In this document: positions 1 to 31,581 of the stretch, piece after piece
Position numbering within the stretch: the first letter of the stretch is position 1
Layout: each line of letters starts with the position of its first letter
Virus genome (UHGV): UHGV-1546770
Reading direction: 5' to 3' (one strand)
Length of the DNA stretch: 31,581 nucleotides
DNA from: a virus
The notes under the pieces: generated by a model
Databases searched by the model: none
Told to the model about the DNA's origin: nothing
The model's input: the letters and a program-made list of their open reading frames with translations, nothing else
Made by a program: the position numbers and the translations under genes

Positions 1-1
1 G

Positions 2-86
2 TGGGACAGGGGGTCGGATTCGAACCGACGTGAGCAAAGCTGGCGGCTTACAAAACCGCTCCAATCGACCACTATGGGACTCCTGC
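2..86 (-). tRNA. tRNA-like gene, type-II-like body (13-nt variable arm), anticodon loop UUUGUAA (UGU), encoded CCA
   Basis: Hand fold of minus strand: acceptor GCAGGAG/CCCCTGT (6 of 7 pairs), D-arm CCA-TAGTGGTCGAT-TGG, anticodon stem GCGGT/GCCGC, T-arm GTCGG-TTCGAAT-CCGAC, discriminator C plus CCA. Confidence 0.5.
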
Positions 87-164
87 AGATCTCTGTGTCT
101 TTCCACAGCGCCAGCTATGCTTTGTTTGGTGGCGGCGCGCGACGTGCATAGCATCCACATTTTT

Positions 165-235
165 CTAACGCAACTTGAATCGAACAAGTATCTCCCTCTG
201 ATAGTGAGGGCGCTTTCCCATTAAGCTATACGATA
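165..235 (-). tRNA. degenerate tRNA-like gene, anticodon loop ACUAUCA (C at position 33)
   Basis: Hand fold: acceptor TATCGTA/TGCGTTA (one T-T mismatch), D-arm GCTT-AATGGGA-AAGC, anticodon stem CCCTC/GAGGG, perfect T-arm ACTTG-TTCGATT-CAAGT; no CCA. Confidence 0.35.
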
Positions 236-292
236 ATATAATTTTAAACACTGGCAGGGCGGCGTATCCTGCATCTCAGATTCCCTATAAGA

Positions 293-350
293 GGAGCGTC
301 GGGAGCCTTTCCGACCTCAGTGTTTCATTTATGTTTCAACAACCGCTGAT
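293..350 (-). pseudogene. tRNA pseudogene fragment related to the 2-86 tRNA-like gene
   Basis: Minus strand AGCGGTTGTTGAAA...GTCGG-AAAGGCTC-CCGAC resembles the anticodon and T-arm of the 2-86 gene (same GTCGG/CCGAC stem) but the T-loop is degenerate and no acceptor pairing is found. Confidence 0.25.
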
Positions 351-481
351 GATTAGTAGCGATAAGCATTTATGCTTTGCTTAAAGCAGTTTCTGAGGAA
401 TTATATGAAAAAAATGCATCAAGTCGCTAATTTATATGCCGCCACACGACAGGTCGGCAATCTTTGTTGTTGACTTTAATT

Positions 482-572
482 TGGTCCCCCCGGAATGGAT
501 CGAACATTCATATACCTTGTGAGGGCCTCTCCGTTATAAGCAGAGGGCTATAACCAATTTAGCTACGAGGGG
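482..572 (-). tRNA. tRNA-like gene with ~19-nt variable region, anticodon loop CUUAUAA (UAU), encoded CCA
   Basis: Hand fold: acceptor CCCCTCG/CGGGGGG (7 pairs incl. one G-U), D-arm GCTA-AATTGGTTA-TAGC, anticodon stem CTCTG/CGGAG, T-arm GAATG-TTCGATC-CATTC, discriminator A plus CCA. Confidence 0.5.
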
Positions 573-760
573 AGATATTAATTTGCCGTCTTTCCGAGCT
601 GTCACCGTTTCTGCCGATTTGTAGGGTTCGTTCGAACAGTTTAAGCAACTTATCCCTTGGTAATGATAGCAAGCGAGGCCGCGTATGACCCCTAACAGAC
701 TTAAAAGTTACTGGTTCTATCTTCACTCAAATCTGACATTGTACGCTACTCACTATCATT

Positions 761-843
761 TGGTGGGCAGGGTGGGTGTCGAGCCCACTACCCCGAAGGA
801 ACGGATTTACAGTCCGCCGCGTTTGCCGATTCGCTACCTGCCC
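761..843 (-). tRNA. tRNA-Tyr (anticodon GTA), type II, encoded CCA
   Basis: Hand fold: perfect 7-bp acceptor GGGCAGG/CCTGCCC, D-arm GCG-AATCGGCAAA-CGC, anticodon loop CUGUAAA, 12-nt variable arm with CC-TTCG-GG hairpin, T-arm GTGGG-CTCGACA-CCCAC (C at position 54). Confidence 0.7.
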
Positions 844-854
844 ATATTTATTTG

Positions 855-930
855 GTTGCTGAAGCTCTGGAATTGAACCAGATTAAAACGACTTATGAGG
901 CCGCTTGAGATACCTACCTCCCACCAGCAA
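855..930 (-). tRNA. tRNA-like gene with Met/Ile2-type anticodon loop CUCAUAA (CAT); acceptor stem imperfect
   Basis: Canonical core GCGGC-CUCAUAA-GTCGT, 5-nt variable loop, T-arm TCTGG-TTCAATT-CCAGA; no clean 7-bp acceptor pairing found by hand, so possibly a pseudogene or a misfold. Confidence 0.4.
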
Positions 931-983
931 TATGTTGCAACTTTAGTATTTTATATAGGTCGTACAGTTGCCACAAAGACCTG

Positions 984-1060
984 TGGTACGCCACCTCGAA
1001 TTCGAATCGAGACTTGATGCATTTTGAGTGCATTTCCTCTGCCAATTGGGATAGTGGCGC
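984..1060 (-). tRNA. tRNA with anticodon CAA (Leu by anticodon) but type-I body with 5-nt variable loop, encoded CCA
   Basis: Hand fold: acceptor GCGCCAC/GTGGCGT (7 pairs incl. G-U), anticodon arm ATGCA-CTCAAAA-TGCAT, T-arm CTCGA-TTCGAAT-TCGAG, discriminator A plus CCA. Confidence 0.6.
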
Positions 1061-1071
1061 ATATTAAAGAA

Positions 1072-1145
1072 TGAAAACGATAAGACTTGAACCAATGTCT
1101 TCCTCGTTCGTAGCGAGGCACTCTATACAACTGAGTGACGCTTGC
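1072..1145 (-). tRNA. tRNA-Arg (anticodon ACG), partly degenerate
   Basis: Anticodon arm CCTCG-CTACGAA-CGAGG matches the canonical Arg-ACG loop; D-arm ACTC-AGTTGTATA-GAGT; T-arm ATTGG-TTCAAGT-CTTAT (one mismatch); acceptor GCAAGCG/CGTTTTC (one mismatch); no CCA. Confidence 0.5.
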
Positions 1146-1203
1146 ATATTTGACTCTTAGGTCAGTCAGCCACACATTACTTAACGCATTCCATTTGTTC
1201 GCG

Positions 1204-1290
1204 TGGTGCAGGTGAAGGGCCACGATCCCTCAATCCCATCTGGGCGACAGATTTTAAGTCTGTTCTGTATTCCAATTCCAGCACACCTGC
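1204..1290 (-). tRNA. tRNA-Leu (anticodon TAA), type II, encoded CCA
   Basis: Hand fold: perfect acceptor GCAGGTG/CACCTGC, D-arm CTG-GAATTGGAATA-CAG, anticodon arm ACAGA-CTTAAAA-TCTGT, 15-nt variable arm, T-arm GAGGG-ATCGTGG-CCCTT, discriminator A plus CCA. Confidence 0.65.
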
Positions 1291-1771
1291 ATATCAATGG
1301 GCAGTTTTCAGAGATACCCAGCTCTGCCAGTACTCAAAATTCTATCTATCTCACACATTAACCTATTTTCACATAAGGATGGCTACCATTCAGCCTTGTG
1401 GATAACCTATGGTCATTGAACTTGAAACCAAACCATTGCTCAAGGATTTTGTAAAACTTTGTGGGCACACAATTTTAATTAACAATTATCTAAAAGCCCT
1501 CTTTACAACTTTAAGACTTAAACTTTGACGAAAAAATAATCTTTGAGCATTGATCTCTGAACATTGATATTTAAACTTTAATCTTTACAGTTGAAAAATA
1601 TATGTACATCTTAATTTTAAGTCAATCCATATATTAACTTTCTTACTATATTATTAGCATTAGTAAAAATATTGTTGAAGACCAATTTTTTTATTATTTC
1701 ACATCAATGTATCGGTCAAAACCATCGAAGCAAGTCCGTTCTAGGTTTTCGAATGGCAGCAAGTTAGCTGC

Positions 1772-2428
1772 TTAATACTCGATATCAAGCACAGTTAGTG
1801 CGTTACTAACCGAAAGCGCCGCATCAACTTCAGTAATGAAACTAGAAATCTCATTGTCAAGCTGTTCAATGGCATCCTTGACACCAATAGGATCAATGAT
1901 GTCATAAGTGTTGTCCTTGATGTACTGAGCACGAAGATTCTTCATCGCTTCCGAATCAACAGCCATCTTAGAATCCTTCGGCTGTGCCTGAATGACACTA
2001 AGAACATAATTCTCTGCTCTCTTCTCAAGAGGATCACCACTGTTCTTATCAAGCTCATTCTTTGCTACAGCATACTGAGATTCAAGACACTTCTTAAATG
2101 TGTTCTTGAACTCCATCCCATGGTTCTTCATCTCAATTGCGGTAGCAACTGTGTATTCGTTGTCACCAACCTTAACCTTCGTTACTGCATTAGATGCAAC
2201 AACCGCCTTCTTGATTGCATTACGTCTTGCAATCAGATCAGACACCTTCTGGAAATCTGACTTCATGCTGTTCTTAAACTCATTAATGGTCACTCCATGA
2301 ATCTTCTCATTAGAATGCTTATTCGCAACTACAAACGTACCAGAACAAATCGCATTATTGATACGTGAATCAATAACCTTAAGTTCTGCAAGAGCCTTGT
2401 GGACTGTCATCTGTTCCTTCGTTGCCAT
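1772..2428 (-). CDS. hypothetical protein (218 aa)
   Basis: Intact minus-strand ORF; AAAAGGAG RBS before the ATG; last gene before the tRNA array; no recognisable motif. Confidence 0.6.
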   Translation of the reverse strand: MATKEQMTVHKALAELKVIDSRINNAICSGTFVVANKHSNEKIHGVTINEFKNSMKSDFQKVSDLIARRNAIKKAVVASNAVTKVKVGDNEYTVATAIEMKNHGMEFKNTFKKCLESQYAVAKNELDKNSGDPLEKRAENYVLSVIQAQPKDSKMAVDSEAMKNLRAQYIKDNTYDIIDPIGVKDAIEQLDNEISSFITEVDAALSVSNALTVLDIEY

Positions 2429-2602
2429 AATTCATAATCTCCTTTTAGTGATTTTTAATTATTAACTATAATTATGTACTATCTAGCGTGTTTACATATT
2501 ACCACATTACTTGTCATATGTCAAGTCCATCTTGTGGTTTTTCTTTTTATGTATTCAAGCGGCTCAATCAATCAAGTTGGCTCTCTCTTGACTACATTCT
2601 GA

Positions 2603-2631
2603 ATTATACCACAATAATTTCGTATTGTCAA
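2603..2631 (-). promoter_or_regulatory. sigma70-type promoter, exact consensus TTGACA-N17-TATAAT
   Basis: Minus strand TTGACA atacgaaattattgtgg TATAAT; the -35 hexamer overlaps the TGA stop of the upstream gene. Confidence 0.6.
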
Positions 2632-2972
2632 GGGGTATTTTCAAGAATTTCTACTGGAGTTTCAAATACACGACTGTTTAGTGCAATCAGATCTGCTCTA
2701 AACATATCAATTCGCTTATCAAAAGCACTATAATACTTCTTCATAAGCTTTTCCTTTGCAAGCATCTTACCCTTCTCCTCGTCGTACACATCACCTTTCG
2801 CAAGCTTGACCTTGACCTTAAACTGCTTAGGCATCATGTACTTCTCACGAATCATATAACAGTCAAACTCATTGAGAAACTTATCAATCTTATTAATTGC
2901 ATCAAGCTCAGTTCCTCTTAGAACAGCGAACGTTTCCTTCGTGTTTGGGTTGCTATAATACTGAATAGCCAT
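2628..2972 (-). CDS. hypothetical protein (114 aa)
   Basis: Intact ORF in the co-directional series; preceded by tandem promoters at 3032-3060 and 3114-3142. Confidence 0.6.
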   Translation of the reverse strand: MAIQYYSNPNTKETFAVLRGTELDAINKIDKFLNEFDCYMIREKYMMPKQFKVKVKLAKGDVYDEEKGKMLAKEKLMKKYYSAFDKRIDMFRADLIALNSRVFETPVEILENTP

Positions 2973-3031
2973 TTTTTCTTTTGTCCTTTCTTTTTTAAAT
3001 AATTTTTTATTGTCTTTTGACTTATGCTTGA

Positions 3032-3060
3032 ATTATACCATATGTTTTTCTGTTTGTCAA
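3032..3060 (-). promoter_or_regulatory. sigma70-type promoter, exact consensus TTGACA-N17-TATAAT
   Basis: Minus strand TTGACA aacagaaaaacatatgg TATAAT; tandem with the 3114-3142 promoter. Confidence 0.6.
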
Positions 3061-3113
3061 TATCTTTTTTCGTTTTTTTGAATCACATATTGACTTCTTT
3101 CAACTATGCTTGG

Positions 3114-3142
3114 ATTATATCACAATAATTTCTGTTTGTCAA
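3114..3142 (-). promoter_or_regulatory. sigma70-type promoter, exact consensus with TGn extended -10
   Basis: Minus strand TTGACA aacagaaattattgtga TATAAT; -35 overlaps the TGA stop of the 3139-3669 gene. Confidence 0.6.
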
Positions 3143-3669
3143 GTGGCACTTTTTAAATATGCCCTACTATTCGCAAGTAATCCAAGTAATTTTACGGCTG
3201 TATTACAAATACAATCTCCATCTTGCCACCACATACACTTCTCCTCTGAACACATCAACGTTTTTGACGACGTTGCAGTATCAGAAAGACAATAGCATAG
3301 TGGACAGTATTTTTTATCTTCCATGTCCGTCACCTCACATAAAAAATCAAAACTATCCATGAACTCATTATATTGTTCTACACAGCGCTCAAGACATGGA
3401 AAGTTATTAACTTCTTTCTTATATTGTTTTCCATAAAACTGCATATATGGCTGTCCAAACTCTTCATCAAGCACTAGCACATTATCAAAGTCATTCCAGT
3501 CAGAGATATCGTTTTTAAAGCAAATACTTACACTCAGCGCATGGTCAATACTCTTTGTTACATACCACGCCGCATCATGATTAATCCAGCTTCCGCCTTC
3601 TCTAAAATGTGCTTCAATAAGCTGCTCTTTAGTTGGCACATACTTAAGTTTATAGCTTTTTGCTTTCAT
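3139..3669 (-). CDS. hypothetical Cys-rich protein (176 aa)
   Basis: Intact ORF; start ATG overlaps the stop of the upstream ORF; C-terminal CPLCYC and CMWWQDGDCIC motifs. Confidence 0.6.
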   Translation of the reverse strand: MKAKSYKLKYVPTKEQLIEAHFREGGSWINHDAAWYVTKSIDHALSVSICFKNDISDWNDFDNVLVLDEEFGQPYMQFYGKQYKKEVNNFPCLERCVEQYNEFMDSFDFLCEVTDMEDKKYCPLCYCLSDTATSSKTLMCSEEKCMWWQDGDCICNTAVKLLGLLANSRAYLKSAT

Positions 3670-3893
3670 TATTTCACCTCATCCATCTTCGCGCCACAGT
3701 TGTGGCAGTAATTATGCGTATATTCTTGAGGGCATCCGCAATCGTTGCACCTATACTTCCACGACAGCCATGTTGCGATTTGATTTATTGCGTTCCAATT
3801 TCGGCGGCTGTTTGAGCCAATCCTCAACACCGTGTAAACATTTATTGAAACATTTCGGTGATTCGCACTCATTGATTTCTGCACAGCACTCAC
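3669..3893 (-). CDS. hypothetical zinc-ribbon protein (start uncertain)
   Basis: C-terminal CNDCGC...CHNCG motif; stop overlaps the start of 3139-3669; no RBS seen before either candidate start; overlaps 3751-4080 in another frame. Confidence 0.3.
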   Translation of the reverse strand: MSAVQKSMSANHRNVSINVYTVLRIGSNSRRNWNAINQIATWLSWKYRCNDCGCPQEYTHNYCHNCGAKMDEVK

Positions 3894-4080
3894 AAACAGT
3901 GGTCATTGATGCAATCCATGCAGCTAATTCCTCATCGCTCATCGCCCGGATGTGGTCGGCGTTGGTTCGCTTTTTCCTCCGGTACTCGCAAAAAGAAGCT
4001 GTGCATTCTCCTCTGATAAAATAAGTGCAATTTGTTTCTGCTTCTTCTGGTGTTCCAGCACCACATGTGTACTTAATCAC
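3751..4080 (-). CDS. hypothetical Cys-rich protein (109 aa)
   Basis: GTG start preceded by AAGGAG; multiple Cys (CECCAEINECESPKC). Confidence 0.45.
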   Translation of the reverse strand: MIKYTCGAGTPEEAETNCTYFIRGECTASFCEYRRKKRTNADHIRAMSDEELAAWIASMTTVCECCAEINECESPKCFNKCLHGVEDWLKQPPKLERNKSNRNMAVVEV

Positions 4081-4312
4081 TTGTACGCTCCTTAATAAAT
4101 TTTTCCCTGATTGCTTCTTTCTCTGGGTCTTCGTATGATGTCTGCCAATACGCTTGCAGCCATTGGATATGCCTTATTTCTTCGTCAGATAGCAAGTACA
4201 GATGATCCAAAACAACCTGTCTGCGCTTGTATCGGTCTGGATGGGCGTTCCCTGCATAGATGCACTGGCAGCTTTCATACTCACAGATTGGACACTTAGC
4301 CATTGTCAGCAC
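4073..4312 (-). CDS. hypothetical zinc-ribbon protein (79 aa)
   Basis: N-terminal CPICEYESCQC motif; intact ORF in series. Confidence 0.5.
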   Translation of the reverse strand: MLTMAKCPICEYESCQCIYAGNAHPDRYKRRQVVLDHLYLLSDEEIRHIQWLQAYWQTSYEDPEKEAIREKFIKERTSD

Positions 4313-4562
4313 CTTCTTTCCGTTCTCCGTATGAGCAGAAATCGTTGTCCTCAGTCCAGTTAAATGACAGTCTCATAGGGCAAGGCGGCTTGTTATGGTA
4401 CTTGCACTCCCGACATCTGACCACTTCCACGGCATCCTTTTCCAATAGCAATGCCGCTTTTCCATAAACGGAATGCTCATATACTCCCGGTGTAAAATCA
4501 GCATCGTGAATCATTTTTAATGCCGTTGCTACCGTCCGTCTATCGGCATCAATCGGCCGCAT
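4296..4562 (-). CDS. hypothetical protein (88 aa)
   Basis: Intact ORF; CRECKYHNKPPCP motif; short overlap with neighbours. Confidence 0.55.
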   Translation of the reverse strand: MRPIDADRRTVATALKMIHDADFTPGVYEHSVYGKAALLLEKDAVEVVRCRECKYHNKPPCPMRLSFNWTEDNDFCSYGERKEGADNG

Positions 4563-4818
4563 CTATAATCTCCTCCAAACCTGCAATATGTTCAATCATC
4601 ATTTCTTTCGCAAACAATTCTCCTTTATGCAAGCATTCTCTCGCTTGAATAGATGCATCGACCAATTCATCAATAAGCTGCTTTAGGTTATTCGCATCAC
4701 TATACCCGTCATAATCGAAACCGATGTCCCATATAAATTGTAACCATTCATCTACACAATTTGGCTCACACATTTTACATCCTGTCTGTTCATCAATCCA
4801 ATATTTCATTTTATTCAC
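4549..4818 (-). CDS. hypothetical protein (89 aa)
   Basis: Intact ORF; CKMCEPNC motif. Confidence 0.55.
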   Translation of the reverse strand: MNKMKYWIDEQTGCKMCEPNCVDEWLQFIWDIGFDYDGYSDANNLKQLIDELVDASIQARECLHKGELFAKEMMIEHIAGLEEIIDAAD

Positions 4819-4834
4819 TCAAAATCCTTAGTTA

Positions 4835-5167
4835 TTATTTATCCTCTAACACCCAAATGTCACCGCGCTGCTCTACAATTTTATAATTCTCAACAACCTC
4901 GTTATAAGACACAGAATCATCAATAATACATTCGTATCGGTATTCACCGGTTTTAACAATACATGTTAAAATTCCACAAGTAACCATAATGGATAAACCA
5001 ATAATAAGAGAAGATGTAGTTGCCCAAACAGGCCCATCAAGGATCATAGACACAGCAAATACAATTAATCCAGTAACAAATATTATGAATGCCAATACTG
5101 ATACCCACGTGGGCAAACCAGTAACAGCCGTTTTATTTAATATAGTTATCCCTTCTACCATTCTCAT
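4835..5167 (-). CDS. hypothetical membrane protein (110 aa)
   Basis: Two hydrophobic stretches (VSVLAFIIFVTGLIVFAV, LIIGLSIMVTCGILTCIV) consistent with transmembrane helices. Confidence 0.6.
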   Translation of the reverse strand: MRMVEGITILNKTAVTGLPTWVSVLAFIIFVTGLIVFAVSMILDGPVWATTSSLIIGLSIMVTCGILTCIVKTGEYRYECIIDDSVSYNEVVENYKIVEQRGDIWVLEDK

Positions 5168-5397
5168 TCCTCCACAAAATATTGAATATACAATTGAATT
5201 ACATCACCTTCTGCCTCAATTCTCTCAGCTTCTTCAATTAATCCTTGCGCTTCCCAATATTTTTCCTGTTTAAATTTTTCTAACTGTTCACGAGTTGCTA
5301 ATTCTATTTCAGGATACTTCCTAAAGAGGTCAAGCAAATCTTCTTTTTGCCACCATGTGAGATTCGTAGATTCCATTTCTTTTCTAGTCATTACCAT
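5164..5397 (-). CDS. hypothetical protein (77 aa)
   Basis: 4-nt start/stop overlap with downstream gene; charged helical composition. Confidence 0.55.
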   Translation of the reverse strand: MVMTRKEMESTNLTWWQKEDLLDLFRKYPEIELATREQLEKFKQEKYWEAQGLIEEAERIEAEGDVIQLYIQYFVEE

Positions 5398-5687
5398 AAA
5401 TCCTCCGAATATAATTCACAGACAATCCTCTCTGCTAAATCATCGCATGCCGAACGCGCCACACTCCAATTCATTGCCTTTCTATGACAATCTTCGCAAT
5501 GATAATAAAAATTATCCGTATCGTCATATCGACAGCTATCACAATAAATATCATCGAATGCTTTATAAATAAGGTTGCTTATTGCCTCTTTATTCTTTTC
5601 AAGTTTTTTGACTGGTACTACTCTAACATATGAAGGACAACTATCGTCACAAAGAGCACAATGTCTACCATCTTCACATATCATCAT
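5391..5687 (-). CDS. hypothetical Cys-rich protein (98 aa)
   Basis: CALCDDSCP, CDSCRYDD and CEDCHRK motifs. Confidence 0.55.
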   Translation of the reverse strand: MMICEDGRHCALCDDSCPSYVRVVPVKKLEKNKEAISNLIYKAFDDIYCDSCRYDDTDNFYYHCEDCHRKAMNWSVARSACDDLAERIVCELYSEDLW

Positions 5688-5692
5688 TTTTA

Positions 5693-5950
5693 TTATTCTC
5701 CTTTTATCTCATATTTTTCTATTAGTTCGTTTAATTTACTTAAGCCATTCTTAGAAATTAAATCGTTTTCATAAAGGAAATCACATAATGCTTCAAGTTC
5801 AGAGACAGGGATGACCTCTATTGTAGGAAATTTATCAAGAAACGCTTTCTGCTTGAGGCAGTATTCTCTGATAACAGCAACATTCATATTTTCATTATCT
5901 TTATCAAATATGATTACTTGATTTACCACATCAGTATCAATTGGTCTCAT
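5693..5950 (-). CDS. hypothetical protein (85 aa)
   Basis: Intact ORF in series. Confidence 0.55.
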   Translation of the reverse strand: MRPIDTDVVNQVIIFDKDNENMNVAVIREYCLKQKAFLDKFPTIEVIPVSELEALCDFLYENDLISKNGLSKLNELIEKYEIKGE

Positions 5951-5965
5951 TTTATTTAGCCCTCC

Positions 5966-6235
5966 TCAAATCTTTCTCCCCAAACAATCAACTTCAACAA
6001 CATCATTGTCGAGCACATCTGTTTCATAAAGCATCTCTTCTAGCGCATGAAGCTCATCAAAATAATATGCAAGTTTCTTCTTTAGGTTTTCTATAGCTTC
6101 TTCTTTTGTTTCGCCATATCCATAAATATTTGTTAAGTCAAAATTATGATATCTATCAGCATCATTAAATAAATAACAAGTATGTGACTGAGACTTTTCC
6201 TTTCCATCATTATGATGTGCGATTTTCATTAACAT
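5966..6235 (-). CDS. hypothetical protein (89 aa; start trimmed from track ORF 5966-6298)
   Basis: Internal ATG at 6233-6235 preceded by AAAGGAG at about 6 nt; the longer track ORF would overlap 6210-6410 by 89 nt. Confidence 0.5.
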   Translation of the reverse strand: MLMKIAHHNDGKEKSQSHTCYLFNDADRYHNFDLTNIYGYGETKEEAIENLKKKLAYYFDELHALEEMLYETDVLDNDVVEVDCLGRKI

Positions 6236-6410
6236 AATTTGCTCCTTTCGGATCGTACATGTCACAAGCACCTGTGTCCTCATAACACAAATGCCCAACT
6301 ATAAAAGTCATCCCCATTTCTTTTTCTTTAGGAGTTGGATGTGGGATATCACAGCATAAATTCCAATCTCCACAACCAATATAATGCTTGCATGTCCCGC
6401 ATTTATCCAT
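6210..6410 (-). CDS. hypothetical zinc-ribbon protein (66 aa)
   Basis: CGTCKHYIGCGDWNLCC motif; downstream of promoter at 6535-6562. Confidence 0.45.
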   Translation of the reverse strand: MDKCGTCKHYIGCGDWNLCCDIPHPTPKEKEMGMTFIVGHLCYEDTGACDMYDPKGANYVNENRTS

Positions 6411-6534
6411 TTATCTTACGCCTCTTTCGTAAAAAATAGATACATATAAGCCAATCCTTATATTCATTTGACATTTGTTGATTGCTCCTTTATAAATTTG
6501 TTGCCTTAATGTACTATAATTTTATACTGTAGCC

Positions 6535-6562
6535 AGTATATCATATATCTGCTATTTGTCAA
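6535..6562 (-). promoter_or_regulatory. sigma70-type promoter (TTGACA-N16-TATACT)
   Basis: Minus strand TTGACA aatagcagatatatga TATACT in the 6411-6734 intergenic region. Confidence 0.4.
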
Positions 6563-6607
6563 TATGGCAAATTGTACAAAACTGTAGTTTATATTTTGCA
6601 ATTTTTA

Positions 6608-6643
6608 TATAAAAAAATAACTCCCACTATATAAGTGGGAGTT
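6608..6643 (-). terminator. putative intrinsic terminator
   Basis: Hairpin AACTCCCAC-tatataa-GTGGGAGTT followed on the minus strand by a T-run (complement of A7 at about 6611-6617); downstream of the helicase gene. Confidence 0.5.
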
Positions 6644-6734
6644 TATGTATAATTAAATCAATACATTGCTAAATATTATTTAATTAATACTATCAATCTT
6701 AAGACTATATCCAAGGATCTCACCTTTGTTGGCT

Positions 6735-8282
6735 TTACATTTTCTTCTTAAGTACACCAATTTCTTTCCAAACATTTCCGTCCATATCTACTTCAAAGCA
6801 GATCAAATCATTCTTAGAACCAACTCTGTTCTTTACAATTCTTAATCCAACATAATTTTTATCATATCTTAAATCATGTTCTATTGGCTCTCCCCAAGTA
6901 TCATCTTCACAGACATATACATATTTTTGCTTGTCGTCTGCTGTTAGGTGTTTCCACATTTGCATTTGGTCAGTAACATGCATCATTCTCTTTGAACTTG
7001 CGATCTCTTGAGAATTTAAGTTTTCAATGGGGATATCATGCGCTGAATCTGTAAGCTGGAAAGTACAAATACAATACATTTTTGTTTCATGAATCCACTC
7101 TGTAATTTTTGTAGCAGTTGCGGCTAACTTTGCAAAGTCTTCAAGTCCAGAACATTTAAGTGTATCATATGCTACACCATCACACTTGTAAATTGTATTG
7201 GCTTTTTTGATTTCCATTTCAAGCACTTCATCTTCATAGCAAGAGCCGATATTCTTAAACAAGAATTTGCCACTACTTTCAGATTCAACCCATTGCATAA
7301 TTCGTTGCACCTTACGATATTCAGAAGATGTTTCATAAATTCTCTTTTTATAAGACTCTTCATCTTCTGTATACACACCATTATCATCCATTTGTCTATA
7401 GATATACTTTCCGTTATCATCTTTATATGATCCGAGTGCAATTTCTCTTTCTGGTTTATAAATATCTTTAATTCCATGTAGCTCTTGAATCTCTGGAGAA
7501 TTAATGCATGTAACTAAGAAGTTCAATTTAATGCTCTCTGCTGACATTTCGTTTGCAAGCAATAGAATTTTTTGCTTTTGAACAAGGACTAGATACGCAA
7601 TAAGATAAACGAGATTTCTGCCCTTACCACTATTGCTCAAAGCTCCTGTCATCAAAACGTTTCCGGGAAGTAATCCTCTATAATACTTCTGAAGATATGG
7701 CCATGGCCCAGCAACACCCATAGATGGCATGCACAAGAATTGGTCAATACATGAAACTGCGTTCTCTGTAAGAACAACAGGTTCATCAATTGCTTGTACT
7801 TTATTAGCTACCTTGTCAATTCGACCACGAACAATTCTACAAATATCATCTGGCGTTAATGCATTGAAATTCTTAATTGCCAAGATTTTTGATACGTCAT
7901 ATCCAGTCTCATTAAAAGCCCTTAGTAATGAAAACTTTTTAAATATTGAAAGATAATTCTTAATATCATGAGGGTCACTCATTGCCATTAATTCTTTAAT
8001 TGTCTTATATCCACCATACTGTCTGTATTGTTTAAAACGCTCTTTAGACATGCTACAGAACGTATTAATTTTCAATTCAGTAAAATCTTCAGAATATGAA
8101 ACATAATAATCAGAAAATAACTGATAAAAAAACTCACATGCCTTGTCCGAAAAATCATATTTTGGGACAATTGAGGTTCCATATGTTAGATATAATGTTG
8201 GCTCTTTATAAAATGATCCAACTACCAGCATTTCGGACTGGCTATTAGTTAATTCAAGTTCCATATTTTCACTTCCTATCAA
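6735..8282 (-). CDS. DnaB-like replicative helicase family protein (515 aa), divergent P-loop
   Basis: P-loop-like GALSNSGKGR, and C-terminal LRIVKNRVGSKNDLICFEVD resembling the DnaB-family KxRxG motif; sits in a replication-type gene neighbourhood. Confidence 0.5.
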   Translation of the reverse strand: MIGSENMELELTNSQSEMLVVGSFYKEPTLYLTYGTSIVPKYDFSDKACEFFYQLFSDYYVSYSEDFTELKINTFCSMSKERFKQYRQYGGYKTIKELMAMSDPHDIKNYLSIFKKFSLLRAFNETGYDVSKILAIKNFNALTPDDICRIVRGRIDKVANKVQAIDEPVVLTENAVSCIDQFLCMPSMGVAGPWPYLQKYYRGLLPGNVLMTGALSNSGKGRNLVYLIAYLVLVQKQKILLLANEMSAESIKLNFLVTCINSPEIQELHGIKDIYKPEREIALGSYKDDNGKYIYRQMDDNGVYTEDEESYKKRIYETSSEYRKVQRIMQWVESESSGKFLFKNIGSCYEDEVLEMEIKKANTIYKCDGVAYDTLKCSGLEDFAKLAATATKITEWIHETKMYCICTFQLTDSAHDIPIENLNSQEIASSKRMMHVTDQMQMWKHLTADDKQKYVYVCEDDTWGEPIEHDLRYDKNYVGLRIVKNRVGSKNDLICFEVDMDGNVWKEIGVLKKKM

Positions 8283-8944
8283 ATTAAGTCTTCCAAAAGA
8301 TCGCTAATATCCCCTAATCCATCATTCTGTTCAACTGCTTTAATTTTGCTATAATCAATGTTTACACTCTTTTTAACGCGACTTTGTTCCTCTTTCTCTT
8401 CTGCTTCTTTCTTTGCTTTTTCCTTGGCTTTTGAATATTTTACATAATTACTCATTAAAATAGCAAGATCATAGTTAACTCTTACCTCTCCGTCAATCAT
8501 CTTGCCATGATGCTTGTTCCATGCATTTGTTTTGTCTAGTTCTTTCTGATAGTCCTTCCACATATCAAACAATGTTTCTAAGTCAATTGGCTTGCACCGT
8601 TTTCCATTATATTTTCCAGATTGAATGTCTGCAATCATTGACCAAAAACGACGACTTAATGCCCCAACATCATAATGTGCAATCAAATACTCATTGAATT
8701 CGTCTTGCACAAAACGATGCATTAATTTCTTTTTTGCTTCTAATTCTAGTTGATCTAAATTCTGTAAGGCATCTGAATAAATGGACGAGTACCTGTTGTT
8801 TTTTAGTACTCGCCCATTACACATTGTTTTAAAACATTCAGTATGATAGCTTTTCTGTTTGTAAGAAACCATATGCATATCATTTTTTGTCAAAACAATA
8901 TCTTCCCCACAGAACGCGCATTTTCTAATTAAAGTGGCGCTCAT
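8279..8944 (-). CDS. hypothetical zinc-ribbon protein (221 aa), possible replication accessory factor
   Basis: N-terminal CAFCGED...HTEC ribbon; K/E-rich C-terminus; 4-nt overlap with the helicase gene start suggests coupling. Confidence 0.5.
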   Translation of the reverse strand: MSATLIRKCAFCGEDIVLTKNDMHMVSYKQKSYHTECFKTMCNGRVLKNNRYSSIYSDALQNLDQLELEAKKKLMHRFVQDEFNEYLIAHYDVGALSRRFWSMIADIQSGKYNGKRCKPIDLETLFDMWKDYQKELDKTNAWNKHHGKMIDGEVRVNYDLAILMSNYVKYSKAKEKAKKEAEEKEEQSRVKKSVNIDYSKIKAVEQNDGLGDISDLLEDLI

Positions 8945-8956
8945 TGTTATGTCTCC

Positions 8957-10033
8957 TTACTGTGAAACTACTTCAAGAATCTGGTTTAGAATAGCAATAT
9001 CTGTAACCTTGGCGAACTGGTCTGGAAGTCCTGCTTCCTTTATGGCAGCACGTTTGGCTTTCTTGTCTTCAGGAGAAAGAGATGACAGAACTCCCTTAAT
9101 TTCTGCCTTAAGGTTCTTGCATTCTTCGTCTTTTCTAATTTCCACATCCAACTCGTCTGTTTCCATTAGATCCTCTTTATGTGAATTATAATAGTCTTCC
9201 TTTTCTTTTTTCTCCTGCTTTGATTTGCTCTCAATATATTCGTCTGTTGCGTCATGAGACTTAATAGAGTTCTTAATTGCATCCTTGACAGTATCAATAT
9301 AATTCTTTGCAGAAACTTCTACTCTGTCAGCAATATCTTCAAATCTACCACCTGCATCAATATATCCATTTCCACGAAAGTACATCCATCTGCTAACACC
9401 ATCTACATGCCCATCAGTAATTTCTCTTTCAATAACACCCATCATACAAATATCTGCCTTGTTAGCAAAAATCGAATCATAATCTGTTGAAAGATTAGAT
9501 GTAAGCATCTGGTATTCATCGCCATTTTTCTCTTTAATATCCTTAATCTTAGTGTGCCCAATAAACACTAGACAGTACCCACTAGATTCTAGTCTGGTAA
9601 TAACGGAATTAATTAGCTCATCCACTTTTCTACGCCCAGCTCCATAACCTCCAAAACACGCATTAAATTCATGCTTGGTGCCAGACTTCTTATAGTCAAG
9701 ACGCACAATTTCCTTTTGAGCCATAGAAATCCATTCGTCAACGGTATCAAATGCAATAATAGAAAACGAATTTTCGTCCTTATTTTCTACTAGTTCGTCA
9801 ACGACTTCCATTAGTGTAGCCCAATCTGGGCAATCAGCAACCATTAGATTGTCAATAGCAAGATAACCTCTCTCATTTCCACAGCTAATCAATAGGCCAT
9901 GACTCATGTCGCCATATAGTTCTTTAATTAAATTTGCAAACAATGTAGTTTTGCCCCATTTTTTTGGTGCTCTCCAATAGTGGCGATAGTTAGTAATATC
10001 TACTGTTACCTCATTTTTCTTCCATAAAGCCAT
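8957..10033 (-). CDS. P-loop ATPase, RecA-like (Sak4/AAA_24-like)
   Basis: Walker A APKKWGKTT, Walker B-like SIIAFDTVDEW, and LVFIGHTK motif; K/E-rich C-terminal extension. Confidence 0.5.
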   Translation of the reverse strand: MALWKKNEVTVDITNYRHYWRAPKKWGKTTLFANLIKELYGDMSHGLLISCGNERGYLAIDNLMVADCPDWATLMEVVDELVENKDENSFSIIAFDTVDEWISMAQKEIVRLDYKKSGTKHEFNACFGGYGAGRRKVDELINSVITRLESSGYCLVFIGHTKIKDIKEKNGDEYQMLTSNLSTDYDSIFANKADICMMGVIEREITDGHVDGVSRWMYFRGNGYIDAGGRFEDIADRVEVSAKNYIDTVKDAIKNSIKSHDATDEYIESKSKQEKKEKEDYYNSHKEDLMETDELDVEIRKDEECKNLKAEIKGVLSSLSPEDKKAKRAAIKEAGLPDQFAKVTDIAILNQILEVVSQ

Positions 10034-10040
10034 AATAATA

Positions 10041-11051
10041 TCAGTCTCCTTTACCTTTTAAACTATTTATATATCTATCTAACTCTTCTTGTGTGATATA
10101 TCCTTTTTCAATTGCATCTTCCGCATACAACCAATGCAATGCCTCGCCTGTTTGTGGATGTTTATACGTATAATTTTGTTTACCTCTACAGCACTTTGTA
10201 ATAGAGCTTGGATCACATCCATATAAATTTTGTACTTCTTTTGCTCCCCAAAAAATTTGATTTAATTCTATACAATATATTCTTCTACATTTCCACCAAT
10301 TACTACCTTTACGAGAATCACTCATCTTTTTCTTTGCTTCTTCTGTGTGATGTTTCCCATACATTGGATGATTGCTTGGATTTATAAATCTTTCTTTTGC
10401 TTTTTCTGATAGATTTAATTTTTGTTCATCTGACAATTTTTTACCTAAACTGGGATGTTGTTTTCCTATCCATATATGTTTGCCTTTAGTTGTTGGATTT
10501 GCCCAATATAATTTATGTTTTTCATACCATTGTTTATATGTTTCTTCATCCATGCGTTCTTTTGGAGAAACTTTAAACTGTGGATTATTCTCGCCTACTA
10601 ATCCTGCTCTTCCATACATTGGATGATTATTTGGATCTGAAAGTCTTTCTTTTGCAGCTTTTGATATCTTTTTTCTTGTTTCTTTACTTGGAGTCCATCC
10701 TTGCGTTGTTCCTCCACCATAAACAAGATTATACCAATTGTTAGATTCAACAGCATTAAAGAAAACACTATAATTATATTCCATTTCATTTAATTCTTCT
10801 GCAGAATAAGCAATATCAATTACATTTCTTACAAAATTTTCTTTTCCATATTTGTCAATTGCTTGTTTAAATGCTGCACCACTACCAAGATATTCTTGCC
10901 AATTTCCATAGAATTTTCTTTGGCCTAAATATCTTTTGCCATCAATCAAATTCGTTGTGATATAAATAAATCCATATGGATCTTTTACTTCCGTATATGT
11001 TGTATCTTGTAGCCCATCAACGGAAGAATTCATTTCTTTTAATTCTTCCAT
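10041..11051 (-). CDS. GIY-YIG homing endonuclease with NUMOD3 repeats and NUMOD1-like HTH
   Basis: N-terminal YGFIYITTNLIDGKRYLGQ (GIY-YIG), repeated NHPMYG...K..S motifs, C-terminal ELNQIFWGAKEVQNLYGCDPSSITKCCRGK helix-turn-helix. Confidence 0.7.
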   Translation of the reverse strand: MEELKEMNSSVDGLQDTTYTEVKDPYGFIYITTNLIDGKRYLGQRKFYGNWQEYLGSGAAFKQAIDKYGKENFVRNVIDIAYSAEELNEMEYNYSVFFNAVESNNWYNLVYGGGTTQGWTPSKETRKKISKAAKERLSDPNNHPMYGRAGLVGENNPQFKVSPKERMDEETYKQWYEKHKLYWANPTTKGKHIWIGKQHPSLGKKLSDEQKLNLSEKAKERFINPSNHPMYGKHHTEEAKKKMSDSRKGSNWWKCRRIYCIELNQIFWGAKEVQNLYGCDPSSITKCCRGKQNYTYKHPQTGEALHWLYAEDAIEKGYITQEELDRYINSLKGKGD

Positions 11052-11124
11052 CTATTATCACTTCGCTGTCTATAATTTAGTATTGTCTAGGGAAGCTTTA
11101 ATTCTTCCCTAGACTTATGGATTC

Positions 11125-12201
11125 TTACCATGGCTCATCTTCGTCGTCAGATTCATCGTCGCCCCAATCATCATCCACATTGGATGTTGACTCTGCCTTA
11201 CCAGTGAAATCCTGTTCTGCTTTCTTTGATGCATTTACCTTCTTAATTGCCTCATCAATTGCCTTTTCAGTATATGTTTCTTTGTCAATAGTTGATGGCT
11301 TTGCACCTGTAATAATAAGTTCTCGATGAGTCGGTGCAAAAACTCTCTTATTGTCCATATCATTAGATTCGCCCCAGCAATCATCGTCTTCCTCATCATT
11401 CACGTCTTCAACATTATTAACAACATTGATGTGTCCATGAACCTGAATGGAATTATAAGGCTTTAGCCCACTACGCATCTGCTTTGCGAGTTTTGCATCT
11501 TCAATAATAAATTCAGCAGACTCAATAGAGTTATAATTCACAATCTTTGCATCTACCACAAATCGACCAGTTGGCTTGTCGTTTTCTCTTTCCTGATCAA
11601 TACCAACAAAAACAATTGTCTGCGTAAAATCATGAGCGGGAGCATAATCCTCCGCCTCAAAGTCAACATCATTCTGACATAGAGAAATTTGTGTTGGGAC
11701 AAACTTTGTGGTACGAGAGACTTCCCCATCTTTGTTAGTATAACTGCCAAATTCTAGATTTCCTTTAACAAAAACAGAATCACCATCCTGAAGATTCTCG
11801 CTAATGTATTCACATGCGTCATACTCAGTAAGCGTCTTGTTGTCGTTTCTTACCTTTCCGTTTTCGTCCTTGATCTTCTGAAGTCCAGTAAGCACACCAA
11901 TCATACGATAGCCTTCAGGAGCCTTCTTAATTCTGTCTTTCCATGCAATTGCCTTTGTATCAGTATTGCCAGTGTCTTTATCCTTCTTACTAAAATACAC
12001 CTTGTCACGCGGCATACCATTAAGCGTTGGGAAAATTGTCTTCTTGTCATCATACTCCACGCCAAAATTAATCATTCTGAACTCTTTGCCAGTTCTTGTC
12101 TGCTTTTCTACGTAGAAACTATCCTTTTCTACTCCGCTTACAATTCCTCTAACCTGAAAAGTTCCCTTGGTTTGTGGAAGTTCAAAAAGTTTGTTTGCCA
12201 T
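11125..12201 (-). CDS. putative ssDNA-binding protein (358 aa) with acidic C-terminal tail
   Basis: C-terminus DDDWGDDESDDEDEPW (acidic tail ending in an aromatic residue, as in SSB/gp2.5-type proteins); lies in the replication module. Confidence 0.4.
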   Translation of the reverse strand: MANKLFELPQTKGTFQVRGIVSGVEKDSFYVEKQTRTGKEFRMINFGVEYDDKKTIFPTLNGMPRDKVYFSKKDKDTGNTDTKAIAWKDRIKKAPEGYRMIGVLTGLQKIKDENGKVRNDNKTLTEYDACEYISENLQDGDSVFVKGNLEFGSYTNKDGEVSRTTKFVPTQISLCQNDVDFEAEDYAPAHDFTQTIVFVGIDQERENDKPTGRFVVDAKIVNYNSIESAEFIIEDAKLAKQMRSGLKPYNSIQVHGHINVVNNVEDVNDEEDDDCWGESNDMDNKRVFAPTHRELIITGAKPSTIDKETYTEKAIDEAIKKVNASKKAEQDFTGKAESTSNVDDDWGDDESDDEDEPW

Positions 12202-12253
12202 ATTTTATTAGTCTCCTTTTCCTATAATTTTGTATTGTTTAATAAAATAAAAA

Positions 12254-12463
12254 TTAATACTTATAATATCTTTCATCCATGACCGCATTATAATATGTGT
12301 ATTTGTCTAAAATGTCTTTCCCTATGTTCAACATATAATTTTCGTGCTCACAGCATGGACATCTCGCTTGTATATATAAATACTCAATGTAATTATTTTG
12401 TTCATCAACCTGAAAAATTGTTCCACATTTCTGGCATTGAACATTGACGCTCTTTGATTTCAT
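12254..12463 (-). CDS. hypothetical zinc-ribbon protein (69 aa)
   Basis: CQKCG...CPCCEHEN motifs; downstream of two consensus promoters. Confidence 0.5.
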   Translation of the reverse strand: MKSKSVNVQCQKCGTIFQVDEQNNYIEYLYIQARCPCCEHENYMLNIGKDILDKYTYYNAVMDERYYKY

Positions 12464-12532
12464 TCATCATTCATCCCCCTTTCTCAACAATTGAAAAGAC
12501 TATAATTTTATATTACATCTCATTACGATTGC

Positions 12533-12561
12533 ATTATACCATAACAATTGCGTCTTGTCAA
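12533..12561 (-). promoter_or_regulatory. sigma70-type promoter, exact consensus TTGACA-N17-TATAAT
   Basis: Minus strand TTGACA agacgcaattgttatgg TATAAT. Confidence 0.6.
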
Positions 12562-12735
12562 GTTTTTTATCGAAGATCGAAAAATTTTGTATTTCACTTT
12601 TACTTTATATTAATTCGCTGCTGATTATTGCGCAATTTCCATTTAACTCGATATTCGCAATTCCATTGTTCTTTTATTTTTTGTACCAATCATAACGTAT
12701 TGTGATTCTTACATTATAAATTTTTCGCTTATTTT

Positions 12736-12764
12736 ATTATACAGTACAAAATTATCATTGTCAA
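12736..12764 (-). promoter_or_regulatory. sigma70-type promoter, exact consensus TTGACA-N17-TATAAT
   Basis: Minus strand TTGACA atgataattttgtactg TATAAT, immediately downstream of the recombinase stop codon. Confidence 0.6.
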
Positions 12765-12770
12765 ATCTTA

Positions 12771-13745
12771 TTAAACCATATCATCCAAAATATTCGCGGC
12801 TTGCTGCTTTTTGTCTTTAGACATATTTGCATATCTCATAGTAGTAGCAATATTTTTATGATTAAGAACTGACGCACAAAGATAAATATCTCCAGTCTTT
12901 TCGTACAAATTAGTTGCACAAGAATGTCTCAACACATGTGGTGTAACATGCTTACTTGTCACATCCTTACTATATTTTTCTAGCATCACCCTAATGCCGT
13001 CTCTTGTAATTCTCTTTTTAAAGCTAGAAATAAACAAGGCATCTGTATTCGCCATGCTAAAATATTTGTTTCTATCCTGTAGCCACAATTCTAGCTGCTT
13101 CTTTACTCTATCGCCAAATAGAATATTACATGTTTTTCCTCTTTTTTCGATTACCTTAATAGTATTATTTTCGAAATCAATATCACCAATATCAATTTGC
13201 GTGATTGCAGATACACGCAACCCAGTAGTTAGTCCAAGCATAATAATGGCTAGATCCCTATTTTTCATCTTTTTGCTTGCAAGCTTATCAACATTTTCAA
13301 GAATCATTTGCATTTCTTTTTCTGTTAAATAAGCAACATCTGGTGTATCTTGCACTTTAGGACGTTCTGTTCTCTCCATTGGATTTTCTTTAATATAATC
13401 ATTTTCTTTAAGGAACCCAAAAAACGTATTCAATGCAGACCACTTTGTCGCACGAATACTATCACTTGTATTATAATGTCCATTGATAGTTTCTTTATTC
13501 TTCAATGCGGCAAAATATTTATTAATATCCAAAGGTGTTACCTTTTTATAAAAATCATTTGAGATTCTATTTTCATTAATAAATTCTGCAAATTCCTTCA
13601 CATATGCTACATATCTCTCAACTGTTGTATAAGATTTAGTTATACACATATAATAATAAAATTCAGAAAAAATTTTAGGAAGTCCTGTTAATTTTGCCTG
13701 CATCTTATTTGTAGCAACAATTTCCTTTTCCATTCTTCCTGTCAT
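12771..13745 (-). CDS. tyrosine recombinase / integrase (XerC/XerD-like)
   Basis: Catalytic-domain motifs TGLRVSA (Arg), HVLRHSCAT (His-x-x-Arg-His) and TMRYANM (Tyr) in the expected order. Confidence 0.85.
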   Translation of the reverse strand: MTGRMEKEIVATNKMQAKLTGLPKIFSEFYYYMCITKSYTTVERYVAYVKEFAEFINENRISNDFYKKVTPLDINKYFAALKNKETINGHYNTSDSIRATKWSALNTFFGFLKENDYIKENPMERTERPKVQDTPDVAYLTEKEMQMILENVDKLASKKMKNRDLAIIMLGLTTGLRVSAITQIDIGDIDFENNTIKVIEKRGKTCNILFGDRVKKQLELWLQDRNKYFSMANTDALFISSFKKRITRDGIRVMLEKYSKDVTSKHVTPHVLRHSCATNLYEKTGDIYLCASVLNHKNIATTMRYANMSKDKKQQAANILDDMV

Positions 13746-13747
13746 TT

Positions 13748-14230
13748 TTAACCCTCCTTAATTTTCTTTTTTCTCCATTTAACAAAAGTATATGTCGCCA
13801 ATGCCCAGATGAAAAGTCTTCCATTCAAAATTGCTGCAATGCCAATAATGAAAACATACCACATCCATCCAATAAGAAGGCAATCTGGCTTCTGCTTGTA
13901 GCAATCTTCTCCATCTTCTACCCAATGATAATATTCCTTATTATTTTTATATACTTTATTTCTATCGACAACAACGTCTCTTGTTTTTGGGGCAATAACA
14001 CTAACAATATTATTCGTAAAAGCATCAAGTGAAAACATAAAATCACATGCCGCGATATTGCTATGGACAAAACATGTATCTGATTTTTTATTGTATTTAA
14101 TAAATGTAATTTCAATTTCTGGGAAAAGTGCAACATCTTTCTTGATGAAATTTTTACATTTAAATTTTGATCCAGTGTAATATCTAGTTCCGTTATAGTC
14201 AAAGTAATCGCACATAACACCGTTGTTCAT
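13748..14230 (-). CDS. hypothetical membrane-anchored protein (160 aa)
   Basis: C-terminal hydrophobic helix WMWYVFIIGIAAILNGRLFIWALATYTF then basic tail; only 3 nt upstream of the recombinase gene. Confidence 0.55.
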   Translation of the reverse strand: MNNGVMCDYFDYNGTRYYTGSKFKCKNFIKKDVALFPEIEITFIKYNKKSDTCFVHSNIAACDFMFSLDAFTNNIVSVIAPKTRDVVVDRNKVYKNNKEYYHWVEDGEDCYKQKPDCLLIGWMWYVFIIGIAAILNGRLFIWALATYTFVKWRKKKIKEG

Positions 14231-14231
14231 A

Positions 14232-14477
14232 TTAAGACATTACCTCCTCAATAATATCAACTACTTCACTAAGCAAATCAATGCATTCTTCAAGATGTTC
14301 ACAACACTCTTCTGCCTTGCTATACCTGTCAGATCCTTGCAAATTCTCAGGCATATTATCTAGGCACTCCTGTTCTTCGTCATAAATATCTTGAATACGA
14401 CTATTAAGCTGTTCAATTTCTGTGGATAGGGTTTCTAGTTTTTTTCTGCGTTTATTATTCATAGAAAATACCTCCAT
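14232..14477 (-). CDS. hypothetical acidic coiled-coil protein (81 aa)
   Basis: Intact ORF, strongly acidic; downstream of consensus promoter at 14510-14538. Confidence 0.5.
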   Translation of the reverse strand: MEVFSMNNKRRKKLETLSTEIEQLNSRIQDIYDEEQECLDNMPENLQGSDRYSKAEECCEHLEECIDLLSEVVDIIEEVMS

Positions 14478-14509
14478 TCAAAAATTATAATTATTTATTT
14501 GTTATTATG

Positions 14510-14538
14510 ATTATAACGCTATAATTTTGTTTTGTCAA
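14510..14538 (-). promoter_or_regulatory. sigma70-type promoter, exact consensus TTGACA-N17-TATAAT
   Basis: Minus strand TTGACA aaacaaaattatagcgt TATAAT; -35 overlaps the TGA stop of the methyltransferase gene. Confidence 0.6.
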
Positions 14539-15059
14539 GTATTTTGTTGAGTTTTCTTTACCCTCCATACGGGCGCGGATTTAGTTCCACCAACTCGCTC
14601 AACAGAATCAAACATCGAAAGCAAAATCTCCTCGATATCTGTTCCTTTTAGATCCATCTTTCGAGGGCTTTGAGGATAATTACAAACAAATTCTCCATTA
14701 TTTTCCATTACTAGTTTAATTTGATTCAATGTTTCAAAAAGCATTTGCAGAGAACTCTGCACATTAAGCACATTAGAAGCGAATACGATATCATACTGTC
14801 TATTCAGTGCAAATTTATCGAGTAGTACATCTCCATTGCCAACCCATAGATCATATGCTACCACATCAAATCCTTTGCTTAGAAGATATTTTGTACTAGT
14901 AGCTCCCTTCCCCGCACCAAAGTCGAGAATTGTTTTACTCTTATCCACATTACTTTCCACCCAAAGAGGAACTATTGCACGAATCTTTCCATCCTTAATA
15001 GCCGAAGCGCCTGCACTCCGACTAGTTGCTTTTGCAATTTTGATCTCCTGAGCTGTCAT
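14535..15059 (-). CDS. class I SAM-dependent methyltransferase (174 aa), substrate unknown
   Basis: Motif I ILDFGAGKGATS, acidic post-I residue in VVAYDL, and IVFASNVLNV block. Confidence 0.6.
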   Translation of the reverse strand: MTAQEIKIAKATSRSAGASAIKDGKIRAIVPLWVESNVDKSKTILDFGAGKGATSTKYLLSKGFDVVAYDLWVGNGDVLLDKFALNRQYDIVFASNVLNVQSSLQMLFETLNQIKLVMENNGEFVCNYPQSPRKMDLKGTDIEEILLSMFDSVERVGGTKSAPVWRVKKTQQNT

Positions 15060-15090
15060 ACTTTAATGTCCTTTCTATTACAAAGCTAAT

Positions 15091-15120
15091 TAAAAAGAGA
15101 CCTGCCTATTCGTAAGTCTC
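15091..15120 (-). terminator. weak putative intrinsic terminator
   Basis: 5-bp stem GAGAC/GTCTC with large loop followed on the minus strand by TTTTT. Confidence 0.3.
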
Positions 15121-15520
15121 AATTTCTACCAACTTTAAGCCCAAGTTTATAATACTCAATATTTCTCTTAATAGAATGCTTTCTATTCAACAGAGAAAAC
15201 GCCAGTTTATGAGCTTTAATTTCCTTTTTAATTTTATTCTTAATTTTCCCAACATCATTCTCAAATCTGCACTTCCAACAATCCGTATAGTCAAACGAAT
15301 CCCAACCGTCATACGTGTAAAAGTAATGATTGGAATAAAAATTCAAACGATGATACCTTCCACAACTATCACATTTCCCATAAAACCATTCCCATCTCGC
15401 TTCATCGTGTGGAAGCTCTTCAATAAGATAATCATACTGGCCATAATCATTGTCTTCTCCCTGTAATATCGGATTCTTCCACCAATTTTCCATAATTAAT
15501 CTCCTTTTAATTAGAACCAA
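15119..15520 (-). CDS. hypothetical protein (133 aa)
   Basis: Intact ORF; CDSCGRYH...CWKC motifs. Confidence 0.5.
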   Translation of the reverse strand: MVLIKRRLIMENWWKNPILQGEDNDYGQYDYLIEELPHDEARWEWFYGKCDSCGRYHRLNFYSNHYFYTYDGWDSFDYTDCWKCRFENDVGKIKNKIKKEIKAHKLAFSLLNRKHSIKRNIEYYKLGLKVGRN

Positions 15521-15765
15521 CAGTCATATTTTCCCGCAATTTCATTCGCTTCTTCAATAGATACAGCATATCCACAAAATCGCTCACACCACTTATTTGT
15601 TTCTTTTTCTACTTCTTTATAATTGTTGTTAGGACTGTTCTTTTTCCAAGTTTCCCATATAAAAGAACAAATTTTTGCTGTAACATCATAAGTATCTTCG
15701 TTCCAGACTAATACAACAGGGATGCCCGTAACTGGACACTGGAAATCACTGCTTGTAAAATTCAT
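15511..15765 (-). CDS. hypothetical protein (84 aa)
   Basis: Intact ORF in series; short overlap with downstream gene. Confidence 0.5.
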   Translation of the reverse strand: MNFTSSDFQCPVTGIPVVLVWNEDTYDVTAKICSFIWETWKKNSPNNNYKEVEKETNKWCERFCGYAVSIEEANEIAGKYDCWF

Positions 15766-15780
15766 AATTAATCTCCTTTG

Positions 15781-16158
15781 TTATTTTACAAGTTTAACTC
15801 CAGATGATAATTTATAAGCACTTTCTTTTTTCTTCTTGGGAATTAAAATTGTATTTTGTCCTGCTATAAATTTGATATCTCCTCTGTGTGATAACAATTC
15901 TTTTGTAAGTTTAATGATGTGAGATGTTTGTGCTGCATTCATGTCTGCCATACCAATTATATGATACAAATCATCTTTCACAAACTTATCCATTTCGCTA
16001 ACTGCTGTTCTGCAAGACAAAATTGATTCATTAAGATCTTTTATTGTCATCTTACTTGTATCACGTGCATTTAAATTATACTTCGACAAGATAGTTTCAC
16101 ACTGCTCTATCTGCTTAGAAATATTTTCTACTATAATTTGATATTCTGAGTGCCTCAT
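15781..16158 (-). CDS. hypothetical protein (125 aa)
   Basis: Intact ORF in series. Confidence 0.5.
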   Translation of the reverse strand: MRHSEYQIIVENISKQIEQCETILSKYNLNARDTSKMTIKDLNESILSCRTAVSEMDKFVKDDLYHIIGMADMNAAQTSHIIKLTKELLSHRGDIKFIAGQNTILIPKKKKESAYKLSSGVKLVK

Positions 16159-16173
16159 TATTAATTCCCTTTC

Positions 16174-16458
16174 TTATTCCCAAATCACCTTCTGTTTAAG
16201 ACAGCCTTCATAAACATCTGGATAACTTACTTCTTCAATATTTGGCTTGTCTTTCCCTTTAAAGTTATTCCAAGCGGATCTTCCAAATGTAGTATGGCAC
16301 ACAGGACAACAATAATTTGCCATATCAATCTGATAACTATAAAGCAGGTCATCATCAGTCATGTCCATTCCATGGAACCAATTTTTACATTCTGGACACT
16401 GTACTGCAATATGCCGAATGGGAATGGGTTCATATTCAACTCTTACATTAAAATTCAT
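16174..16458 (-). CDS. hypothetical zinc-ribbon protein (94 aa)
   Basis: CPECKNW...CCPVCH motifs. Confidence 0.5.
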   Translation of the reverse strand: MNFNVRVEYEPIPIRHIAVQCPECKNWFHGMDMTDDDLLYSYQIDMANYCCPVCHTTFGRSAWNNFKGKDKPNIEEVSYPDVYEGCLKQKVIWE

Positions 16459-16636
16459 TACTTATGTCTCCAATTTTTAATTTTGATATTTGCGTATTCC
16501 ACGATCTCACAATATTCTTTATTTGTAATGCTGTCATCAAAGGCAGCACGTTCCTCAACTATTTCAGTCAATTCGTCAATATCATTTGCTTTATCAATCA
16601 AATCAAAATATTCTTGCATTTATTTTTTTACATCCT

Positions 16637-17266
16637 TTATTTCAATTTTTCATTCACATAAAATTCAGTACCCTTATGATAACACATCTGACATCCAAGA
16701 CAACTTTTTGCTCCACAATTCACACTTACATTATTCTCTTTAATATATTCTTTGTCATATACAGTAAAGACATGATCAACAAACCAAAATCTTTCCATAT
16801 TAAGTTTCATTACCTCATTCATCTTTGGGCTGCTAACTACCAAAGAAAGATTATCAGGTTTTGCAATTTTTCTTTCATTGAACACTCTATCACAAATTGC
16901 ATAATTCTTTGTCCAAATACCAAATGAGGTATATGGATTTCTATTACAAATGTTTACATAATTAATCAACTGTGTCTCATTTTCAATATCTCCAAACGCC
17001 TCAAATCTATAAATCAGATCATTTGTAACAGGGATTTCGTTCCCTTGCAGGATCTTGGTCTTAAGAATATGTCCATTCTCAATCAAATGCTCTTTCAGTG
17101 ACTTGCGCATCTTCATATAGGTGCTTGCATAACAATGACAGCACACTCCATCTTTATCCTTCTGTCTTGCAAGACAAAATTTATTATTTGCACAGCATGT
17201 CCCAATGCTCTTCATCCCATGTAGTTTTCCAGAATGATTTGTTTCCCAAACGATTCCGTTCATCAT
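16637..17266 (-). CDS. hypothetical Cys-rich protein (209 aa), possibly Gp37/Gp68-like
   Basis: N-terminal GTCCANNKFC...GVCCHCYA cluster and C-terminal CGAKSCLGCQMC; family assignment from memory only. Confidence 0.5.
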   Translation of the reverse strand: MMNGIVWETNHSGKLHGMKSIGTCCANNKFCLARQKDKDGVCCHCYASTYMKMRKSLKEHLIENGHILKTKILQGNEIPVTNDLIYRFEAFGDIENETQLINYVNICNRNPYTSFGIWTKNYAICDRVFNERKIAKPDNLSLVVSSPKMNEVMKLNMERFWFVDHVFTVYDKEYIKENNVSVNCGAKSCLGCQMCYHKGTEFYVNEKLK

Positions 17267-17284
17267 GATATATCCTTCCTTTCT

Positions 17285-17312
17285 ATTATATAATAATTTT
17301 ATATTCTGTTAA
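17285..17312 (-). promoter_or_regulatory. sigma70-type promoter (TTAACA-N16-TATAAT)
   Basis: Minus strand TTAACA gaatataaaattatta TATAAT directly after the terminator hairpin. Confidence 0.35.
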
Positions 17313-17343
17313 TAAAAGAGGCATAGATTTCTCTACGCCTCTT
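17309..17343 (-). terminator. putative intrinsic terminator
   Basis: 7-bp stem AAGAGGC/GCCTCTT followed on the minus strand by TTTTATT; downstream of 17354-17590. Confidence 0.45.
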
Positions 17344-17353
17344 GATATTTATT

Positions 17354-17590
17354 TTATTTAATTTTACTTACTGCTTCTTCTCTTGTTTTCCCGAAATTTG
17401 CTTCCTGAAGAATGCCAAGATAAGGGATGAATACCCAAATGTCATCATTATAATCACACCATTCAATAACTTTTTCTTTTAGAAGGTCTTCTACAGTTCC
17501 AACCAGTCCAAAACACACTTCCTTATCGGCAGTCCATACCTTACGAATGGTGCCATCGTAACCACGTTTCTTAAAAAATTTAAGTTCCAT
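17354..17590 (-). CDS. hypothetical protein (78 aa)
   Basis: Intact ORF in series. Confidence 0.5.
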   Translation of the reverse strand: MELKFFKKRGYDGTIRKVWTADKEVCFGLVGTVEDLLKEKVIEWCDYNDDIWVFIPYLGILQEANFGKTREEAVSKIK

Positions 17591-17603
17591 TTTTTAAATC
17601 CTT

Positions 17604-17990
17604 TCAGAATTTCAAAGTGTTTTCTGCAATCTCCGAAAGCATATGCGTAAAGTCTTCAACAACTTTACTCAACAGATATACATCTACCCAATCACCTTCA
17701 GACGTTGTGACCATATACCATCCGTCGCCTGAGTATTCTTCAATTCCATAAATGTCTCCATAATTGTAGCGCAAATATGTCATCAACATATTAAATTCAT
17801 TTTCCGAATTTACCTTATACGCAATATGAGTATACAGCCCATCATCTCCATAAGGAATTGGAACAACAAAATGTTTTAGATTAATGCTCTTGAATGTGTT
17901 CGCTTCATATTCCATACAGTCGCTATAGTTTGTAAATTCTTTTCCGTCAAGTGCCTGATATACAATGGTTTCCTTTTTAATTTTTTCCAT
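17604..17990 (-). CDS. hypothetical protein (128 aa)
   Basis: Intact ORF; AAGGAGACAAAGTAA before the ATG. Confidence 0.5.
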   Translation of the reverse strand: MEKIKKETIVYQALDGKEFTNYSDCMEYEANTFKSINLKHFVVPIPYGDDGLYTHIAYKVNSENEFNMLMTYLRYNYGDIYGIEEYSGDGWYMVTTSEGDWVDVYLLSKVVEDFTHMLSEIAENTLKF

Positions 17991-18063
17991 TTACTTTGTC
18001 TCCTTATTCAATTTAAATCCATCAAAGTTGTCAATTGTATCATATTAAAATTACATTTTTAAT

Positions 18064-18231
18064 TTACTGCCGTACTGCTGTAATATTAATATCGTTTTTC
18101 TTTGCTTTATACTTTCTGCTTGCCTTTGTTTTTGCTTTGTCCCATGCTTCGTCAAGGCCATTCGCCTTTACTTTAATATCTTCTCTAAACATAGGCTCAT
18201 AACAGTTACAAGTCAGAATAAATTCTTTCAT
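18064..18231 (-). CDS. small hypothetical protein (~55 aa), below the ORF-track cutoff
   Basis: ATG preceded by AAACGGAGGATTTAATT; reads MKEFILTCNCYEPMFREDIKVKANGLDEAWDK...; coordinates hand-counted. Confidence 0.3.
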   Translation of the reverse strand: MKEFILTCNCYEPMFREDIKVKANGLDEAWDKAKTKASRKYKAKKNDINITAVRQ

Positions 18232-18246
18232 AATTAAATCCTCCGT

Positions 18247-18477
18247 TTAATTATCTCCATCACTATCATCCATCTGATTTCCGTTATACCATTTTCTCAA
18301 ATAGTCAATATCGGTACAATCCACTTCCCAAGTGCCGCCCATAAACATTCCATCATCAGGGATTGGGATAATACCTGCATCATCTTTTGCGATTTCAATT
18401 GCCTCATCAAGTGTCTTCGCTTCTACATTTACCGTTCCCATCATTGTCCAGCACACAGGGATATTCCAAGTTTTCAT
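18247..18477 (-). CDS. hypothetical protein (76 aa)
   Basis: Intact ORF; stop adjacent to the start of the downstream gene. Confidence 0.5.
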   Translation of the reverse strand: MKTWNIPVCWTMMGTVNVEAKTLDEAIEIAKDDAGIIPIPDDGMFMGGTWEVDCTDIDYLRKWYNGNQMDDSDGDN

Positions 18478-18966
18478 TTACTCATCCTCCTCAAGAATCC
18501 AGTCATATCCAAGCCATTTAATTTCATCATCAGAAAAACCAATCGCATACACATCTCTACGAGCAATTTCAAGTTCTACATTTCCATTGTCTGTACAATA
18601 ATCAATTGCATTTTGGAGCAATTCCATGGCTCTTTTATGTGTAATATATCCCAAATTATTTGTCTTGTCTGGAATGATTTCATTTCCATCCTCGTCTTCA
18701 TCGCCTTCAACCCACCAAGACTCCCACATATTATAGGTCTCACTTAGACGTTCCATCATAAACTCTTCACAGCAAGAATCTTCAACATATGCTCTATAAT
18801 CAGGATCTTCAATTTCTTCTGTGCTATGCCATTCATAATAATATCCATCCAGCATATCAAGGATCTCTTTTTCGAGATATTTATATGCATCATCCCATTT
18901 AATGCACAATTCTCTTTCAAAACAATTTACAAAATATCGTGTAATCATATTATTTGCTCCTTTCAC
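18478..18966 (-). CDS. hypothetical acidic protein (162 aa)
   Basis: Intact ORF, acidic and Trp/Tyr-rich. Confidence 0.55.
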   Translation of the reverse strand: MKGANNMITRYFVNCFERELCIKWDDAYKYLEKEILDMLDGYYYEWHSTEEIEDPDYRAYVEDSCCEEFMMERLSETYNMWESWWVEGDEDEDGNEIIPDKTNNLGYITHKRAMELLQNAIDYCTDNGNVELEIARRDVYAIGFSDDEIKWLGYDWILEEDE

Positions 18967-19162
18967 TCTTAATAAATGCTTTCTTTGCTTCTACATCCAA
19001 CAGTTCACCACATGGTTTATATGGATCGTGCTTAATGCACTCAATATCTTTAAGCATCAGTTCAAATGCATCCTTGTGGCTTTTCCCTTGCTTCATCCAG
19101 AAGTTGTAACACTCTTGCGAGAATTGATTTAATATTTCCATTGTGTTTTCTTTACTCAACAT
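18950..19162 (-). CDS. hypothetical protein (70 aa)
   Basis: Intact ORF; AGAAAGGAGATTAATAA before the ATG. Confidence 0.5.
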   Translation of the reverse strand: MLSKENTMEILNQFSQECYNFWMKQGKSHKDAFELMLKDIECIKHDPYKPCGELLDVEAKKAFIKSERSK

Positions 19163-19180
19163 TTATTAATCTCCTTTCTA

Positions 19181-19212
19181 TTTTATAAAAGGGGCTTTGT
19201 TCAAGCCCCTTT
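19181..19212 (-). terminator. putative intrinsic terminator or attenuator hairpin
   Basis: Perfect 10-bp inverted repeat AAAGGGGCTT/AAGCCCCTTT with 5-nt loop, followed on the minus strand by TATAAAAT. Confidence 0.45.
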
Positions 19213-19231
19213 AAGAATAATTTTGTATTGT

Positions 19232-19912
19232 TTACCAGCTACTCACGTAATAAATAGCTTGCGTTTCAAAGTCAGTGATTGCAAGAACATTTTCAATAAT
19301 CTTAATGGTGTCAACAATATCGTTTACATAATACTCGTCGTAATCGCACCCTCCGAAAAAGAATCCATCACAACAAGGAAGCAACTCATCTGCAACACTT
19401 GCATCAATTACGACTTTGCCATCTTCATAAATCGGTTCCCATCCATTAGGAGTTCCCTTATCTCCGTTATGCACTTTCCCATAAGTCATTGTGCAAGAAT
19501 CAAGCACTGTTTTACAGACACCGAGAAGGTTTTCAAGGATCTCCTTTGTACACTCATGATGATAATCACAATCATCATCTCCGTCTTGAACGTTGGTTAC
19601 GAACCAATTATGAATCTGATTTGCTTTTCTCCAATATCCAACCTGCTCCATAATTCTGCTATATCCATACTTATGTTCAGTGTCCCAAGCGGAATAGCGT
19701 TTCTTATAGAAAGATTTATAAAATTCAATTACATCCTTGCCCGGAAGCTCGCTTTCATCAATACCGCACCATTCCTTAAATGTGCAGTCTGCGTATTTAC
19801 TTCCTTCTCTCTTTGCTTTCATCCAATCGAAATAATTTTCAATTGCACTTACCTCGCTTGCAGTAGTGTTTTTGTAACGAGGCATCCTATTGAGATACTG
19901 GTCAAGTCCCAT
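19232..19912 (-). CDS. hypothetical protein (226 aa)
   Basis: Intact ORF; plus-strand ORF 19223-19918 is its shadow. Confidence 0.6.
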   Translation of the reverse strand: MGLDQYLNRMPRYKNTTASEVSAIENYFDWMKAKREGSKYADCTFKEWCGIDESELPGKDVIEFYKSFYKKRYSAWDTEHKYGYSRIMEQVGYWRKANQIHNWFVTNVQDGDDDCDYHHECTKEILENLLGVCKTVLDSCTMTYGKVHNGDKGTPNGWEPIYEDGKVVIDASVADELLPCCDGFFFGGCDYDEYYVNDIVDTIKIIENVLAITDFETQAIYYVSSW

Positions 19913-19932
19913 TTTTAAATCCTCCTTTTATT

Positions 19933-20349
19933 TTAACCGAAATAAGTACCAACAATATGACAAATATGTTTTCTATAGTCGAAATCATTGGGAAAATATT
20001 TATTGAACTTATTTCTAAATTCGCTTTCAAGTTCTTCCATATTTGCATATGCAGTTTTGAACAAAGTGCCATAATTTTGTGTCGGTACATAATAGATCGT
20101 ATCGTCATTATATGCTTCACTGGAATTATAATCGTCGTTTCCGTTGTCATCAATTACCATTGCTTCGCCAGTAAATCCACTGATATACTCTATGACTCCT
20201 TCTTCGTACAATGCATCATTAAAGCTATATTCGTCATCATTATATTTCTCTTCTGTGTATTCTCTATAATACTTTGAACAAATAGTTTTCAACATCTCCC
20301 TTGTCATCACAAGACCGTAATCATTAACTGCATAATATCTCATACTCAT
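19933..20349 (-). CDS. hypothetical protein (138 aa)
   Basis: AAAGGAGG RBS before the ATG; acidic, Tyr-rich. Confidence 0.55.
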   Translation of the reverse strand: MSMRYYAVNDYGLVMTREMLKTICSKYYREYTEEKYNDDEYSFNDALYEEGVIEYISGFTGEAMVIDDNGNDDYNSSEAYNDDTIYYVPTQNYGTLFKTAYANMEELESEFRNKFNKYFPNDFDYRKHICHIVGTYFG

Positions 20350-20363
20350 AATAAAATCCTCCT

Positions 20364-20573
20364 TTAATATTTTATTTCTCTTTCATTCATTAGCCAGCCA
20401 ACGCCTTTGCTATGATTCTCGTCAAACCAATGCCAAATTTCTTCTCTATGAGTTCCTTTACTCCAATTACGCCAATCAATGTCAATACATTCATTCTCGT
20501 CGATAGGAACATCTTCAAGTTCATCCCACATGGATTCAAGAAATTCATCATTATATTTGTGATAAATACTCAT
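20364..20573 (-). CDS. hypothetical protein (69 aa)
   Basis: Intact ORF in series. Confidence 0.5.
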   Translation of the reverse strand: MSIYHKYNDEFLESMWDELEDVPIDENECIDIDWRNWSKGTHREEIWHWFDENHSKGVGWLMNEREIKY

Positions 20574-20587
20574 TTACTTTTCCCCTT

Positions 20588-20788
20588 TTAAATTGTAATC
20601 ACAAGACAATCCCATCCGTCAAAGTCAATGCAAGATGAAATTCTATTAACTTCTATTTCTCCATATTCCTGCATAATATATTCGATAAACCATTTGTCAA
20701 CGTCTTTGTTCTTTTTACAATCATAGATAATTGCCGTTTGAATCCGCTCTCTGCTACACAGGATAGATTTAAGTTCTTTTAGTTTCAT
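20588..20788 (-). CDS. hypothetical protein (66 aa)
   Basis: Intact ORF in series. Confidence 0.45.
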   Translation of the reverse strand: MKLKELKSILCSRERIQTAIIYDCKKNKDVDKWFIEYIMQEYGEIEVNRISSCIDFDGWDCLVITI

Positions 20789-20815
20789 TTGCCGACTTCT
20801 TTAATTTTGTTTTGT

Positions 20816-21388
20816 TTAAACTACAATCTTAAATCCACGACGTTCGGCTTCTGCAATTAGGTCATAATCTGAAATATCTTTAAGACTTCGAATACGCATT
20901 CCGTATTTAACGGTTACTACATTATCCTTGACATAAATCGTACCGAAATCATTTATGTCCTCTCCCTGAAACTCGATCTCTCCGTTACAGATATATCCGC
21001 TTGGAGCAATGAAATTATCAATCAGATACACAAGCCATTCTGCATAATTATAAAACTTATCTCCGCCATCCCATACCAAGTTTTCATCGTCATCAATCAT
21101 CCACTGACACCAAAGACTAGGCTGCGTTTTAGGAGGGGCATTATACCCTACAATTGAATCATCTACATCTTGCCCCAGAAATCCATTTCCGCCAACGAAG
21201 TACTCACCATCGACTCCAAGATTTCCATTGAAACAATTTTTATCCCAATCAGGGAAGATTTTCTTAATCTTTTCCACATCTCGCTTCATGCGACGAGTTG
21301 CACTAAATTTGTTGATGTAATTTTTAAGTTCATCAGCAATAGGCTTATTGAAAGACACGCTACCGTAGAAATCCGTAGAATAACCCAT
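20816..21388 (-). CDS. hypothetical protein (190 aa)
   Basis: Intact ORF; AGGAGG-type RBS. Confidence 0.55.
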   Translation of the reverse strand: MGYSTDFYGSVSFNKPIADELKNYINKFSATRRMKRDVEKIKKIFPDWDKNCFNGNLGVDGEYFVGGNGFLGQDVDDSIVGYNAPPKTQPSLWCQWMIDDDENLVWDGGDKFYNYAEWLVYLIDNFIAPSGYICNGEIEFQGEDINDFGTIYVKDNVVTVKYGMRIRSLKDISDYDLIAEAERRGFKIVV

Positions 21389-21407
21389 ATTAAATTTCCT
21401 CCTTTAA

Positions 21408-21890
21408 TTACTTACAAACTTTTTCAATATATGCGTAAAATTCTCTTTCAAACTCATCAAACTTCTTAATGAAGGTCTCCATGTGATACAACCTAGGTTC
21501 TACAATTGCCATTGTTTTTCTGTTCAATCCAGACGTATACTCTCCGTTAGTTCTAAAATCTACATCTCCGCAGGCACCTCCTGCATCAATTCCAAGCATC
21601 GTAATCGGATTCCCATATAAAAATCCTACAAGATGCGACCAACTGTTTGTGTAGAACATACCAGTATCATATCCTTCATGTCCTCCCCATCCTCTTTTAT
21701 TGAAGTCAATTCCGTTGTCCTTTGCATAATTTGCAAGTTTAATTAAATCGTCAATTCTTGGCTTGAGTTCTTTAATTTTTGCAAGCGCAATATCAAATCT
21801 GTTCTTTGTTTCGATTTCCTTTTGTCTTGCCTTGTCTTTATCATTACCTACCTTTTTGTCGATCATGCTCATCATTTCATTAACATTCAT
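21408..21890 (-). CDS. hypothetical protein (160 aa)
   Basis: Intact ORF in series. Confidence 0.55.
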   Translation of the reverse strand: MNVNEMMSMIDKKVGNDKDKARQKEIETKNRFDIALAKIKELKPRIDDLIKLANYAKDNGIDFNKRGWGGHEGYDTGMFYTNSWSHLVGFLYGNPITMLGIDAGGACGDVDFRTNGEYTSGLNRKTMAIVEPRLYHMETFIKKFDEFEREFYAYIEKVCK

Positions 21891-21905
21891 TTTTTAAATC
21901 ATCCT

Positions 21906-22217
21906 TTAATTTTCTTCAGAACAAATATCCATGATTGTATCAACCAAATTCTGCAAAGAATTCACTCCATACCCATGTAGCAGAATCATTAACTCTCCAG
22001 TTTCATGATTTCTCAGTTCACAACAATGTGTCCATCCATCTTCATCAAGATAATCGAAAGAAATGTCAAGTTCGTTTCCGTTAATAGAATTAATGTCATA
22101 AGTCACAATCCTTGTGTCAAAAGATTTCGGTCTTCTTCCTCCCCCATTCCAATTAGTAGGATTCATTTTATCCAAAAAATCATTTGCAATTTTTTCTGTC
22201 TTTTCTCTGTTGAACAA
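21906..22217 (-). CDS. hypothetical protein (103 aa)
   Basis: Intact ORF in series. Confidence 0.5.
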   Translation of the reverse strand: MFNREKTEKIANDFLDKMNPTNWNGGGRRPKSFDTRIVTYDINSINGNELDISFDYLDEDGWTHCCELRNHETGELMILLHGYGVNSLQNLVDTIMDICSEEN

Positions 22218-22253
22218 AATTAAATCCTCATTTAATTTTATATCGTTTAATAA

Positions 22254-22694
22254 TTAATAATCGCATCGTGTTGTATAATCAGGATTATTAAGCATTTGCT
22301 CTGCCATTTCCATGCCAACATCTGTAATGTCTCTATACTTATATCCTTTGCTGGTTATTACAGCTACACTACCAACAACATAACGTAACTTTTCATTACC
22401 TGATTCGAAAATCAATATTGCATCATCTTCCGTTACATTCGCCATCAATCCATCAATAAAGTTATCGTATGCAATATCCCATGCTTCATCATTATCCGCA
22501 TAATCTTCTTTGCTATTAAAATATCCACTAATTCCGCCATAACATCCAAATCCATAAGTTTGATTTCCGTTGGAATCTATTCCGTTAAATACTTTCAAAT
22601 CCTCTCCATAAACATGGGACATAAATTCTTCGAATTTCTTATTGTCTTTTACATGAAAGTAATTTGTTCTAATTGTGCAATTATAATTTGCCAT
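22254..22694 (-). CDS. hypothetical protein (146 aa)
   Basis: AAGGAG RBS before the ATG. Confidence 0.55.
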   Translation of the reverse strand: MANYNCTIRTNYFHVKDNKKFEEFMSHVYGEDLKVFNGIDSNGNQTYGFGCYGGISGYFNSKEDYADNDEAWDIAYDNFIDGLMANVTEDDAILIFESGNEKLRYVVGSVAVITSKGYKYRDITDVGMEMAEQMLNNPDYTTRCDY

Positions 22695-22784
22695 AAAATC
22701 ATGCTCCTTAAATATTCATTATTTACACACTAATCACAATGTAGTTTCATTTGTTTTTTATCCTTTCTAATAAGGGCTGGAGCA

Positions 22785-23762
22785 TTAAGCTCCAACCCCA
22801 ACCTTTGCGTTAATCAGCTTGACGAACTCGTCCATCCATGCATGACCATCCATAATCTTTCCCCACCGGTTTTCTTCATAGTTTGCAGTGTTTCTGTTCG
22901 GAGCGCTATGACCAATCATATCACTCATCGCATTCACAGCGCCCCATGCAGTTCCTTTGAACTTAGCAATATCGGGCATGAAGTAGCAGATAGAATAGTT
23001 ATCTTTTACTTTCTGAATGTTTGCTTTCTTGCGATCAGAATCATTTTCCGTTACAGGGAACATCTGGTCAAGGATTTCATTGATCTGCTCAAAGTCAAGT
23101 TTGATATTCGCAAGTCTATCTGCCTCTTCGTCAAGTGCATCCATATAAAGATTTGCCATGCCCAAACAATGTCTCGCTTCTTCAAGCTTCTCGTCAAGAT
23201 TCCCAATATGCTTTGTGCTCCAAGAACGCTGAGCAGTATTGAGTGCAAGTGAGAGAGTATTATTGCAAACGACTCGAATTGGAGTCATGCCAATCTTGAT
23301 CGCTCCAGTTCCGTCATGAGAATTAGAGAACACCATATAAGGTTCCACATCATCATCAAGCACTTTCTTAGTCGGCATCTTTGCAAGCAGCCAAACTCTT
23401 TTCCCTCCGTTGAGAGAACCTGCGGTTTCATAGCGAACAATTCCATCTTCCGTTTCACCAACAATTGCATCAGTGAAAGAAAATGCGTCTACATTCTGTA
23501 CAATTTTATATCTATTCGTTACAATGCCAAGCACAGTTTTATCATCACTTCTGATGTTTGCTTTGTAGTTCTTGATTTCCGTTCCATCATCCATAAAGAC
23601 AGGAGTCTGTTCAACAGTCCAATCAAGCCCTGCCAGTTTGAGCGCTTCTGCACTGTTGGGAGCATCCGCAAGGATTTTGCATCTATCCTGCGTCTCCATA
23701 TAATGCCAAGGTTTCTCGCGTACACTAAACATGCTGTCGTTCATTTCAATGCAATGAGCCAT
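22785..23762 (-). CDS. DUF932 / TIGR03299-like phage-plasmid protein (start trimmed from track ORF 22785-23882)
   Basis: Motif MVFSNSHDGTGAIKIGMTPIRVVCNNTL matches the family signature as recalled from memory; internal ATG at 23760-23762 preceded by AAAGGAG. Confidence 0.55.
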   Translation of the reverse strand: MAHCIEMNDSMFSVREKPWHYMETQDRCKILADAPNSAEALKLAGLDWTVEQTPVFMDDGTEIKNYKANIRSDDKTVLGIVTNRYKIVQNVDAFSFTDAIVGETEDGIVRYETAGSLNGGKRVWLLAKMPTKKVLDDDVEPYMVFSNSHDGTGAIKIGMTPIRVVCNNTLSLALNTAQRSWSTKHIGNLDEKLEEARHCLGMANLYMDALDEEADRLANIKLDFEQINEILDQMFPVTENDSDRKKANIQKVKDNYSICYFMPDIAKFKGTAWGAVNAMSDMIGHSAPNRNTANYEENRWGKIMDGHAWMDEFVKLINAKVGVGA

Positions 23763-23994
23763 AATTCTTATCTCCTTTAACAAAATACATATTGATTCTT
23801 GCTTTTCTTGCTTTTCTTTTTTTCTTTTTTGCCGCACGCTGTTTCCAAACAGGATGGTCTGGGTACATTTCAAAACAATCACATTGTTTTTGCAAGCATC
23901 TTTTTCGTTCTACTTGATTCCATGTCGCTCCCTTGTCATGAAAATGGCAGTAACCACACACATTGTCGCTTTCTGACCCATACAAGCAAAGCAT
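23746..23994 (-). CDS. hypothetical zinc-ribbon protein with basic tail (82 aa)
   Basis: AAAAGGAGG RBS; CGYCHFHD...CDCF motifs and a KKKKRKARKAR stretch; 17-nt overlap with the downstream gene. Confidence 0.5.
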   Translation of the reverse strand: MLCLYGSESDNVCGYCHFHDKGATWNQVERKRCLQKQCDCFEMYPDHPVWKQRAAKKKKRKARKARINMYFVKGDKNYGSLH

Positions 23995-24105
23995 TATATA
24001 CCTCCTTTTCTTTGCAATATTTTTGTATTGTATAAGACAAGGTGCAAAAGCCTCATCTTCCTTAACGACTCTTATATCAAGAACAGATGTTTCTTATAAA
24101 TCATT

Positions 24106-24519
24106 TTACGCAATGCGTACAAGTCCACCAAATCTGCCTTGCACCGCAATGCTGCCAAACTCACTGAAATAATCTACTGTTGTGTTCCACACATAGGCGA
24201 ACACATATCCATCTTTGATGTCTTCATTTTCCATTTCCCACTCCTCATCATAATCAGACACAAACAAGAAATTGTACATATCCATTTCCATTGTAGGAGT
24301 ATGAATTACATGATACACAAGTGCATTATGTTCCTTTTCAAACTCATGCACTTTTTCTGTGAGTTCTTTGTTGCTACTAAATTCATACAAGCCACCTGTC
24401 TGTTCAGTAAGCTGCACTTCATCTCTGTTCTTAAATGCCTTAATGCATGGAGCAAAGAGTCCAAGTGCTTCCATGCGTTTTATAGCTTCTTCTTTTTTAA
24501 TTTCTCTTGATATGTTCAT
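24106..24519 (-). CDS. hypothetical protein (137 aa)
   Basis: Intact ORF; start 3 nt from the upstream gene stop. Confidence 0.55.
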   Translation of the reverse strand: MNISREIKKEEAIKRMEALGLFAPCIKAFKNRDEVQLTEQTGGLYEFSSNKELTEKVHEFEKEHNALVYHVIHTPTMEMDMYNFLFVSDYDEEWEMENEDIKDGYVFAYVWNTTVDYFSEFGSIAVQGRFGGLVRIA

Positions 24520-24521
24520 AT

Positions 24522-24980
24522 TTATTTCCTCCTTTTAATATCGTACTCATCAAGTACATCAACACATTCATCGTAGCCATCAGTGCATTCACACTTCTCA
24601 AGCTGTATCTTCCAGCATGCAACTTCGTAGGGAGTGTTCTCAAAGAACTCATCAATGAACTCCTCTGCTTCACTTACAACTTCGTCAAATTTATCCTGTG
24701 CTTCATCTTTGTCGTCGAAGTCTCCGAAGCTGCGTTCATAATCGGTGATACGACCGTTAGTATCATAGCCAAGTCCACAGACGAAATAACGGATTTCCGT
24801 TTCTTCTTCCTCCTCGTCATCAAAAATATCATATCCTTCTCTTTCTGCCCATTCTCTTACTTTGTCATCGCTCATCCAACCAAGAAGTGACTTTGCAATG
24901 TCTTCCCAGTTAACGCATATTTCCTCGAAGTAATTAATGAGTGCAGTTTCGTTAGGTCTTGCGTTTGCGTAACTAAACAT
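24522..24980 (-). CDS. hypothetical highly acidic protein (152 aa)
   Basis: Long Asp/Glu runs (DIFDDEEEEETEIRYF, FGDFDDKDEAQDKFDEV, VDVLDEYD). Confidence 0.55.
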   Translation of the reverse strand: MFSYANARPNETALINYFEEICVNWEDIAKSLLGWMSDDKVREWAEREGYDIFDDEEEEETEIRYFVCGLGYDTNGRITDYERSFGDFDDKDEAQDKFDEVVSEAEEFIDEFFENTPYEVACWKIQLEKCECTDGYDECVDVLDEYDIKRRK

Positions 24981-25127
24981 ATTTGTTCTTCCCTTTAATT
25001 ATTATTTAAGTTCTAAAACCAAAAGCTTCATCTACTCAGACAAACCGCCATCTGATTAAACTCTTTCATTTTATCTTTAGTGATTAAAAGGATGTCTTCA
25101 CTTTCACACATAATAACCTCATATTTT

Positions 25128-25292
25128 TCAACAATCAGTCGGTTCAATCACAATATCGAAATTTTCAAATTTACCTTCTTCGTCAATGCGGTCAATTTCC
25201 TCACTAAGATACTGTAGAAATTCTTCTTTGCTTTCACAAATGATACCAGAAGCATTTGCCTGACCAATGTAGAATGACTTGATATTTTTCAT
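25128..25292 (-). CDS. small hypothetical protein (~54 aa), below the ORF-track cutoff
   Basis: ATG preceded by GAGGAGAAATAAGAA; reads MKNIKSFYIGQANASGIICESKEEF...; coordinates hand-counted. Confidence 0.3.
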   Translation of the reverse strand: MKNIKSFYIGQANASGIICESKEEFLQYLSEEIDRIDEEGKFENFDIVIEPTDC

Positions 25293-25295
25293 TTC

Positions 25296-25622
25296 TTATT
25301 TCTCCTCAATAATAACTATATATTCGTTTCCGTTATCCTCAAAACCATACTCTCCATTAAGTGTATCTGCACAATCAAGTACACATACTTCGTATCCATC
25401 TTTGTTAAAAAGTACGGGATCACAGAAGAAATTGTTTTGTCCACTACAAATTTTAATATCTGCAAAATGTCCATCTGCAAACTGTGCTGTAAAACACTCG
25501 ATAGTGGAGTCTTCGTCATACCCAGCATTGATGACACCATCGTCTTCGGACGGCATATCAAGCAAAATATTATATTTGTCAATTTCATTTTTGTCGATCT
25601 TAATGGTTGAAATGAATTTCAT
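25296..25622 (-). CDS. hypothetical protein (108 aa)
   Basis: Intact ORF; translation checked by hand against the supplied track. Confidence 0.55.
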   Translation of the reverse strand: MKFISTIKIDKNEIDKYNILLDMPSEDDGVINAGYDEDSTIECFTAQFADGHFADIKICSGQNNFFCDPVLFNKDGYEVCVLDCADTLNGEYGFEDNGNEYIVIIEEK

Positions 25623-25668
25623 TTTTATTCCTCTTTAATTTCTTTTACATTAAAGCCGTTATGACAAT

Positions 25669-25806
25669 TTAGATTTTTACCAGCGTGTCGGCAAGCTGGA
25701 TAGCAATACCTAAGATTGTTAAAATGAGAACAATAATCCCGTCTTTCCTGTCGTCATCTCCGAATAGCAGTACACAAGCAATGATGATAAGCAAAATAGC
25801 AATCAT
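25669..25806 (-). CDS. small single-pass membrane peptide (~45 aa; start trimmed from track ORF 25669-25893)
   Basis: Internal ATG preceded by GGAG; sequence MIAILLIIIACVLLFG...ILTILGIAIQLADTLVKI is almost entirely hydrophobic. Confidence 0.45.
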   Translation of the reverse strand: MIAILLIIIACVLLFGDDDRKDGIIVLILTILGIAIQLADTLVKI

Positions 25807-25951
25807 TTGTTTTACTCCATATACTTTTGTATTGTTTATTGTTTTTGTATTAATTTTCCATGTTATATTCGCATTTTTTGATAGTGGCTTCATTTACATT
25901 GCAAACTATACTGCTCAAAATTGAAATTATATTTTGCGTTCTATATACGCA

Positions 25952-26095
25952 TTAAATGATGCCACATGAACTTGCAATCATTGCAATAATTGCAAGGAAC
26001 AAGATGCCTCCGAGCAAGCTCCCGATACCAGATTTGGTAGCATCTTTTCCAAAAAGCAGTACACAAACAATAATGATTAGCAGAATAACAATCAT
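25952..26095 (-). CDS. small membrane peptide (~47 aa), paralog of 25669-25806; below the ORF-track cutoff
   Basis: GGAGGTAAAATCA before the ATG; MIVILLIIIVCVLLFGKDATKSG... resembles the neighbouring peptide; coordinates hand-counted. Confidence 0.4.
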   Translation of the reverse strand: MIVILLIIIVCVLLFGKDATKSGIGSLLGGILFLAIIAMIASSCGII

Positions 26096-26116
26096 TGATT
26101 TTACCTCCTTTTTTTA

Positions 26117-27067
26117 TTAATAATACTTGTATGCATCTTTGTCAACATTTACGTCAGTGATATCTCCATATGTGATATCAGAATGTGCCATCAAGAATCT
26201 ACCAATTGCCTCTTCCATTGAATATGCGTCCGTGTCGTACCACTCTGTGTTTCCGTTAGTGTTAACATACTCAATCAGATAATAGCCATAATTGTATTCT
26301 GGCTCATCACGATTATTGTCTTCAAGATATCTGTCAATGTCAAACAGAGAATCATATCGCACAGGTGCTTCCACATAATCGAATTTGTCATTCTCCGTTG
26401 TGCGCTCAAGGATTTTACATGCCTCCTTAATGCTTCTTTCCATTTCAGAAAGAATGACATATTCACTTTTTGTATGTGCTTTGTAATAACCACAAGAAAG
26501 ATTCACTGCTGCACAACCAAGAGCGGGAGCGATTTCACAGATATCAGAATAAGATCCATACGCTGTTTTATAAAATTCCTTTGTAATAAAGTCCTCGAAC
26601 TCATCATTTGCACAGGAATAAAACACTGCATCATTTGCGTTGGCACGATCAAATTCAATGATGTAATTGAACTCAAGATTTCTTGCCAGCTCAGAGTCTG
26701 CAAACTTACTTGAGCCTACGCAACCAACCTCTTCGTCCTCGCAGAACAGAACAGAGCAGTTAAACTTTTCAAGAATCTTGAAAATCATATAGACACCGCA
26801 TCTATCGTCGCCTCCGATTCCGTTAGGGCTTGAAACTTTATTGTTCTTTTTACTATACATGAACATATTAGGAAGCTTTTCATGCACAGTATCAAGATGT
26901 GCAACCAGCAGCACAGGAAATTTCCCTTGTGCATATACATACCCATCTCTGTTAAGAACTGTTCCATGAGTCTTTTGCAGCTTCTGTCTAACATGATTCT
27001 TTAGACTTGCTTGAGACATCTTGCAAATTTTTTCAAACTCTTTATTCATAATTGATTTTACCTCCAT
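26117..27067 (-). CDS. putative co-catalytic zinc metallopeptidase-like protein (316 aa)
   Basis: Ordered motifs VLLVAHLDTVHE, GIGGDDRCGV and FCEDEEVGCVGS resemble the His/Asp, Asp-Asp and Glu-Glu metal-ligand blocks of M20/M28/M42-type enzymes; assignment from motif memory only. Confidence 0.45.
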   Translation of the reverse strand: MEVKSIMNKEFEKICKMSQASLKNHVRQKLQKTHGTVLNRDGYVYAQGKFPVLLVAHLDTVHEKLPNMFMYSKKNNKVSSPNGIGGDDRCGVYMIFKILEKFNCSVLFCEDEEVGCVGSSKFADSELARNLEFNYIIEFDRANANDAVFYSCANDEFEDFITKEFYKTAYGSYSDICEIAPALGCAAVNLSCGYYKAHTKSEYVILSEMERSIKEACKILERTTENDKFDYVEAPVRYDSLFDIDRYLEDNNRDEPEYNYGYYLIEYVNTNGNTEWYDTDAYSMEEAIGRFLMAHSDITYGDITDVNVDKDAYKYY

Positions 27068-28869
27068 TAAACCGCTTCATCAATGTCTGTTTCATTCTCA
27101 AGAATTTCTCTCAGGCAATCTTCGCAGTACATCTTTCCTTTGTGTTCTCTCAAATTGTTGTTTCTAAAACATTCTCCACACTCTTCACAGCAACTATAAT
27201 AATAATCACAACAATCGTCGCACACATATTCATCCTGAGATTCAATATAGTTCATACACTCTCTTGGATAATATTCTCCACATTCCGCGCAATACTCATA
27301 ATATTCGTCTCTGCAATTTTCACAGACACAAATTTCATAGCCTCTTGAATTATGAACATATGTCCCTTCGCCAACGTAATATTCATCACAGTCATTGCAA
27401 TGGAAAACACAATCTCCACAATAAGGCTCTCCGTCAATATAGATGGCATCATCTTCATCGACATATTCGCCGCATGCAGCACATTTAACTCCGTGATGAC
27501 AGCAAGAAATATTGTCGTCGCAATCATGCTCATAACCACATTCGATGCAAATTGGTGTATGTCCAACAGTAATGCAATTCTCGTTGTCGTTTCCTTTAGG
27601 ACGGCTAAGAGTGCAATTTCCAAAGTTGTCGTAATCTCTATAATGAGTACCTTCAGACTCAATATATCTGCCTGCTTCGCTAGTTCCCTTACTCACAGTC
27701 CAGAAGTTCGGGAAATCAAAAATTTCAGACATGATTTTCTGAACAATTGCTCTGAAAGCGGTGTAGCCGGTGCTGCATCCATCATTGTCTTGCGGATAAA
27801 GTCTGCCCTGAATCAGTTTGTCTTCTCCCCAGTGATACATCTGACGGTTAATCTTTGGCTCATTCCAGAAATCGTTTCCATCATAAGATGCATCCACAGT
27901 GTAAAACACCATAGAAGGAGAATCGAGCATATAACTAATAGTACCAGAAGAATACATTCCCTGATAACTATTAGGCATGCCTCTTTTGTTTTGCTTATCA
28001 ATTGTATGACAGCTCGCCCAGCTATTGCCAAAGCTCATTGTGAGATAATCAAGAGGATTCACAGAAAGAATAGTATGCCTTGTAATCTTGAGCGGATTGA
28101 GCGCGTCAGCATACTTTGCGAATTCCCTATTGTACTCAGGATGCTTGCTAATACCAATGTAAGCAAGAAGCTTATTGATAACACGACTCGTCTTCTGCCC
28201 GTCATGTGCATGAATTTCAGGACAAATTCTGTTTAGCTCATCAGCAAGTTCGCTATCAATATACTGAGAAGTATAGGCTGGAATTCTAATCAAGAAAGCA
28301 AAGATATTTGTTGGGTATTTCTGTCCATTCAGTGAAGTTTCTTTCTTCATGCTTTCGGGCATAAAATTATTTTCTTTTACATATTCGACCACATCACCAT
28401 CAATCACCCATGACTTGAATCTCTCCAATGCATTACGATCAGTTACACGTTCAAAATCATGGCTAAATACAATCATGAATTTGCCTTCCAGATAGTTCGG
28501 ATGCTTCTTAAATGCGGCAATCAGGTCTTTCTTGTTATTCGCCCATGTGTCAATGATTTTGTTCAGTGCCCTGTCCGTATATTCATAGTCATATTCATCA
28601 AGCAAGTTTTCCATCTGGTCAAGAAGAATTTCTCTTTCTTCTTCAGTGATAATATTACTTACATCCATTTTACTTTCTCCTTCCTTTTCATCAAGCAAAT
28701 CAAAGTATTGCGCATCTACCCAATAGCCTTCGCCGTTTATGTTTTTAACAAAAATGTTGTCGTCAGTATATTTACTAATCTCTACAACACGCCCTCTCCA
28801 ACCGTTTGTTGTGATGCCATAAGGAGCACCACGCTGTGCAATTACTCTATCACCAAGTTTAAATTTCAT
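27067..28869 (-). CDS. large hypothetical protein (600 aa) with C-terminal tandem zinc-ribbon array
   Basis: Longest ORF in the window; C-terminal ~150 aa contain at least 8 CxxC pairs in repeated units (CAACGEYV, CNDCDEYY, CENCRDEYY, CAECGEYY, CEECGEC); plus-strand ORF 27352-28236 is its shadow. Confidence 0.65.
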   Translation of the reverse strand: MKFKLGDRVIAQRGAPYGITTNGWRGRVVEISKYTDDNIFVKNINGEGYWVDAQYFDLLDEKEGESKMDVSNIITEEEREILLDQMENLLDEYDYEYTDRALNKIIDTWANNKKDLIAAFKKHPNYLEGKFMIVFSHDFERVTDRNALERFKSWVIDGDVVEYVKENNFMPESMKKETSLNGQKYPTNIFAFLIRIPAYTSQYIDSELADELNRICPEIHAHDGQKTSRVINKLLAYIGISKHPEYNREFAKYADALNPLKITRHTILSVNPLDYLTMSFGNSWASCHTIDKQNKRGMPNSYQGMYSSGTISYMLDSPSMVFYTVDASYDGNDFWNEPKINRQMYHWGEDKLIQGRLYPQDNDGCSTGYTAFRAIVQKIMSEIFDFPNFWTVSKGTSEAGRYIESEGTHYRDYDNFGNCTLSRPKGNDNENCITVGHTPICIECGYEHDCDDNISCCHHGVKCAACGEYVDEDDAIYIDGEPYCGDCVFHCNDCDEYYVGEGTYVHNSRGYEICVCENCRDEYYEYCAECGEYYPRECMNYIESQDEYVCDDCCDYYYSCCEECGECFRNNNLREHKGKMYCEDCLREILENETDIDEAV

Positions 28870-28884
28870 TTTCTATTTCCTCCT

Positions 28885-29343
28885 TTATCCGACCAATGCA
28901 CTGTAGCATCTGTCAAATCTTTCTTTATAGCTGTTAAGCTCTTCCTGAAGCTCTCTGTTCTTGAACTGAAGCATAGTCTTTTCCGTTTCAAGCTCGTCAT
29001 TTCTCATCATGGCAGCATCGTAATCTTCTCTTGACACACCGTTCCGTTTCATTTCAATGATACTTGCGGAAATAGCGGCTACATTATAGCCCATTTCAGA
29101 AATGTAACAGAACTGCTTTCCATTTCCTGTGTGATTATGTGAAGTGCCACCACAAGTTTTCTGTCTTCCAGCAATCTGATTAAGAAGGGACGAATAACTA
29201 ATGCCATAACAATTAGCCGCATCACGTGCCGACTTGAACACCTCACCAGTCGTGATGCACATGACCGCTTTTCCTTTGTGGATGTCTTTGTTTTCTGGGA
29301 TGATGTCGTACTTTGCGCGGCTAACAATAACGTTCTTTTTCAT
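28885..29343 (-). CDS. NUMOD1-like HTH DNA-binding protein with C-terminal coiled coil (152 aa)
   Basis: KAVMCITTGEVFKSARDAANCYGISYSSLLNQIAGRQKTCGG resembles the NUMOD1 module of homing endonucleases; no nuclease motif seen. Confidence 0.45.
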   Translation of the reverse strand: MKKNVIVSRAKYDIIPENKDIHKGKAVMCITTGEVFKSARDAANCYGISYSSLLNQIAGRQKTCGGTSHNHTGNGKQFCYISEMGYNVAAISASIIEMKRNGVSREDYDAAMMRNDELETEKTMLQFKNRELQEELNSYKERFDRCYSALVG

Positions 29344-29397
29344 GATGTAAATTCCCTTTCTGCCTTATAAGGCTATAATTTTGTGATGTATTCCTCT

Positions 29398-29643
29398 TTA
29401 AACTTCTTCAAATTCCTCGCAATCAGTAACTTCAATAGGAGTTACATCTTGCATATAATACTTTGAGTCGCCACAGTTGCAATAATAATGCTTTATCGCA
29501 TCCGTGTCCTTATTCTTGTTTGCCTCGTAAAAGGTCTCTCCAAAGCTCTTGCAGTCACCAAGATAACCACAATCTACACACTTTAAGCTCATTTTTCTTA
29601 CTCCTCCACTTGTTCTATGATGTTGAGTTGTTTGAAAATGCAC
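29398..29643 (-). CDS. hypothetical zinc-ribbon protein (81 aa)
   Basis: CVDCGYLGDC...CNCGD motifs. Confidence 0.5.
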   Translation of the reverse strand: MHFQTTQHHRTSGGVRKMSLKCVDCGYLGDCKSFGETFYEANKNKDTDAIKHYYCNCGDSKYYMQDVTPIEVTDCEEFEEV

Positions 29644-29783
29644 TCCAAATCTGCCTTTGGATATGTGTCTTTATACCAATACACAGCGCCTCGCTGCAAG
29701 TAGTAAGTCAAGGCACAGTTGATTAGCTGCGCCTCGTCTTTGTTAATGTTGAGCTCCATTTGCCTTACCTCACTCTTACACAA
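29598..29783 (-). CDS. hypothetical protein (61 aa)
   Basis: Intact ORF; overlaps the downstream gene by about 46 nt so the start is uncertain. Confidence 0.4.
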   Translation of the reverse strand: MCKSEVRQMELNINKDEAQLINCALTYYLQRGAVYWYKDTYPKADLECIFKQLNIIEQVEE

Positions 29784-29956
29784 AGTTCGTCATCATAGAA
29801 GCCGAAGGCAACAACCTCCTTTTCATAGACATTTTTATAAGACAAAGCAACCTCAACTTTGTCTCTAACAATCGGTTTAAGATTGTCGTCATTTACAACC
29901 AGAATGCCATTCCAATTGTCATAGAGATCCACAAAGTCACACAGTTTCATTTGCAT
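29765..29956 (-). CDS. hypothetical protein (63 aa)
   Basis: Intact ORF in series. Confidence 0.45.
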   Translation of the reverse strand: MQMKLCDFVDLYDNWNGILVVNDDNLKPIVRDKVEVALSYKNVYEKEVVAFGFYDDELCVRVR

Positions 29957-30240
29957 TACCTCGCTATTACATATTTTTCAAAGGGAAATTTTGCTCTATC
30001 ATCACACATGATGGTATAAGCGTTGATGCCTTTCAGATAAGGTTCTCTTTCTTTGACATCATCCCAATGGATGGTTTCCGTTCCGCCAAAAGCAAAAGCA
30101 AGTTCTGCCATAGGTTTATATCCATCTTTAAGATAGATATGAACCGCAATTATAGCACCATGTGTCATAGGATTATAGATTTCTCTTGTAGCGTTACAGT
30201 CCGTAAGGAACTGTTTCGCTTGGGCTTCATACTCAGTCAT
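29956..30240 (-). CDS. hypothetical protein (94 aa)
   Basis: Intact ORF in series. Confidence 0.5.
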   Translation of the reverse strand: MTEYEAQAKQFLTDCNATREIYNPMTHGAIIAVHIYLKDGYKPMAELAFAFGGTETIHWDDVKEREPYLKGINAYTIMCDDRAKFPFEKYVIAR

Positions 30241-30489
30241 TTATAATACCTCCATTTCCCTTAATACCGCTTTTGCGGCAGTAGTGATGTGGTCATCGTG
30301 ACAGTTGTATTTATCAAACCAGTCACAAACAGTTTCGATTGGGATAGTTGCACGAATGCAGTCCCATGCAAGTCTTGTGCCGAAGTCTTTGTAGTTGCCA
30401 GTTGCCTTGAGCTTTTCAGCATACTCAGGCAAGTTAGTGATCTTGCTGAAGCTTTCCCTTATGAAAGGGATTTCGTTTTTGAGTTTCAT
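30241..30489 (-). CDS. hypothetical protein (82 aa)
   Basis: AAGGAGGG RBS; immediately downstream of palindromic repeat copy 1. Confidence 0.5.
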   Translation of the reverse strand: MKLKNEIPFIRESFSKITNLPEYAEKLKATGNYKDFGTRLAWDCIRATIPIETVCDWFDKYNCHDDHITTAAKAVLREMEVL

Positions 30490-30496
30490 TTATTTC

Positions 30497-30575
30497 CCTC
30501 CTTTGTCATTTTGGCAAAGCCCTTAATGATACCCACGATAGATTCTAATCGTGGGCATGATAAAGGTTTCGCTTA
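30497..30575. repeat. palindrome-containing repeat element, copy 1
   Basis: gcaaagccc-taat-at ACCCACGAT n8 ATCGTGGGCAT ...aggtttcg; shares conserved flanks and an 8-9 bp inverted repeat with copy 2. Confidence 0.5.
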
Positions 30576-30770
30576 TTCAGTTCTCCATTCACCAACGAGA
30601 TTTCCGTTGCTATCAAAGAGGAATCCATTGCGATATCCGCATGTGATTTTGGCAGGGATTGTGCGCAAGATTTTTTCCAGTTCATTTGCGAGTGCATAGT
30701 TGTCCATGAATGCATCTTTGCTTTCGCTTTTGAATGCATCATTGCTGGTGTAGATTTTTACTTCAAACAT
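30573..30770 (-). CDS. hypothetical protein (65 aa)
   Basis: Protein-like composition; preferred over overlapping ORF 30545-30742. Confidence 0.45.
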   Translation of the reverse strand: MFEVKIYTSNDAFKSESKDAFMDNYALANELEKILRTIPAKITCGYRNGFLFDSNGNLVGEWRTE

Positions 30771-30773
30771 TAT

Positions 30774-30953
30774 TTACTTTCCCTTCTTTTCCATTTCTAC
30801 TGCAATATATGACATTGCAATTGCGTTGGACAGTGAAATGATGATACCGAGAACTGCGAAGAATGGAGTGATTGTTGCGCATCTCCATGCAAGCACCAAT
30901 GTCAGAGATACGGCGGCACTCAGTGCAGCCATGCAAATGCAGATATTTTTCAT
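30774..30953 (-). CDS. small membrane protein (~59 aa; start trimmed from track ORF 30774-30995)
   Basis: Internal ATG preceded by AAAAGGAGAAGGCAAA; two hydrophobic segments. Confidence 0.45.
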   Translation of the reverse strand: MKNICICMAALSAAVSLTLVLAWRCATITPFFAVLGIIISLSNAIAMSYIAVEMEKKGK

Positions 30954-30972
30954 TTTGCCTTCTCCTTTTCGC

Positions 30973-31125
30973 TTACTTGTCGAGCCAATTAGCAATCAAG
31001 CTATGGCAAATATTGTCCATCTGGATTTCGCTTGTGCAGCGTTTCAGTTTTGCCTTTGTTCGTTCCGTAACAGGAACCCCAAAATCTTCAAGCAGTTTCA
31101 GTTTCTCTTTGTAATAGGCTTTCAT
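30973..31125 (-). CDS. hypothetical protein (~50 aa; start trimmed from track ORF 30973-31176)
   Basis: Internal ATG preceded by AAGGAG; downstream of palindromic repeat copy 2. Confidence 0.4.
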   Translation of the reverse strand: MKAYYKEKLKLLEDFGVPVTERTKAKLKRCTSEIQMDNICHSLIANWLDK

Positions 31126-31149
31126 TATGTGAAACTCCTTTCTCTTGAT

Positions 31150-31230
31150 GTGTGCAAAGCCCATAATAATACCCACGAGTTTTCGCTCGTGGGCATTGGT
31201 TATAGGTTTCGATTACCGGAACATCCCAAT
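31150..31230. repeat. palindrome-containing repeat element, copy 2
   Basis: gcaaagcccataataat ACCCACGAG n6 CTCGTGGGCAT ...aggtttcg; followed on the minus strand by TATTAT and an RBS. Confidence 0.5.
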
Positions 31231-31581
31231 TCCGTACTTTTCAGTCAGTCCCGCTTTTCGCTGTAGCTTGCCCTTTACGCTCAACTGACACGGTTTTCAA
31301 TGGACTTTCGTCCCCACTTGCTATGACTAGAACCATCTTATGGGCAATAATCTTAATCAAAAAACACTCGCAAGTGCTCACTTCTAGCATTTTGCCCATA
31401 AAGCGAATATGTTTGTTGCACATATTCAAGCCCTAAGAGTCTAAGCCACTCTCACTCTTTGCTCTGTTGATATTCTTCCACCGTCAACAGTCGGAGACTC
31501 GGACTAATGCGGCAACTTGGTTCAGTGTGTTCACACCTATCCACTCACGCCACGTGGAGGCGTTGCCATGTGAGCGCGGGG

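Follow-up and report, generated by a model that had tools for sequence, protein, structure and literature searches.

Known Phage tRNA Clusters and Long-Arm tRNAs

Why bacteriophages carry tRNA genes is a question some 50 years old, and whether these genes top up codons or allow escape from nucleases is now contested. It has been proposed that phage tRNAs resist host tRNA nucleases, with mutation of the anticodon loop as the published signature of escape (PMC10264068, PMC11555353). The closest described arrays are the tRNA clusters of T4, T5 and LP65-like Lactobacillus phages, in which homing-endonuclease genes are interspersed; SegB of T4 is the precedent for a homing endonuclease in a phage tRNA cluster (PMC2330249). 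Long variable arms combined with a UAU anticodon are known from the allo-tRNAs, whose hallmarks are an acceptor/T branch of 8/4 or 9/3 and a long, tetraloop-capped D stem (Mukai et al., 2017; PMC5389517), and from the nematode nev-tRNA-Ile(UAU), the nev-tRNAs being eukaryotic, derived from tRNA-Leu and charged with Leu (Hamashima et al., 2012; PMC3333845).

The array described here occupies positions 2-1290 (minus strand) of a stretch of 31,581 nucleotides from UHGV virus genome UHGV-1546770, the whole of which was analyzed and is referred to as the window. It resembles the T4, T5 and LP65-like clusters in being a same-strand array of a large phage with interspersed homing-endonuclease genes and, as in known phage clusters, it includes Tyr and other tRNAs that host nucleases target. 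An earlier note on this sequence had read the locus as a phage tRNA array, and this is borne out by phage proteins encoded in the window (a DnaB-like helicase, a Sak4-like protein, a GIY-YIG endonuclease, an SSB-like protein and an integrase) and by 36 related IMG/VR contigs (~150 kb) that carry the same array. The closest cultured helicase is that of Geobacillus virus E3 (31.5% amino-acid identity), and the host is probably a member of the Bacillota. No near match from a cultured phage was found for window positions 1800-26000, and for 1-1800 there was generic tRNA similarity only.

Gene Content of the Array

The union of the ARAGORN and Rfam calls comprises eight genes on the minus strand between 2 and 1290, namely Leu-UAA, Arg-ACG, CAA, CAU, Tyr-GUA, a long-arm UAU gene, a UAU gene with C33 and C37, and a long-arm Thr-UGU gene. 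This agrees with the minimum of eight tRNA or tRNA-like genes folded by hand in the earlier note, which had proposed running these programs; the hand-folded oddities were all reproduced and are not folding errors. ARAGORN called seven tRNAs (2-86, 164-236, 482-572, 761-843, 858-932, 984-1060 and 1204-1290). With sensitive filters, seven loci exceeded the RF00005 gathering score of 29 bits (764-843, 52.0 bits; 485-572, 50.1; 987-1060, 48.1; 165-235, 44.1; 1072-1145, 43.7; 1207-1290, 42.0; 5-86, 41.0) with E-values of 8e-10 to 8.5e-7, compared with only four loci under default filters.

By the bacterial type II criterion of a variable arm of at least 10 nt, long arms are carried by 1204-1290, 761-843, 482-572 (19 nt) and 2-86 (13 nt), and the CAA tRNA at 984-1060, with 5 nt, lies below this length. 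By the anticodon criterion of type II tRNAs (Leu, Ser or Tyr), 482-572 with UAU and 2-86 with UGU fall outside the type. The sequence alignments presented below show that bodies at odds with their anticodons are what defines certain conserved phage tRNA families, which are supported by covariation.

The operon extends past window position 1, and its continuation is found on contig L121 (99.9% identical). Rfam searches of the spacers at E up to 10 returned noise only and no further RNAs, and the small ORFs in the spacers look like chance occurrences. For spacer 573-760, folding is not better than that of shuffled sequence (z = -0.14), and for spacer 326-481 it is weakly better (z = -2.07). A possible sigma-70-type promoter (TTGACT-17-TATATT, 10/12 consensus matches) is located at 1597-1625 on the minus strand, ~300 nt upstream of the first tRNA; the number of sigma-70-type sites does not exceed the shuffled expectation, and this candidate is weakly supported. 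Stop-codon recoding by a suppressor tRNA was rejected, as no CUA, UCA or UUA anticodon is present in the window; read-through of TAG hardly alters the window ORFs, and where TGA or TAA is read through, the ORFs gain length in an apparently non-specific way.

tRNA Families With Unexpected Variable Arms

The gene at 984-1060 (minus strand; ARAGORN and Rfam, 48.1 bits) is a tRNA-Leu(CAA) without a long variable arm. Its short variable loop, already remarked upon in the earlier note, is indeed of 5 nt (CAAGU), and the tRNA is class-I sized, with an encoded CCA, A73, A15/U48 and a Leu-type D arm formed by a 3-bp stem and the loop CAAUUGGCAGA. E. coli LeuRS needs A73, A15-U48, G18G19 and A20a, and neither the long arm nor the anticodon (PMC9976931). 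From the bacterial tRNA-Leu identity set (PMC9976931), 984-1060 has A73, the Leu-type D arm and a CAAGU loop ending in U48. The CAA family is widespread among phages, and its alignment (A2) contains 18 distinct sequences with 98.9% of cells paired; compensatory changes are found in 19 of its 20 pairs, and none of 500 shuffles reached its covariation score. Outside the search pattern U8, A14, A15, G18, G19 and A73 are invariant; U48 is present in every member and was fixed by the search pattern.

Homologues of the CAA family are annotated as tRNA-Leu in more than 100 cultured phage genomes (72-77 nt, 75-81% identity to a CAA family member), examples of such class-I-sized tRNA-Leu genes being those of phages Bacchae, LP65 (Lactobacillus) and StAB (Corynebacterium). 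Across 120 viral loci selected irrespective of Leu, 46 of 103 distinct Leu tRNAs were class-I sized, as against 1 of 74 for Ser and 0 of 31 for Tyr. Class-I-sized tRNA-Leu in phages fits the independence of E. coli LeuRS from the long arm (PMC9976931), and the armless CAA tRNA, which keeps the elements used by bacterial LeuRS, would be charged with Leu. A literature search, which does not prove absence, found no paper discussing arm loss in phage tRNA-Leu.

The gene at 482-572 (minus strand; Rfam, 50.1 bits, and family alignment A1) is an Ile-like tRNA(UAU) in which the long variable arm seen in the earlier note does accompany a UAU anticodon (loop CUUAUAA). Its variable region is an insertion of 19 nt, A-G-GCCCUCACAAGGUAUAU, on a class I body with a 4-bp D stem, A73 and an encoded CCA. 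ARAGORN places it in a wrong register (Tyr-AUA, 6-bp stem); in the Rfam register and in A1 the anticodon is UAU. Alignment A1 comprises 14 distinct sequences from at least eight phage lineages, with 97.9% of cells paired, compensatory changes in 19 of 24 pairs and 0/500 shuffles at the covariation score. The 17-nt arm is invariant throughout, A73 and U12-A23 are present in 14/14 members, C4-G69 and the loop CUUAUAA in 13/14, and C29-G41 in 8/14, the window copy included. The seven acceptor and five T pairs all covary, and the D arm has a 4-bp stem and a 9-10-nt loop. The fourth D-stem pair covaries as well (AU in seven, CG in six), which indicates a body that did not arise from tRNA-Leu.

The bacterial Ile identity set consists of A73, C4-G69, U12-A23, C29-G41, A35, U36, A37 and A38 (PMC9976931, Table 1), and E. 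coli IleRS prefers G34 or lysidine-34 (PMC9976931). The UAU family matches this set apart from the wobble position, which in 482-572 is U34, not the G34 or lysidine-34 of the Ile set, and it also carries much of the LeuRS set (A73, A15-U48, G18G19), which makes charging with Leu conceivable. Since it keeps the Ile acceptor and core determinants, the UAU tRNA with its inserted arm would read AUA as Ile.

As in allo-tRNA(UAU) (Mukai et al., 2017; PMC5389517), a long variable arm is combined with a UAU anticodon; unlike the allo-tRNAs, the family seen in the window combines a covarying branch of 7/5 with a normal D arm of 4 bp, its arm sequence is different, and it is located in phage arrays. A much larger sister family has a covarying arm stem that carries another invariant arm loop, CAGAUUA, and some of its genomic members, in Acidobacteria and Ruegeria, have an allo-like D arm. 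With nev-tRNA-Ile(UAU) (Hamashima et al., 2012; PMC3333845) the phage family shares the V-arm, the UAU anticodon and a rare codon, but it differs in having a class-I body with Ile-type determinants. No published account of a phage long-arm tRNA-Ile(UAU) was found in a literature search, which does not prove absence.

In genomes that are 95-99% identical, the slot of the long-arm UAU gene holds a canonical 76-nt tRNA-Ile(UAU) instead, and AUA codons are common to the genomes with either form. Relatives also carry a truncated 5' remnant of the long-arm gene (homologues of window 547-692), and L047, a relative of A1, has the same arm on a CUA-like loop. An arm sequence that is constant across unrelated phages points to a specific partner, and the invariant 17 nt imply a putative sequence-specific partner that the best explanation given below does not name. 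The GCCCUCACAAGGUAUAU-type arm had no exact match in 100,044 representative cellular genomes, no sequence complementary to it is present in the window, and within the DNA fetched no ORF family common to the phage lineages co-occurs with the armed tRNA.

At 2-86 (minus strand; ARAGORN and Rfam, 41.0 bits) lies a tRNA-Thr(UGU) for which the earlier claim of a long variable arm with UGU also stands, the loop being UUUGUAA and the arm 13 nt. It has a 3-bp D stem and an encoded CCA, and the window copy shows G1.U72, A6.C67 and C73. Identity of E. coli tRNA-Thr resides in G1-C72, C2-G71, G35 and U36. In the alignment of the Thr family (A4), 12 of 21 pairs are compensatory, more than 93% of cells are paired and no shuffle reached the covariation score; C2-G71 and UGU are present in 7/7 members and G1-C72 in 6/7, the exception being the window copy, and the 13:22 pair is never formed (7/7), which is type-II-like. 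In relatives, the acceptor stem is perfect and followed by U73 (47 copies pair perfectly), and the copy on L121 has A3.C70 and A6.C67. Judged against these relatives, the window's copy (G1.U72, A6.C67) is a damaged allele. The long-arm Thr-UGU tRNA recurs in other phages with the Thr identity pairs kept and, with G1-C72, C2-G71 and U73 retained in the family, the armed tRNA would be charged with Thr.

The Remaining tRNA Genes

The odd T loops that had been noticed in the Leu-UAA and Tyr genes are real, reading AUCGUGG and CUCGACA, respectively. The type II tRNA-Leu(UAA) at 1204-1290 (minus strand; ARAGORN and Rfam, 42.0 bits), with a long variable arm and an encoded CCA, is identical in 11 relatives; its T loop represents the swapped A54/U58, a swap seen in 10.6% of 235 distinct array tRNAs. 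The type II tRNA-Tyr(GUA) at 761-843 (minus strand; ARAGORN and Rfam, 52.0 bits) has an encoded CCA and C54 in its T loop. It is identical in four relatives (L001, L002, L017, L020) and one base off in two (L007, L010), and in six others (L004, L008, L011, L014, L015, L034) the same slot holds a diverged 85-nt Tyr variant, ~84% identical to the window copy in one long alignment and at least 80% by single-linkage clustering.

Stem mismatches were recovered in both of the genes, Arg and CAU, to which they had been attributed. The tRNA-Arg(ACG) at 1072-1145 (minus strand; Rfam, 43.7 bits), without an encoded CCA, has C9, U19, a C2.U71 mismatch and two weakened T-stem pairs, the changes at conserved positions being A9C, G19U and C71U. 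It was not called by ARAGORN in the window, an intact homologue being called in 12 relatives (90-94% identity), and the window gene is probably a decaying copy. The tRNA(CAU) at 853-932 (minus strand) was called by ARAGORN only (858-932) and is the weakest of the eight, being below the RF00005 cut-off and reaching 25.6 bits as a tRNA-Sec-like match against an Rfam cut-off of 47; its identity as Met, fMet or Ile2 is uncertain. It has G8/U14 in place of U8/A14, and the window copy shows a 2-nt insertion in the 3' acceptor strand and a U7.U66 acceptor mismatch. The homologue in L007, L010 and L017 has a perfect 7-bp acceptor, U1-A72 and A73-CCA and, by comparison with it, the window copy is a damaged allele. 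Beyond the clade, the CAU family has a single distant member (L188). Partial decay, one of the readings offered in the earlier note, thus holds for three genes only (Arg-ACG, CAU and Thr) and not for the rest of the array.

Slot Replacement and Proposed Function of the Operon

Among 24 near-identical genomes, in which a flanking protein is 97-99% identical, each anticodon slot is occupied by two to five unrelated tRNA bodies (three families for Leu-CAA, three for Leu-UAA, five for UAU and two for Arg-ACG), and identity between the three Leu-CAA slot families is 55-61%. An HNH endonuclease gene is located within the array of L003.

The reading that we favor, with reasonable rather than high confidence, is that of a functional, cassette-like phage tRNA operon whose tRNA bodies are under diversifying selection and are probably evading host tRNA-targeting factors. 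Positions 2-1290 would cover the upstream portion of a polycistronic tRNA operon carried by a gut phage of ~150 kb, the primary transcript of which would presumably be cut by host RNase P and RNase Z, also freeing the skipping-rope RNA described below. The operon would supply the phage's own decoders for UUA, UUG, AUA, ACA, UAY, CGN and AUG, with the three tRNAs of 'wrong' body acting as functional members of conserved phage families. The occupants of the anticodon slots would be exchanged among near-identical phages with the aid of homing endonucleases, and selection would favor bodies that are poorly recognized by host factors targeting or handling tRNAs (bodies with or without a variable arm, and bodies in which 54/58 of the T loop or 8/14 are swapped) with decoding held constant.

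The earlier note had raised anticodon-loop variants as a means of escape, but these are not the main story here, as seven of the eight anticodon loops are canonical and only 165-235 deviates. Unlike in the published escape model, variation is seen in the body of the tRNA, where variable arms are gained or lost, positions 54/58 and 8/14 are swapped, and whole bodies are replaced with the anticodon kept. Slot replacement could nevertheless be neutral, endonuclease-driven shuffling of cassettes, not selection.

Codon Use

Plain codon supplementation for A/U-ending codons, with the odd bodies as neutral variants tolerated by the synthetases, is a possible explanation that we regard as rather unlikely. 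The anticodons do read the A/U-rich codons UUA, UUG, AUA, ACA and UAY, and in window genes ACA is the commonest Thr codon (43%) and UAU makes up 83% of Tyr codons; moreover, LeuRS is known to need no long arm. However, AUA accounts for 8% of Ile codons and only 0.5% of all codons in window genes, yet two genes in the window serve it and an AUA decoder is nearly universal in related arrays, whereas that part of the array which lies in the window has no gene for the top Leu codon CUU (41%) or the top Arg codon AGA (58%). Nor does neutral drift explain an arm of 17 nt that is invariant in at least eight lineages where the stems all covary, the existence of two independent arm designs on UAU tRNAs, or the swapping of whole bodies with the anticodon kept.

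The C33/C37 Gene and the Skipping-Rope RNA

The tRNA-like gene at 164-236 (minus strand; ARAGORN and Rfam, 44.1 bits) has the anticodon loop ACUAUCA, in which C replaces U33, as had been reported for 165-235, and position 37 is C as well. The gene has a UAU anticodon, G73 and a U3.U70 mismatch, without an encoded CCA. It is present in 23 relatives and identical in 17 of these, and in L005 its anticodon stem shows one compensatory change (CCAUC/GAUGG); outside this clade no members were found, only chance matches. The product is tRNA-shaped and conserved, and is probably not a normal decoder.

A skipping-rope RNA (RF02924) is located at 246-325 on the minus strand, between two tRNA genes and 10 nt upstream of the tRNA-like gene, and was found in 11 relatives. 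It had been overlooked in the earlier reading of this stretch. As originally described, the skipping-rope motif has a Rho-independent terminator on its 3' side and is associated with certain protein genes nearby (Weinberg et al., 2017; PMC5737381). The RNA found here matches the motif over its full length and with a high score (77.9 bits, cut-off 36.7; E = 9e-19; model positions 1-80 of 80); unlike the motif as described, it sits inside a tRNA operon without a 3' Rho-independent terminator, there being no terminator-like site in 1-2000. Pfam detected no DUF3800-type gene in 31 of the ~32 minus-strand window ORFs of at least 100 aa.

A function outside translation is conceivable though improbable for some members, namely the C33/C37 gene and possibly also the armed tRNAs; such RNAs might be decoys that occupy host nucleases or modification enzymes, or might serve as RNase P/Z punctuation through which the skipping-rope RNA is freed. 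The position of the C33/C37 gene directly downstream of an RNA that lacks the motif's described terminator is consistent with the latter, but 13 of the 23 relatives with the C33 gene have no skipping-rope RNA. Conservation of the gene despite a disabled anticodon loop would also fit such a role, and it has been suggested that allo-tRNA(UAU) species may be unused in translation (Mukai et al., 2017; PMC5389517); both armed tRNAs, UAU and Thr, however, have canonical anticodon loops, an encoded CCA and matching identity elements.

Amino Acid Identity of the Armed tRNAs

Recoding of sense codons or deliberate mistranslation seems to us quite unlikely; here LeuRS or SerRS, which ignore the anticodon, would aminoacylate the UAU and UGU tRNAs with long arms, and Leu or Ser would be inserted at AUA or ACA during infection. 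The nematode V-arm tRNA(UAU) is charged only with Leu (PMC3333845), the phage UAU family has the LeuRS determinants A73, A15-U48 and G18G19, U34 is a poor determinant for IleRS, and in L047 the arm accompanies a CUA-like loop. On the other hand, the covarying 4-bp D stem of the family is that of a class-I body, not of a Leu or Ser body, and the Ile determinants C4-G69 and U12-A23 are conserved. When window AUA sites were compared with aligned codons, Leu was found in nine distinct site-and-codon combinations and Ile in four, from 16 sites only; at these sites the single commonest alternative is Val (GUA), as expected for Ile, and the same AUA codons are present in near-identical genomes with the canonical short tRNA-Ile(UAU). 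As for Ser, a 3-bp arm is short for SerRS, and the Thr family keeps C2-G71 and U73 like canonical phage Thr tRNAs, without the Ser-type G2-C71 and G73.

It is very improbable that the non-canonical genes are mostly junk, that is, decaying pseudo-tRNAs in a fast-evolving array. In its favor, the disruptive changes in the window Arg, CAU and Thr copies are absent from relatives, a truncated 5' remnant of the long-arm UAU gene persists in relatives, and the C33/C37 gene is without U33, a purine at 37 and A73. Against it, each of the three families of unexpected body type has 12-19 compensatory pairs, more than 93% of cells paired and no shuffle at the covariation score, and the C33 gene is identical in 17 of 23 carriers with one compensatory stem change.

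Implications for Phage tRNA Biology

For the functional operon with tRNA bodies under selection, near-identical phages that have the same anticodon set and swap unrelated bodies offer a directly testable pattern. To our knowledge, bacterial tRNAs otherwise hardly ever cross between class I and class II; in these phages the boundary is crossed repeatedly, with Leu losing an arm and Ile-UAU and Thr-UGU each gaining one.

A doubtful extension of this explanation is that the additional arm of the phage tRNA-Ile(UAU) families, and by analogy that of Thr(UGU), is a sequence-specific handle for a dedicated partner. The UAU arms are of two independent designs, one being the invariant GCCCUCACAAGGUAUAU and the other a covarying stem with the CAGAUUA loop, in which the Ile anticodon triplet GAU is embedded. 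Candidate partners would be a synthetase domain that reads the arm as a 'pseudo-anticodon', a U34-modifying enzyme that keeps UAU off AUG, or a blocked host nuclease or immunity protein. If true, and taken together with the armless Leu tRNA, body-plan switching would be a general phage route to tRNAs that are orthogonal to host control, and in its extreme version the amino acid received at AUA would change. The partner and the amino acid identity of these tRNAs would bear on the rules of tRNA identity, on the distinction between AUA and AUG and on the phage-host arms race over translation, and armed and armless phage tRNAs might serve as naturally orthogonal scaffolds.

Gene content and setting of the array

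The array is a bona fide tRNA operon of a phage. ARAGORN called seven tRNA genes, all on the minus strand, namely Thr-UGU (2-86), Ile-UAU (164-236), a gene called as Tyr-AUA (482-572), Tyr-GUA (761-843), Met-CAU (858-932), Leu-CAA (984-1060) and Leu-UAA (1204-1290), and the Rfam tRNA model with sensitive filters added an eighth on the same strand that ARAGORN had missed, Arg-ACG (1072-1145). With default filters this model (gathering score 29 bits) reports only four of ARAGORN's tRNAs; with sensitive filters applied to 1-1800, seven loci scored 41.0-52.0 bits, above the gathering score, and the CAU gene was the weakest, being detected only as tRNA-Sec-like at 25.6 bits. Together these calls uphold the eight genes and coordinates that the earlier note had obtained by folding the sequence by hand, and the ARAGORN and Rfam runs that it had proposed also reproduced its oddities: a variable loop of only 5 nt in the CAA tRNA, a 13-nt arm beside the UGU loop UUUGUAA (2-86), a 19-nt variable region beside the UAU loop CUUAUAA (482-572), the T loops CUCGACA (Tyr) and AUCGUGG (Leu-UAA), and a C in place of U33 at 165-235, where the loop ACUAUCA carries C37 as well. 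The other anticodon loops are canonical, and CCA is encoded by five genes (2-86, 482-572, 761-843, 984-1060 and 1204-1290). The Tyr-AUA identity of 482-572 was rejected; it comes from a 6-bp stem register, which is contradicted both by the fit to the Rfam model and by the alignment of the family.

Beyond the array, the window consists of a phage replication module encoding a DnaB-like helicase, a Sak4-like ATPase, a GIY-YIG/NUMOD endonuclease, an SSB-like protein, a tyrosine recombinase, a DUF932 protein, a methyltransferase and an M28-like peptidase, with no sign of stop-codon recoding. No close cultured phage was found at the DNA level, and the nearest helicase match comes from Geobacillus virus E3 (31.5% amino-acid identity), which suggests a host among the Bacillota. 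The ORF flanking the array (1772-2428) has homologs at 36 IMG/VR loci (50-99% amino-acid identity), most of them on contigs 130-170 kb long. Window positions 1-1800 recur at 99.9-100% identity in two metagenome contigs, L121 and L127. In L121 two further genes, one tRNA-like and 92 nt long and the other Ser-GCU, extend the array beyond position 1 of the window. The former (L121:3959-4050, plus strand) is present at 92-95 nt in 22 relatives (e.g., L002:12625-12716); its acceptor stem, D arm and T arm are normal, about 34 nt replace the anticodon arm, and the ARAGORN call is Phe-GAA or '?(Ile|Tyr) aata'. An enlarged anticodon arm and a mini-intron are both possible readings. In the most distant relatives (L035:7957-8366; L036:4418-4827) the array is adjoined by a tmRNA encoded by the phage (tag ANNNTEIVMVHPALIAALEGAAA).

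A Leu-CAA tRNA family without the long variable arm

A pattern scan of IMG/VR that prescribed CAAGU as the variable loop, together with the anticodon and T loops, but left the D arm free returned 18 distinct CAA sequences lacking the long variable arm from many unrelated contigs. Their cloverleaf is paired in 98.9% of cells, with compensatory changes in 19 of 20 pairs; the covariation score was reached by no shuffle, and pairing drops to 33-42% when the partner columns are slid. G1.U72 wobbles occur in 9 of the 18. The D arm has a 3-bp stem and the loop CAA-YN-GGCAGA with A14, A15, G18 and G19 invariant, a layout shared with the canonical type II Leu tRNAs of these arrays (GAAUUGGUAGA), and A73 is invariant too. 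In Escherichia coli tRNA-Leu, identity depends on A73, the A15-U48 pair, G18G19 and A20a, the long arm and the anticodon being dispensable, and arm-less variants are still active (PMC9976931). Homologs of 72-77 nt are annotated as tRNA-Leu in more than 100 cultured phage genomes with Lactobacillus, Corynebacterium, Serratia, Rhodococcus, Escherichia and Salmonella hosts, and in 120 viral loci gathered for an unrelated reason 46 of 103 distinct tRNAs with Leu anticodons were class-I-sized, vs. 1 of 74 for Ser and 0 of 31 for Tyr. The oddity noted for the CAA tRNA is therefore real, yet it is a common and little-remarked trait of phage Leu tRNAs.

Two families of UAU tRNA with long variable arms

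Relatives of the UAU gene at 482-572 were sampled with a 14-mer from its arm, filtered through ARAGORN, and with a stricter metagenome pattern, giving 14 distinct tRNAs that fall in at least eight phage lineages as judged by neighboring ORFs in common; the strict arm pattern had no match among 100,044 representative genomes. In this family 97.9% of cells are paired and 19 of 24 pairs show compensatory changes. The 17-nt arm (GCCCUCACAAGGUAUAU), C26, A14, A15 and U48 are invariant, and the anticodon loop is CUUAUAA in 13 of the 14. The D stem has four pairs, the fourth of which covaries (AU in 7, CG in 6), so the body is best described as class I with a probable insertion at position 47. Compared with the bacterial Ile determinants (PMC9976931, Table 1), the family carries A73 (14/14), C4-G69 (13/14), U12-A23 (14/14) and C29-G41 (8/14) as well as A35, U36, A37 and A38; the one departure is position 34, which is U rather than G or lysidine. 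In near-identical genomes the same array position is occupied by an ordinary 76-nt tRNA-Ile(UAU) while the AUA codons of the common genes are unchanged, which speaks for an unchanged meaning of the armed allele. The alternative codons at AUA sites, counted at 16 sites only, are a hydrophobic mix (Val-GUA 6, Leu 9, Ile 4, Met 2) and favor no single reading of AUA. The invariant arm was also seen on a tRNA with the loop UUCUAAA (anticodon CUA) and a poorly paired anticodon stem (L047:10691-10779), adjoining a 75-nt tRNA(CUA) (L047:9758); amber suppression could occur in this 178 kb phage.

In distant relatives of the window phage (L024, L029, L030, L033, L035 and L036) the UAU tRNAs are 95-96 nt long and their arm is a different one. 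A search pattern built on it matched at least 120 viral contigs and at least 88 distinct sequences, with a UAU anticodon in every match listed. RNAalifold returned a five-arm cloverleaf from 28 representatives, in which 21 of 24 pairs, some of them in the arm stem, show compensatory changes; the arm loop is invariably CAGAUUA, the anticodon loop reads YUUAUAC, the discriminator is A73, and G1.U72 wobbles occur in 13 of the 28. Among the 100,044 genomes the pattern was found in only 27 stretches, mostly in large tRNA arrays of Acidobacteria MAGs, and a few of these matches, from Ruegeria and some of the Acidobacteria, show a D arm resembling that of allo-tRNAs. Allo-tRNA(UAU) was inactive as a Ser suppressor and was assigned no function by its authors (PMC5389517). 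Because of their covarying 7/5 branch and ordinary D arms the phage UAU families fall outside the definition of allo-tRNAs, although the phenomenon clearly overlaps. The occurrence of two unrelated, invariant arm designs on UAU tRNAs points to a function that may be tied to AUA decoding or to the handling of that particular tRNA. A tRNA(UAU) with the CAGAUUA arm is also present in a cultured phage, Lactobacillus phage LpeD (H35 and H36, 138782-138860; the same contig as L196), where it is unannotated in the GenBank or RefSeq record.

A Thr-UGU tRNA family with a long variable arm

In 47 near-identical copies from relatives, the Thr-UGU gene has a perfect acceptor stem (GCAGGAG/CUCCUGC) followed by U73-CCA, and diverged armed members were found in five other phage contigs. 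An alignment of seven sequences gave compensatory changes in 12 of 21 pairs, with C2-G71 invariant, positions 13 and 22 never paired, and G1-C72 in six of the seven, the exception being the window copy; by eye, the arm stem covaries as well (AGC/GCU, GGC/GCC, GGGG/CCCC). G1-C72, C2-G71 and U73 are as in canonical phage Thr tRNAs and unlike Ser tRNAs (G2-C71, G73). Across the 120 viral loci, long Thr arms were limited to UGU (5 of 39 genes, vs. 0 of 29 with GGU, CGU or AGU). Three IMG/VR contigs (L293, L300 and L234) have arrays with long variable arms on many class-I isoacceptors of 84-89 nt (Glu-UUC, Lys-UUU, Met-CAU, Ile-GAU, Gln-UUG, Gly-UCC, Pro-UGG and Asn-GUU).

The window copy is itself among the damaged members of the array, its 3' acceptor strand having three differences from the relatives within 11 nt. 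Comparison of window positions 5-10 (minus strand) with L121:3700-3712 showed a cluster of substitutions that affects only the 3' acceptor strand and the discriminator of this gene; the surrounding 1.8 kb is 99.9-100% identical. The stretch reads CTCCTGCT in the relatives, CCCCTGTC in the window and CCCCCGCC in L121, where every T has become C and all changes are T to C.

Damaged members, T-loop variants and a skipping-rope RNA

The stem mismatches noted for the Arg and CAU genes were borne out, the T-stem changes of the former and U7.U66 of the latter being absent from intact relatives. The window Arg-ACG differs from those at conserved sites (A9C, G19U, C71U and two T-stem positions) and is the gene dropped by ARAGORN. 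The CAU family has G8/U14 instead of U8/A14; in L007, L010 and L017 it has a perfect 7-bp U1-A72 stem and A73-CCA, and in the window allele the 3' strand is longer by two nucleotides and U7.U66 is mismatched. Among 235 distinct array tRNAs, T-loop positions 54 and 58 covary, with T/A in 79%, A/T in 10.6% and a few G/G and C/C. The A54/U58 form, a swapped reverse-Hoogsteen pair exemplified by 1204-1290 in the window, would eliminate the site of m5U54.

A skipping-rope RNA (RF02924), matched over its full length and absent from the earlier note, lies at 246-325 on the minus strand (77.9 bits against a cut-off of 36.7). The motif as described has a 3' terminator, which this copy lacks. It sits inside the tRNA operon, with the C33 tRNA-like gene (165-235) 10 nt downstream, and was found in 11 relatives and was missing from others that retain the flanking tRNA. 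The C33/C37 gene, which has G73, a U3.U70 mismatch and no CCA and is probably a non-decoding member, is restricted to the window's clade; it is carried by 23 relatives, identical in 17 of them, with one compensatory stem change. In an 85%-identity relative, the position after the skipping-rope RNA holds a different non-canonical tRNA-like gene of 72 nt and class-I size (L022:12257-12328), with the loop UUGAGUG (anticodon GAG, U37).

Replacement of tRNA genes at conserved anticodon positions

The window was compared with the 23 related loci from IMG/VR in which the protein flanking the array shares 97-99% identity with that of the window. Across these 24 genomes the order of anticodons is largely conserved, and the occupants of each position are often unrelated. 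The Leu-CAA position holds three families (two of 85 nt and type II, one of 77 nt and armless) with 55-61% identity between them, Leu-UAA three (60-62%), UAU five, Arg-ACG two (66%) and Gly-UCC two. Segment-level BLAST showed blocks of the array inserted, deleted and swapped among relatives, and in many of them the armed UAU gene survives as a truncated 5' remnant. L009, L013, L014, L016 and L034 retain the spacer and only the first ~26 nt of that gene (homologous to window 547-692), directly abutting the C33 gene region, a deletion scar from which the rest of the armed tRNA and the skipping-rope RNA were removed.

It is possible that neutral shuffling driven by endonucleases accounts for this pattern. 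An HNH_3/NUMOD4 endonuclease gene lies between Arg-ACG and Leu-CAA in L003 (11421-12191) and several similar relatives, and T4 SegB, which is situated within the T4 tRNA cluster (PMC2330249), is a precedent for an endonuclease in a tRNA array. The GIY-YIG/NUMOD3 endonuclease of the window lies among the replication genes (10041-11051, minus strand). The retention of the anticodon while the body is replaced among near-identical genomes, and a variable arm that has been gained and lost repeatedly, fit selection on recognition of the tRNAs by something other than the ribosome.

Implications for phage tRNA arrays

Phage tRNA arrays, armless phage tRNA-Leu (from database annotations), allo-tRNA(UAU) and nematode nev-tRNAs are already known. 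In the literature searched, there appears to be no description of the class-I-bodied tRNA(UAU) family with its invariant 17-nt arm, of how large the CAGAUUA-loop family is in phages, of the armed Thr-UGU family or of the slot-replacement pattern. On comparative evidence, the genes with the 'wrong' body type are most readily taken as functional, and the amino acid indicated by their identity elements is the one expected from each anticodon. In the window's genes, which are early genes only, AUA accounts for 8% of the codons for Ile, CUU for 41% of those for Leu and AGA for 58% of those for Arg; CUU and AGA have no tRNA gene in the window, and the tRNA set is not obviously matched to the codon usage of these genes. 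According to one proposal, phage tRNAs evolve so as to evade the tRNA nucleases of the host (PMC10264068, PMC11555353, PMC13056530), and the replacement of tRNA bodies together with the gain and loss of variable arms seen here would fit that proposal.

Follow-up and report, generated by a model that had tools for sequence, protein, structure and literature searches.

The 17-base motif ACAATACAAAATTAT[A/T]G recurs along the coding (minus) strand of the viral DNA analysed here, and it is read with moderate confidence as the operator of a master repressor of the MrpR/YopR type, which would make it this lineage's equivalent of the SPBRE of Bacillus phage SPβ. The whole stretch that was analysed (the window, 31,581 nucleotides) comes from a large uncultured SPβ-like siphophage of a Gram-positive host and represents its early and replication region. 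The SPβ-like architecture comprises a YopP-like integrase, a Sak4/helicase/RecJ/PolIII replication module and, in relatives, a YonO polymerase. The initial annotation had left four readings of the motif unranked; among them, the evidence favours the binding site of a regulator.

With a weight matrix (score of at least 12), 17 copies are located on the minus strand of the window and one, inverted, on the plus strand. Each of the nine sites pointed out initially holds a copy, always within 1 nt (2466, 6514, 11070, 12222, 12500, 14519, 19215, 24015 and 29373), and the matrix adds those at 2612, 2997, 3123, 16131, 17291, 20799, 22230 and 25819. The frequency exceeds the background: CTATAATTTTGTATTGT, allowing up to three mismatches, has 15 matches in the window versus 0.39 expected, a number reached by 0 of 100 shuffles. 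The plus strand holds 14 of the 15; read along the coding minus strand, the motif is thus ACAATAC... The variant CTATAATTTGTATTGT, one T shorter, is not enriched in the window (1 match versus 1.19 expected), and the length of the motif is therefore fixed. Intergenic DNA harbours 16 of the 17 copies, although it makes up 13.4% of the window (binomial p = 1.6e-13). In 25 relatives (~150-kb phage contigs from IMG/VR), 330 copies are co-oriented and 35 inverted, and copies in the family are present in early, replication and structural regions.

Among the relatives, ACAATACAAAATTAT is the part that never varies; A or T comes next, and then G, T or A. The 3′ TATAG, which the initial annotation took for the shared core, is instead the least conserved part of the motif. 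As a whole, it forms an imperfect inverted repeat, ACAATA-N6-TATTGT (written out, ACAATA-CAAAAT-TAT[T/A]G(T)), in which the left arm is well preserved and the right arm less strictly so. Copies occupy three settings, namely the -35/spacer of consensus sigma-A promoters, the region directly past promoters, or a position abutting a ribosome-binding site. They lie 10-56 nt from the start codon, and inspection of their contexts bore out the description of the motif as lying 10-40 nt upstream of a ribosome-binding site.

A copy is present between the -35 and about +40 in each of the window's eight strong intergenic sigma-A promoters. Two copies provide the 3′ half of the -35 and the spacer of promoters with a 12/12 consensus: ACAATACGAAATTATTG (2612-2628, on the minus strand, as are all copies below unless stated; promoter 2631-2603) and ACAAAACAAAATTATAG (14519-14535; promoter 14538-14510), the latter in agreement with the earlier remark that this copy forms a promoter spacer. 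A weaker copy, ACAAACAGAAATTATTG (3123-3139), is located in the spacer of consensus promoter 3142-3114, and AGAATATAAAATTATTA (17291-17307) in that of promoter 17312-17285 (TTAACA-16-TATAAT), while the inverted copy, ACAGTACAAAATTATCA (12741-12757, plus strand), falls within the spacer of consensus promoter 12764-12736. Four others follow a -10. ATAGTACATAATTATAG (2466-2482) belongs to the leader of gene 1772-2428 and is found 13 nt past that of sigma-A promoter 2524-2496; its ortholog in 24 relatives is ACAGTACAAAATTATAG; ACAATAAAAAATTATTT (2997-3013) is 18 nt past that of consensus promoter 3060-3032; ACAGTATAAAATTATAG (6514-6530) is 4 nt past that of promoter 6562-6535, over the expected transcription start; and GTAATATAAAATTATAG (12500-12516) is 16 nt past that of consensus promoter 12561-12533. 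The early promoters constitute a 45-nt repeat family (D1) that includes the motif. Where the motif occupies the spacer of a sigma-A early promoter, its left arm is fused to the -35 (TTG-ACA...) and its right arm runs into the TRTG/-10; where it follows the -10, it covers the transcription start and the early leader. By analogy with SPβ, bound repressor would be expected to keep the host RNA polymerase off the promoter.

The remaining copies are found in other surroundings. A perfect, promoter-less copy (12222-12238) lies 4 nt ahead of the ribosome-binding site of the SSB-like gene 11125-12201 and has the same sequence in 27 relatives. Also promoter-less are ACAATACTAAATTATAG (11070-11086), with a strong hairpin before it and 18 nt ahead of the ATG of a GIY-YIG endonuclease; ACAAAACAAAATTAAAG (20799-20815), with a stop codon on one side and the ATG at 20788 on the other; ACAATACAAAAATATTG (24015-24031), 20 nt ahead of the ATG at 23994, a site that reads ACAATACAAAATTATTG in relatives; ACAATACAAAAGTATAT (25819-25835), which abuts the ribosome-binding site of a small ORF; and ACATCACAAAATTATAG (29373-29389), 29 nt ahead of the ATG at 29343. 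Copy ACAATACAAAATTATTC (19215-19231), upstream of gene 18950-19162, comes straight after a stop codon, with an intrinsic terminator hairpin immediately behind it. Of two weak copies, ACGATATAAAATTAAAT (22230-22246) abuts the ribosome-binding site of gene 21906-22217, and AGAATATCAAATTATAG (16131-16147), just within the start of ORF 15781-16158, is the sole copy in coding sequence. Among 115 non-redundant copies of the family, 25 sit in spacers, 18 directly past a -10, and about 60% are without a strong promoter, as defined by the promoter rule set in this analysis. The promoter-less copies keep the 17-mer with both TTG and -10 absent, and for 48 of 72 a Shine-Dalgarno-like sequence lies no more than 12 nt away.

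Copies in intra-operon gaps, which share one orientation and often abut the ribosome-binding site, may serve as extra repressor-loading or roadblock sites, in the manner of stoperators. In mycobacteriophage L5 and Cluster A, stoperators are the many asymmetric sites for the repressor (gp71) that are scattered across transcribed regions; they are found close to stop codons in the small gaps between genes, all facing the same way with respect to transcription, and the true operator is at the early promoter. The motif described here has the same scattered, one-orientation layout, but the L5 repressor is an HTH protein whereas a recombinase fold is involved here, the host phylum and the sequence are unrelated, and the roadblock activity is in the present case presumptive.

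The closest known system is found in SPβ, whose SPBRE (SPβ repeated element) was reportedly described by Lazarevic in 1999. Copies of SPBRE were located here in SPβ as (T)AGACAAATACAAATAATATGTATATAAT; they occur in the -35/spacer, directly past a promoter or abutting a ribosome-binding site, and all good copies are co-oriented with the genes. It has been established by ChAP-seq, a MEME motif and EMSA that MrpR binds SPBRE in SPβ, where both binding and repression have been demonstrated (Kohm et al. 2023, PMC10516654). Both elements are AT-rich, partly palindromic, gene-oriented repeats of 15-20 bp, and each has a copy at the promoter of the polymerase operon (yonP-yonO in SPβ; L112:11192 in the family). 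They align as ACAA(A)TACAAA...TGT, with 16 identities and three 1-nt gaps in a global alignment; 0.1% of 20,000 composition-preserving shuffles score as well, and because both sequences are AT-rich this alignment is taken as supportive evidence only. In both systems, an MrpR homologue is encoded beside a YopP-like integrase within an SPβ-like genome layout. Geobacillus virus E3 encodes a homologue of YopR (34% identity, E 1e-41) and has its own co-oriented motif array in the three SPBRE contexts. An MrpR homologue accompanies the element in SPβ, in E3, in the family of the window and in L032.

The two systems also differ. The sequence of the element is not the same, and 17 copies are found here in 31.5 kb versus ~13 good copies in the 134 kb of SPβ. 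Most copies here are intra-operon and promoter-less, some of them in the structural gene region; since the mapped MrpR sites of SPβ are nearly all at promoters, the intra-operon copies require an extra assumption if the motif is an MrpR operator. It also counts against this reading that binding by a dimer does not require a strong strand bias.

The candidate repressor of the relatives is a 306-aa MrpR/YopR homologue (L025:7298-8218) that scores 47.7 bits against Pfam MrpR_N_CB (cut-off 27) and, in its C-terminal domain, 25.9 bits against MrpR_C_cat, just below the cut-off of 27. Its PDB matches are MrpR 8a0a (E 2e-10) and 9rd5 (E 2e-14), and its identity to YopR is only ~24%. By analogy with SPβ, we infer that this protein binds the motif. 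The mrpR-like gene adjoins the integrase in 24 of 25 relatives and, as a further difference from SPβ, is preceded by a promoter of its own whose spacer holds an inverted copy. This is the promoter that corresponds to 12764-12736 in the window, where the gene behind it is absent: no tblastn match to the mrpR-like gene was obtained within the 31.5-kb window, and its syntenic position is a deletion scar (12565-12735, minus strand) consisting of what is left, in decayed form, of the 3′ end of a 103-aa ORF. The deletion, of ~1.2 kb, is common to the window and one relative (L005), and it also took part of the 103-aa ORF. The gene that adjoins the mrpR-like gene on its upstream side in relatives is present in the window at 12771-13745 (minus strand); it encodes a YopP/XerD-like tyrosine integrase with intact catalytic motifs and not an MrpR homologue.

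It is unlikely, yet deserves consideration, that the motif is bound by a phage DNA-binding protein other than the MrpR homologue, such as the co-deleted 103-aa protein, an HU/YonN-like protein comparable to SPO1 TF1 in its action, or a protein that activates middle or late transcription. The inverted repeat, the promoter overlap and the inverted copy would fit such a protein equally well, and HU-like proteins are encoded beside the polymerase gene in SPβ-like genomes. In addition, the deletion removes two genes, not one, and because both were hit the lost partner could be the 103-aa protein; however, no DNA-binding domain is recognisable in it. Against any of these candidates, MrpR and SPBRE provide a direct precedent, the element aligns with SPBRE, and it is the MrpR homologue that travels with the element across the four groups mentioned above.

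The reading of the motif as a promoter for a phage RNA polymerase is kept alive because relatives encode a polymerase of the YonO type (Pfam RdRP, E 8.5e-12; NGFDFDGD motif; 29% identity to yonO at E 2e-28), but we consider it improbable. The motif would be the promoter of this single-chain enzyme, with the start at or just past its 3′ end, and each promoter-less copy would launch a short leader beginning at the ribosome-binding site. A contiguous 17-bp motif, strictly strand-specific and found 0-30 nt ahead of ribosome-binding sites, is consistent with this, as is its spread over early, replication and structural regions; moreover, L133, a contig from another clade, combines the exact 15-mer with a 35%-identical polymerase fragment, and the YonO promoter sequence is undefined in the literature (PMC5467207). 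On the other hand, E3 has an equivalent array and no YonO by tblastn, PMBT24 has YonO and no repeated 12-mer array, and the homologous element of SPβ is bound by MrpR while the YonO start site lies elsewhere. [quoted passage not shown] 2017, PMC5467207); this start falls in the interval between the primer-extension oligonucleotides (L177, 8357-8552), which contains no SPBRE. Copies within sigma-A spacers, one conserved inverted copy and several copies directly before an intrinsic terminator also argue against YonO promoters, and the presumed +1 would be the most variable base of the motif.

A role in the mRNA leader, which the initial annotation had listed among its options, appears very unlikely. 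The motif would then be recognised by a processing nuclease or by a translational repressor or enhancer, and would be RegA-like or similar to the start-associated sequences of Cluster K mycobacteriophages, strand-specific repeats that directly precede translation starts. The strand specificity and the many promoter-less copies against or within ~10 nt of a ribosome-binding site recall such elements. However, the distance to the ATG is not fixed, and about a quarter of the copies occupy promoter spacers, upstream of the start site of that promoter, and would be untranscribed from it. One conserved copy is inverted, and the element is a palindrome at the DNA level. No consistent RNA fold was obtained, with z-scores near 0 where a neighbouring hairpin was not included, and no Rfam match was found. 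Finally, the SPBRE copies of SPβ adjacent to ribosome-binding sites are ChAP-seq peaks on DNA (PMC10516654).

That the copies are functionless relics of a duplicated promoter cassette is scarcely credible: the motif does belong to the D1 repeat, but promoter-less copies retain the 17-mer outside that context, copies are more conserved than their flanks over 23 relatives (p 2e-10), and more distant contigs still contain the exact 15-mer. A T7-like promoter was rejected; the likeness to T7, T3 and SP6 promoters (a contiguous, strand-specific stretch of ~17 bp that is found shortly before genes and ends in TATAG) is countered by an end that varies (TATAG, TATTG, TATTT, TATAA, TATTA) next to a fixed ACAATACAAAATTAT, by the same spacer, inverted and terminator-proximal copies, and by the search for a phage RNA polymerase, which yielded the YonO type in relatives but no T7-type match in Pfam or PHROG among 61 window proteins or in the relatives' loci examined.

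Selection on the motif lends indirect support to its reading as a repressor operator. In the 23 relatives that retain the repressor gene, motif columns vary at 1.24% versus 2.97% in the ±60-nt flanks (p 2e-10). In the window, which lacks it, the values are 4.4% and 3.2%, and the extra conservation is gone. The motif columns of the window are 3.7 times more variable than those of the 23 relatives (p 0.002), with equal flanks, a signal of relaxed constraint that comes from one lineage and 9 substitutions; L005, which bears the same deletion, displays no relaxed constraint on its own (3/153). Because the repressor gene was lost by deletion, the copies in the window are probably operators without a repressor, in which drift has begun. 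The motif would represent a fresh example of a known control system, that of the SPβ type, seen here in a genome from which the repressor gene has been deleted.

The recurrent 17-bp element of the window, which begins with ACAATAC on the coding minus strand, is best read from its sequence and placement as an array of SPBRE-type operators on which an MrpR-type repressor of an uncultured SPβ-like phage would act. Its copies are present where the initial annotation had placed them, and their frequency exceeds what the background would give. With up to 3 mismatches, CTATAATTTTGTATTGT has 15 matches against 0.39 expected, a number that none of 100 shuffles reaches, and 14 of these 15 lie on the plus strand, so that the element reads ACAATACAAAATTATAG on the minus strand. 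A variant shorter by one T is not enriched in the window. A weight matrix built from the CTATAATTTTGTATTGT-type matches finds, at a score of at least 12, 17 minus-strand sites and 1 plus-strand site; 16 of the 17 minus-strand copies fall within the intergenic 13.4% of the window (p = 1.6e-13). The 21-kb loci of 25 related IMG/VR contigs hold 330 copies oriented as the genes and 35 inverted ones. The invariant core in these loci is ACAATACAAAATTAT, followed by A/T and then by G/T/A, and TATAG, initially proposed as the shared core, is therefore the variable end of the motif. The TATTGT form of the element is a perfect inverted repeat, ACAATA-CAAAAT-TATTGT, while in other forms the right arm retains 4-5 of its 6 bases; the candidate operator form of the family motif is ACAATACAAAATTATTGTG.

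Three contexts can be distinguished among the copies. In the first one (window copies 2612, 3123, 14519 and 17291), the motif lies within a consensus sigma-A promoter, where its start is the ACA of TTGACA and its body occupies the spacer, in the layout TTG-ACAATACAAAATTATTG-TGn-TATAAT. In the second one (2466, 2997, 6514 and 12500), it is located 4-18 nt 3′ of the -10, spanning the expected start site and the early leader. The third group (11070, 12222, 19215, 20799, 22230, 24015, 25819 and 29373) has no strong promoter, and the motif is found where a short interval separates a stop codon from the following ribosome-binding site, which it frequently contacts (...TTATT-GGAGG...). All 8 strong intergenic sigma-A promoters of the window carry a copy of the first or second kind, and the promoter at 12764-12736 holds the sole inverted window copy in its spacer. 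The window and the family loci together contain 469 motif sites in about 115 distinct contexts: 25 in spacers, 18 just after a -10, and 72 without a strong promoter under a strict rule, a few of which are promoters in a shifted register. Family copies are also found beside structural genes, for example after a capsid-like gene, and several copies, including window 19215, are directly followed by an intrinsic terminator. A sigma-A -10 within the motif itself (AATTAT, TATAGN or TACAAA) was considered and rejected, as either the key T at -7 is not preserved or transcription would begin past the ribosome-binding site.

Some further features accompany these sites. The terminator after copy 19215 (19165-19214, minus strand) is a GGGGCTT...AAGCCCC hairpin with a T run, and an 11-bp hairpin without T run (11087-11115, minus strand; fold z-score -5) precedes copy 11070; comparable motif-hairpin pairs exist in relatives (L047:9798, L068:1040 and L142:10055). 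One 45-nt cassette extending from the -35 to about +15 recurs at four early promoters (window 2587-2631, 3016-3060, 3098-3142 and 12517-12561; 64-78% identity to the reference copy), which suggests that early promoters spread through duplication.

A closely similar arrangement has been described in SPβ. Ten ChAP-seq peaks, a 15-bp motif that MEME derived from them, and EMSA have established that the SPβ repeated element (SPBRE) is bound by MrpR (YopR), a master repressor that adopts a tyrosine-recombinase fold and lacks recombinase activity (PMC10516654). The SPBRE copies extracted from the SPβ record have the consensus (T)AGACAAATACAAATAATATGTATATAAT, which aligns with the family element at 16 positions, a value equalled by 0.1% of shuffles. 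At yonP, yorZ, yosX and yorE, SPBRE runs from a -35-like hexamer through the spacer into the beginning of the -10. The aimR and yonT copies closely precede a promoter, and those of yopV, yopM and yonX (its second copy) closely follow one, abutting the ribosome-binding site. All good SPBRE copies are oriented as the genes. Thus, SPBRE and the family element share the same contexts and the same orientation rule, and in both cases the polymerase operon has a copy at its promoter (yonP in SPβ, L112:11192 in the family). Compared with the SPβ array, the distribution found here is unusually dense and partly intra-operon.

The relatives also encode a candidate partner for the element. Searches with YopR (tblastn) reveal a 306-aa ORF directly after the YopP/XerD-like integrase (7298-8218 in the related locus L025), whose product matches Pfam MrpR_N_CB at 47.7 bits (cut-off 27) and MrpR_C_cat at 25.9 bits (cut-off 27), the solved MrpR/YopR structures at E 2e-10 and, over its full length, the related chain 9rd5 at E 2e-14. 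This mrpR-like gene is present in 24 of the 25 relatives, and its promoter, TTGACA-gggataattttgtactg-TACAAT, contains the motif inverted within the spacer, which fits autoregulation by the predicted repressor. The gene is missing from the window and from one relative, L005. In these two genomes the mrpR-like promoter abuts what remains of the following 103-aa ORF, a decayed 3′ part, and the identical junction points to one shared deletion of about 1.2 kb (window 12565-12770; L005 9417-9620; corresponding to 8211-9620 in L001, a related locus). The deletion takes the mrpR-like gene and the 5′ part of the 103-aa ORF, both present in 24 of the 25 relatives, and leaves the repressor promoter in place. 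It looks like a natural clear-plaque-type variant. The integrase of the window was rejected as an MrpR homologue, given a BLASTP E-value of 1.5 against YopR and the presence of catalytic RHRY-type motifs.

The loss of this gene is accompanied by an apparent change in how the motif copies evolve. At 13 window sites with orthologues, each genome was compared with the column majority, in the motif and in 60 nt on either side. In 23 repressor-positive relatives, pooled although the genomes are not independent, deviation is 1.24% in the motif versus 2.97% in the flanks (odds ratio 0.41, p 2e-10), so the element is more constrained there than its partly coding surroundings. No such difference is seen in the window (4.4%, 9/204, versus 3.2% of flank columns) or in the window and L005 together (3.4% versus 3.7%). 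The motif columns of the window deviate 3.7 times as much as those of the relatives (p 0.002), while flanks are equal (p 0.63); the window and L005 jointly also deviate more in the motif (p 0.004), and L005 alone not significantly. This apparent drift is what loss of the binding protein predicts, in a comparison of one lineage with few substitutions in which the deletion also took part of a second gene.

All plausible window genes lie on the minus strand and encode a DnaB-like helicase, a Sak4-like ATPase, a GIY-YIG homing endonuclease, an SSB-like protein, a tyrosine integrase and about 50 small proteins of no known function, with seven tRNA genes at the low-coordinate end. Among 51 further window ORFs compared with Pfam and PHROGs, none matched a sigma factor, a polymerase or any obvious regulator. 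Ten kb of the window had no megablast match, and thus no close cultured relative, among GenBank phages; at the protein level the nearest are Geobacillus virus E3 and then large siphophages of Bacillus and Lactococcus. The SSB-like protein is 80-91% identical to its counterparts in the 25 IMG/VR contigs, of 90-160 kb, whose loci also match the SPβ ORFs for RecJ, PolIII-alpha, helicase, YonJ exonuclease and others. Locus L112, on the same contig as L003 (IMGVR_UViG_3300045988_120783), carries a YonO/QDE-1-type two-barrel RNA polymerase gene (8389-11082, minus strand) upstream of a ClpP-like protease, PhoH, exonuclease and terminase. Its 897-aa product matches Pfam RdRP (PF05183, E 8.5e-12), contains NGFDFDGD and, by tblastn, is 29% identical to YonO of SPβ (E 2e-28); its closest cultured homologues, in Clostridium phage c-st and Enterocloster phages, reach 38% identity in the same comparison. 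The late module follows closely after this gene, in front of which lie a sigma-A -10 and a motif copy. Judged by these homologies, the SPβ-matching ORFs and the YonO-like polymerase assign the lineage to the SPβ-like siphophages, as a distant member whose two-barrel RNA polymerase is of the YonO type.

Several other features of the window deserve mention. ARAGORN predicts the seven tRNA genes at 2-1290 (minus strand), several of which are unusual in their anticodon calls (Tyr-ATA, Ile-TAT) as well as long (85-91 nt); only four tRNAs are confirmed by Rfam, which reports another at 1072-1145, absent from the ARAGORN list. Within the cluster, between tRNA-Ile and the next tRNA, lies a full-length match to skipping-rope RNA (RF02924; 246-325, minus strand; 77.9 bits, gathering score 36.7). 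The presence of homing endonuclease genes varies among relatives: in five (L010, L014, L025, L020 and L021, about 9006-9965) the insertion falls exactly between a motif copy and the SSB-like gene's ribosome-binding site, and the window has instead the GIY-YIG gene at 10041-11051, between the SSB-like and Sak4-like genes. Two 62-nt segments (25754-25815 and 26043-26104; 82% identical) start neighbouring small ORFs and encode hydrophobic N-termini, so that these ORFs look like tandemly duplicated copies of a gene for a small membrane protein.

Geobacillus virus E3 (NC_029073) provides a second counterpart. This phage carries a co-oriented repeat of its own, (T)TAAATAAAATATAA(T/A)AA. Allowing at most 1 mismatch, 37 copies lie on the early strand and 9 in the late module, covering both gene strands in the same kinds of context as the window motif. 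GP146 of E3, annotated as an integrase, is a YopR/MrpR homologue (34% identity, E 1e-41), and tblastn detects no YonO in this phage. The alignment of the E3 and family motifs is not significant, and their link rests on context and the shared repressor family. The E3 'sigma factor' GP4, a PHROG name with no Pfam domain behind it, occupies the position of yonO in SPβ; no GP4 homologue was found in the family loci among the matches listed.

That the motif serves a DNA-binding partner other than the MrpR-like protein is improbable. Smaller still is the chance that the 17-mer is a promoter of YonO-type two-barrel single-chain RNA polymerases, firing at dozens of gene junctions with transcripts that would start at the ribosome-binding site. 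In favour of this reading, the motif is an uninterrupted, oriented sequence near genes, and the class recognised by YonO has not been defined in the literature (PMC5467207). However, E3 combines a motif array with the absence of YonO, MrpR binds the homologous element in SPβ while the single YonO start site lies elsewhere, and copies sit within sigma-A spacers, one of them inverted, or ahead of terminators, and vary at their 3′ end. The published start site, position 2225998 of B. subtilis 168 (PMC5467207), could be placed on the SPβ record only to the interval between the primer-extension oligonucleotides, which is >90% conserved in most SPβ-like phages (blastn), so no YonO promoter footprint is readable there. 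Enterocloster phage PMBT24, which has YonO and no clear MrpR, contains no 12-mer repeated >5 times, and its 10-mer enrichment ranking was uninformative. Were the YonO promoter real, its overlap with sigma-A promoters and the MrpR operator would constitute a built-in host/phage polymerase switch. An RNA-level role is unlikely, because copies lie in promoter spacers and one is inverted, their distance to the start codon varies, and the motif has neither a fold nor an Rfam match.

A separate observation in SPβ concerns AAATAGAAAATTATTGGAGG (L177 7150-7185, minus strand), which closely precedes yonK, the gene that opens the YonO-dependent late operon. It matches the family motif plus ribosome-binding site at 18 of 21 positions and is absent from the reported MrpR ChAP-seq peaks.

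In the repressor-operator reading, the MrpR-like protein would bind the two arms of the element, probably as a dimer, in a manner likened to that of recombinase-fold proteins on core sites. At promoter copies it would block the host RNA polymerase and keep the prophage silent, while intra-operon copies would add repressor loading or act as roadblocks. The window genome would then be a repressor-less, probably virulent, derivative, a natural experiment in which the repressor gene has been lost and the operators are apparently drifting. This would extend the MrpR-SPBRE logic, a recombinase-derived master repressor reading a repeated operator built into early promoters, beyond a single Bacillus prophage, to a large clade of ~150-kb phages that are uncultured and also to Geobacillus virus E3, whose 'integrase' GP146, like similar genes, is a probable repressor. 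It provides a concrete candidate operator-repressor pair, ACAATA-N6-TATTGT and the 306-aa protein, and suggests that such operators can also be scattered within operons, like stoperators.

Follow-up and report, generated by a model that had tools for sequence, protein, structure and literature searches.

The viral sequence UHGV-1546770, analyzed here over its full 31,581 nucleotides (the window), falls in a family of uncultivated siphophages with genomes of roughly 135 to 160 kb, whose distant kin are SPbeta, Geobacillus E3, and the Enterocloster phage PMBT24. The window is phage DNA in which every gene lies on the same (minus) strand, and its relatives are diverged and mosaic. The hosts of the family are uncultivated gut bacteria, not Bacillus.

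A preliminary description of this DNA had listed six exact TTGACA-N17-TATAAT sites, and we recovered all of them on the minus (gene) strand, at positions 2603 to 2631 (P2631), 3032 to 3060 (P3060), 3114 to 3142 (P3142), 12533 to 12561 (P12561), 12736 to 12764 (P12764), and 14510 to 14538 (P14538), compared with 0.01 expected from 100 shuffles of the window. Two near-consensus sites that it had also reported on this strand, at 6535 to 6562 (P6562; TTGACA-16-TATACT) and 17285 to 17312 (P17312; TTAACA-16-TATAAT), both match at 11 of 12 hexamer positions with 16-nt spacers; the -35 hexamer of the latter reads TTGACA in the relatives. A further minus-strand site at 2496 to 2524 (P2524; TTGACA-17-TAATAT, with an upstream TG) matches at 10 of 12. 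Every site falls either at the end of a gene or between genes, and the genes that follow on the same strand are replication and recombination genes and small genes of unknown function. P12561 heads a replication operon (a zinc-ribbon open reading frame [ORF], an SSB-like gene, a homing endonuclease, a Sak4-like gene, and DnaB) that is closed by an intrinsic-terminator-like hairpin at 6619 to 6643 (minus strand), with P6562 directly past it, and P14538 heads two small ORFs and an Xer-like recombinase.

The promoter hexamers are invariant across 7 to 22 distinct orthologous variants, while the spacers and flanks vary, and consensus promoter sites are equally abundant in the early region of PMBT24. 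It is ordinary for the early region of a phage to contain perfect host-type promoters. In T5, T4, and SPO1, strong early promoters of near-perfect host type are clustered in front of small early genes, with likeness that extends past the hexamers. As judged from sequence, we take the six exact sites, P6562, P17312, and P2524 to be genuine early promoters of the sigmaA/sigma-70 type, and the earlier suggestion that they are phage early promoters agrees with the one-strand phage DNA, the replication and recombination genes behind them, the invariant hexamers, and the PMBT24 parallel.

Spacer similarity and a 17-nt element

The spacers of these promoters had been described as similar, and this holds; pairwise comparison of the six 17-nt spacers gives a mean identity of 0.54, against a null of 0.276 +/- 0.032 (54% versus 28%), and 0 of 5,000 random sets scored as high. 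The likeness is mostly that of an embedded 17-nt element, ACAATACAAAATTATAG, and mostly not the result of duplication: a single copy of this asymmetric, AT-rich, and sharply bounded sequence accompanies each promoter and makes the spacers alike. A TRTG motif of the Firmicutes type, present directly upstream of the -10 hexamer in four of the six exact promoters, contributes further.

With up to three mismatches allowed, the window has 15 copies of the element where 0.34 would be expected, 14 of them on the gene strand. Copies are placed in promoter spacers, just past promoters, or alone right before ribosome-binding sites. P2631 and P14538 are composites with the element at 2612 to 2628, where it overlaps the -35 hexamer and spacer, and at 14519 to 14535, respectively; the spacer of P17312 also contains a copy, that of P3142 is a degenerate copy, and that of P12764 holds the element inverted (12741 to 12757, plus strand). 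The trinucleotide ACA is common to the -35 hexamer and the element in composites, and other copies begin 1 to 18 nt past the -10 hexamer, as seen on the minus strand downstream of P2524 (2466 to 2482), P3060 (2997 to 3013), P6562 (6514 to 6530), and P12561 (12500 to 12516). Stand-alone copies on the same strand lie at 11070 to 11086 (past a hairpin and upstream of the homing-endonuclease gene), 19215 to 19231 (followed by a terminator-like hairpin), 20799 to 20815 (immediately past a stop codon), 24015 to 24031 (between a hairpin and a ribosome-binding site), 25819 to 25835 (abutting a ribosome-binding site), and 29373 to 29389 (with a small ORF downstream). A minus-strand site at 12222 to 12238 is likewise listed among the copies, and a weak match at an ORF start (16131 to 16147, minus strand; three mismatches) may be due to chance. 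The relatives contain 236 nonredundant element sites, among them 34 composites and 29 copies that closely follow a promoter; a further 166 stand alone, so that 70% of sites have no recognizable sigmaA promoter nearby.

P3060 and P3142 are additionally a local duplication of about 45 nt. The preliminary description had placed them in a tandem duplication of ~80 bp, of which the spacing held (the promoters are 82 nt apart, with P3142 upstream) but the extent did not; 23 of 29 promoter positions match, as do 12 of the next 16, whereas the remaining 37 nt upstream agree at 10 positions, which is the random level, and head-to-tail likeness was therefore found over ~45 of the 82 nt and not across the whole period. 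These ~45 nt, first transcribed bases included, are common to P3060, P3142, and, more weakly, P2631. The proposal that the promoter unit itself was copied thus applies locally to these three sites, while the general spacer likeness belongs to the 17-nt element.

Resemblance to the SPbeta operator and loss of a repressor gene

The closest parallel to the element is SPBRE of SPbeta, an experimentally shown site of MrpR (PMC10516654). The SPBRE copies that we extracted from SPBc2 read (A)CAAATACAAAWAATATGTATA, and those at yopV, yopM, yonX, and yonP sit past a sigmaA promoter and abut the ribosome-binding site, a placement matching that of the element. The two sequences agree at 12 of 18 positions when aligned with one gap, a modest likeness in which the 5' half, ACAA(A)TACAAA, alone is convincing. 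Both systems have repeated asymmetric AT-rich elements at early sigmaA promoters, often between the -10 hexamer and the ribosome-binding site, together with a homologous integrase-fold protein of about 306 to 325 amino acids (aa) encoded beside a recombinase gene, and both have one site ahead of the polymerase operon (yonP-yonO in SPbeta). The related repressor SroF binds as a monomer to a long asymmetric AT-rich box with many genome-wide sites (bioRxiv 10.1101/2025.11.27.690993). There are also clear differences. The family's repressor homolog is only about 24% identical to the MrpR/YopR/SroF repressor; the 3' half of the element is unlike SPBRE, and its copies often fall inside the 17-nt spacer with ACA shared with the -35 hexamer; the SroF box is 24 to 26 bp long, compared to 17 nt; SPbeta has about 10 sites, whereas the family's element is many times denser; MrpR has no peak in the late region, whereas the element occurs there and in promoter-less intergenic gaps; the repressor gene is absent from the window; and the hosts are gut bacteria rather than Bacillus. 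Geobacillus E3 has a repressor homolog and its own AT-rich repeat beside sigmaA promoters, although the phage-collection search gave no polymerase hit in it, while in PMBT24, which has a YonO-like polymerase and many consensus promoters, neither a repressor homolog nor the element was found.

All 22 of the other DnaB-region contigs recovered from the family carry a repressor-like gene whose 306-aa product matches PDB entry 9rd5 over its full length (E 2e-14) as well as MrpR (8a0a) and YopR (8bjv) (E 2e-10). In the relatives this gene directly follows the Xer-like recombinase, with the counterpart of P12764 about 40 nt upstream. We did not find an integrase-fold repressor gene of the MrpR/YopR/SroF type in the window, where a 47-nt scar (12672 to 12718, minus strand) replaces 1,256 bp of the relatives that span the repressor gene and the greater part of a 103-aa ORF; one relative, L001, also lacks the gene. 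The Xer-like tyrosine recombinase itself (12771 to 13745, minus strand) has intact catalytic residues and is not the repressor.

In the window, drift of the element cores has run at the neutral rate, while in the relatives the cores are constant. Measured against a majority consensus drawn from related, nonindependent genomes, 9 of 154 core positions in the window depart from the family majority, a rate about equal to that of the flanks (28 of 660), compared with 20 of 2,380 core and 199 of 10,194 flank positions in relatives with the repressor; in two relatives whose divergence equals that of the window, 0 of 182 core positions are changed (Fisher p = 8e-4). The window-specific changes include C7 to A in the copy downstream of P3060, C7 to T in that downstream of P12561, two core changes in that downstream of P2524, and core changes in the stand-alone copies at 24015 and 25819.

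The element is most likely the counterpart of SPBRE, a putative operator for a monomeric repressor that has the integrase fold and is of the MrpR/YopR/SroF type. The best overall explanation, which we regard as reasonably probable, combines early promoters, such an operator element, and the loss of the repressor gene from the window. Host RNA polymerase would read the promoters early in infection, leading to expression of the replication/recombination module and many small genes; once bound to the element, the repressor would keep the polymerase from initiating at, or clearing, the early promoters, and the stand-alone copies could stop read-through. In the relatives, the repressor would be expressed from the counterpart of P12764, and the inverted element in the spacer of the gene's own promoter suggests that it is autoregulated. 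In the window phage, a 1.26-kb deletion has removed the repressor gene and the putative operator copies are drifting; with both changes the phage resembles a clear-plaque or virulent-type derivative. L001 counts against this explanation, as it has the same deletion and yet most of its element cores are intact. The modest likeness to SPBRE, the shorter length relative to the SroF box, the high density of sites, the share of sites lacking a nearby sigmaA promoter, and the nonindependent consensus behind the drift comparison weigh against it as well.

A similar arrangement is known for the stoperators of mycobacteriophage L5 and other Cluster A phages, the sites of the gp71 repressor, which are asymmetric and have a single orientation relative to transcription; one class lies over the early promoter -35, and many copies occupy short intergenic gaps genome-wide. 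The element likewise has one orientation, lies over the -35 hexamer in composites, and has many intergenic copies, but gp71 has an unrelated helix-turn-helix fold, the sequences are unrelated, the host phylum is another one, and any block to elongation at the element is putative.

Other explanations for the element

The main rival explanation takes the element to be the promoter for a YonO-like single-chain RNA polymerase of the family's own, encoded in the relatives outside the 31.6 kb of the window. Composites and promoter-element tandems would then be dual promoters, early (host) and middle/late (phage), and the spacer likeness would reflect an embedded second promoter. The relatives encode a 923-aa YonO homolog (E 8e-18 versus SPbeta YonO) with DYDSD at the position of YonO's catalytic DNDGD, and an exact element copy without a sigmaA promoter heads the late operon just past the polymerase operon, paralleling the yonO-yonN-P_YonO-ncRNA-yonK order of SPbeta (PMC5467207). 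Sites in the late region, this operon head included, count against an operator, as do copies that follow terminator-like hairpins, where a promoter fits better. The element also shares with phage-polymerase promoters (T7-type, P23-45 gp64/gp96, and YonO) the character of a conserved, gene-oriented motif of 15 to 20 nt at many transcription units, and conserved motifs of similar size serve the single-chain two-barrel polymerases of Thermus phage P23-45. It is oriented with the genes, has TATAG at its end, lies ahead of noncoding RNA-like units, and differs between clades at its 3' end, as expected for a phage-encoded factor; the SPbeta interval with the mapped YonO start holds TAAACAATA, for which a rough chance estimate is p about 0.05. 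PMBT24, however, has the same type of polymerase at 35% identity and no such element, although a diverged motif there is possible, and drift has altered invariant positions in the window copies, a change that would come at a cost if these were promoters for most genes. Since the element often abuts the ribosome-binding site, a transcription start at its 3' end would leave almost no leader, and the SPBRE parallel with the linked repressor gene accounts for the same data. We consider it unlikely that the element is, or doubles as, a promoter for a YonO-type single-chain two-barrel RNA polymerase.

Common descent, in which copies of a single promoter cassette spread through the genome and serve as recombination linkers, with no separate element, is a very doubtful alternative. 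It finds support in the sequence common to P3060, P3142, and P2631 and in mosaic junctions: in 7 of 71 junction clusters, similarity blocks stop no more than 4 nt from the edge of a promoter or element, compared to 1.13 expected (p = 2e-4), with a block shared with 14 relatives stopping at 3144 beside P3142 and blocks stopping at both edges of P14538. The majority of junctions nevertheless lie elsewhere, the upstream flanks of the promoters are identical at 0.32, the random level (0.39 downstream, modestly higher), and the common part is a sharply bounded 17-mer mostly found without a promoter. In the stem-loop cassettes of T4 early promoters, similarity extends past the hexamers; the coincidence of some junctions with promoter edges in this family is reminiscent of these cassettes, but here the element is discrete, also occurs promoter-free, and has no obligatory stem-loop.

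The least likely alternative is that the element works in RNA as a 5'-leader signal by the ribosome-binding site (a translational enhancer, a processing site, or a site for an RNA-binding regulator) and that its location in spacers is incidental. In its favor, about 80% of the stand-alone sites to which a start could be assigned have the start codon 7 to 26 nt past the 17-mer, strand specificity is strict, and the start-associated sequences of Cluster K mycobacteriophages are similarly arranged. It leaves unaccounted for the 34 composites, where the element precedes the start site, keeps a fixed register with the -35 hexamer, and lies 20 to 60 nt from the start codon, as well as the inverted copy in P12764. 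The adjacency is nondiscriminating because validated SPBRE operators likewise abut ribosome-binding sites.

Implications for the phage family

The useful result of this analysis is that what appeared as a conserved promoter spacer is a separate regulatory element common to a large family of uncultivated gut phages. The data further provide a defined collection of strong Firmicutes promoters, every one accompanied by a candidate off-switch. If the element were instead the promoter of the phage polymerase, it would provide the long-sought first promoter consensus for the YonO-type class, supported by clade-specific variants and hundreds of natural copies, and the composites would be overlapping host and phage dual promoters. 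If it is an operator, the lysogeny-control scheme of SPbeta, an integrase-fold monomeric repressor acting with a dispersed asymmetric operator, would reach well beyond Bacillus, with the operator placed within promoter spacers and a density of sites like that of mycobacteriophage stoperators. The window would then represent a natural repressor-deletion variant with decaying operators, providing a comparison for immunity escape.

Consensus promoters on the gene strand

The window has a G+C content of ~35% and a strongly negative GC skew, and nearly all of its long ORFs lie on the minus strand. It encodes replication and recombination proteins (a DnaB-like helicase, a Sak4-like ATPase, an SSB-like protein, and an Xer-like tyrosine recombinase) together with a homing endonuclease, a methyltransferase, and many small genes without a known family. 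A DNA-level search of the phage record collection recovered no isolated phage near the window, which was therefore identified through its proteins. By its DnaB protein the window is nearest, among isolates, to Geobacillus virus E3 and SPbeta-like phages, and a 923-aa protein of the relatives is nearest to those of Clostridium phage c-st, Enterocloster phages (PMBT24), and SPbeta yonO. More than 20 mosaic contigs of 135 to 160 kb, ~95% identical, are present in IMG/VR. PMBT24 has a gene order in common with the window, and exact or 11/12 consensus promoters are numerous on its early strand.

Seven tRNA genes (Thr, Ile-tat, two Tyr-like, Met, and two Leu) are clustered at one end of the window (2-1290, minus strand), where local G+C reaches 47%. 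A skipping-rope RNA (Rfam RF02924, 77.9 bits; 246-325, minus strand) lies between two of them, and a degenerate half-copy of the 17-nt element described below, TTTAAAATTATAT, lies between this RNA and tRNA-Ile. The 600-aa ORF at 27067-28869 (minus strand) belongs to no Pfam or PHROG family, and among phage records it matches just one, a human faecal phage contig without annotation (27.6% identity).

The preliminary description listed six exact TTGACA-N17-TATAAT promoters, and a pattern search of the window returned exactly six, all on the minus strand, at 2603-2631 (P2631), 3032-3060 (P3060), 3114-3142 (P3142), 12533-12561 (P12561), 12736-12764 (P12764), and 14510-14538 (P14538); shuffles predict 0.01. 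Both near-consensus sites that it added, 6535-6562 (P6562) and 17285-17312 (P17312), score 11/12 in a consensus scan, and the scan also recovered 2496-2524 (P2524), which scores 10/12 and has an upstream TG. TRTG directly precedes the -10 hexamer in four of the six exact promoters. In the orthologous regions of the relatives, the -35 and -10 hexamers are constant while spacers and flanks vary, with two exceptions: the -10 hexamer of P12764 is TACAAT in most relatives, and P17312 has TTAACA in the window versus TTGACA in relatives. Exact consensus promoters occur in 58 distinct contexts among the relatives. Genomic context and conservation give good support to the proposal that these are phage early promoters. 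No phage sigma factor was found among 141 ORFs of relatives (Pfam, best 25 families per screen) or by tblastn with the PMBT24 sigma factor, in searches with partial genome coverage.

The six spacers are indeed alike, as had been proposed, with a mean identity of 54% against a null of 27.6 ± 3.2% (0 of 5,000 random sets as high). Upstream of the promoters identity is at the random level, and downstream it is just modestly higher. Copying of the promoter unit had been put forward as the origin of this likeness, with P3060 and P3142 placed in an ~80-bp tandem duplication. The 82-nt spacing of this pair agrees with that description, but similarity does not run the full length: 23 of 29 positions match across the promoter and 12 of 16 in the next 16 nt, versus 10 of 37 in the upstream 37 nt. 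Copying is therefore tenable only for ~45 nt of this pair and weakly so for P2631, and it does not account for spacer likeness generally; pure duplication as the cause of the similarity is very improbable. The main reason for the likeness is an embedded 17-nt element.

A 17-nt element within and beside the promoters

Alignment of the sites brought out the sequence AAATTATAG 3' of several promoters, and an 8-mer, AATTATAG, occurs nine times on the gene strand of the window and once on the opposite strand. The full element, an asymmetric AT-rich repeat (ACAATACAAAATTATAG), has 15 matches in the window at ≤3 mismatches versus 0.34 expected, 14 of them on the gene strand. In P2631 and P14538 it lies within the promoter, the ACA of TTGACA doubling as its start, and the spacer of P12764 holds it in inverted orientation. 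Other copies follow the -10 hexamer, by 13 to 18 nt at P2524, P3060, and P12561 and by 4 nt at P6562. Stand-alone copies occupy short intergenic gaps, usually with a stop codon directly 5' and a ribosome-binding site directly 3'.

Exact copies are dispersed throughout the related genomes, many of which contain the full composite of promoter and element, TTGACAATACAAAATTATTGTGATATAAT. Clustering of 738 matches gave 236 nonredundant sites, comprising 34 composites, 29 sites just 3' of a sigmaA-like promoter, 166 stand-alone sites, and 7 other overlaps; where a start codon could be assigned to a stand-alone site, it usually lies 7 to 26 nt past the 17-mer. The element has sharp edges, with information content at background immediately beyond the 17 nt. 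Its 14-nt core is kept in relatives whose terminase is just ~66 to 70% identical, while its 3' end varies by clade, being TTATAG, TTAATG/A/T (TTAATG in clade B), or TGAYTK (clade C), a pattern that indicates a phage-encoded rather than a host-encoded recognition factor. We discounted stand-alone copies as sigmaA promoters in their own right, as they have no properly spaced -10 hexamer and the three bases upstream are unconserved. An Rfam search with the promoters, the element, and a hairpin leader of the late operon gave no matches. We regard an RNA-level role of the element as very improbable.

Candidate readers of the element

We propose that the element is most probably an operator resembling SPBRE, the SPbeta repeated element. 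SPBRE is bound by MrpR/YopR/SroF, an integrase-fold protein without recombinase function, at promoters of about ten early operons (PMC10516654), and the protein binds as a monomer to a long asymmetric AT-rich box with many genome-wide sites (bioRxiv 10.1101/2025.11.27.690993). SPBRE copies taken from SPBc2, (A)CAAATACAAAWAATATGTATA, have the same architecture as the family element and are modestly similar to it in sequence, at 12 of 18 aligned positions with one gap, only ACAA(A)TACAAA being clearly common to both. In yopV, SPBRE lies 5 nt 3' of a TATAGT -10 hexamer and adjoins the ribosome-binding site, as it also does in yopM; yonX has copies on both sides of its promoter and one 5 nt 5' of the ribosome-binding site, and another copy precedes yonP-yonO.

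A YopR query finds a 306-aa ORF in the relatives, located at 3381-4298 in relative L009. Its product gives a full-length match to PDB 9rd5 (E = 2e-14) and matches to MrpR (8a0a) and YopR (8bjv) at E = 2e-10. The alignment to YopR runs end to end, and ISGKS replaces the TGLR of XerD-type recombinases; the first catalytic arginine is therefore absent. Isolated phages with homologues are SPbeta-like and other Bacillus phages, E3, and Mammaliicoccus and Alicyclobacillus phages. Each of the 22 other DnaB-region contigs recovered from the family has the gene directly after that for the Xer-like recombinase, in one of two alleles (99% and 83% identical). Some 40 nt 5' of the gene's start is the counterpart of P12764, which reads TTGACA-N17-TACAAT and contains the inverted element between its hexamers. 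Searches with the repressor protein and with an alignment, run to compare element variants with repressor alleles, reached clade A and Bacillus prophages alone. We rejected the 324-aa recombinase of the window as the repressor, since its catalytic R, H-x-x-R, H, and Y are intact and XerA and XerD match it best in the PDB.

Alternatively, the element could be the promoter of a YonO-like RNA polymerase. The 923-aa protein, encoded at 5572-8340 in relative L057, aligns to YonO (E = 8e-18), with DYDSD where YonO has the catalytic DNDGD; no relatives of solved structure were found for it. In the relatives, a sigmaA promoter with an element is followed by the polymerase gene, a 300-aa ORF, an exact element, a conserved hairpin leader, and late genes including terminase, a layout that mirrors yonP-yonO-yonN-P_YonO-ncRNA-yonK in SPbeta. 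The YonO promoter is still undefined (PMC5467207), and the published start (B. subtilis coordinate 2225998) could be placed on SPBc2 only to a primer-bounded interval. The interval between the published primer-extension primers contains TAAACAATA; there, between yonN and yonK of SPBc2 (L146:4512-4530, minus strand), gattAAACAATAtctact has 9 nt in common with this extended element, a match that we estimate to have a chance probability of roughly 0.05, marginally above chance. Other points in favour of the polymerase are that a recognisable sigmaA promoter is absent at 70% of element sites, that hairpins precede some sites and structured noncoding units follow others, and that one site stands at the head of the late operon, a place without an MrpR peak in SPbeta. 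Against this reading, PMBT24 has the polymerase but lacks both the repressor homologue and the element, whereas E3 has the repressor homologue, gave no match in a polymerase search of the phage collection, and carries its own repeat, AAAATATAAAAATA, adjoining sigmaA promoters. The exact element was not found in the yonO region of SPbeta or in PMBT24. Taking all of this evidence together, including the points for the polymerase, we consider it fairly probable that the element is an operator of an SPbeta-type repressor and unlikely that it is a polymerase promoter.

Several related repeats and leaders were observed. The E3 repeat (L275; e.g., 9407, 9326, 9169, 29617, 41066, and 43905, minus strand) lies just 5' of or adjoins sigmaA-like promoters and may be the operator of that phage, which encodes an MrpR/SroF homologue. 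PMBT24 (L155/L156) has a different 19-mer, TTCAATTCGTAAAGTAAAA, in six exact copies (1078, 5034, 73406, and 87072 on the plus strand; 2175 and 73614 on the minus strand), most with a hairpin 3' of them and several divergent from a consensus sigmaA promoter. The late-operon leader, at 5173-5330 in relative L157 and at the same place in others, consists of an exact element, an 11-bp hairpin with compensatory changes among relatives, and then AAAAATCAGGGGTCGA; it occurs once per genome just 3' of the polymerase operon, belongs to no Rfam family, and has the position of an unannotated SPbeta noncoding RNA 3' of the YonO start site. In relative L121 (1000-1550), element copies lie 5' of noncoding units, one a 17-bp hairpin with a 40-nt loop and another ending in a tRNA-like T-arm and acceptor stem and then a T run, in which ARAGORN finds no tRNA. 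Composite consensus promoters also occur in the late region (L157:16974-17001 and similar sites in relatives), followed by a recurring gaaggttcaacgac(t/c)atcccg that may be the boundary of an intron or mobile element.

Loss of the MrpR/SroF-like gene, element drift, and mosaicism

The window and one relative, L001, are without this MrpR/SroF-like repressor gene. Window 12766-12719 aligns to 3317-3364 of relative L009 and window 12671-12400 to 4621-4893; therefore, a 47-nt scar (12672-12718) stands in place of 1,256 bp (L009:3365-4620). The deletion, also present in L001, took out the repressor gene together with the greater part of a 103-aa ORF, which all 22 other recovered DnaB-region contigs keep. 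Eight of 17 element sites in the window carry private core changes at positions elsewhere invariant, among them 2466-2482, 2997-3013, 12500-12516, 12542-12558, 17290-17306, 24015-24031, and 25819-25835; the single C at position 7 is often affected (to T or A at 12500, 2997, and 17292). Relative to a family majority that is dominated by one subclade, and among genomes that are related and not independent samples, the window differs at 9 of 154 core versus 28 of 660 flank positions, about the neutral rate. Pooled relatives that keep the repressor differ at 20 of 2,380 core versus 199 of 10,194 flank positions (ratio, 0.43; P = 8e-5), and two relatives diverged as far as the window have 0 of 182 core changes (Fisher P = 8e-4). 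Drift of this kind is confined to the window lineage; L001 has the deletion in common with the window, yet most of its element cores are intact. Loss of constraint in the window, one of the two lineages without the repressor gene, is what an operator would predict, and it is difficult to square with a promoter acting for most genes.

Other repeats and variable positions lie elsewhere in the window. At 9010-11124, where about a third of relatives have different content, the window carries a GIY-YIG/NUMOD-type homing endonuclease gene (10041-11051) next to the end of the Sak4-like gene; within the endonuclease gene, a 71-nt stretch is directly repeated (10357-10427 and 10612-10682, 76% identical). 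Two 62-nt stretches (25754-25815 and 26043-26104, 82% identical) each span the start of a small hydrophobic ORF and therefore mark neighbouring paralogous genes for small membrane proteins.

Where similarity blocks between the window and 23 relatives end, 7 of the 71 junction clusters lie no more than 4 nt from a promoter or element edge, versus 1.13 expected (P = 2e-4), for example, at 3060, 3144, 12236, 12766, 14510, and 14538. Promoter/operator units are thus frequent, though not predominant, boundaries of the cassettes exchanged among these phages.

Follow-up and report, generated by a model that had tools for sequence, protein, structure and literature searches.

The window analyzed here, the whole 31,581-nucleotide stretch of the UHGV virus genome UHGV-1546770, carries between positions 3139 and 6410 a run of 11 credible small genes and one gene remnant, all on the minus strand. 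Every open reading frame (ORF) that the first-pass annotation had placed in this run was confirmed in position, on the minus strand. The run forms a single transcription unit (6562-3139, minus strand), in which a terminator is followed by a promoter and then by tightly packed genes. Promoters and terminator were identified by consensus matching alone. In the direction of transcription, the features are as follows:

6619..6643, minus strand: intrinsic-terminator-like hairpin and T-run (10-bp stem with 5 GC pairs, tail ATTTTTTTAT)
6535..6562, minus strand: near-consensus sigma-70-type promoter of the run (TTGACA-16-TATACT, TG extended -10, 11/12 matches)
6210..6410, minus strand: first gene, 66 aa, 7 Cys (C-x2-C-x5-C-x5-CC...C-x6-C), with a Shine-Dalgarno (SD) site
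5966..6235, minus strand: acidic 89-aa protein with 2 Cys, not Cys-rich (start 6235 according to public gene calls); conserved edge gene
5693..5950, minus strand: 85-aa protein with an N-terminal scaffold (MRPIDxD ... FLDKFPTIE) and a non-Cys C-terminal module; variable cassette
5391..5687, minus strand: 98-aa protein with 10 Cys and two putative Cys4 sites
5164..5397, minus strand: acidic 77-aa protein without Cys; variable cassette, 8/23 loci
4835..5167, minus strand: 110-aa protein with 3 Cys and, as read directly from its sequence, two long hydrophobic stretches; variable cassette, 11/23 loci
4549..4818, minus strand: 89-aa protein with CxxCx3C near its N-terminus
4296..4562, minus strand: 88-aa member of a family termed CSYGER here (N-terminal RPIDAD, variable middle, C-terminal VVRCRECKY-x5-C-x14-C-SYGERK)
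4073..4303, minus strand: 76-aa protein with an N-terminal Cys4 knuckle, CPIC-x4-CQC (start 4303 according to public gene calls)
3751..4080, minus strand: 109-aa protein with 10 Cys, of the TNADxIRAMSDEEL...WLKQPAEE family
3669..3800, minus strand: putative 3′ remnant of a zinc-ribbon gene of the phrog_22543 type (RLIDAD...APTVDAVPV-xHGxW...CxxC...YC(P/H)NCGAKMD)
3139..3669, minus strand: last gene, with a Cys module confined to its last ~55 residues
3032..3142, minus strand: two tandem perfect sigma-70-type promoters (12/12, TG extended -10) that would start the next transcription unit

The hairpin sits between the stop of the helicase gene (6735) and the run promoter, and would close the helicase operon upstream. 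The run promoter aligns with six perfect TTGACA-17-TATAAT promoters found elsewhere on the same strand of the window, where about one site with at least 11/12 matches would be expected. An SD site precedes each gene of the run, the remnant being the sole exception, and successive genes are joined by overlaps of at most 26 nt or gaps of at most 16 nt. Genes for a DnaB-like helicase, a Sak4-like protein, an SSB-like protein, and an integrase lie immediately upstream, and the phage context also includes GIY-YIG. The position directly downstream of the helicase and the near-perfect extended -10 promoters agree with the earlier proposal of a phage early region, and by analogy the run may well be expressed early. 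The source is a ~150 kb phage of gut Firmicutes, and the run is probably its early operon just after the replication helicase.

The first-pass annotation had described a dense run of at least nine consecutive small zinc-ribbon ORFs with paired CxxC motifs. The underlying Cys enrichment is real and moderate: Cys makes up 64 of 1161 residues in the run (5.5%) versus 231 of 8157 (2.8%) in the other ORFs of the window (Fisher p=6e-6), and 3.1% in the other small ORFs (p=2e-4). With 3.2% Cys, the window as a whole is already Cys-rich, which makes the richness partly a lineage trait. The count of nine consecutive ORFs was wrong because the eight ORFs that had been listed are interrupted by four genes without Cys enrichment (5966-6235, 5693-5950, 5164-5397, and 4835-5167, which encodes a probable membrane protein). 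CxxC occurs nine times in the 11 credible genes, compared with 3.6 +/- 1.7 in within-protein shuffles (2.5x; p=0.005). Strict CxxC pairs were found only in 3669-3893 and 5391-5687 among the eight, the other six combining a single CxxC with cysteines at CxC, Cx3C, Cx4C, Cx5C, Cx7C, and other spacings. The zinc-ribbon label suits the middle of 5391-5687 (CxxC-x11-CxxC) and the remnant, whereas the others are Cys4 clusters without a known fold. Among the ORFs noted elsewhere in the window, the better zinc-ribbon-like cases are 12254-12463 (CxxC...CxCC) and 16174-16458 (CxxC...CCxxC); both are called genes, as are 23746-23994 and, although in a 64-aa form starting at 29592, 29398-29643.

The assessment that these ORFs could not be assigned to a known family was borne out. 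Nothing significant was found for the run ORFs in Pfam, NCBIfam, PADLOC, or PDB sequences, and the only PHROG match below 0.001 was that of 3751-4080 to phrog_2999 (E=4e-9), whose function is unannotated. Neither are the genes members of one family, as the earlier wording could be read, since no paralogy exists among them. The first gene, 6210-6410, matched no known family in the family searches and, because it is present in 22 of 23 related phages, marks a conserved edge of the region; its neighbor 5966-6235, also present in 22/23 loci (pN/pS 0.22), showed only a weak, sub-threshold likeness to antitoxin-like domains (Pfam PHD_like, E=0.013). The N-terminal 45 aa of 5693-5950 (12/23 loci, 76-96% identity, pN/pS 0.43) match three proteins that bear a CSYGER Cys module instead of its own C-terminal module. 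The sole credible gene with truly paired CxxC, 5391-5687 (C4-x5-C10-x2-C13-x3-C17 and C49-x2-C52-x11-C64-x2-C67), has relatives in only 25 clusters among 5.8 billion proteins, each at least 60% identical, and is a lineage-restricted orphan. A homologue of the probable membrane protein adjoins a CSYGER gene in an Ezakiella MAG. When compared with its common 128-129 aa form, which holds the Cys module CxKCTYxDxFWDGSGC-x9-CKFE, 4549-4818 has lost this module and is an internal-deletion derivative; in phage L001, the same N-terminal part is joined to a zinc-ribbon tail (APTVDVVHAHW...CSHC...YCPNCGAKMD). The only distant relative found for 4073-4303 is the C-terminal 80 aa of another protein (P0001, 47% identity, 4/4 Cys kept). 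The last 16 residues of 3751-4080 are aberrant, whereas 96-aa variants finish with the canonical WLQQxAEGE, which points to a recombination or deletion joint; 11 relatives of this gene adjoin CSYGER genes in Clostridia genomes, some of them without the Cys cluster. In 3139-3669, the four Cys of the N-terminal domain are not conserved and the Cys tail has a low-confidence structure model. A candidate relationship to DUF1831 (PDB 2iay, Lactobacillus plantarum lp2179) was rejected, with Pfam DUF1831 matches in 0/55 family members and no significant Foldseek match against the PDB. No function is known for DUF1831, to which the Cys tail bears no relation.

One listed ORF, 3669-3893, is unlikely to be a gene or to be expressed in the listed form. 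It shares 143 nt with 3751-4080, has no ATG, GTG, or TTG downstream of the 3751-4080 stop and no SD site at its two possible starts, and neither start version is recorded in a collection of 15 billion proteins from public gene calls. Its only matches are to the 3′ end of longer genes, and full-length relatives of the remnant are found in three related phages.

The 4296-4562 protein, which had no PHROG, Pfam, or PDB match and a poor AF2 model (pLDDT 55), opens onto what appears to be a large family absent from Pfam and PHROGs, defined by the C-terminal module VVRCxxC...C...DFCSYGER. We found 1859 relatives (about 1900 protein clusters), with a Pfam domain in 0/120 among the relatives listed. 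In 37 modules from many host families, only 37% identical on average, the residues C, C, C, C, Y, G, and E are invariant. About one in three ORFs of both module A and module B carries a strict N-terminal motif, versus 1.6% of the background. CSYGER genes were found in 104 species genomes, mostly of gut Clostridia and often as tandem copies, next to prophage replication and nucleotide-metabolism genes as well as Lar, Mom, and ToxN. The same arrangement is seen in the isolated Flavonifractor phage Chenonceau, where it lies between the helicase/resolvase and terminase genes and includes Lar-like restriction-alleviation genes. The run genes thus appear to come from a pool of modular, uncharacterized families common to phages and prophages of gut Clostridia. 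Lar-like proteins (Pfam Lar_restr_allev) being small Cys4 phage proteins, the occurrence of their genes in the Chenonceau runs and beside CSYGER genes could suggest that the run is specifically a set of such restriction-alleviation proteins. We regard this as very improbable, given that no Lar_restr_allev match was obtained at E<=1 in the run or at E<=0.1 in the rest of the window, and that neither part matched the corresponding PHROGs.

Comparison with 23 phages whose helicases are 97-99% identical, nearly all from one IMG/VR data set (3300045988), indicates that the run coincides with a hypervariable island of 512 to 3443 bp, with genes that are dispensable and mosaic across these relatives. 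Three of the phages lack the entire 5968-3239 stretch. Breakpoints recur at gene ends (5968/5951, 5702, 5414-5424, 5169, 4829, 4585, and 3144), and the commonest on the right, 3144, abuts the first of the tandem promoters. The replacement cassettes of three phages again contain small Cys-rich ORFs. This hypervariable, dispensable cassette island of modular families common to Clostridia phages, the main feature of the locus, was missing from the first-pass annotation.

Despite this turnover, the cysteines are retained. Natural variants keep 9/10 Cys in 5391-5687 (at 60-94% identity), 7/7 in 6210-6410 (17 variants), and 4/4 in 4549-4818, whereas variation affects 57%, 27%, and 15% of the remaining alignment columns, respectively. 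The pN/pS values, 0.22-0.44 in the seven run genes with variants (0.39 for 5391-5687 and 0.23 for 6210-6410), point to purifying selection, relaxed relative to the helicase, whose sequences are about 99% identical in aa and about 96% in nt. Exact run proteins also recur on tens to hundreds of public contigs. One could nevertheless see nothing special here, only a Cys habit of the lineage and a recombination hot spot where decaying ORFs without function pile up. The window-wide Cys content would fit, as would the remnant, the aberrant tail of 3751-4080, the internally deleted 4549-4818, and the phages without any of the variable genes. This account is quite unlikely given the purifying selection, the much stronger conservation of Cys than of other residues, up to invariance in the divergent CSYGER modules, CxxC above shuffle expectation, the SD sites ahead of all genes but the remnant, and families that persist in more than 100 species genomes.

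Every Cys spacing in the run is compatible with metal binding, as the earlier reading had supposed, and the proteins may bind zinc or another metal. The C-x2-C-x5-C arrangement is the core spacing of WhiB-like and endonuclease III [4Fe-4S] motifs. Its occurrence in 6210-6410, 29398-29643, and a variant cassette gene (L002_9809) raises the idea that the clusters hold iron-sulfur rather than zinc, in redox- or oxygen-sensitive factors that would be the Clostridia-phage counterpart of actinophage WhiB-like proteins. The hosts, as Clostridia, are strict anaerobes, 5391-5687 opens with a ferredoxin-motif-like C-x5-C-x2-C-x3-C-P (Fer4_7, E=0.66), and the third and fourth Cys of CSYGER modules do not form a CxxC knuckle. 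However, no Pfam Whib or Fer4 match reached a meaningful score, spacing alone does not distinguish metals, and two CxxC pairs 8-20 residues apart, as in the middle of 5391-5687 and the module B type, are classic zinc ribbons, leaving the iron-sulfur alternative doubtful.

Acidity is common to all credible proteins of the run (pI 4.2-5.9, net charge -2 to -13), the sole basic ORF being the probable non-gene 3669-3893. This is only weak evidence for protein binding, as the window in its entirety already has a median pI of 5.3. The acidity nonetheless disfavors nucleic-acid binding, one option of the earlier proposal; on this reading, the proteins would serve transcription or replication as zinc-ribbon factors that act on DNA or RNA of the phage or its host. 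Zinc ribbons frequently bind nucleic acids, the run adjoins replication genes, the remnant 3669-3893 resembles phrog_16351, annotated "DNA binding protein" (E=0.002), and weak likenesses to Zn_ribbon_RPB9, ribosomal protein L36, Rpb12, and MCM10 zinc modules were seen. All likenesses to known zinc ribbons nevertheless fell under family thresholds, no HTH or other DNA-binding domain was found in the run, and genes that are dispensable and differ between near-identical phages would be unusual regulators of a conserved genome. We therefore consider this role unlikely; the run proteins are probably not nucleic-acid binders. Together, the conserved Cys, the pN/pS of 0.2-0.4, and the acidic pI argue for real metal-stabilized accessory proteins that are probably protein-binding.

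We thus favor, at a probability of roughly 0.5 for the reading as a whole, a hypervariable early accessory-gene island encoding small Cys proteins for host takeover or anti-defense. Host RNA polymerase would start at the near-consensus promoter just past the helicase-operon terminator and read about eleven small genes. About seven would encode acidic proteins of 66-176 aa, whose modules are too short to form a hydrophobic core and depend for their stability on a Cys4 (or Cys3-4 plus His) metal site, with zinc as the default guess and iron-sulfur possible in an anaerobic host. Individually dispensable, the genes turn over rapidly by two routes, whole-gene gain and loss at gene boundaries and module swaps inside genes at conserved junctions. 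The modules, drawn from the pool common to phages and prophages of gut Clostridia, are ordered as an N-terminal RLIDAD... scaffold, a variable middle, an aPTVDAVPV joint, and alternative Cys modules. As early small binders, the products may target proteins of the host or of competing elements, neutralizing or redirecting them; host takeover is a reasonable supposition, with anti-defense as the other possible role.

Known systems offer several parallels. The WhiB-like [4Fe-4S] proteins of actinobacteriophages are also small, four-Cys, and phage-encoded early, and share C-x2-C-x5-C with 6210-6410 and 29398-29643, but show no sequence match and belong to a different host phylum, the metal of the run proteins being only putative. 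Haloferax volcanii one-domain zinc-finger micro-proteins with two C(P)XCG motifs indicate that such mini-domains are functional (PMC6562870, PMC10716476); as in the run, they have fewer than 70-100 aa and essentially one Cys4 zinc knuckle pair, but they are archaeal chromosomal genes rather than phage cassettes, and the likeness is one of description that implies no homology. Among phage families, phrog_22543, which matches both the remnant's full-length relatives and the form that 4549-4818 takes in L001, is unannotated, like phrog_2999, and the CSYGER family lies outside all PHROGs. Lar-like proteins (PF14354), small Cys4 phage proteins encoded in comparable runs of related Clostridia phages, make an anti-defense role plausible, yet 0 window ORFs match PF14354. 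Finally, phage lambda Orf73, a ~70-aa TraR/DksA-like Cys4 (CxxC...CxxC) zinc-finger protein of the exo-xis region, binds the RNA polymerase of its host, whose rRNA promoters it inhibits, and increases phage yield (PMC9239242). It has no sequence relationship to the run, where a zf-dskA_traR Pfam match and the N-terminal acidic coiled coil of Orf73 are absent and the CxxC spacing is 11 instead of 17; the host phylum also differs, and the run follows a helicase whereas the lambda block follows recombination genes. Like the run, however, the exo-xis region is a block of small ORFs without known function under an early promoter (PMC9239242), and we count the Orf73 precedent, together with the acidity of the run proteins, in favor of protein binding. 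Such runs are a common yet unstudied feature of gut-Clostridia phages rather than a new kind of system.

Every credible gene of the window lies on the minus strand, and the GC content is about 31-41% over its gene-bearing part. The run of small genes at 3139-6410, named here by their coordinates, is set among the following features:

12771-13745, minus strand: tyrosine recombinase/integrase gene (Phage_integrase, E=6e-35)
Upstream of the run, minus strand: SSB-like protein gene
10041-11051, minus strand: GIY-YIG/NUMOD3 homing endonuclease gene, located between those for the Sak4-like and SSB-like replication proteins
Upstream of the run, minus strand: Sak4-like AAA_24 protein gene
6735-8282, minus strand: DnaB-like replicative helicase gene, upstream of the run (phrog_19, E=9e-30)
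6643-6619, minus strand: strong terminator-like hairpin 3' of the helicase gene
6562-6535, minus strand: promoter TTGACA-16-TATACT with a TG extended -10, a consensus match preceding 6210-6410
14538-14510, 12764-12736, 12561-12533, 3142-3114, 3060-3032 and 2631-2603, minus strand: six perfect (12/12) TTGACA-17-TATAAT promoters, with those at 3142-3114 and 3060-3032 directly 3' of 3139-3669

The run is an independently promoted operon of small genes, packed with overlaps of at most 26 nt and gaps of at most 16 nt. Four more minus-strand promoters in the window score 11/12, compared with about one match of at least 11/12 in shuffles. The window promoters have an extended consensus in common (CTTGACAAAnAGAAATTATTnTGGTATAAT), and a TG extended -10 is present in four of the six perfect ones, which probably constitute a family of strong early phage promoters. 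As consensus matches, these promoters fit a region read by the host primary RNA polymerase, i.e., early genes. The integrase gene lies mid replication/early region of this ~150 kb phage and is flanked by the perfect promoters at 12764 and 12561, and the C-terminal part of the homing endonuclease is similar to 28885-29343 (E=5e-4).

The first-pass annotation had described at least nine consecutive small ORFs with paired CxxC motifs. The listed ORFs are present as stated, but this wording is not borne out: eight were listed, and four genes that are not Cys-rich (5966-6235, 5693-5950, 5164-5397, and 4835-5167) lie inside the run. Two or more CxxC motifs were found only in 3669-3893 and 5391-5687, the other listed ORFs having one CxxC each plus cysteines at other spacings. 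By sequence, two CxxC knuckles about 8-25 residues apart occur in 5391-5687 (C49xxC52-x11-C64xxC67) and in 3669-3893, and this spacing is absent from 6210-6410, 4296-4562, 4073-4303, 4549-4818, 3751-4080, and the tail of 3139-3669; counting paired CxxC motifs inflates the number of true zinc ribbons. Cysteine accounts for 5.5% of run residues (64/1161) versus 2.8% in the remaining window ORFs (Fisher p=6e-6) and 3.1% in its other small ORFs (p=2e-4), the latter two values indicating that the window overall is already Cys-rich. The 11 credible run genes contain 9 CxxC motifs, versus 3.6 +/- 1.7 in within-protein shuffles (p=0.005). The enrichment is real, and the conserved cysteines of the run are arranged in groups of four. 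Cysteines are also nearly invariant among natural variants of three run genes (9/10, 7/7, and 4/4 positions), and pN/pS values of 0.22-0.44 show the genes with such variants to be under purifying selection.

Other parts of the window also encode Cys-rich proteins. The 600-aa product of 27067-28869 (minus strand) has 31 cysteines, most of which, with ten CxxC motifs, fall in its final ~160 residues, where zinc-ribbon-like units seem to be arrayed in tandem; the protein is without a Pfam or PHROG match and has 673 cluster members in public data. The only Cys-rich window ORF with a significant Pfam family is 16637-17266 (minus strand, 209 aa, 12 Cys), which matches GP88 (PF17338, E=6e-9), a family of unknown function.

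Regardless of function, the gene map is corrected: one of the listed ORFs is a remnant, and two genes derive from rearrangement. The ORF 3669-3893 is most likely a non-gene. It overlaps 3751-4080 by 143 nt, contains no ATG, GTG, or TTG beyond the stop of that gene, and has no Shine-Dalgarno site before either possible start, whereas all other run genes have one; both start versions are absent from a 15-billion-protein collection. Its final ~40 codons match the C-terminus of longer proteins at three loci from other genomes (L107, L108, and L110), which are of the type 'MRLIDADAL...APTVDAVPVxHGHW...CSEC...YC(P/H)NCGAKMD' and match phrog_22543. The 109-aa form of 3751-4080 ends with 'KLERNKSNRNMAVVEV'. 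That 96-aa variants carry the canonical family end 'WLQQxAEGE' shows this tail to be a recombination scar, and the altered end combined with the remnant evidence indicates that 3751-4080 became joined, by deletion or recombination, to what is left of the 3' end of a zinc-ribbon gene. A programmed frameshift linking the two ORFs was rejected, both on account of the 96-aa variants and because there is no slippery site. Similarly, 4549-4818 is an internal-deletion derivative without the 'CxKCTYxDxFWDGSGC-x9-CKFE' module of the common 128-129 aa form, and at locus L001 its N-terminal part continues into a different tail, 'APTVDVVHAHW...CSHC...YCPNCGAKMD'. In public gene calls, the starts are at 4303 for 4073-4312 and at 6235 for 5966-6298. 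The remnant and the two rearranged genes support a rival explanation, in which decaying ORFs pile up in a lineage that is Cys-rich anyway; the selection and conservation data contradict it, and we consider it distinctly improbable.

Using the helicase protein as query, we found 23 IMG/VR contigs from related phages, most of them 134-160 kb, and public assemblies with the label 'MAG TPA: Caudoviricetes sp.' also contain exact window proteins. Among cultured phages, even the closest is only distantly related (Geobacillus virus E3, helicase identity 31%). A megablast search of the region against GenBank phages gave no match, nor did tblastn of 50,697 phage records with the 1161-aa run concatenate; the latter negative is weak, since family members were recovered later with a single protein as query.

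Among the 23 related phages, conserved flanks enclose a variable island directly after the helicase gene. The identity of 2628-2972, a gene present on 683 contigs, is 77-100% in 22 loci and at least 99% in 21, and that of the other flanks is 91-94% for 6210-6410, 80-97% for 5966-6298, and 97-99% for the helicase. Between them, genes are gained or absent from phage to phage, and the homologues of 6210-6410 and 2628-2972 stand 512 to 3443 bp apart. In L007, L014, and L015, position 5968 is fused to 3239 and every gene from 5950 through most of 3139-3669 is gone, and the block 4560-3144 is common to the window and L001 only. Recurrent breakpoints are gene boundaries (6446, 5968/5951, 5702, 5414-5424, 5169, 4829, 4585, and 3144). 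L002, L021, and L023 have other cassettes in their place, likewise small and for the most part Cys-rich, and about half of the credible gene families observed at the island site have at least four cysteines. The island genes are thus naturally dispensable and turn over as cassettes at gene boundaries.

L005, L006, L018, and L019 have an inserted gene (about 9579-10553) whose 324-aa product ends in an HNH motif (CKMCG...EIDHILPLSKGG...CWRCNRSKG), between the helicase gene and the 6210-6410 homologue, where the window has only a terminator-promoter spacer; other loci have a 114-aa Cys-rich ORF and a 90-aa ORF in this spacer. Just downstream of the island, within an otherwise early-looking region, the stretch with 1772-2428 and 2628-2972 (minus strand) includes a gene that matches phrog_1491 'tail fiber protein' (E=1e-53) and has its own perfect promoter at 2631-2603. 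Also variable among the related phages is the region 2-1290, with seven minus-strand tRNA genes according to ARAGORN (Thr-tgt, Ile-tat, Tyr-ata, Tyr-gta, Met-cat, Leu-caa, and Leu-taa) and, between two of them at 246-325, a segment that strongly matches the RNA motif 'skipping-rope' (RF02924, 77.9 bits).

A very large family includes 4296-4562, whose C-terminal four-Cys module defines it as the CSYGER family (module A), established in this analysis and without a counterpart in curated libraries. Word-index candidates included 1859 relatives, and a Pfam domain was present in none of the 120 listed. Family members share an N-terminal 'M(R)LIDAD', a middle of ~35 residues, a joint 'PTVDAV(P/E)VV', and the module 'RCxxCKY...C...DFCSYGERK', the middle being wholly different between otherwise near-identical proteins. 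The window protein matches the pattern [VI]V[RH]C-x2-C ... C ... [DN]-[FY]-C-S-Y-G-E-[RK] and aligns across the entire module, in which 37 diverse sequences (mean column identity 37%) all keep the four cysteines and the Y, G, and E. Back-translated patterns located the module in 104 species-representative genomes, nearly all from gut Clostridia (Oscillospiraceae, Lachnospiraceae, Acutalibacteraceae, and others), often as tandem copies, with up to five in L040. The family gave no match in PHROG, Pfam, or PDB, and sequence-profile searches of PDB with the alignments A1 and A3 returned nothing significant. Literature searches found no paper with the string CSYGER in the library covered and nothing specific on the motif or on Cys-rich phage early proteins. 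An AF2 model of 4296-4562 from a 34-sequence alignment reached a pLDDT of 55, too poor for a fold search.

The same scaffold carries other modules. The N-terminal half of 5693-5950 is as in the CSYGER proteins P0180, P0226, and L029_5947, and its C-terminal half is different and Cys-free. Module B proteins ('xHGxW...CxxC...YCPNCGAKMD', phrog_22543), of which there are 33 in the 80 CSYGER genome neighbourhoods, have the N-terminal scaffold and joint of CSYGER proteins, and a strict N-terminal motif is present in 31% of module A ORFs and 33% of module B ORFs versus 1.6% of all ORFs. Modules are thus swapped within genes. A tentative extension, for which we would give well under even odds, is that the 'RLIDAD / YIDRE ... 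aPTVDAVPV' scaffold and its interchangeable four-Cys modules form one large unrecognised superfamily of combinatorial Clostridia-phage effectors, acting as a counter-defence or host-takeover toolkit. In such a superfamily, the variable N-terminal half would recognise the target, the metal module (VVRCxDC...C...DFCSYGER or xHGxW...CxxC...YCPNCGAKMD, with a non-Cys module as the alternative) would provide a common activity or docking function, and swaps at the conserved joint would create new specificities inside hypervariable early islands, the present one included. If true, the toolkit would match anti-CRISPR loci in breadth. The locus is most novel in its common scaffold, on which Cys modules are interchangeable, and in the large size of CSYGER, a family missing from curated libraries.

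In agreement with the earlier claim that no known family could be assigned, searches of Pfam, NCBIfam, PADLOC, and PDB sequences placed no run protein in a characterised family. With PHROGs, 3751-4080 alone gave a match below 0.001, to phrog_2999 of unknown function (E=4.2e-9, residues 32-91 on profile positions 49-104 of 108). This protein is a member of the 'TNADRIRAMSDEEL...WLKQPAEE' family, which co-occurs with CSYGER genes (11 matches in 80 CSYGER loci) and varies in the central Cys cluster. The 3139-3669 protein is a two-module fusion. Its residues 1-115 are a domain that is widespread on its own (exhaustive HMMER, 145 representative clusters at E<=0.001; AF2 pLDDT >90) without conserved Cys, and residues 116-176 are a 7-Cys tail found elsewhere as a separate 61-63 aa ORF (P0240, P0334), which in L114 stands inside another run of small Cys-rich ORFs. 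AF2 models of the run Cys modules are of low confidence. A lineage-restricted orphan, 5391-5687, has two putative Cys4 sites and 25 clusters, all at least 60% identical. For 4073-4303, one distant relative was found, the C-terminal 80 residues of P0001, with all four Cys kept; P0001, a 315-aa protein of public metagenomes, is a true fusion unless two genes were miscalled as one, and its N-terminal ~235 residues recur as a separate gene beside CSYGER genes in Clostridia, without a Pfam match. A tandemly expanded family was rejected, as there is no paralogy among run ORFs; the sole clear local duplication among window ORFs is the adjacent minus-strand pair 25669-25893 and 25952-26095 (64% identity over 36 residues, E=2e-9).

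Taken together, we read the run as an early hypervariable operon of small metal-stabilised binders for host takeover or counter-defence, with a probability of about one half. The anatomy of the operon is near certain, the function of its proteins much less so. Hypervariability, dispensability, small size, and early position are the usual signature of takeover or counter-defence genes, which is why such a role would be expected for proteins that would act early. Their cysteines would bind a structural metal, zinc being the default and iron-sulfur possible in anaerobes. It is rather unlikely that these are iron-sulfur, redox-sensing proteins, an alternative that mainly concerns the metal; the C-x2-C-x5-C spacing of 6210-6410 and 29398-29643 recalls [4Fe-4S] motifs, in 6210-6410 only partially with respect to the WhiB-like motif. 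The binders would target proteins, not nucleic acids. All credible run proteins are acidic (pI 4.2-5.9), which is weak evidence for protein binding because the window median pI is already 5.3, and we regard DNA- or RNA-binding regulators as similarly unlikely.

Much of the dark matter in gut phage genomes consists of tiny unannotated genes in runs. This locus is a concrete, testable example with a defined target, a single early operon whose dispensability and rapid change are evident from natural variants. Its predicted metal-binding modules extend to more than 100 gut Clostridia species and about 1900 protein clusters, and are absent from Pfam and PHROGs. Should they be counter-defence or takeover factors, the island would indicate new host targets in hard-to-study bacteria and be a source of small, stable binding domains.

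Matches to curated zinc-ribbon profiles (clan Zn_Beta_Ribbon) were not significant; the best, zf-ChsH2 for 3669-3893 (E=0.045) and Zn_ribbon_RPB9 for 4296-4562 (E=0.012), were far below gathering scores. WhiB-like and 4Fe-4S ferredoxin assignments were rejected, with neither a profile match (no Whib match; Fer4_7 E=0.66 for 5391-5687) nor a C-Xn-C-X2-C-X5-C or CxxCxxCxxxCP motif in the flanking residues typical of the family, as was a toxin-antitoxin assignment on profile searches; DUF1831 (PF08866) was not matched, and PADLOC models, used to look for known defence or anti-defence proteins, gave no match below 0.03. A precedent is lambda Orf73, a C4 zinc-finger protein among small early ORFs, which binds RNA polymerase and raises phage yield (PMC9239242). 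Its TraR/DksA finger has CxxC-x17-CxxC, an N-terminal helix with conserved Asp residues, and the zf-dskA_traR domain, whereas the spacing in 5391-5687 is 11; this family was rejected, with no Pfam match at E<=1. Lar restriction alleviation (PF14354) was likewise rejected, since Lar_restr_allev matched neither the run ORFs nor the other Cys-rich ORFs. Elsewhere, in a different genome, the profile does match a gene adjacent to a CSYGER gene, and a run made up of Lar-like proteins, excluded here by the profile searches, is extremely unlikely.

In Clostridia genomes, the large neighbours of CSYGER genes are of prophage replication, nucleotide-metabolism, and modification type, with ThyX, SSB, dUTPase, dCMP deaminase, DnaC-like loader, Lar, Mom, DUF551, and ToxN among the neighbouring Pfam families. 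The only cultured phage with a CSYGER-family member is Flavonifractor phage Chenonceau, in which ~25 small genes, most of them hypothetical, separate the terminase from the primase/helicase plus Holliday-junction resolvase, including three annotated Lar-like restriction-alleviation proteins, one 3751-4080-like protein, and one CSYGER-like protein. The dense run in the window is therefore an example of a layout that recurs among gut-Clostridia phages, and its proteins belong to uncharacterised families widespread in Clostridia (pro)phages. Variable early regions of phages were already known to encode small zinc-finger-like proteins; to these, the locus adds uncharacterised members and a natural-variation data set.

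Follow-up and report, generated by a model that had tools for sequence, protein, structure and literature searches.

The 74-codon open reading frame called ORF2 here is best regarded not as a gene but as the scar of a deletion: a pseudogene fragment joined to a stretch of ORF1 that happens to be open in the +1 frame. I put the probability of this reading at about 0.9. The homology of its parts, the junction between them, the synteny of related genomes, and the relaxed constraint on the fragment can each be seen directly in the sequences compared. The window (by which I mean the whole stretch of 31,581 nucleotides that was analyzed) belongs to phage genomes of about 150 kb that are abundant in gut metagenomes. 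All genes around the finding are on its minus strand, and the coordinates of the features are collected in Table 1.

A preliminary description of the region drew attention to two Cys-rich open reading frames, ORF1 and ORF2, that overlap by more than 120 nt in different frames. That much stands: an exact recount gives an overlap of 143 nt (3751-3893). It was also right that ORF2 lacks a recognizable ribosome binding site (RBS). The frame offers five candidate starts (GTG 3893, GTG 3884, ATG 3872, GTG 3830, and TTG 3827), and reading the sequence 4-14 nt upstream of the five reveals no Shine-Dalgarno (SD) sequence of the GGAG, GAGG, or AGGA type; nor does the recount uncover a canonical start. 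The stop codon of ORF2 (TAA, 3671-3669) does overlap the start of ORF3, its last A serving as the first base of the ATG, and the zinc-ribbon motif reported at the C-terminus of ORF2 is indeed there, at 3749-3696. A Pfam scan of ORF1, ORF2, ORF3, and their neighbors found no match above gathering thresholds, and the zinc-ribbon matches below threshold are weak (zf-ChsH2, E=0.045). Gene finders have left ORF2 uncalled in public assemblies, and in eight contigs (e.g. L036) 81 nt between ORF1 and ORF3 go uncalled.

Table 1. Features discussed in the text, in window coordinates.
Feature	Position	Strand	Description
ORF1	3751..4080	-	109 aa, 10 Cys, GTG start at 4080
Shine-Dalgarno of ORF1	4088..4093	-	AAGGAG, 7 nt 5' of GTG; read directly from the sequence
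Native part of ORF1	3799..4080	-	phrog_2999 family; GTG 4080 through '...EDWLKQPPK'
Acquired tail of ORF1	3751..3798	-	LERNKSNRNMAVVEV + TAG; probable remnant of downstream gene, read out of frame
Probable deletion junction	3798..3799	-	left homology ends ...CCGAAA (3799); right begins (A)TTGGAAC
ORF2	3669..3893	-	74 aa, +1 frame relative to ORF1
Spurious 5' extension of ORF2	3798..3893	-	32 codons: +1 frame of the ORF1 C-terminal domain plus one junction codon
Probable gene remnant	3669..3797	-	42 codons, WNAINQIATWLSWKYRCNDCGCPQEYTHNYCHNCGAKMDEVK + TAA; 5'-truncated phrog_22543-type zinc-ribbon gene
Zinc-ribbon motif	3696..3749	-	CNDC-x12-CHNC, C-terminus of ORF2, inside the remnant
Shine-Dalgarno of ORF3	3675..3680	-	GAGGTG, 5 nt 5' of ATG, within the last codons of the remnant
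ORF3	3139..3669	-	176 aa; ATG at 3669-3667
Homing endonuclease and tyrosine recombinase genes	10041-11051 and 12771-13745	-	

The two parts of ORF2 have different origins. A search with its last 51 amino acids retrieves exactly three proteins, P0001, P0002, and P0003, all of them full-length at 86-90 aa. They align to ORF2 from 'NWNAIN' onward with 73-85% amino acid identity, and the DNA of the remnant is 91-97% identical to that of the intact genes. P0001 reads MDEYIEREAD...ARHGHWNAINKIATWLSWKYRCNDCGCHQEYTHNYCHNCGEKMDEFDT, the other two are analogous, and the match to the remnant runs from residue 44 to the end; all four zinc-ribbon cysteines of the remnant are conserved in the intact homologs. 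ORF2 thus ends, over its last 42 codons, in the C-terminal half of a known small gene. P0001-P0003 are assigned to phrog_22543, a family of small phage proteins of ~85-105 aa and unknown function ('MAEYIEREAA...HG[HR]W...CxxC...YCPNCGA[KR]MD'), to whose profile ORF2 itself has a weak match (residues 35-73 against positions 51-100 of 105, E=0.099). The remnant corresponds to the second half of such a protein, but the 43 N-terminal codons, the start codon, and the RBS are all missing, so it is not a functional member of the family.

The translation of the remaining part of ORF2, 3798-3893, has no homolog among the proteins found. The chance that a 32-codon extension through the +1 frame of ORF1 would be free of stops is roughly 1 in 5, and with 42 codons of ancestral coding sequence beyond it, an open frame of this length is unsurprising. 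Among the possibilities first raised for ORF2, that of a spurious extension thus came closest. It is correct for the 32 codons at the 5' end but not for the zinc-ribbon part, which is genuine, though truncated, ancestral coding sequence.

ORF1 divides at the same place. Its residues 32-91 match positions 49-104 of the 108-position phrog_2999 profile (E=4.2e-9), almost to the end of the profile, which indicates that proteins of this family normally stop soon after 'WLxQP'. The family comprises small Cys-rich phage proteins of unknown function ('TNADxIRxMSDEELA...WLxQP'), and ORF1 shares with them the core TNAD..SDEEL..Cys-rich..WLxQP. I found 359 homologs of ORF1. Native ends within the family read ...WLQQPPKGRC*, ...WLQQSAEGE*, or ...WLKQPAE*. 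What distinguishes ORF1 from other phrog_2999 members is a C-terminal appendage of 15 aa, LERNKSNRNMAVVEV, attributed here to the deletion. This tail occurs only in alleles that bear the junction and is absent from all ORF1-family members without it. The DNA that encodes it is homologous to codons 44-59 of the intact genes for P0001-P0003, read in another frame until the TAG at 3753-3751 is encountered. The last 15 residues of ORF1 are an evolutionary accident. At the other end of the gene, the ORF1 frame runs 20 codons further upstream in some genomes (MPKNVVCKKCNNLVNDWCDKV-IKYTCGAG..., in P0006 and P0009, 129 aa), so that the 5' boundary of ORF1 is another variable junction.

The junction was located by a three-way comparison, with L034 and L002 to the left of it and L021, L022, L023, and L024 to the right. 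Collinearity of the window extends, with L034 and L002, as far as ...CAGCCGCCGAAA (window 3799) and resumes, with the intact zinc-ribbon genes, at (A)TTGGAACGCAAT; the microhomology at the junction amounts to 1 nt. Compared with L021 and L024, the window lacks about 145-147 nt, a stretch that holds the last codons and stop of ORF1 followed by the RBS, the start, and the first 43 codons of the downstream gene. In L002, L021/L022, L024, and L034, an intact gene of the phrog_22543 type lies directly 3' of an ORF1-family gene. L002, from a 165-kb IMG/VR contig, has an ORF1 homolog ending ...EDWLQQSAEGE* and then the intact gene 'MAEYINREAA...HGRW...YCPNCGARMDGG'. The contigs that encode P0001 and P0003 have an ORF1-family gene (ending ...EWLKQPVEIEEA* or ...MWLQQPAVEGDNG*) directly preceding the zinc-ribbon gene.

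In L034, a single Logan contig, the phrog_2999-type and phrog_22543-type genes are fused in frame (1501-2055; P0038, 184 aa). To judge from the ends of proteins of the P0021 type (...PPKGRC*), this fusion probably arises from a difference of 1 nt shortly ahead of the usual stop. The RBS and ATG of the downstream gene are still present despite the fusion.

The identical junction is found in 16 independent assemblies: the window, one IMG/VR contig, one JGI contig, and 13 ENA/Logan assemblies, most of them from human gut. A JGI metagenome contig, L025, found by the pattern WKYRCNDCGC, is identical to the window over the 822 nt of 3139-3960. A degenerate pattern for WLSWKYRCNDCG retrieved only one IMG/VR contig, and neither it nor L025 is the ancestor prior to deletion. 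That exact ancestor, with ORF1, a P0001-like gene ending AKMDEVK, and ORF3 in succession, was not found in the collections searched. A blastn comparison of 3100-4600 with 50,697 GenBank phages gave no match, and a literature search turned up no description of this locus.

I propose an ancestor in which two small genes lay side by side. The first would have been an ORF1 of the phrog_2999 type that ended about three codons past '...WLxQPPK'. The second would have been a phrog_22543-type gene of ~85-90 codons, 'M(A/D)EYIEREA...HGHW...CxxC-x12-CxxC...MDEVK*', with a stop codon that ran into the ATG of ORF3. Some 145-147 nt would then have been lost by an illegitimate deletion, whose junction at 3799/3798 shows 1 nt of microhomology. 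It would have taken the last codons and stop of ORF1 along with the downstream RBS, start codon, and first 43 codons, and the halves that remained would have been joined in different frames. Since the join is out of frame, ORF1 would read through 15 codons of the remnant before reaching its present stop, and 42 zinc-ribbon codons would have been left with no means of translation, drifting. The remnant, on this proposal, is presumably untranslated.

The variation among the 16 genomes is compatible with neutrality of the remnant, on which there is no detectable constraint. Over 3797-3672, read in the ORF2 frame, there are 17 variant events, 5 synonymous and 12 nonsynonymous, a synonymous fraction of 0.29 as against 0.17 expected for random substitutions (p=0.15). 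Two are nonsense mutations (W>* in L032 and E>* in L027), two remove zinc ligands (the first, C>R at 3749 in L044, and the third, C>F at 3706 in L033), and one is a G>C change in the NCG knuckle (L041). In the segment downstream of the ORF1 stop (3749-3672), 3 are synonymous and 9 nonsynonymous, the latter including C>R, C>F, G>C, and E>*. The part shared with the ORF1 tail has five variants, two of them synonymous in the ORF2 frame and none in the ORF1 frame (0 synonymous, 5 nonsynonymous), and neither frame is significantly constrained there. The controls behave differently. In the core of ORF1, half the variants are synonymous (13/26, 0.19 expected, p=3e-4), the mark of purifying selection, and the same 35 codons in three intact zinc-ribbon genes give 7/15 synonymous (p=0.013), with every Cys and Gly retained. 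These two were used as controls; the 5' region of ORF3 is not a clean one, L031 being mosaic and divergent there. The question set beforehand, whether homologs conserve only one of the two frames, can thus be answered: hundreds of proteins conserve the overlap as sequence of the ORF1 family, and the ORF2 frame is not conserved.

Some observations count against the idea that ORF2 contains a remnant. The zinc-ribbon frame is still intact in 12 of the 16 copies, and the synonymous fraction of 0.29 nominally exceeds the neutral expectation; given 17 events only, there may be weak constraint on the relic. The junction allele is also common, the tail-bearing clusters having ~180 member sequences, and it occurs on different N-terminal modules of ORF1 (P0013-P0015). 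An allele that is common and found on several such modules is not strongly counter-selected.

An alternative view, raised at the outset, is that ribosomes reach ORF2 by frameshifting from ORF1. A programmed +1 (or -2) shift within 3751-3798, for example at GUA UAG G, would produce a fusion of ORF1 with the zinc ribbon. I consider this very unlikely. It is true that ORF2 is in the +1 frame and that a stop codon, slow to be served in the A site, stands where the shift would be needed. The junction allele is widespread, and the in-frame fusion of both families in P0038 must be at least tolerated. Moreover, the four substitutions that separate the window from L001 within the span of ORF2 are all synonymous when read in its frame. 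However, this last sign of selection on ORF2 is gone once 16 genomes are compared (3 synonymous and 9 nonsynonymous downstream of the ORF1 stop), and it serves as a reminder that a synonymous-substitution signal from two genomes can mislead until further genomes are added. Other expectations of frameshifting fare no better. There is no tRNA re-pairing in the +1 frame at GUA>UAU or at any codon in 3751-3798, and inspection of the codons of 3751-3834 found no shift-prone re-pairing in that frame. There is no SD like that of prfB three nt upstream and no AGGGGG or GGAGG 5' of the stop. The overlap was searched, as had been suggested, for a slippery site and downstream structure, and neither was found. 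The predicted RNA fold of 3660-3830 is no better than that of shuffled sequences (z=+1.02), and an Rfam search found no match in the ORF1/ORF2 region, so that an RNA element there is rejected. What the region has in common with +1 frameshift sites of the prfB type and those of phages is the +1 relation and a zero-frame stop where the shift would be required; unlike them, it lacks a slippery P-site codon, an upstream SD-like stimulator, and RNA structure, and its downstream frame is not conserved, suffering nonsense and Cys-ligand mutations. Finally, a deletion between two genes that relatives carry separate and intact accounts in full for the arrangement.

A related possibility is low-efficiency recoding at the ORF1 stop (GUA UAG G), in which a +1 shift without re-pairing would append the zinc ribbon to some molecules of ORF1. 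I regard this as extremely improbable. If true, it could help to explain why the allele is common and why the ribbon is intact in most copies. Were the frame of the remnant translated, there should be peptides from ...NMAVVEV-[x]-RCNDCG... or YRCNDCGCPQEYTHNYCHNCGAK.

It is hardly more credible that ORF2, or some shorter version of it, is an independently initiated zinc-ribbon protein, a true overlapping gene with a weak or non-canonical start. Open across 74 codons, the frame has a stop/start overlap with ORF3 that resembles that of translationally coupled genes, and initiation on leaderless messages or without SD sequences does occur in bacteria. Yet every candidate start lacks an SD, gene finders pass the frame over, and its upstream 32 codons have no homolog. 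The TAATG overlap is inherited from the intact ancestor, and it is found with intact genes as well in L035, L037, L039, and L040. In L032, a stop codon lies between all the candidate starts and the zinc ribbon, and L033 and L044 have lost Cys ligands. With no start signal, and with nonsense and Cys-ligand mutations in several of the 16 junction genomes, the true overlapping pair envisaged in the preliminary description is not supported.

That a sequencing or assembly indel artificially broke a real, single fusion gene is effectively refuted: single-base errors are common in metagenome assemblies and the two frames do differ by one base, but the identical junction and frame relation recur in 16 assemblies from different samples and assemblers (SPAdes NODE_, MEGAHIT k127/k141, Logan, and JGI), no homopolymer is present at the junction, and relatives carry two separate genes rather than a fusion.

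If ORF2 is a deletion scar, then its overlap with the start of ORF3 has to be viewed in the light of what precedes ORF3 elsewhere. In other genomes, the same ORF3 protein is encoded behind various intact zinc-ribbon genes, of 84 aa (L037, L040, and L008), 89 aa (L039), and 102 aa (L035). These genes end ...CGA[KR]MDEV[KE]*, with the same TAATG overlap and an SD that contains AGGT, and the AGGT core is kept in every allele 5' of ORF3, whether remnant or intact. The SD and start context of ORF3 lie in the last ~15 nt of the remnant, and this is why that stretch, a conserved module boundary, persists; the remainder is a passenger. In the ancestor, translation of ORF3 was likely coupled to that of the zinc-ribbon gene upstream. 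Since ribosomes now leave ORF1 81 nt upstream, ORF3 probably relies on its own SD and initiates de novo rather than by coupling. No promoter or terminator was found inside the relic. ORF3 is itself mosaic: the allele in L008 (3001-3348) is without residues ~31-92 (61 codons) and is 115 aa in length as opposed to 176 aa, and many related contigs (L009-L019 were compared) share only its C-terminal Cys-rich module of ~60 aa.

Phage genomes are mosaic, and gene remnants and pseudogene fragments are left at module boundaries by illegitimate deletion and recombination. The region considered here is an ordinary and well-understood feature of this kind. Like other phage gene remnants, it is a fragment truncated at its 5' end and devoid of a start signal, with 1 nt of microhomology at the junction and intact relatives in synteny. 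As with them, its variation is compatible with neutrality and includes nonsense and ligand-loss mutations, and it lies in a hypervariable region of early genes that contains several further deletion fusions. It differs from typical remnants in nothing essential, though its 3' end still supplies the SD and start context of ORF3 and the allele is unusually widespread in human-gut metagenomes.

In the wider surroundings, the replicative helicase shares 31% identity with the helicase of Geobacillus virus E3, with a weak resemblance to SPbeta-like phages. Among the products of neighboring genes are an AAA_24 ATPase, a GIY-YIG/NUMOD3 endonuclease, a tyrosine recombinase, and a DUF932 protein. The endonuclease gene, SegE-like and of the homing type, is situated between replication and recombination genes, and the gene for the tyrosine recombinase (Phage_integrase) is close by. 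A full-length skipping-rope RNA (Rfam RF02924; 77.9 bits, gathering score 36.7) occupies window 246-325 on the minus strand, within a cluster of four phage tRNA genes (5-86, 165-235, 764-843, and 1072-1145, also minus). Three perfect sigma-70 consensus promoters (12/12) are found on the same strand at 3142-3114, 3060-3032, and 2631-2603, each with the extended -10 TG and a common 'TTGACAAACAGAAA...' context, and two of them are in tandem just 3' of ORF3. The same promoter sequence comes directly after the intact zinc-ribbon gene in L021/L022, suggesting a module boundary that is both conserved and repeated.

The small Cys-rich genes around ORF2 form a highly mosaic stretch, as seen in the deletion fusion of L001, the shortened ORF3 allele of L008, and the in-frame fusion of L034. 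In L001, a gene of 144 aa (2055-2489) is an apparent in-frame deletion fusion, as judged by comparison with window 4549-4818 and L008 2747-3001: it combines the first ~76 residues of the 89-aa gene of the window with residues ~20-81 of the 84-aa gene 'MRLIDAD...NYCPNCGAKMD' of L008. The out-of-frame fusion in the window is another product of the same mosaic process.

For annotation, this means that ORF2 (3669-3893) should be called neither as a gene nor as a recoding site, and that 3669-3797 should be labeled a pseudogene fragment. Beyond that, the locus offers an example, resolved to the nucleotide, of how small Cys-rich accessory genes of ~150-kb gut phages of the Firmicutes type are shuffled, fused, and truncated at short conserved boundaries.

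Follow-up and report, generated by a model that had tools for sequence, protein, structure and literature searches.

What is a homing endonuclease gene (HEG) doing in the middle of a phage replication operon, and how did it come to be there? The question arises from a window of 31,581 nt (the whole stretch of DNA analysed) belonging to a ~150-kb human-gut phage. Its replication/recombination operon comprises five ORFs, all on the minus strand and read in the order YorF/SSB-like protein, GIY-YIG and NUMOD3 HEG, AAA_24/Sak4-like ATPase, YorH-like zinc protein and remote DnaB-like helicase (Table 1). An earlier note on this DNA had given this order and placed the HEG between conserved replication/recombination genes; a check of the ORFs agrees on both points, and the coordinates match those first given. 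With its SSB-like, Sak4-like ATPase, YorH-like and DnaB-like genes the operon resembles SPbeta yorF-yorG-yorH-yorI, and it probably ends at a terminator-like hairpin.

Table 1. Features of the operon and its surroundings, numbered along the window
Feature	Position	Strand	Basis or remark
Intrinsic-terminator-like hairpin with T-run	6619..6643	-	~90 nt past the helicase stop codon
Remote DnaB-like helicase, 515-aa ORF from TTG	6735..8282	-	phrog_19, 6BBM, TIGR03600
YorH-like protein, 221 aa, N-terminal CxxC...HxxC motif	8279..8944	-	PF26927 tag of homologues
AAA_24/Sak4-like P-loop ATPase, type A, 358 aa	8957..10033	-	AAA_24, phrog_124
C-terminal ~55-residue module common to ATPases A and B	8957..9130	-	BLASTP, hhalign
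Polymorphic 2.1-kb block: intergenic region, HEG, and ATPase-A minus its last ~53 nt	9011..11123	-	Breakpoints, fixed differences
GIY-YIG HEG, free-standing, 336 aa	10041..11051	-	Profiles above cut-offs, fold, invariant residues, junction sequences
Leader motif CAATACAAAATTATAG, local copy CAATACTAAATTATAG	11070..11085	-	Directly 3' of the hairpin
Hairpin, 11-bp perfect stem, 8-nt loop	11085..11114	-	Arms 11085-11095 / 11104-11114
YorF-family SSB-like protein, 358 aa	11125..12201	-	phrog_2367, YorF annotation, PDB SSB matches
Second HEG landing site, s69 / SSB-like intergenic region, empty in the window	12202..12253	-	Leader motif at 12222-12237
Sigma-70-like promoters, consensus	12764-12736 and 12561-12533		

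The HEG product has an N-terminal Seg/I-TevI-like catalytic domain, followed by two NUMOD3 repeats and a C-terminal I-TevI-like DNA-binding region. It exceeds the curated cut-offs for PF19835 SegE_GIY-YIG (33.6 bits, cut-off 25), NUMOD3 (PF07460; 47.2 bits, cut-off 20.4) and TIGR01453 (74.7 bits, cut-off 56.05), and it matches phrog_314 “homing endonuclease” at 1.9e-38. In the AF2 model (pLDDT 82.8 overall and >90 across residues 21-100), the N-terminal domain matches the I-TevI catalytic domain (1LN0/1MK0) with a probability of 1.00, a TMt of 0.67-0.69 and an rmsd of 3.1 A, while the GIY-YIG domain of UvrC ranks lower. The family profile reaches the I-TevI DNA-binding domain (1I3J) at an E of 0.002, and since the aligned region starts past the zinc finger of I-TevI, no such finger is detected in the HEG. 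Residues Y30, Y41, E91 and N108 are invariant across 54 homologues, and we infer that they are the equivalents of I-TevI Y6, Y17, E75 and N90. Complete ORFs flank the HEG on either side, which makes it a free-standing gene rather than part of an intron or intein, as the earlier note had proposed.

The HEG is bounded exactly on one side by a conserved leader motif, the local copy of which is 18 nt upstream of its start codon, and on the other by the Shine-Dalgarno (SD) sequence of the ATPase gene, into which its own 3' end runs. The window has 16 matches to the leader motif, all but one on the minus strand, where 1.15 would be expected, and the motif is kept in distant relatives. Because the HEG's own SD is weak and no dedicated promoter is seen for it, the gene is probably expressed from operon transcripts.

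The neighbours of the HEG are assigned with varying firmness. The SSB-like protein matches phrog_2367 at 6.9e-44 and is PF27337 YorF in precomputed annotation, but it scores 22 bits against Pfam SSB (PF00436), under the 26-bit cut-off and over one beta-hairpin segment only. Its family profile finds ten bacterial SSB chains in the PDB, all on that segment and the best being 1SE8 at 1.9e-4, and some homologues have a precomputed PF00436 match. The acidic C-terminal tail ends in DEDEPW, and its D/E-rich...PW form is conserved. The AF2 model is unusable (pLDDT 46.9). “SSB-like” is thus a remote assignment made from sequence profiles, below the Pfam threshold. ATPase-A is well above the AAA_24 cut-off (79 bits against 27), as the earlier note's assignment anticipated, and matches phrog_124 “Sak4-like” at 8.7e-24. 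The YorH-like protein has no match in the local Pfam or PHROGs libraries, and the PF26927 Phage_SPbeta_YorH tag of its homologues is weak. The helicase gene probably begins at ATG 8264, where the gene callers start it, yielding 509 aa. Its proposed DnaB identity holds as remote homology over the full length (phrog_19, 9.4e-30 over residues 5-508; E. coli DnaB 6BBM, 8.8e-5, with an alignment spanning Walker A; TIGR03600, 2e-5 but only 23.7 bits, under its cut-off of 498), and the family alignment conserves DTLK, QLxD and KNR motifs. It does not extend to Pfam: there is no match at E <= 0.01, to DnaB_C or any other profile, and “DnaB-like” is likewise a remote, profile-level assignment. Walker A reads GALSNSGKGR instead of the canonical GK[ST], with GKSR in relatives.

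The earlier note described a perfect inverted repeat flanking the HEG upstream. The repeat is real, and is slightly longer than the 9 bp at 11085-11112 first described, its 11-bp stem reaching 11114. It begins 10 nt past the stop codon of the SSB-like gene, has no U-tract after it, and is not among the called terminators. No other perfect inverted repeat of 11 bp or more with a short loop occurs in the window; shuffled sequences average 0.23. However, a hairpin with other stem sequences lies at this spot, downstream of the SSB-like gene, in HEG-less relatives as well; RNAalifold predicts 12 pairs, with compensatory changes in nine. The hairpin is thus a conserved, covarying element of the SSB-like gene's 3' region and no feature of the HEG.

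Comparison with relatives shows that the HEG is not carried by all of them: it is present in 13 IMG/VR contigs and absent from 12. For one SSB allele (P0153, 97% identical), all eight contigs, from human and pig gut, are HEG-less and encode a different ATPase. This ATPase-B (393 aa; AAA_24, 32.6 bits; RadB, 4.5e-5) replaces ATPase-A in close HEG-less relatives, and the two have only their last ~55 residues in common, the rest being non-alignable: BLASTP gives 61% over the last 51 aa, and the hhalign alignment is confined to the final 58 columns, with a probability of 98%. Conversely, ATPase-A is 99-100% identical across all genomes with this HEG, and wherever it occurs at >=99% identity the HEG lies upstream. 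Since every close HEG-less relative has the non-alignable alternative, HEG and ATPase-A segregate as a single block, replaced by a ~1.15-kb ATPase-B segment. BLASTN sets the breakpoints at 11071 and 9010, and all fixed A-versus-B differences fall inside 11123-9011, with none in the flanks, which are up to 99.7% identical and unlinked to the presence of the HEG. A second lineage repeats the same A/B-type swap (L086 and L093, flanks 99.7% and 98.5% identical), with a breakpoint ~150 nt before the ATPase stop codon. The shared C-terminal module is the right-hand recombination joint.

The simple insertion put forward earlier is therefore only half right. Empty sites do exist, beside both ATPase types (L016/L079, L123, E3, Sundance and L071-L085), but close HEG-less relatives have ATPase-B instead of an uninterrupted junction; uninterrupted SSB/ATPase-A junctions occur in distant lineages only (L016/L079 and L123). 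On the whole, that first interpretation is partly supported: the gene is free-standing, and relatives without it exist, so the earlier note's refuting condition that all of them carry it does not hold, but it is no simple insertion. In the relatives examined (five sampled homologues of 45-65% identity, L051, L122, and the lineage-2 HEG at 37%), HEG homologues are always found in the YorF/AAA_24 intergenic region, beside either ATPase type. At the second landing site, in the neighbouring intergenic region, seven relatives have a paralogue of 47% identity (HEG2), its insertion point being the analogous leader/SD junction, and three others have a different GIY-YIG gene.

These data are best explained if the gene is, as is probable, a free-standing site-specific HEG of the Seg/I-TevI type in an SPbeta-like operon, with homing spreading the block. 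The enzyme would cut genomes that lack the HEG, at the leader/SD junction or close to it, a target that its own insertion would disrupt. Double-strand-break repair off a co-infecting HEG-bearing genome would then copy the HEG and drag ATPase-A along. Because ATPases A and B have no alignable DNA before that point, repair could resolve only in the last ~50-150 nt of the gene, so that both would be carried as one block. The HEG has a pN/pS of 0.33 against 0.03 for ATPase-A, and 13 of its 14 copies are intact, the other having a nonsense mutation (W119*); together with HEG2 at the analogous junction, the loose constraint and the broken copy form what appears to be the signature of a selfish element. 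Several points count against homing: ATPase alleles also swap where no HEG is present, as set out below; the linkage of HEG and ATPase-A reflects few independent events, one per lineage; the two states are about equally frequent, with no sweep; and no conserved Arg matching I-TevI R27 is identified in the Seg-like domain.

Ordinary homologous recombination might instead swap A, B and B2 ATPase cassettes between two conserved joints, the hairpin/leader region and the common C-terminal module, with the HEG riding along with A, inactive or irrelevant. Type-B2 ATPases have moved into lineage-1 backgrounds without any HEG (L030 and L036, flanks 84-97% identical), which means that general recombination at the same joints would in principle be sufficient. 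The unlinked flanks imply frequent recombination, and the phages encode their own Sak4-like predicted annealase and SSB, a pairing that promotes recombination (PMC5928155, PMC5499656). The W119* copy, already a pseudogene, fits a passenger too, but the other copies are intact and their pN/pS is below 1. Moreover, one HEG family occupies this site in different lineages, even though their neighbouring genes share only 40-55% identity, and beside both ATPase types, which is hard to explain without site-specific re-invasion; the paralogues at the analogous junction also speak against it. We consider this explanation unlikely.

It is more doubtful still that the GIY-YIG protein is kept for the benefit of the phage rather than for its own spread, whether to exclude co-infecting relatives (marker exclusion as a weapon), to supply breaks from which the flanking SSB/Sak4-like pair could drive recombination-dependent replication, or to aid the swap of recombinase alleles sensed by host defences. 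The HEG does share one operon with the SSB-like and annealase-like genes between which it lies, and its site has long been occupied across lineages. Phage recombinases, Sak4 included, are reported targets of host and satellite defences (PMC11846896), and a T-even Seg enzyme is reported to aid immune evasion (PMC13096335). However, about half of the close relatives do without the HEG, its constraint is looser than that of its neighbours, with one nonsense allele, and in the present data neither ATPase type is tied to defence systems. A HEG inside a group I intron interrupting a gene, as suggested by TIGR01453, by JGI names and by homologues called “group I intron endonuclease,” is effectively refuted, as the neighbouring ORFs are complete, with full-length counterparts in HEG-less genomes, nothing in the window matches Intron_gpI at the Rfam gathering threshold, and the name is generic for the GIY-YIG and NUMOD architecture.

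HEGs between phage replication genes are a known phenomenon, of which the present one is a well-documented case. The “intronless homing” of T4 SegE, SegF and SegG was reportedly described by Kadyrov in 1997, Belle in 2002 and Liu in 2003. As with the Seg genes, a free-standing GIY-YIG gene lies amid essential DNA-metabolism genes, Pfam places its catalytic domain in the SegE_GIY-YIG family, and it is polymorphic for presence among related phages. Neighbouring sequence is co-inherited with it, in a manner that recalls co-conversion or localized marker exclusion. The present phage is not a T-even one: it is a gut phage of the Firmicute type, with a replication module that resembles that of SPbeta. 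Moreover, it is a P-loop ATPase, non-alignable except for its last ~55 residues, rather than a variant of one gene, that is inherited with the HEG. I-TevI (PDB 1LN0/1MK0, 1I3J) is a GIY-YIG endonuclease encoded within the td intron of T4. The HEG shares its two-part design, in which an N-terminal GIY-YIG domain is followed by a linker, bearing NUMOD3-type helices that bind the minor groove, and by a C-terminal domain resembling a helix-turn-helix; it differs in lying outside any intron, in a catalytic domain that is only ~21% identical, and in that no equivalent of Arg27 is identified.

In ICP1 and other phages, HEGs are described at genetic-exchange boundaries, forming “HEG islands” (Barth, Dunham & Seed 2023, PMC10448857). 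There too, HEGs adjoin essential genes, right at the border of a segment that otherwise near-identical genomes exchange. A single HEG bounds a 2.1-kb block here, whereas two HEGs bracket an island of >10 kb there; the present enzyme is GIY-YIG (Seg-like), while the HEGs of ICP1 are described in the abstract only as distinct from T4's (PMC10448857). Finally, the SSB-like protein is a member of the 358-aa YorF family, scoring under the Pfam SSB cut-off, and the ATPase, whose annealing role is predicted, has an extra C-terminal module. Yet as in the Sak4 and cognate SSB pairs of HK620 (Hutinet 2018, PMC5928155) and of S. aureus phages (PMC5499656), an AAA_24/RadB-like ATPase gene adjoins an acidic-tailed SSB-like gene.

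On the minus strand of the window, the genes follow in the order integrase, s69 (a zinc-ribbon ORF), SSB-like protein, endonuclease, ATPase, 221-aa protein and helicase-like protein (see table). Since only one terminator-like site was found, s69 through the helicase gene look like a single operon. Judging from its gene-family matches, the module resembles yorF-yorG-yorH-yorI of SPbeta, and an SSB-like/ATPase adjacency free of the endonuclease also occurs in Geobacillus virus E3 and Brevibacillus phage Sundance. The window matches a human-gut metagenome scaffold (ENA ERZ28586238, 31,554 bp) at 100% identity over 8.4 kb, and its relatives are viral contigs of 130-160 kb. Megablast of positions 6000-13000 against the INPHARED phages returned no match; synteny there is distant and visible at the protein level only (Geobacillus virus E3, Brevibacillus phage Sundance, the Bacillus vB_BanS group and the Lactococcus 949 group). 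A scan of GTDB genomes with the SSB-like profile yielded a single match, in a Clostridium MAG; it does not point to a host, nor does it suggest that these phages are common as prophages.

Features of the replication-recombination region and copies of the leader motif
Feature	Coordinates	Strand	Remark
Tyrosine integrase	12771-13745	minus	PF00589, 121 bits
s69	12254-12463	minus	69-aa zinc-ribbon ORF
SSB-like protein	11125-12201	minus	
Endonuclease (HEG)	10041-11051	minus	
P-loop ATPase	8957-10033	minus	type A
221-aa protein	8279-8944	minus	N-terminal CxxC...HxxC motif
Helicase-like ORF	6735-8282	minus	515 aa
Sigma-70-like promoters	12764-12736, 12561-12533	minus	consensus
Terminator-like site	6643-6619	minus	sole one found
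CAATACAAAATTATAG copies	2466-2481, 2612-2627, 2997-3012, 6514-6529, 11070-11085	minus	
CAATACAAAATTATAG copies	12222-12237, 12500-12515, 14519-14534, 16131-16146, 19215-19230	minus	
CAATACAAAATTATAG copies	20069-20084, 20799-20814, 24015-24030, 25819-25834, 29373-29388	minus	

Elsewhere, the window carries a tRNA gene array (2-1290, minus strand; seven genes called by ARAGORN, of which one, at 482-572, is an odd “tRNA-Tyr (ata)” of 91 nt, and four by Rfam); among them lies a strong match to the Rfam skipping-rope RNA (RF02924, 77.9 bits, 246-325). Among the remaining ORFs, Pfam matches are limited to Methyltransf_23 (14535-15059), GP88 (16637-17266), DUF932 (22785-23882, 192.8 bits) and an M28/M20-like peptidase (26117-27067), and about 20 more of at least 100 aa belong to no family, among them a 600-aa ORF at 27067-28869. 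Between integrase and s69 (about 12671-12719), many close relatives have an extra segment of about 1.25 kb (974-2214 in contig L105, 888-2215 in L112), which codes for a second tyrosine recombinase, resembling MrpR, and contains an ORF of 83 aa. It is absent from the window and from contig L104, a further presence/absence polymorphism.

The reading of the interrupting gene as a GIY-YIG/NUMOD endonuclease, made from sequence alone in the earlier note, is borne out. The protein scores above the curated thresholds of SegE_GIY-YIG, NUMOD3 and TIGR01453, matches the PHROG “homing endonuclease” family, and has hundreds of Seg-like relatives in annotated phages at 26-32% identity. Both parts of I-TevI are matched: the catalytic domain by the AF2 model (built on 54 homologues, pLDDT 82.8) and the DNA-binding domain by the family profile. 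A phmmer search against PDB sequences gave nothing meaningful, so that the PDB matches come from the fold search and the profile. Residues Y30, Y41, E91 and N108 are invariant in the 54 homologues. No group I intron was found in the window, so that an intron-borne HEG is rejected, and tblastn and Pfam searches detected no further copies in the window. The HEG also bears marks of a selfish element: its alleles have a pN/pS of 0.33, versus 0.03 for the adjacent ATPase. In one genome (L023/L003/L056, IMGVR_UViG_3300045988_132810), a copy otherwise 98% identical carries a nonsense change, W119* (TGG to TGA), between the catalytic and DNA-binding parts, likely an early step of HEG decay.

The neighbouring proteins are characterized to varying degrees. 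The ATPase has a clear AAA_24/Sak4-like match, and homologues of the 221-aa zinc protein carry the YorH tag. The SSB-like protein falls below the Pfam SSB threshold and is placed in the YorF family by precomputed PF27337; its acidic tail is conserved, its family profile matches ten bacterial SSB structures, all on one OB-fold segment, and its AF2 model (pLDDT 46.9) is too poor for use. The proposed DnaB-like helicase is a remote DnaB relative on the concurring evidence of PHROG, PDB and NCBIfam, but no Pfam profile matches it. At residues ~213-222 its Walker A reads GALSNSGKGR, in contrast to the canonical GKSR of more distant family members; in the lineage of the window, glycine (GKG) replaces the Ser/Thr that normally binds Mg2+. 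The protein is still 99% conserved across dozens of genomes. A literature search on yorF, yorG and yorI function gave nothing useful.

Among IMG/VR contigs whose flanking genes are 96-99% identical, the HEG is present in 13 and absent from 12. Insertion between replication genes, as first suggested, is therefore supported by the existence of HEG-less genomes, but these do not carry the uninterrupted junction of the window: in place of its 358-aa ATPase (ATPase-A), the HEG-less close relatives encode a 393-aa AAA_24/RadB-like protein (ATPase-B), or, in two of the genomes, a third type (B2). ATPase-A and ATPase-B are alignable only across their last ~51-58 residues; hhalign of the two profiles recovers just the C-terminal 58 columns, and the cores are linked solely by their shared AAA_24 match. 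This C-terminal module of about 55 residues (8957-9130; ...KVTDIAILNQILEVVSQ) is common to A- and B-type ATPases in every lineage, and might serve for docking with a lineage-specific partner.

Nucleotide homology to the closest HEG-less relatives breaks off at 11071 of the window and returns at 9010. A column-by-column scan places all fixed differences between the HEG-containing and HEG-less classes within 11123-9011, and polymorphisms in the SSB-like and downstream genes are unlinked to class. The polymorphic unit is therefore a 2.1-kb block, made up of the intergenic region, the HEG and the ATPase-A gene minus its 3' end. In three collections, ATPase-A at 99% identity or more always has the HEG upstream, and the eight contigs, from human and pig gut, with an SSB-like allele 97% identical to that of the window are all HEG-less and carry ATPase-B. 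The A/B dimorphism is global, and occurs in at least two phage lineages from human and pig gut samples.

Phages of the second lineage, with just 41% identity to the window in the SSB-like protein, fall into two groups: one has a 37%-identical GIY-YIG HEG and an A-type ATPase (66% identical), the other lacks a HEG and has a B-type ATPase (71% identical). The flanks are 99.7% and 98.5% identical between groups, with breakpoints just past the leader motif and ~150 nt ahead of the ATPase stop codon. The linkage of HEG and ATPase-A is not universal: HEG homologues (45-65% identity) precede B-type ATPases in L045, L049, L050 and L052 and A-type ones in L051 and L122, and A-type genes without HEG occur in L016/L079 and L123. 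What stays constant across lineages is the insertion site, the YorF|AAA_24 intergenic region, which holds all HEG homologues examined.

At the empty site, the intergenic order is stop codon, hairpin, ACAATACAAAATTA-type motif, ~10 nt, SD and ATG. At the filled site, the HEG lies between motif and SD, and its ORF ends in or just past the ATPase SD. The inverted repeat described earlier is real, perfect and located before the HEG, but its stem is 11 bp (8-nt loop) rather than 9 bp; it is unique in the window. HEG-less genomes and distant lineages also have a hairpin just after the SSB-like stop codon, built from unrelated stem sequences, and RNAalifold on 11 lineages gave 12 pairs, nine of them with compensatory double changes. 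Given also the absence of a U-tract, the hairpin is a conserved structural element that belongs to the 3' region of the SSB-like gene, not to the HEG, with possible roles in processing, stability or attenuation. An intrinsic terminator is rejected (no U-tract after the stem, negative terminator scan), as are a HEG terminal repeat, a target duplication and a HEG-specific regulator, because HEG-less genomes have it too.

The leader motif, CAATACAAAATTATAG, occurs in the window 16 times at up to three mismatches (1.15 expected), 15 times on the coding strand. It lies mostly 15-30 nt ahead of start codons; some copies follow sigma-70-like -10 boxes at a distance of 5-20 nt, and those at 2627 and 14534 overlap the -35 box and spacer of a TTGACA-17-TATAAT promoter. 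Distant relatives have it as well, conserved, and the insertions of all three HEG types lie immediately 3' of it. In seven relatives, the motif/SD junction between s69 and the SSB-like gene holds a paralogue, HEG2 (47% identical, 77% in the catalytic domain); three others have a different GIY-YIG gene at this site, which is empty in the window. In genomes with this third gene (L039/L040/L014), the SSB-like allele is more divergent (81% versus ~90% identity, alignment beginning at residue 3), which hints at HEG-linked allele divergence there too.

Seg and I-TevI enzymes have an established behaviour from which a mechanism can be proposed. The enzyme would cut DNA that lacks the HEG, close to the junction disrupted by its own insertion, and repair from a co-infecting HEG-containing genome would copy the HEG. 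ATPase-A would be co-converted as a block, because A and B share no alignable DNA before the C-terminal module. In the main rival reading, the cassettes are exchanged by ordinary recombination at these same joints, which are conserved, and the HEG travels as a passenger; this reading keeps some probability, since B2 swaps occur without any HEG. A stronger version of the homing model, which we consider rather unlikely, is that the HEG family recognises the leader-motif/SD junction before several genes and that cutting drives replacement of ATPase-B by the non-alignable ATPase-A, the selfish nuclease thus shuffling recombination ATPases. Such recognition would explain the paralogues at analogous junctions of neighbouring intergenic regions. 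A search of the ATPase 5' ends for a cleavage target found no pattern diagnostic of HEG-containing versus HEG-less alleles.

T-even phages are the textbook case of free-standing HEGs between replication genes, and such HEGs are increasingly recognised elsewhere. The pattern now extends to uncultured gut phages, a family with ~150-kb genomes whose replication module is SPbeta-like; there, dozens of near-identical genomes, one sharply bounded block apart, form a clean natural experiment that couples a HEG to the exchange of one Sak4-like ATPase for a very different one. The cut position of a Seg-like enzyme, the reach of co-conversion when the neighbouring gene is non-homologous, and the role of HEGs in exchanging functionally analogous genes become directly testable. 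Annotators should check the ATPase type before taking HEG-less relatives as “empty sites” in cleavage assays. If the stronger model were true, a selfish nuclease would be a vehicle shuffling alternative recombination ATPases, which are reported targets of host and satellite defence sensing. The T4 Seg enzymes present the same phenomenon, with intronless homing and localized marker exclusion, as do HEGs that mark boundaries of exchange (PMC10448857). Compared with these known systems, the phage group is new and the co-inherited neighbour unusually divergent.

Follow-up and report, generated by a model that had tools for sequence, protein, structure and literature searches.

The question raised by this locus is whether a DnaB-like helicase can remain a motor when the residue following its P-loop lysine is glycine. 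The Ser/Thr normally found at this position (K+1) is regarded as one of just two catalytic side chains conserved throughout the P-loop NTPases; it is a ligand of Mg2+, and a recent proposal has it relay a proton from the attacking water (PMC9599734). Among the more than 3,000 Mg-NTP sites reviewed there, no SF4 or RecA-class exception at K+1 is listed. The gene studied here lies in a window of 31,581 nucleotides, the whole stretch of DNA that was analysed, and comes from a phage of the human gut, a relative of Bacillus phage SPbeta with a genome of ~150 kb. We favour, with a probability of roughly 60%, the reading that it encodes an active, possibly slow, replicative hexameric helicase in which water would replace the Ser/Thr hydroxyl as Mg2+ ligand.

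The interval 6735..8282, which the sequence-only reading had delimited with no strand given, is an open reading frame on the minus strand; the plus-strand translation is full of stops. TTG at 8282 opens the longest frame (515 aa, whose numbering is used for all residues below) and overlaps the stop codon of the upstream gene. Coding probably starts instead at ATG 8264, giving 509 aa, because a Shine-Dalgarno-like site lies 7 nt upstream, homologs begin with MELEL, and the cluster representative P0001, 99% identical to this helicase, is 509 aa long. Features are listed in the table.

Features of the helicase gene and its upstream neighbours, in window coordinates
Feature	Position	Strand	Basis or remark
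DnaB-family (YorI / E3 gp100-type) helicase CDS	6735..8264	-	ORF, PHROG_19, Foldseek, family profile; start probable
GGAAG Shine-Dalgarno-like site	8272..8276	-	sequence reading; 7 nt upstream of ATG 8264
N-terminal all-helical domain, residues ~14-151	7830..8243	-	AF2, Foldseek, profile alignment to E. coli DnaB residues 29-160
Walker A / P-loop, A214-L-S-N-S-G-K220-G221-R222	7617..7643	-	translation and alignment
Gly221, codon GGC, K+1 position (Ser/Thr in other P-loop NTPases)	7620..7622	-	sequence and alignment
N244-E245-M246, catalytic Glu at end of strand beta2 (H1a)	7545..7553	-	aligns with LEM (E. coli DnaB, G40P) and LEE (T7 gp4)
Walker B, Y-D373-T-L-K	7155..7169	-	end of predicted strand 369-373; aligns with IDYLQ (DnaB/G40P) and LDHIS (T7 gp4)
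Motif H3, F-Q409-L-T-D, gamma-phosphate sensor	7047..7061	-	aligns with SQLNR (DnaB) and CH465LKN (T7 gp4); Q409 invariant
KxR motif, K484-N-R486-V-G	6819..6833	-	end of predicted strand 476-484; motif-level match to DnaB KQR, G40P KHR, T7 gp4 K-C-R522
YorH-like protein, Cys-rich N-terminus	8279..8944	-	orthologs match PF26927 Phage_SPbeta_YorH, weakly or faintly
AAA_24 / Sak4-like (YorG-position) ATPase of replication module	8957..10033	-	domain matches
YorF-like protein	11125..12201	-	weak SSB/OB match; ortholog in L001 carries PF27337 YorF

The gene encodes a full-length helicase of the DnaB family, of the same type as SPbeta YorI and Geobacillus E3 gp100. It matches PHROG_19, 'DnaB-like replicative helicase', at E=9.4e-30, and its AF2 model (pLDDT 85.7) has a helical N-terminal domain, a linker and a RecA-like C-terminal domain. 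This two-domain fold is common to bacterial DnaB (E. coli, G. stearothermophilus, V. cholerae), SPP1 G40P and T4 gp41, and the top 50 Foldseek hits in the PDB are all DnaB, G40P or gp41 (E from 1e-19 to 5e-15, ~500-530 aligned columns); the best of them, at E~1e-19, span ~505-515 columns. Judged by the model, residues ~14-151 are the equivalent of the DnaB N-terminal domain, the primase-binding collar.

Identity to DnaB, G40P and T4 gp41 is 12-15%. Sequence-based comparison with known structures, and hhalign of the single sequence with E. coli DnaB, G40P and T7 gp4, aligned at most the N-terminal half plus the Walker A/Glu region. Coverage beyond these regions needed a 90-sequence family HMM, with scores of 91 bits for E. 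coli DnaB, 56 bits for G40P and 31 bits for T7 gp4, which placed the Walker A, catalytic Glu, Walker B and H3 Gln positions in register. Pfam DnaB_C gave no match at E<=0.1, and TIGR03600 phage_DnaB scored 23.7 bits, below its cutoff of 498.65; the relatives P0120 and P0162 carry precomputed PF03796 matches. The protein is thus too divergent for Pfam DnaB_C, and since this model and the TIGR phage_DnaB model both miss the YorI/E3 gp100 subfamily, annotation pipelines label its members 'hypothetical protein'.

The P-loop departs from the Walker A consensus A/G-x4-G-K-[ST] in that the lysine and glycines are present and K+1 is Gly221. Its GKG aligns exactly on the GKT of DnaB and G40P and the GKS of T7 gp4, and because the register with DnaB and T7 gp4 is exact, the protein has no other P-loop. 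The sequence-only reading, a DnaB-like helicase with a non-canonical Walker A (GALSNSGKGR) and a C-terminal KNRVG, is therefore borne out by the translation of both motifs, by fold, domain architecture and motif positions, and by the alignment to DnaB and T7 gp4 that it had proposed as a check, which found DnaB similarity and no canonical Walker A elsewhere. The opening G of GALSNSGKGR is G213, and the first Walker A residue by alignment to DnaB is A214.

The other catalytic positions are occupied as in known ring helicases. The Walker A Lys, catalytic Glu, Walker B Asp and H3 Gln of DnaB, G40P and T4 gp41 all have counterparts, with Thr at K+1 in those proteins versus Gly here. The glutamate sits in N244-E245-M246, which is invariant in 30/30 and 29/29 sequences; the Walker B Asp is the invariant D373 of vaYDTLK, which follows a hydrophobic strand. 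An insertion of ~90 residues (residues ~248-336), placed after the strand that bears the catalytic Glu and before the following core strand, sets the protein apart from DnaB, G40P and T4 gp41. For the KxR motif, whose role in DnaB is described in PMC9599734, K484-N-R486 matches G40P KHR and gp4 K-C-R522 in local alignments at motif level, with pairwise scores within shuffle noise; the family HMM alignment ends before the motif, and the pairwise alignment of this region to E. coli DnaB does not rise above shuffle noise either. K484 and R486 are likely trans-acting Lys/Arg fingers.

The nearest known relatives are the YorI-type helicases of Bacillus phage SPbeta/SPR and gp100 of Geobacillus virus E3, all in the same subfamily; E3 gp100 is 31.5% identical over 97% of the query length. 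The E3 P-loop is GMLSNEGKSR, with the S-N-x-G-K-x-R context in common; at K+1, E3 has GKS and the SPR protein GKT, against GKG in the query clade. Across the YorI/E3 gp100 subfamily the P-loop reads S-N-x-G-K-[STG]-R, with an invariant N217 and R222 that are absent from canonical DnaB. T7 gp4 is an SF4 RecA-type hexameric motor, and its GSGMGKST, E343, D424 and H465 align with SNSGKGR, E245, D373 and Q409. T7 gp4 differs in having Ser at K+1 and a His sensor, where the query has Gly and Gln, and in being a primase-helicase fusion, whereas the query's primase is a separate gene. In the literature searched we found no biochemical characterisation of E3 gp100 or YorI-type helicases, and nothing specific on YorI biochemistry, a 'GKG' Walker A or K+1 mutants in hexameric helicases.

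Glycine at K+1 is a stable character of this lineage. Within the clade of >70% identity, 31/31 cluster representatives carry it (several hundred member sequences), while relatives at 41-46% identity have GKS or GKT. Given these representatives, the occurrence of GKG in more than 20 independent viral contigs of 134-160 kb, and the use of three synonymous codons (GGC, GGA or GGT) among clade members, Gly221 is not an accident of chance or of sequencing. Within the clade dN is 0.10-0.27 with dS saturated, which puts dN/dS at no more than ~0.15 in each of the two domains, and K220, E245, D373, Q409, K484 and R486 are invariant when just 206 of the 509 clade-alignment columns are. By this measure of substitution, selection maintains both Gly221 and the remaining catalytic residues; the helicase is an unusual natural variant and not a broken gene.

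The exchange at K+1 has also recurred in the family, which numbers ~900 members. GKG occurs in 8 of ~106 representatives at 50% identity, all of which keep the NE/DTK/Q/KNR residues, and Fitch parsimony counts 3-5 S/T<->G switches in each of 200/200 bootstrap trees. Reconstructed on these trees, switching at least 3 times in the family is robust, and only that minimum is. A first NJ tree had suggested three separate GKG lineages, a count we dropped after L-INS-i realignment gave 41-46% support for grouping them. Nor does recombination account for the resemblance of lineages A and B, as sliding-window identities lack block structure. P0143, a GKS protein, is nested among GKG proteins, and forms GKG/GKS pairs with L067 or P0144 at ~48-54% identity. 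GKG was found in 0/68 helicases sampled beside PolIII alpha genes and is therefore a minority state.

No compensating substitution accompanying S/T->G was found in the family alignment. The candidates N344, F182, I405, E420, H445 and Ser at K-2 are present in GKS relatives (P0143, P0156, P0169) and missing from some GKG proteins; they are markers of a broader subgroup within which the exchange takes place.

The gene occupies the helicase position of an SPbeta-like replication operon. On one strand the order is YorF, YorG (AAA_24), YorH, helicase, primase and RecJ-like exonuclease, the upstream half lying in the window and the rest on a same-species contig, L234. The YorF-like gene is the first of the conserved block that ends with the helicase, the YorH-like gene is always directly upstream of the helicase, and the GKS sister clade has an identical YorF-AAA_24-YorH-helicase block. 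The E3 and SPbeta/SPR YorI modules share with the query the upstream YorF, AAA_24/YorG and YorH and the downstream primase, RecJ-like exonuclease and, probably, PolIII alpha. They differ in that the query genome has a 14.9-kb insert between helicase and primase, containing a tRNA array and RNA-repair-like and modification genes. On L234 the primase is at 17175-18197, on the same strand as the helicase and 14.9 kb downstream of it, and the RecJ-like gene starts at 20191. Exact or degenerate peptide patterns did not find this primase; it was located by walking downstream with a flanking ORF. The sequence covered ends before PolIII alpha, and the 80 PolIII matches retained out of 328 included none on the query's contigs. 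In lineage B, the GKG helicase of L067 is directly upstream of a Toprim primase, a RecJ-like exonuclease and PolIII alpha. The L067 operon also encodes an SF1 (Pif1/RecD-like) helicase, which we considered as a substitute motor; 21/69 GKS/T operons carry homologs and the query sequence shows none, so the SF1 helicase is not linked to GKG.

These observations bear on three other explanations. The one with most in its favour, which we nevertheless consider unlikely, is that the protein is an NTP-binding ring homolog, hydrolysis-deficient or very slow, that acts as an ATP-gated switch or scaffold in place of an unwinding motor: a recruiter of primase or of a host helicase, for example, or a loader-like ring, comparable to two proteins without a K+1 hydroxyl, E. 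coli DnaC and torsinA. Replacement of the K+1 Ser/Thr is stated to abolish hydrolysis (PMC9599734). The natural K+1 Gly cases are kinases, in which, it has been argued, ATP hydrolysis is suppressed by the absence of the hydroxyl, and the K+1 Asn cases torsinA and E. coli DnaC, the latter a helicase loader, are slow switch ATPases (PMC9599734). The intact P-loop lysine and backbone would suffice for nucleotide binding. A pure binder, however, would have no need of E245, D373, Gln409 or the KxR fingers, all of which are invariant despite saturated dS in clade A and the other GKG lineages; the catalytic residues beyond the P-loop have not drifted. The gene moreover fills the sole helicase slot of the operon, in the same place as GKS orthologs, and no second or separate DnaB-like ORF was seen in the window, L002 or L234 (~50 kb of sequence, against a genome of ~150 kb). 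Repeated S/T<->G changes among close relatives, such as P0143 amid GKG proteins, are also hard to square with repeated loss and regain of a motor. Of the two options left by the sequence-only reading, a divergent active helicase or an ATPase-dead scaffold or loader, the comparisons thus favour the former, because the catalytic residues are invariant, the operon slot is that of a helicase, no second DnaB-like gene was seen, and Ser/Thr and Gly interchange; an ATPase-dead scaffold is unlikely.

More doubtful still is that glycine alters the use of cofactor or fuel with no loss of activity, through another divalent metal, another NTP or dNTP, or a Mg2+ ligand supplied by S218 (K-2), N217 or R222 (K+2). 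T7 gp4, for one, prefers dTTP. The unusual subfamily P-loop, with its invariant N217 and R222, and the Ser/Thr at K-2 in clade A and several other GKG proteins would suit such a change, but N217 and R222 are just as invariant in GKS/T members. Nor does the K-2 Ser compensate consistently: the GKS proteins P0115, P0126 and P0143 have it too, and A, M or Q stands at this position in several GKG proteins. That GKG is a sequencing or assembly error, or the mark of a pseudogenised helicase, is very improbable: the rarity of GKG alone speaks for it, against hundreds of independent assemblies, an intact 509-515 aa ORF in more than 20 near-complete viral contigs, three synonymous Gly codons and strong purifying selection.

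In the reading that we prefer, that of an active helicase, the protein would be the phage's own replicative hexameric DnaB-family (SF4, RecA-fold) motor, acting in an SPbeta-like replisome together with the Toprim primase, the RecJ-like exonuclease and the PolIII-alpha-type polymerase encoded downstream. In this lineage Gly has taken the place of Ser/Thr at K+1 and is retained by selection, and the P-loop backbone and K220 would still bind Mg-NTP. In NMP kinases with Gly at K+1, water is the fourth Mg2+ ligand (PMC9599734), and it would most likely fill the place of the missing hydroxyl here as in GKG-type adenylate kinases. E245, D373, Q409 and the trans-acting K484/R486 fingers would still drive NTP hydrolysis and DNA unwinding, possibly more slowly or under different regulation. 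The precedents for a substituted K+1 are of other kinds: NMP kinases (GKG) transfer phosphate to an anionic acceptor, torsinA and E. coli DnaC (GKN) are AAA+ switches with weak ATPase activity, and none is a RecA-fold translocating helicase, unlike the query.

We see an even chance that the GKG phage helicases are the first natural RecA-fold/SF4 translocating motors to hydrolyse NTP and unwind DNA without a K+1 hydroxyl. If so, the 'strictly conserved' K+1 Ser/Thr would be dispensable for hydrolysis in a real motor, which would count against a universal [Ser/Thr]K+1-AspWB proton relay, or would mean that water can serve as both Mg2+ ligand and relay. The natural GKG/GKS pairs (L067 or P0144 versus P0143) offer ready-made controls. 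Compared with the known exceptions, this lineage keeps its other catalytic residues, is abundant in the human gut and belongs to a family that has changed between Ser/Thr and Gly at least 3 times, which makes it a clean natural experiment. Should the enzyme prove active, the K+1 hydroxyl would be non-essential for hydrolysis in RecA-type motors; should it prove inactive, a whole group of large phages would have a replisome built on a nucleotide-gated, non-hydrolysing DnaB ring.

The helicase gene is carried on the minus strand as one long ORF, while translation of the plus strand is full of stops. At its longest, this ORF gives a 515-aa conceptual protein whose TTG start at 8282 shares bases with the stop codon of the preceding gene, and residues are numbered throughout according to this protein. 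The ATG at 8264 is likely the true start, leaving a slightly shorter CDS, since GGAAG lies 7 nt upstream, the close homologs all begin with MELEL, and a 99% identical cluster representative is 509 aa long. Direct translation bore out both features on which the sequence-only reading was built: the P-loop stretch is L-M-T-G213-A-L-S-N-S-G-K220-G221-R222, with Gly following the P-loop Lys (position K+1), and KNRVG (K484-N-R-V-G) is found near the C-terminus. A 101-aa ORF, out of frame inside the helicase gene, comes from mechanical ORF listing alone.

A Pfam search with the helicase produced no DnaB_C match, and NCBIfam TIGR03600 (phage_DnaB) gave 23.7 bits against a cutoff of 498.65. PHROG_19 (DnaB-like replicative helicase) covers residues 5-508 (E=9.4e-30), and phmmer against PDB sequences matched E. 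coli DnaB (6bbm, E=9e-5), with SNSGKGR placed exactly on RPSMGKTT and ANEMS on SLEMP. An AlphaFold2 model built from a 30-sequence alignment had a mean pLDDT of 85.7, and its best 50 Foldseek matches in the PDB were all DnaB (4esv, 4nmn, 7t22, 6t66, and others), T4 gp41, or SPP1 G40P (E 1e-19 to 5e-15). The some 500-530 aligned columns take in the RecA-like C-terminal domain as well as the helical N-terminal one. For the C-terminal half, hhalign with single sequences lacked the power to give an alignment. A family HMM made from 90 diverse members scored 91 bits with E. coli DnaB, 56 with G40P, and 31 with T7 gp4, and it aligned 4 motifs of the query family with those of E. coli DnaB and T7 gp4, respectively: Walker A (SNxGK[STG]R with RPSMGKTT and GSGMGKST), the catalytic Glu (NEM with LEM and LEE), Walker B (YDTLK with IDYLQ and LDHIS), and the sensor (FQLTD with SQLNR and CHLKN). 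The proposed DnaB-family assignment is thus correct, and no canonical Walker A is found elsewhere in the protein. The canonical DnaB P-loop (RPSMGKTT) differs in lacking the Asn at K-3 and the Arg at K+2, which are both nearly invariant in the YorI-type family (S-N-x-G-K-[STG]-R), the type of SPbeta YorI. The YorI-type family also has a ~90-residue insertion, at residues ~248-336, after the catalytic-Glu strand. KNR lies at the end of a predicted strand (476-484), and local alignments put it on K-H-R of G40P and K-C-R522 of T7 gp4 with pairwise scores not above shuffle noise. At the level of the motif, KNR would be equivalent to the KxR of G40P and T7 gp4, a pair described as trans fingers on the gamma-phosphate in DnaB-type helicases (PMC9599734).

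Among the best 120 representatives of 90%-identity clusters, SGKGR occurs in all 31 that are >70% identical to the query, while the remaining 89 (41-46% identical) have GKS in 85 cases and GKT in 4. Within the GKG clade, the Gly codon varies (GGC, GGA, or GGT), and pairwise Nei-Gojobori estimates gave a dN of 0.10-0.27 with saturated dS (>1.4 or undefined), placing dN/dS at ~0.15 at most in both domains. Across 29 clade members, 206 of 509 columns are invariant, including N217, G219, K220, G221, R222, N244, E245, D373, T374, K376, Q409, K484, N485, and R486. When 1.84 billion 50%-identity representatives were searched exhaustively with a profile, 921 relatives emerged; among those of the best 150 that cover the P-loop, 57 have GKS, 40 GKT, 7 GKG (in addition to the query's own cluster), and 1 GKA. 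NE, DTK, Q, and K[NT]R are kept in every GKG protein of these best 150. P0251, a longer, partly aligned relative (839 aa), apparently departs from Ser/Thr at K+1 as well, with Ala there (GQGKAQ).

Neighbor-joining trees placed the GKG proteins in 3 groups. Group A is the query clade; group B consists of P0144, P0145, P0146, P0150, and the helicase of the viral contig L067, within which the GKS protein P0143 falls (100% bootstrap); and group C consists of P0162 and P0171, which intermingle with two GKS proteins, P0156 and P0169 (100% bootstrap). With a better alignment, A, B, and C may form one larger group (41-46% bootstrap). Fitch parsimony required 3-5 changes between Ser/Thr and Gly in 200 of 200 bootstrap trees. 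Judged from these comparisons, GKG is an active-site variant that is uncommon, recurs, and is maintained by selection. We considered N344, F182, I405, E420, H445, and the Ser at K-2, which seemed to co-vary with GKG, as compensation for it and rejected them; since they are shared with the GKS relatives of groups B and C, they mark the subgroup instead.

The protein itself is an ordinary member of the known phage DnaB-family helicases, in the SPbeta/E3 subfamily. Only 2 groups were matched by tblastn of GenBank phages: gp100 of Geobacillus virus E3, a "putative replicative DNA helicase" with 31.5% identity over 97% of the query, and, more weakly, the helicase at the YorI position of SPbeta/SPR. 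In E3, SPR, and L030 (a metagenomic relative), the genes after the helicase are those of primase, RecJ-like exonuclease, and PolIII alpha. Genes like those of SPbeta also lie upstream of the query (table), along with a GIY-YIG/NUMOD3 gene that seems to have entered recently, at or within the 5' end of the AAA_24 gene, because it is absent from L002 (helicase 99% identical), where the AAA_24 ORF is longer (393 aa vs 358 aa). Homing endonucleases (HNH, LAGLIDADG, NUMOD) are abundant in the replication operons of relatives, and in L030 they break the gene for PolIII alpha up into separate ORFs. The tyrosine recombinase upstream of the replication block is paired in relatives with a second, MrpR-like recombinase, for which the 570-nt gap in the window leaves no room.

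Coordinates of the helicase gene, its neighborhood, and related loci
Feature	Sequence	Coordinates	Strand
tRNA array, 7 genes (Thr-TGT, Ile-TAT, Tyr-ATA, Tyr-GTA, Met-CAT, Leu-CAA, Leu-TAA)	window	2..1290	-
Helicase gene	window	6735..8282	-
KNRVG	window	6819-6833	-
101-aa ORF	window	7172..7477	-
ALSNSGKGR	window	7617-7643	-
YorH-like protein, nearest upstream gene	window	8279..8944	
AAA_24/Sak4-like ATPase, second upstream	window	8957..10033	
GIY-YIG/NUMOD3 homing endonuclease, third upstream, between AAA_24 and YorF-like genes	window	10041..11051	-
YorF-like protein, weak SSB match, fourth upstream	window	11125..12201	
570-nt gap	window	12201..12771	
Tyrosine recombinase (Phage_integrase)	window	12771..13745	-
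600-aa ORF without Pfam/PHROG family; nearby DUF932 protein (phrog_1221) and peptidase-like protein (phrog_34186/4191)	window	27067..28869, 22785..23882, 26117..27067	-
Helicase	L234	729-2291	
Insert (overlaps window 1..6735)	L234	2291..17175	
Toprim primase	L234	17175-18197	
DHH/RecJ-like gene	L234	from 20191	
Recombinase pair	L001	3825..5814	
Recombinase pair	L029	4276..6241	
Homing endonucleases	L030	9075..13007	
Homing endonuclease	L067	15090..15944	

Downstream of the helicase, the window has only small ORFs and the tRNA array; several of the tRNA calls exceed the usual length (85-91 nt), and the anticodon of one Tyr call, ATA, is odd. The helicase recurs at 97-100% identity on more than 20 viral contigs in IMG/VR (134-160 kb) and on human-gut metagenome contigs of similar size, and we traced the downstream genes along one contig of the same species, IMGVR_UViG_3300045988_123494 (L234). 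There, a ~14.9-kb insert separates helicase from primase. Besides the tRNA array, it encodes a class-V aminotransferase, a D12 adenine methyltransferase, RNA-ligase-like and RlaP-like (nucleotidyltransferase) proteins, and an AAA_33 kinase, and its content as a whole resembles a set for RNA/tRNA repair. The primase is 52-56% identical to those of L067 and L074 and is followed by an ExoX-like protein and the DHH/RecJ-like gene. The replication operon has therefore been kept, in stretched form. In the clade member L074 (helicase 78% identical), the insert measures 7.6 kb, and E3, SPR, and L067 lack it.

On L067 (174.8 kb), the group B helicase (LAISNSGKGR; 33% identical to the query, 54% to P0144) is flanked immediately by AAA_24/YorH-like genes on one side and by a Toprim primase on the other; beyond the primase, the operon encodes a DHH/RecJ_OB exonuclease, a NUMOD homing endonuclease, an SF1 Pif1/RecD-like helicase, and a complete PolIII alpha. 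The SF1 helicase was rejected as a GKG-specific substitute, its homologs being found in 21 of 69 GKS/T operons. In a broad sample, all 68 helicases beside PolIII alpha genes were GKS or GKT, making GKG the minority state.

Kozlova et al. (2022), who analysed >3,000 Mg-NTP sites, describe the K+1 Ser/Thr as strictly conserved, providing Mg2+ ligand #4 and H-bonded to the Walker B Asp; its replacement is said to abolish activity, and a proton relay during hydrolysis is proposed (PMC9599734). Two kinds of natural exception are given. Several NMP kinase families have Gly, with water serving as ligand #4, and the loss of the hydroxyl is argued to keep futile ATP hydrolysis down there; torsinA and E. 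coli DnaC, which are slow ATPases, have Asn. The list includes no exception of the RecA/SF4 class (PMC9599734). The open-access literature that we searched contained no account of a GKG DnaB-type helicase and no YorI-type helicase biochemistry.

An artefact or pseudogene is excluded. The sequence evidence points to a working replicative helicase rather than a decayed or purely structural paralog: the DnaB architecture is complete, strong purifying selection has left all hydrolysis-specific residues invariant, the gene takes the one helicase position in a conserved replisome operon, and GKG interchanges repeatedly with GKS/GKT in close relatives. Of the two options in the sequence-only reading, an active enzyme is better supported than an ATPase-dead scaffold or loader. 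As the simplest mechanism, water would take the place of the missing hydroxyl at Mg2+, as in the NMP kinases that share Gly at K+1, possibly with some cost in rate; we give an active helicase of this kind a probability of roughly 0.6. Under the main alternative, which follows the published expectation of severely impaired hydrolysis once the hydroxyl is gone, the ring would be a nucleotide-gated switch or scaffold; this seems rather unlikely given the conservation of E245, D373, Q409, and the putative KNR fingers, and given that the family HMM found no second DnaB-like ORF in the window, L002, and L234, together ~50 kb of the species' genome. A changed use of metal or NTP, or an alternative protein ligand, is without specific support and appears improbable. 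The chief interest of this helicase is as a natural test case for how dispensable the Walker A hydroxyl is to hydrolysis in a RecA-type motor.
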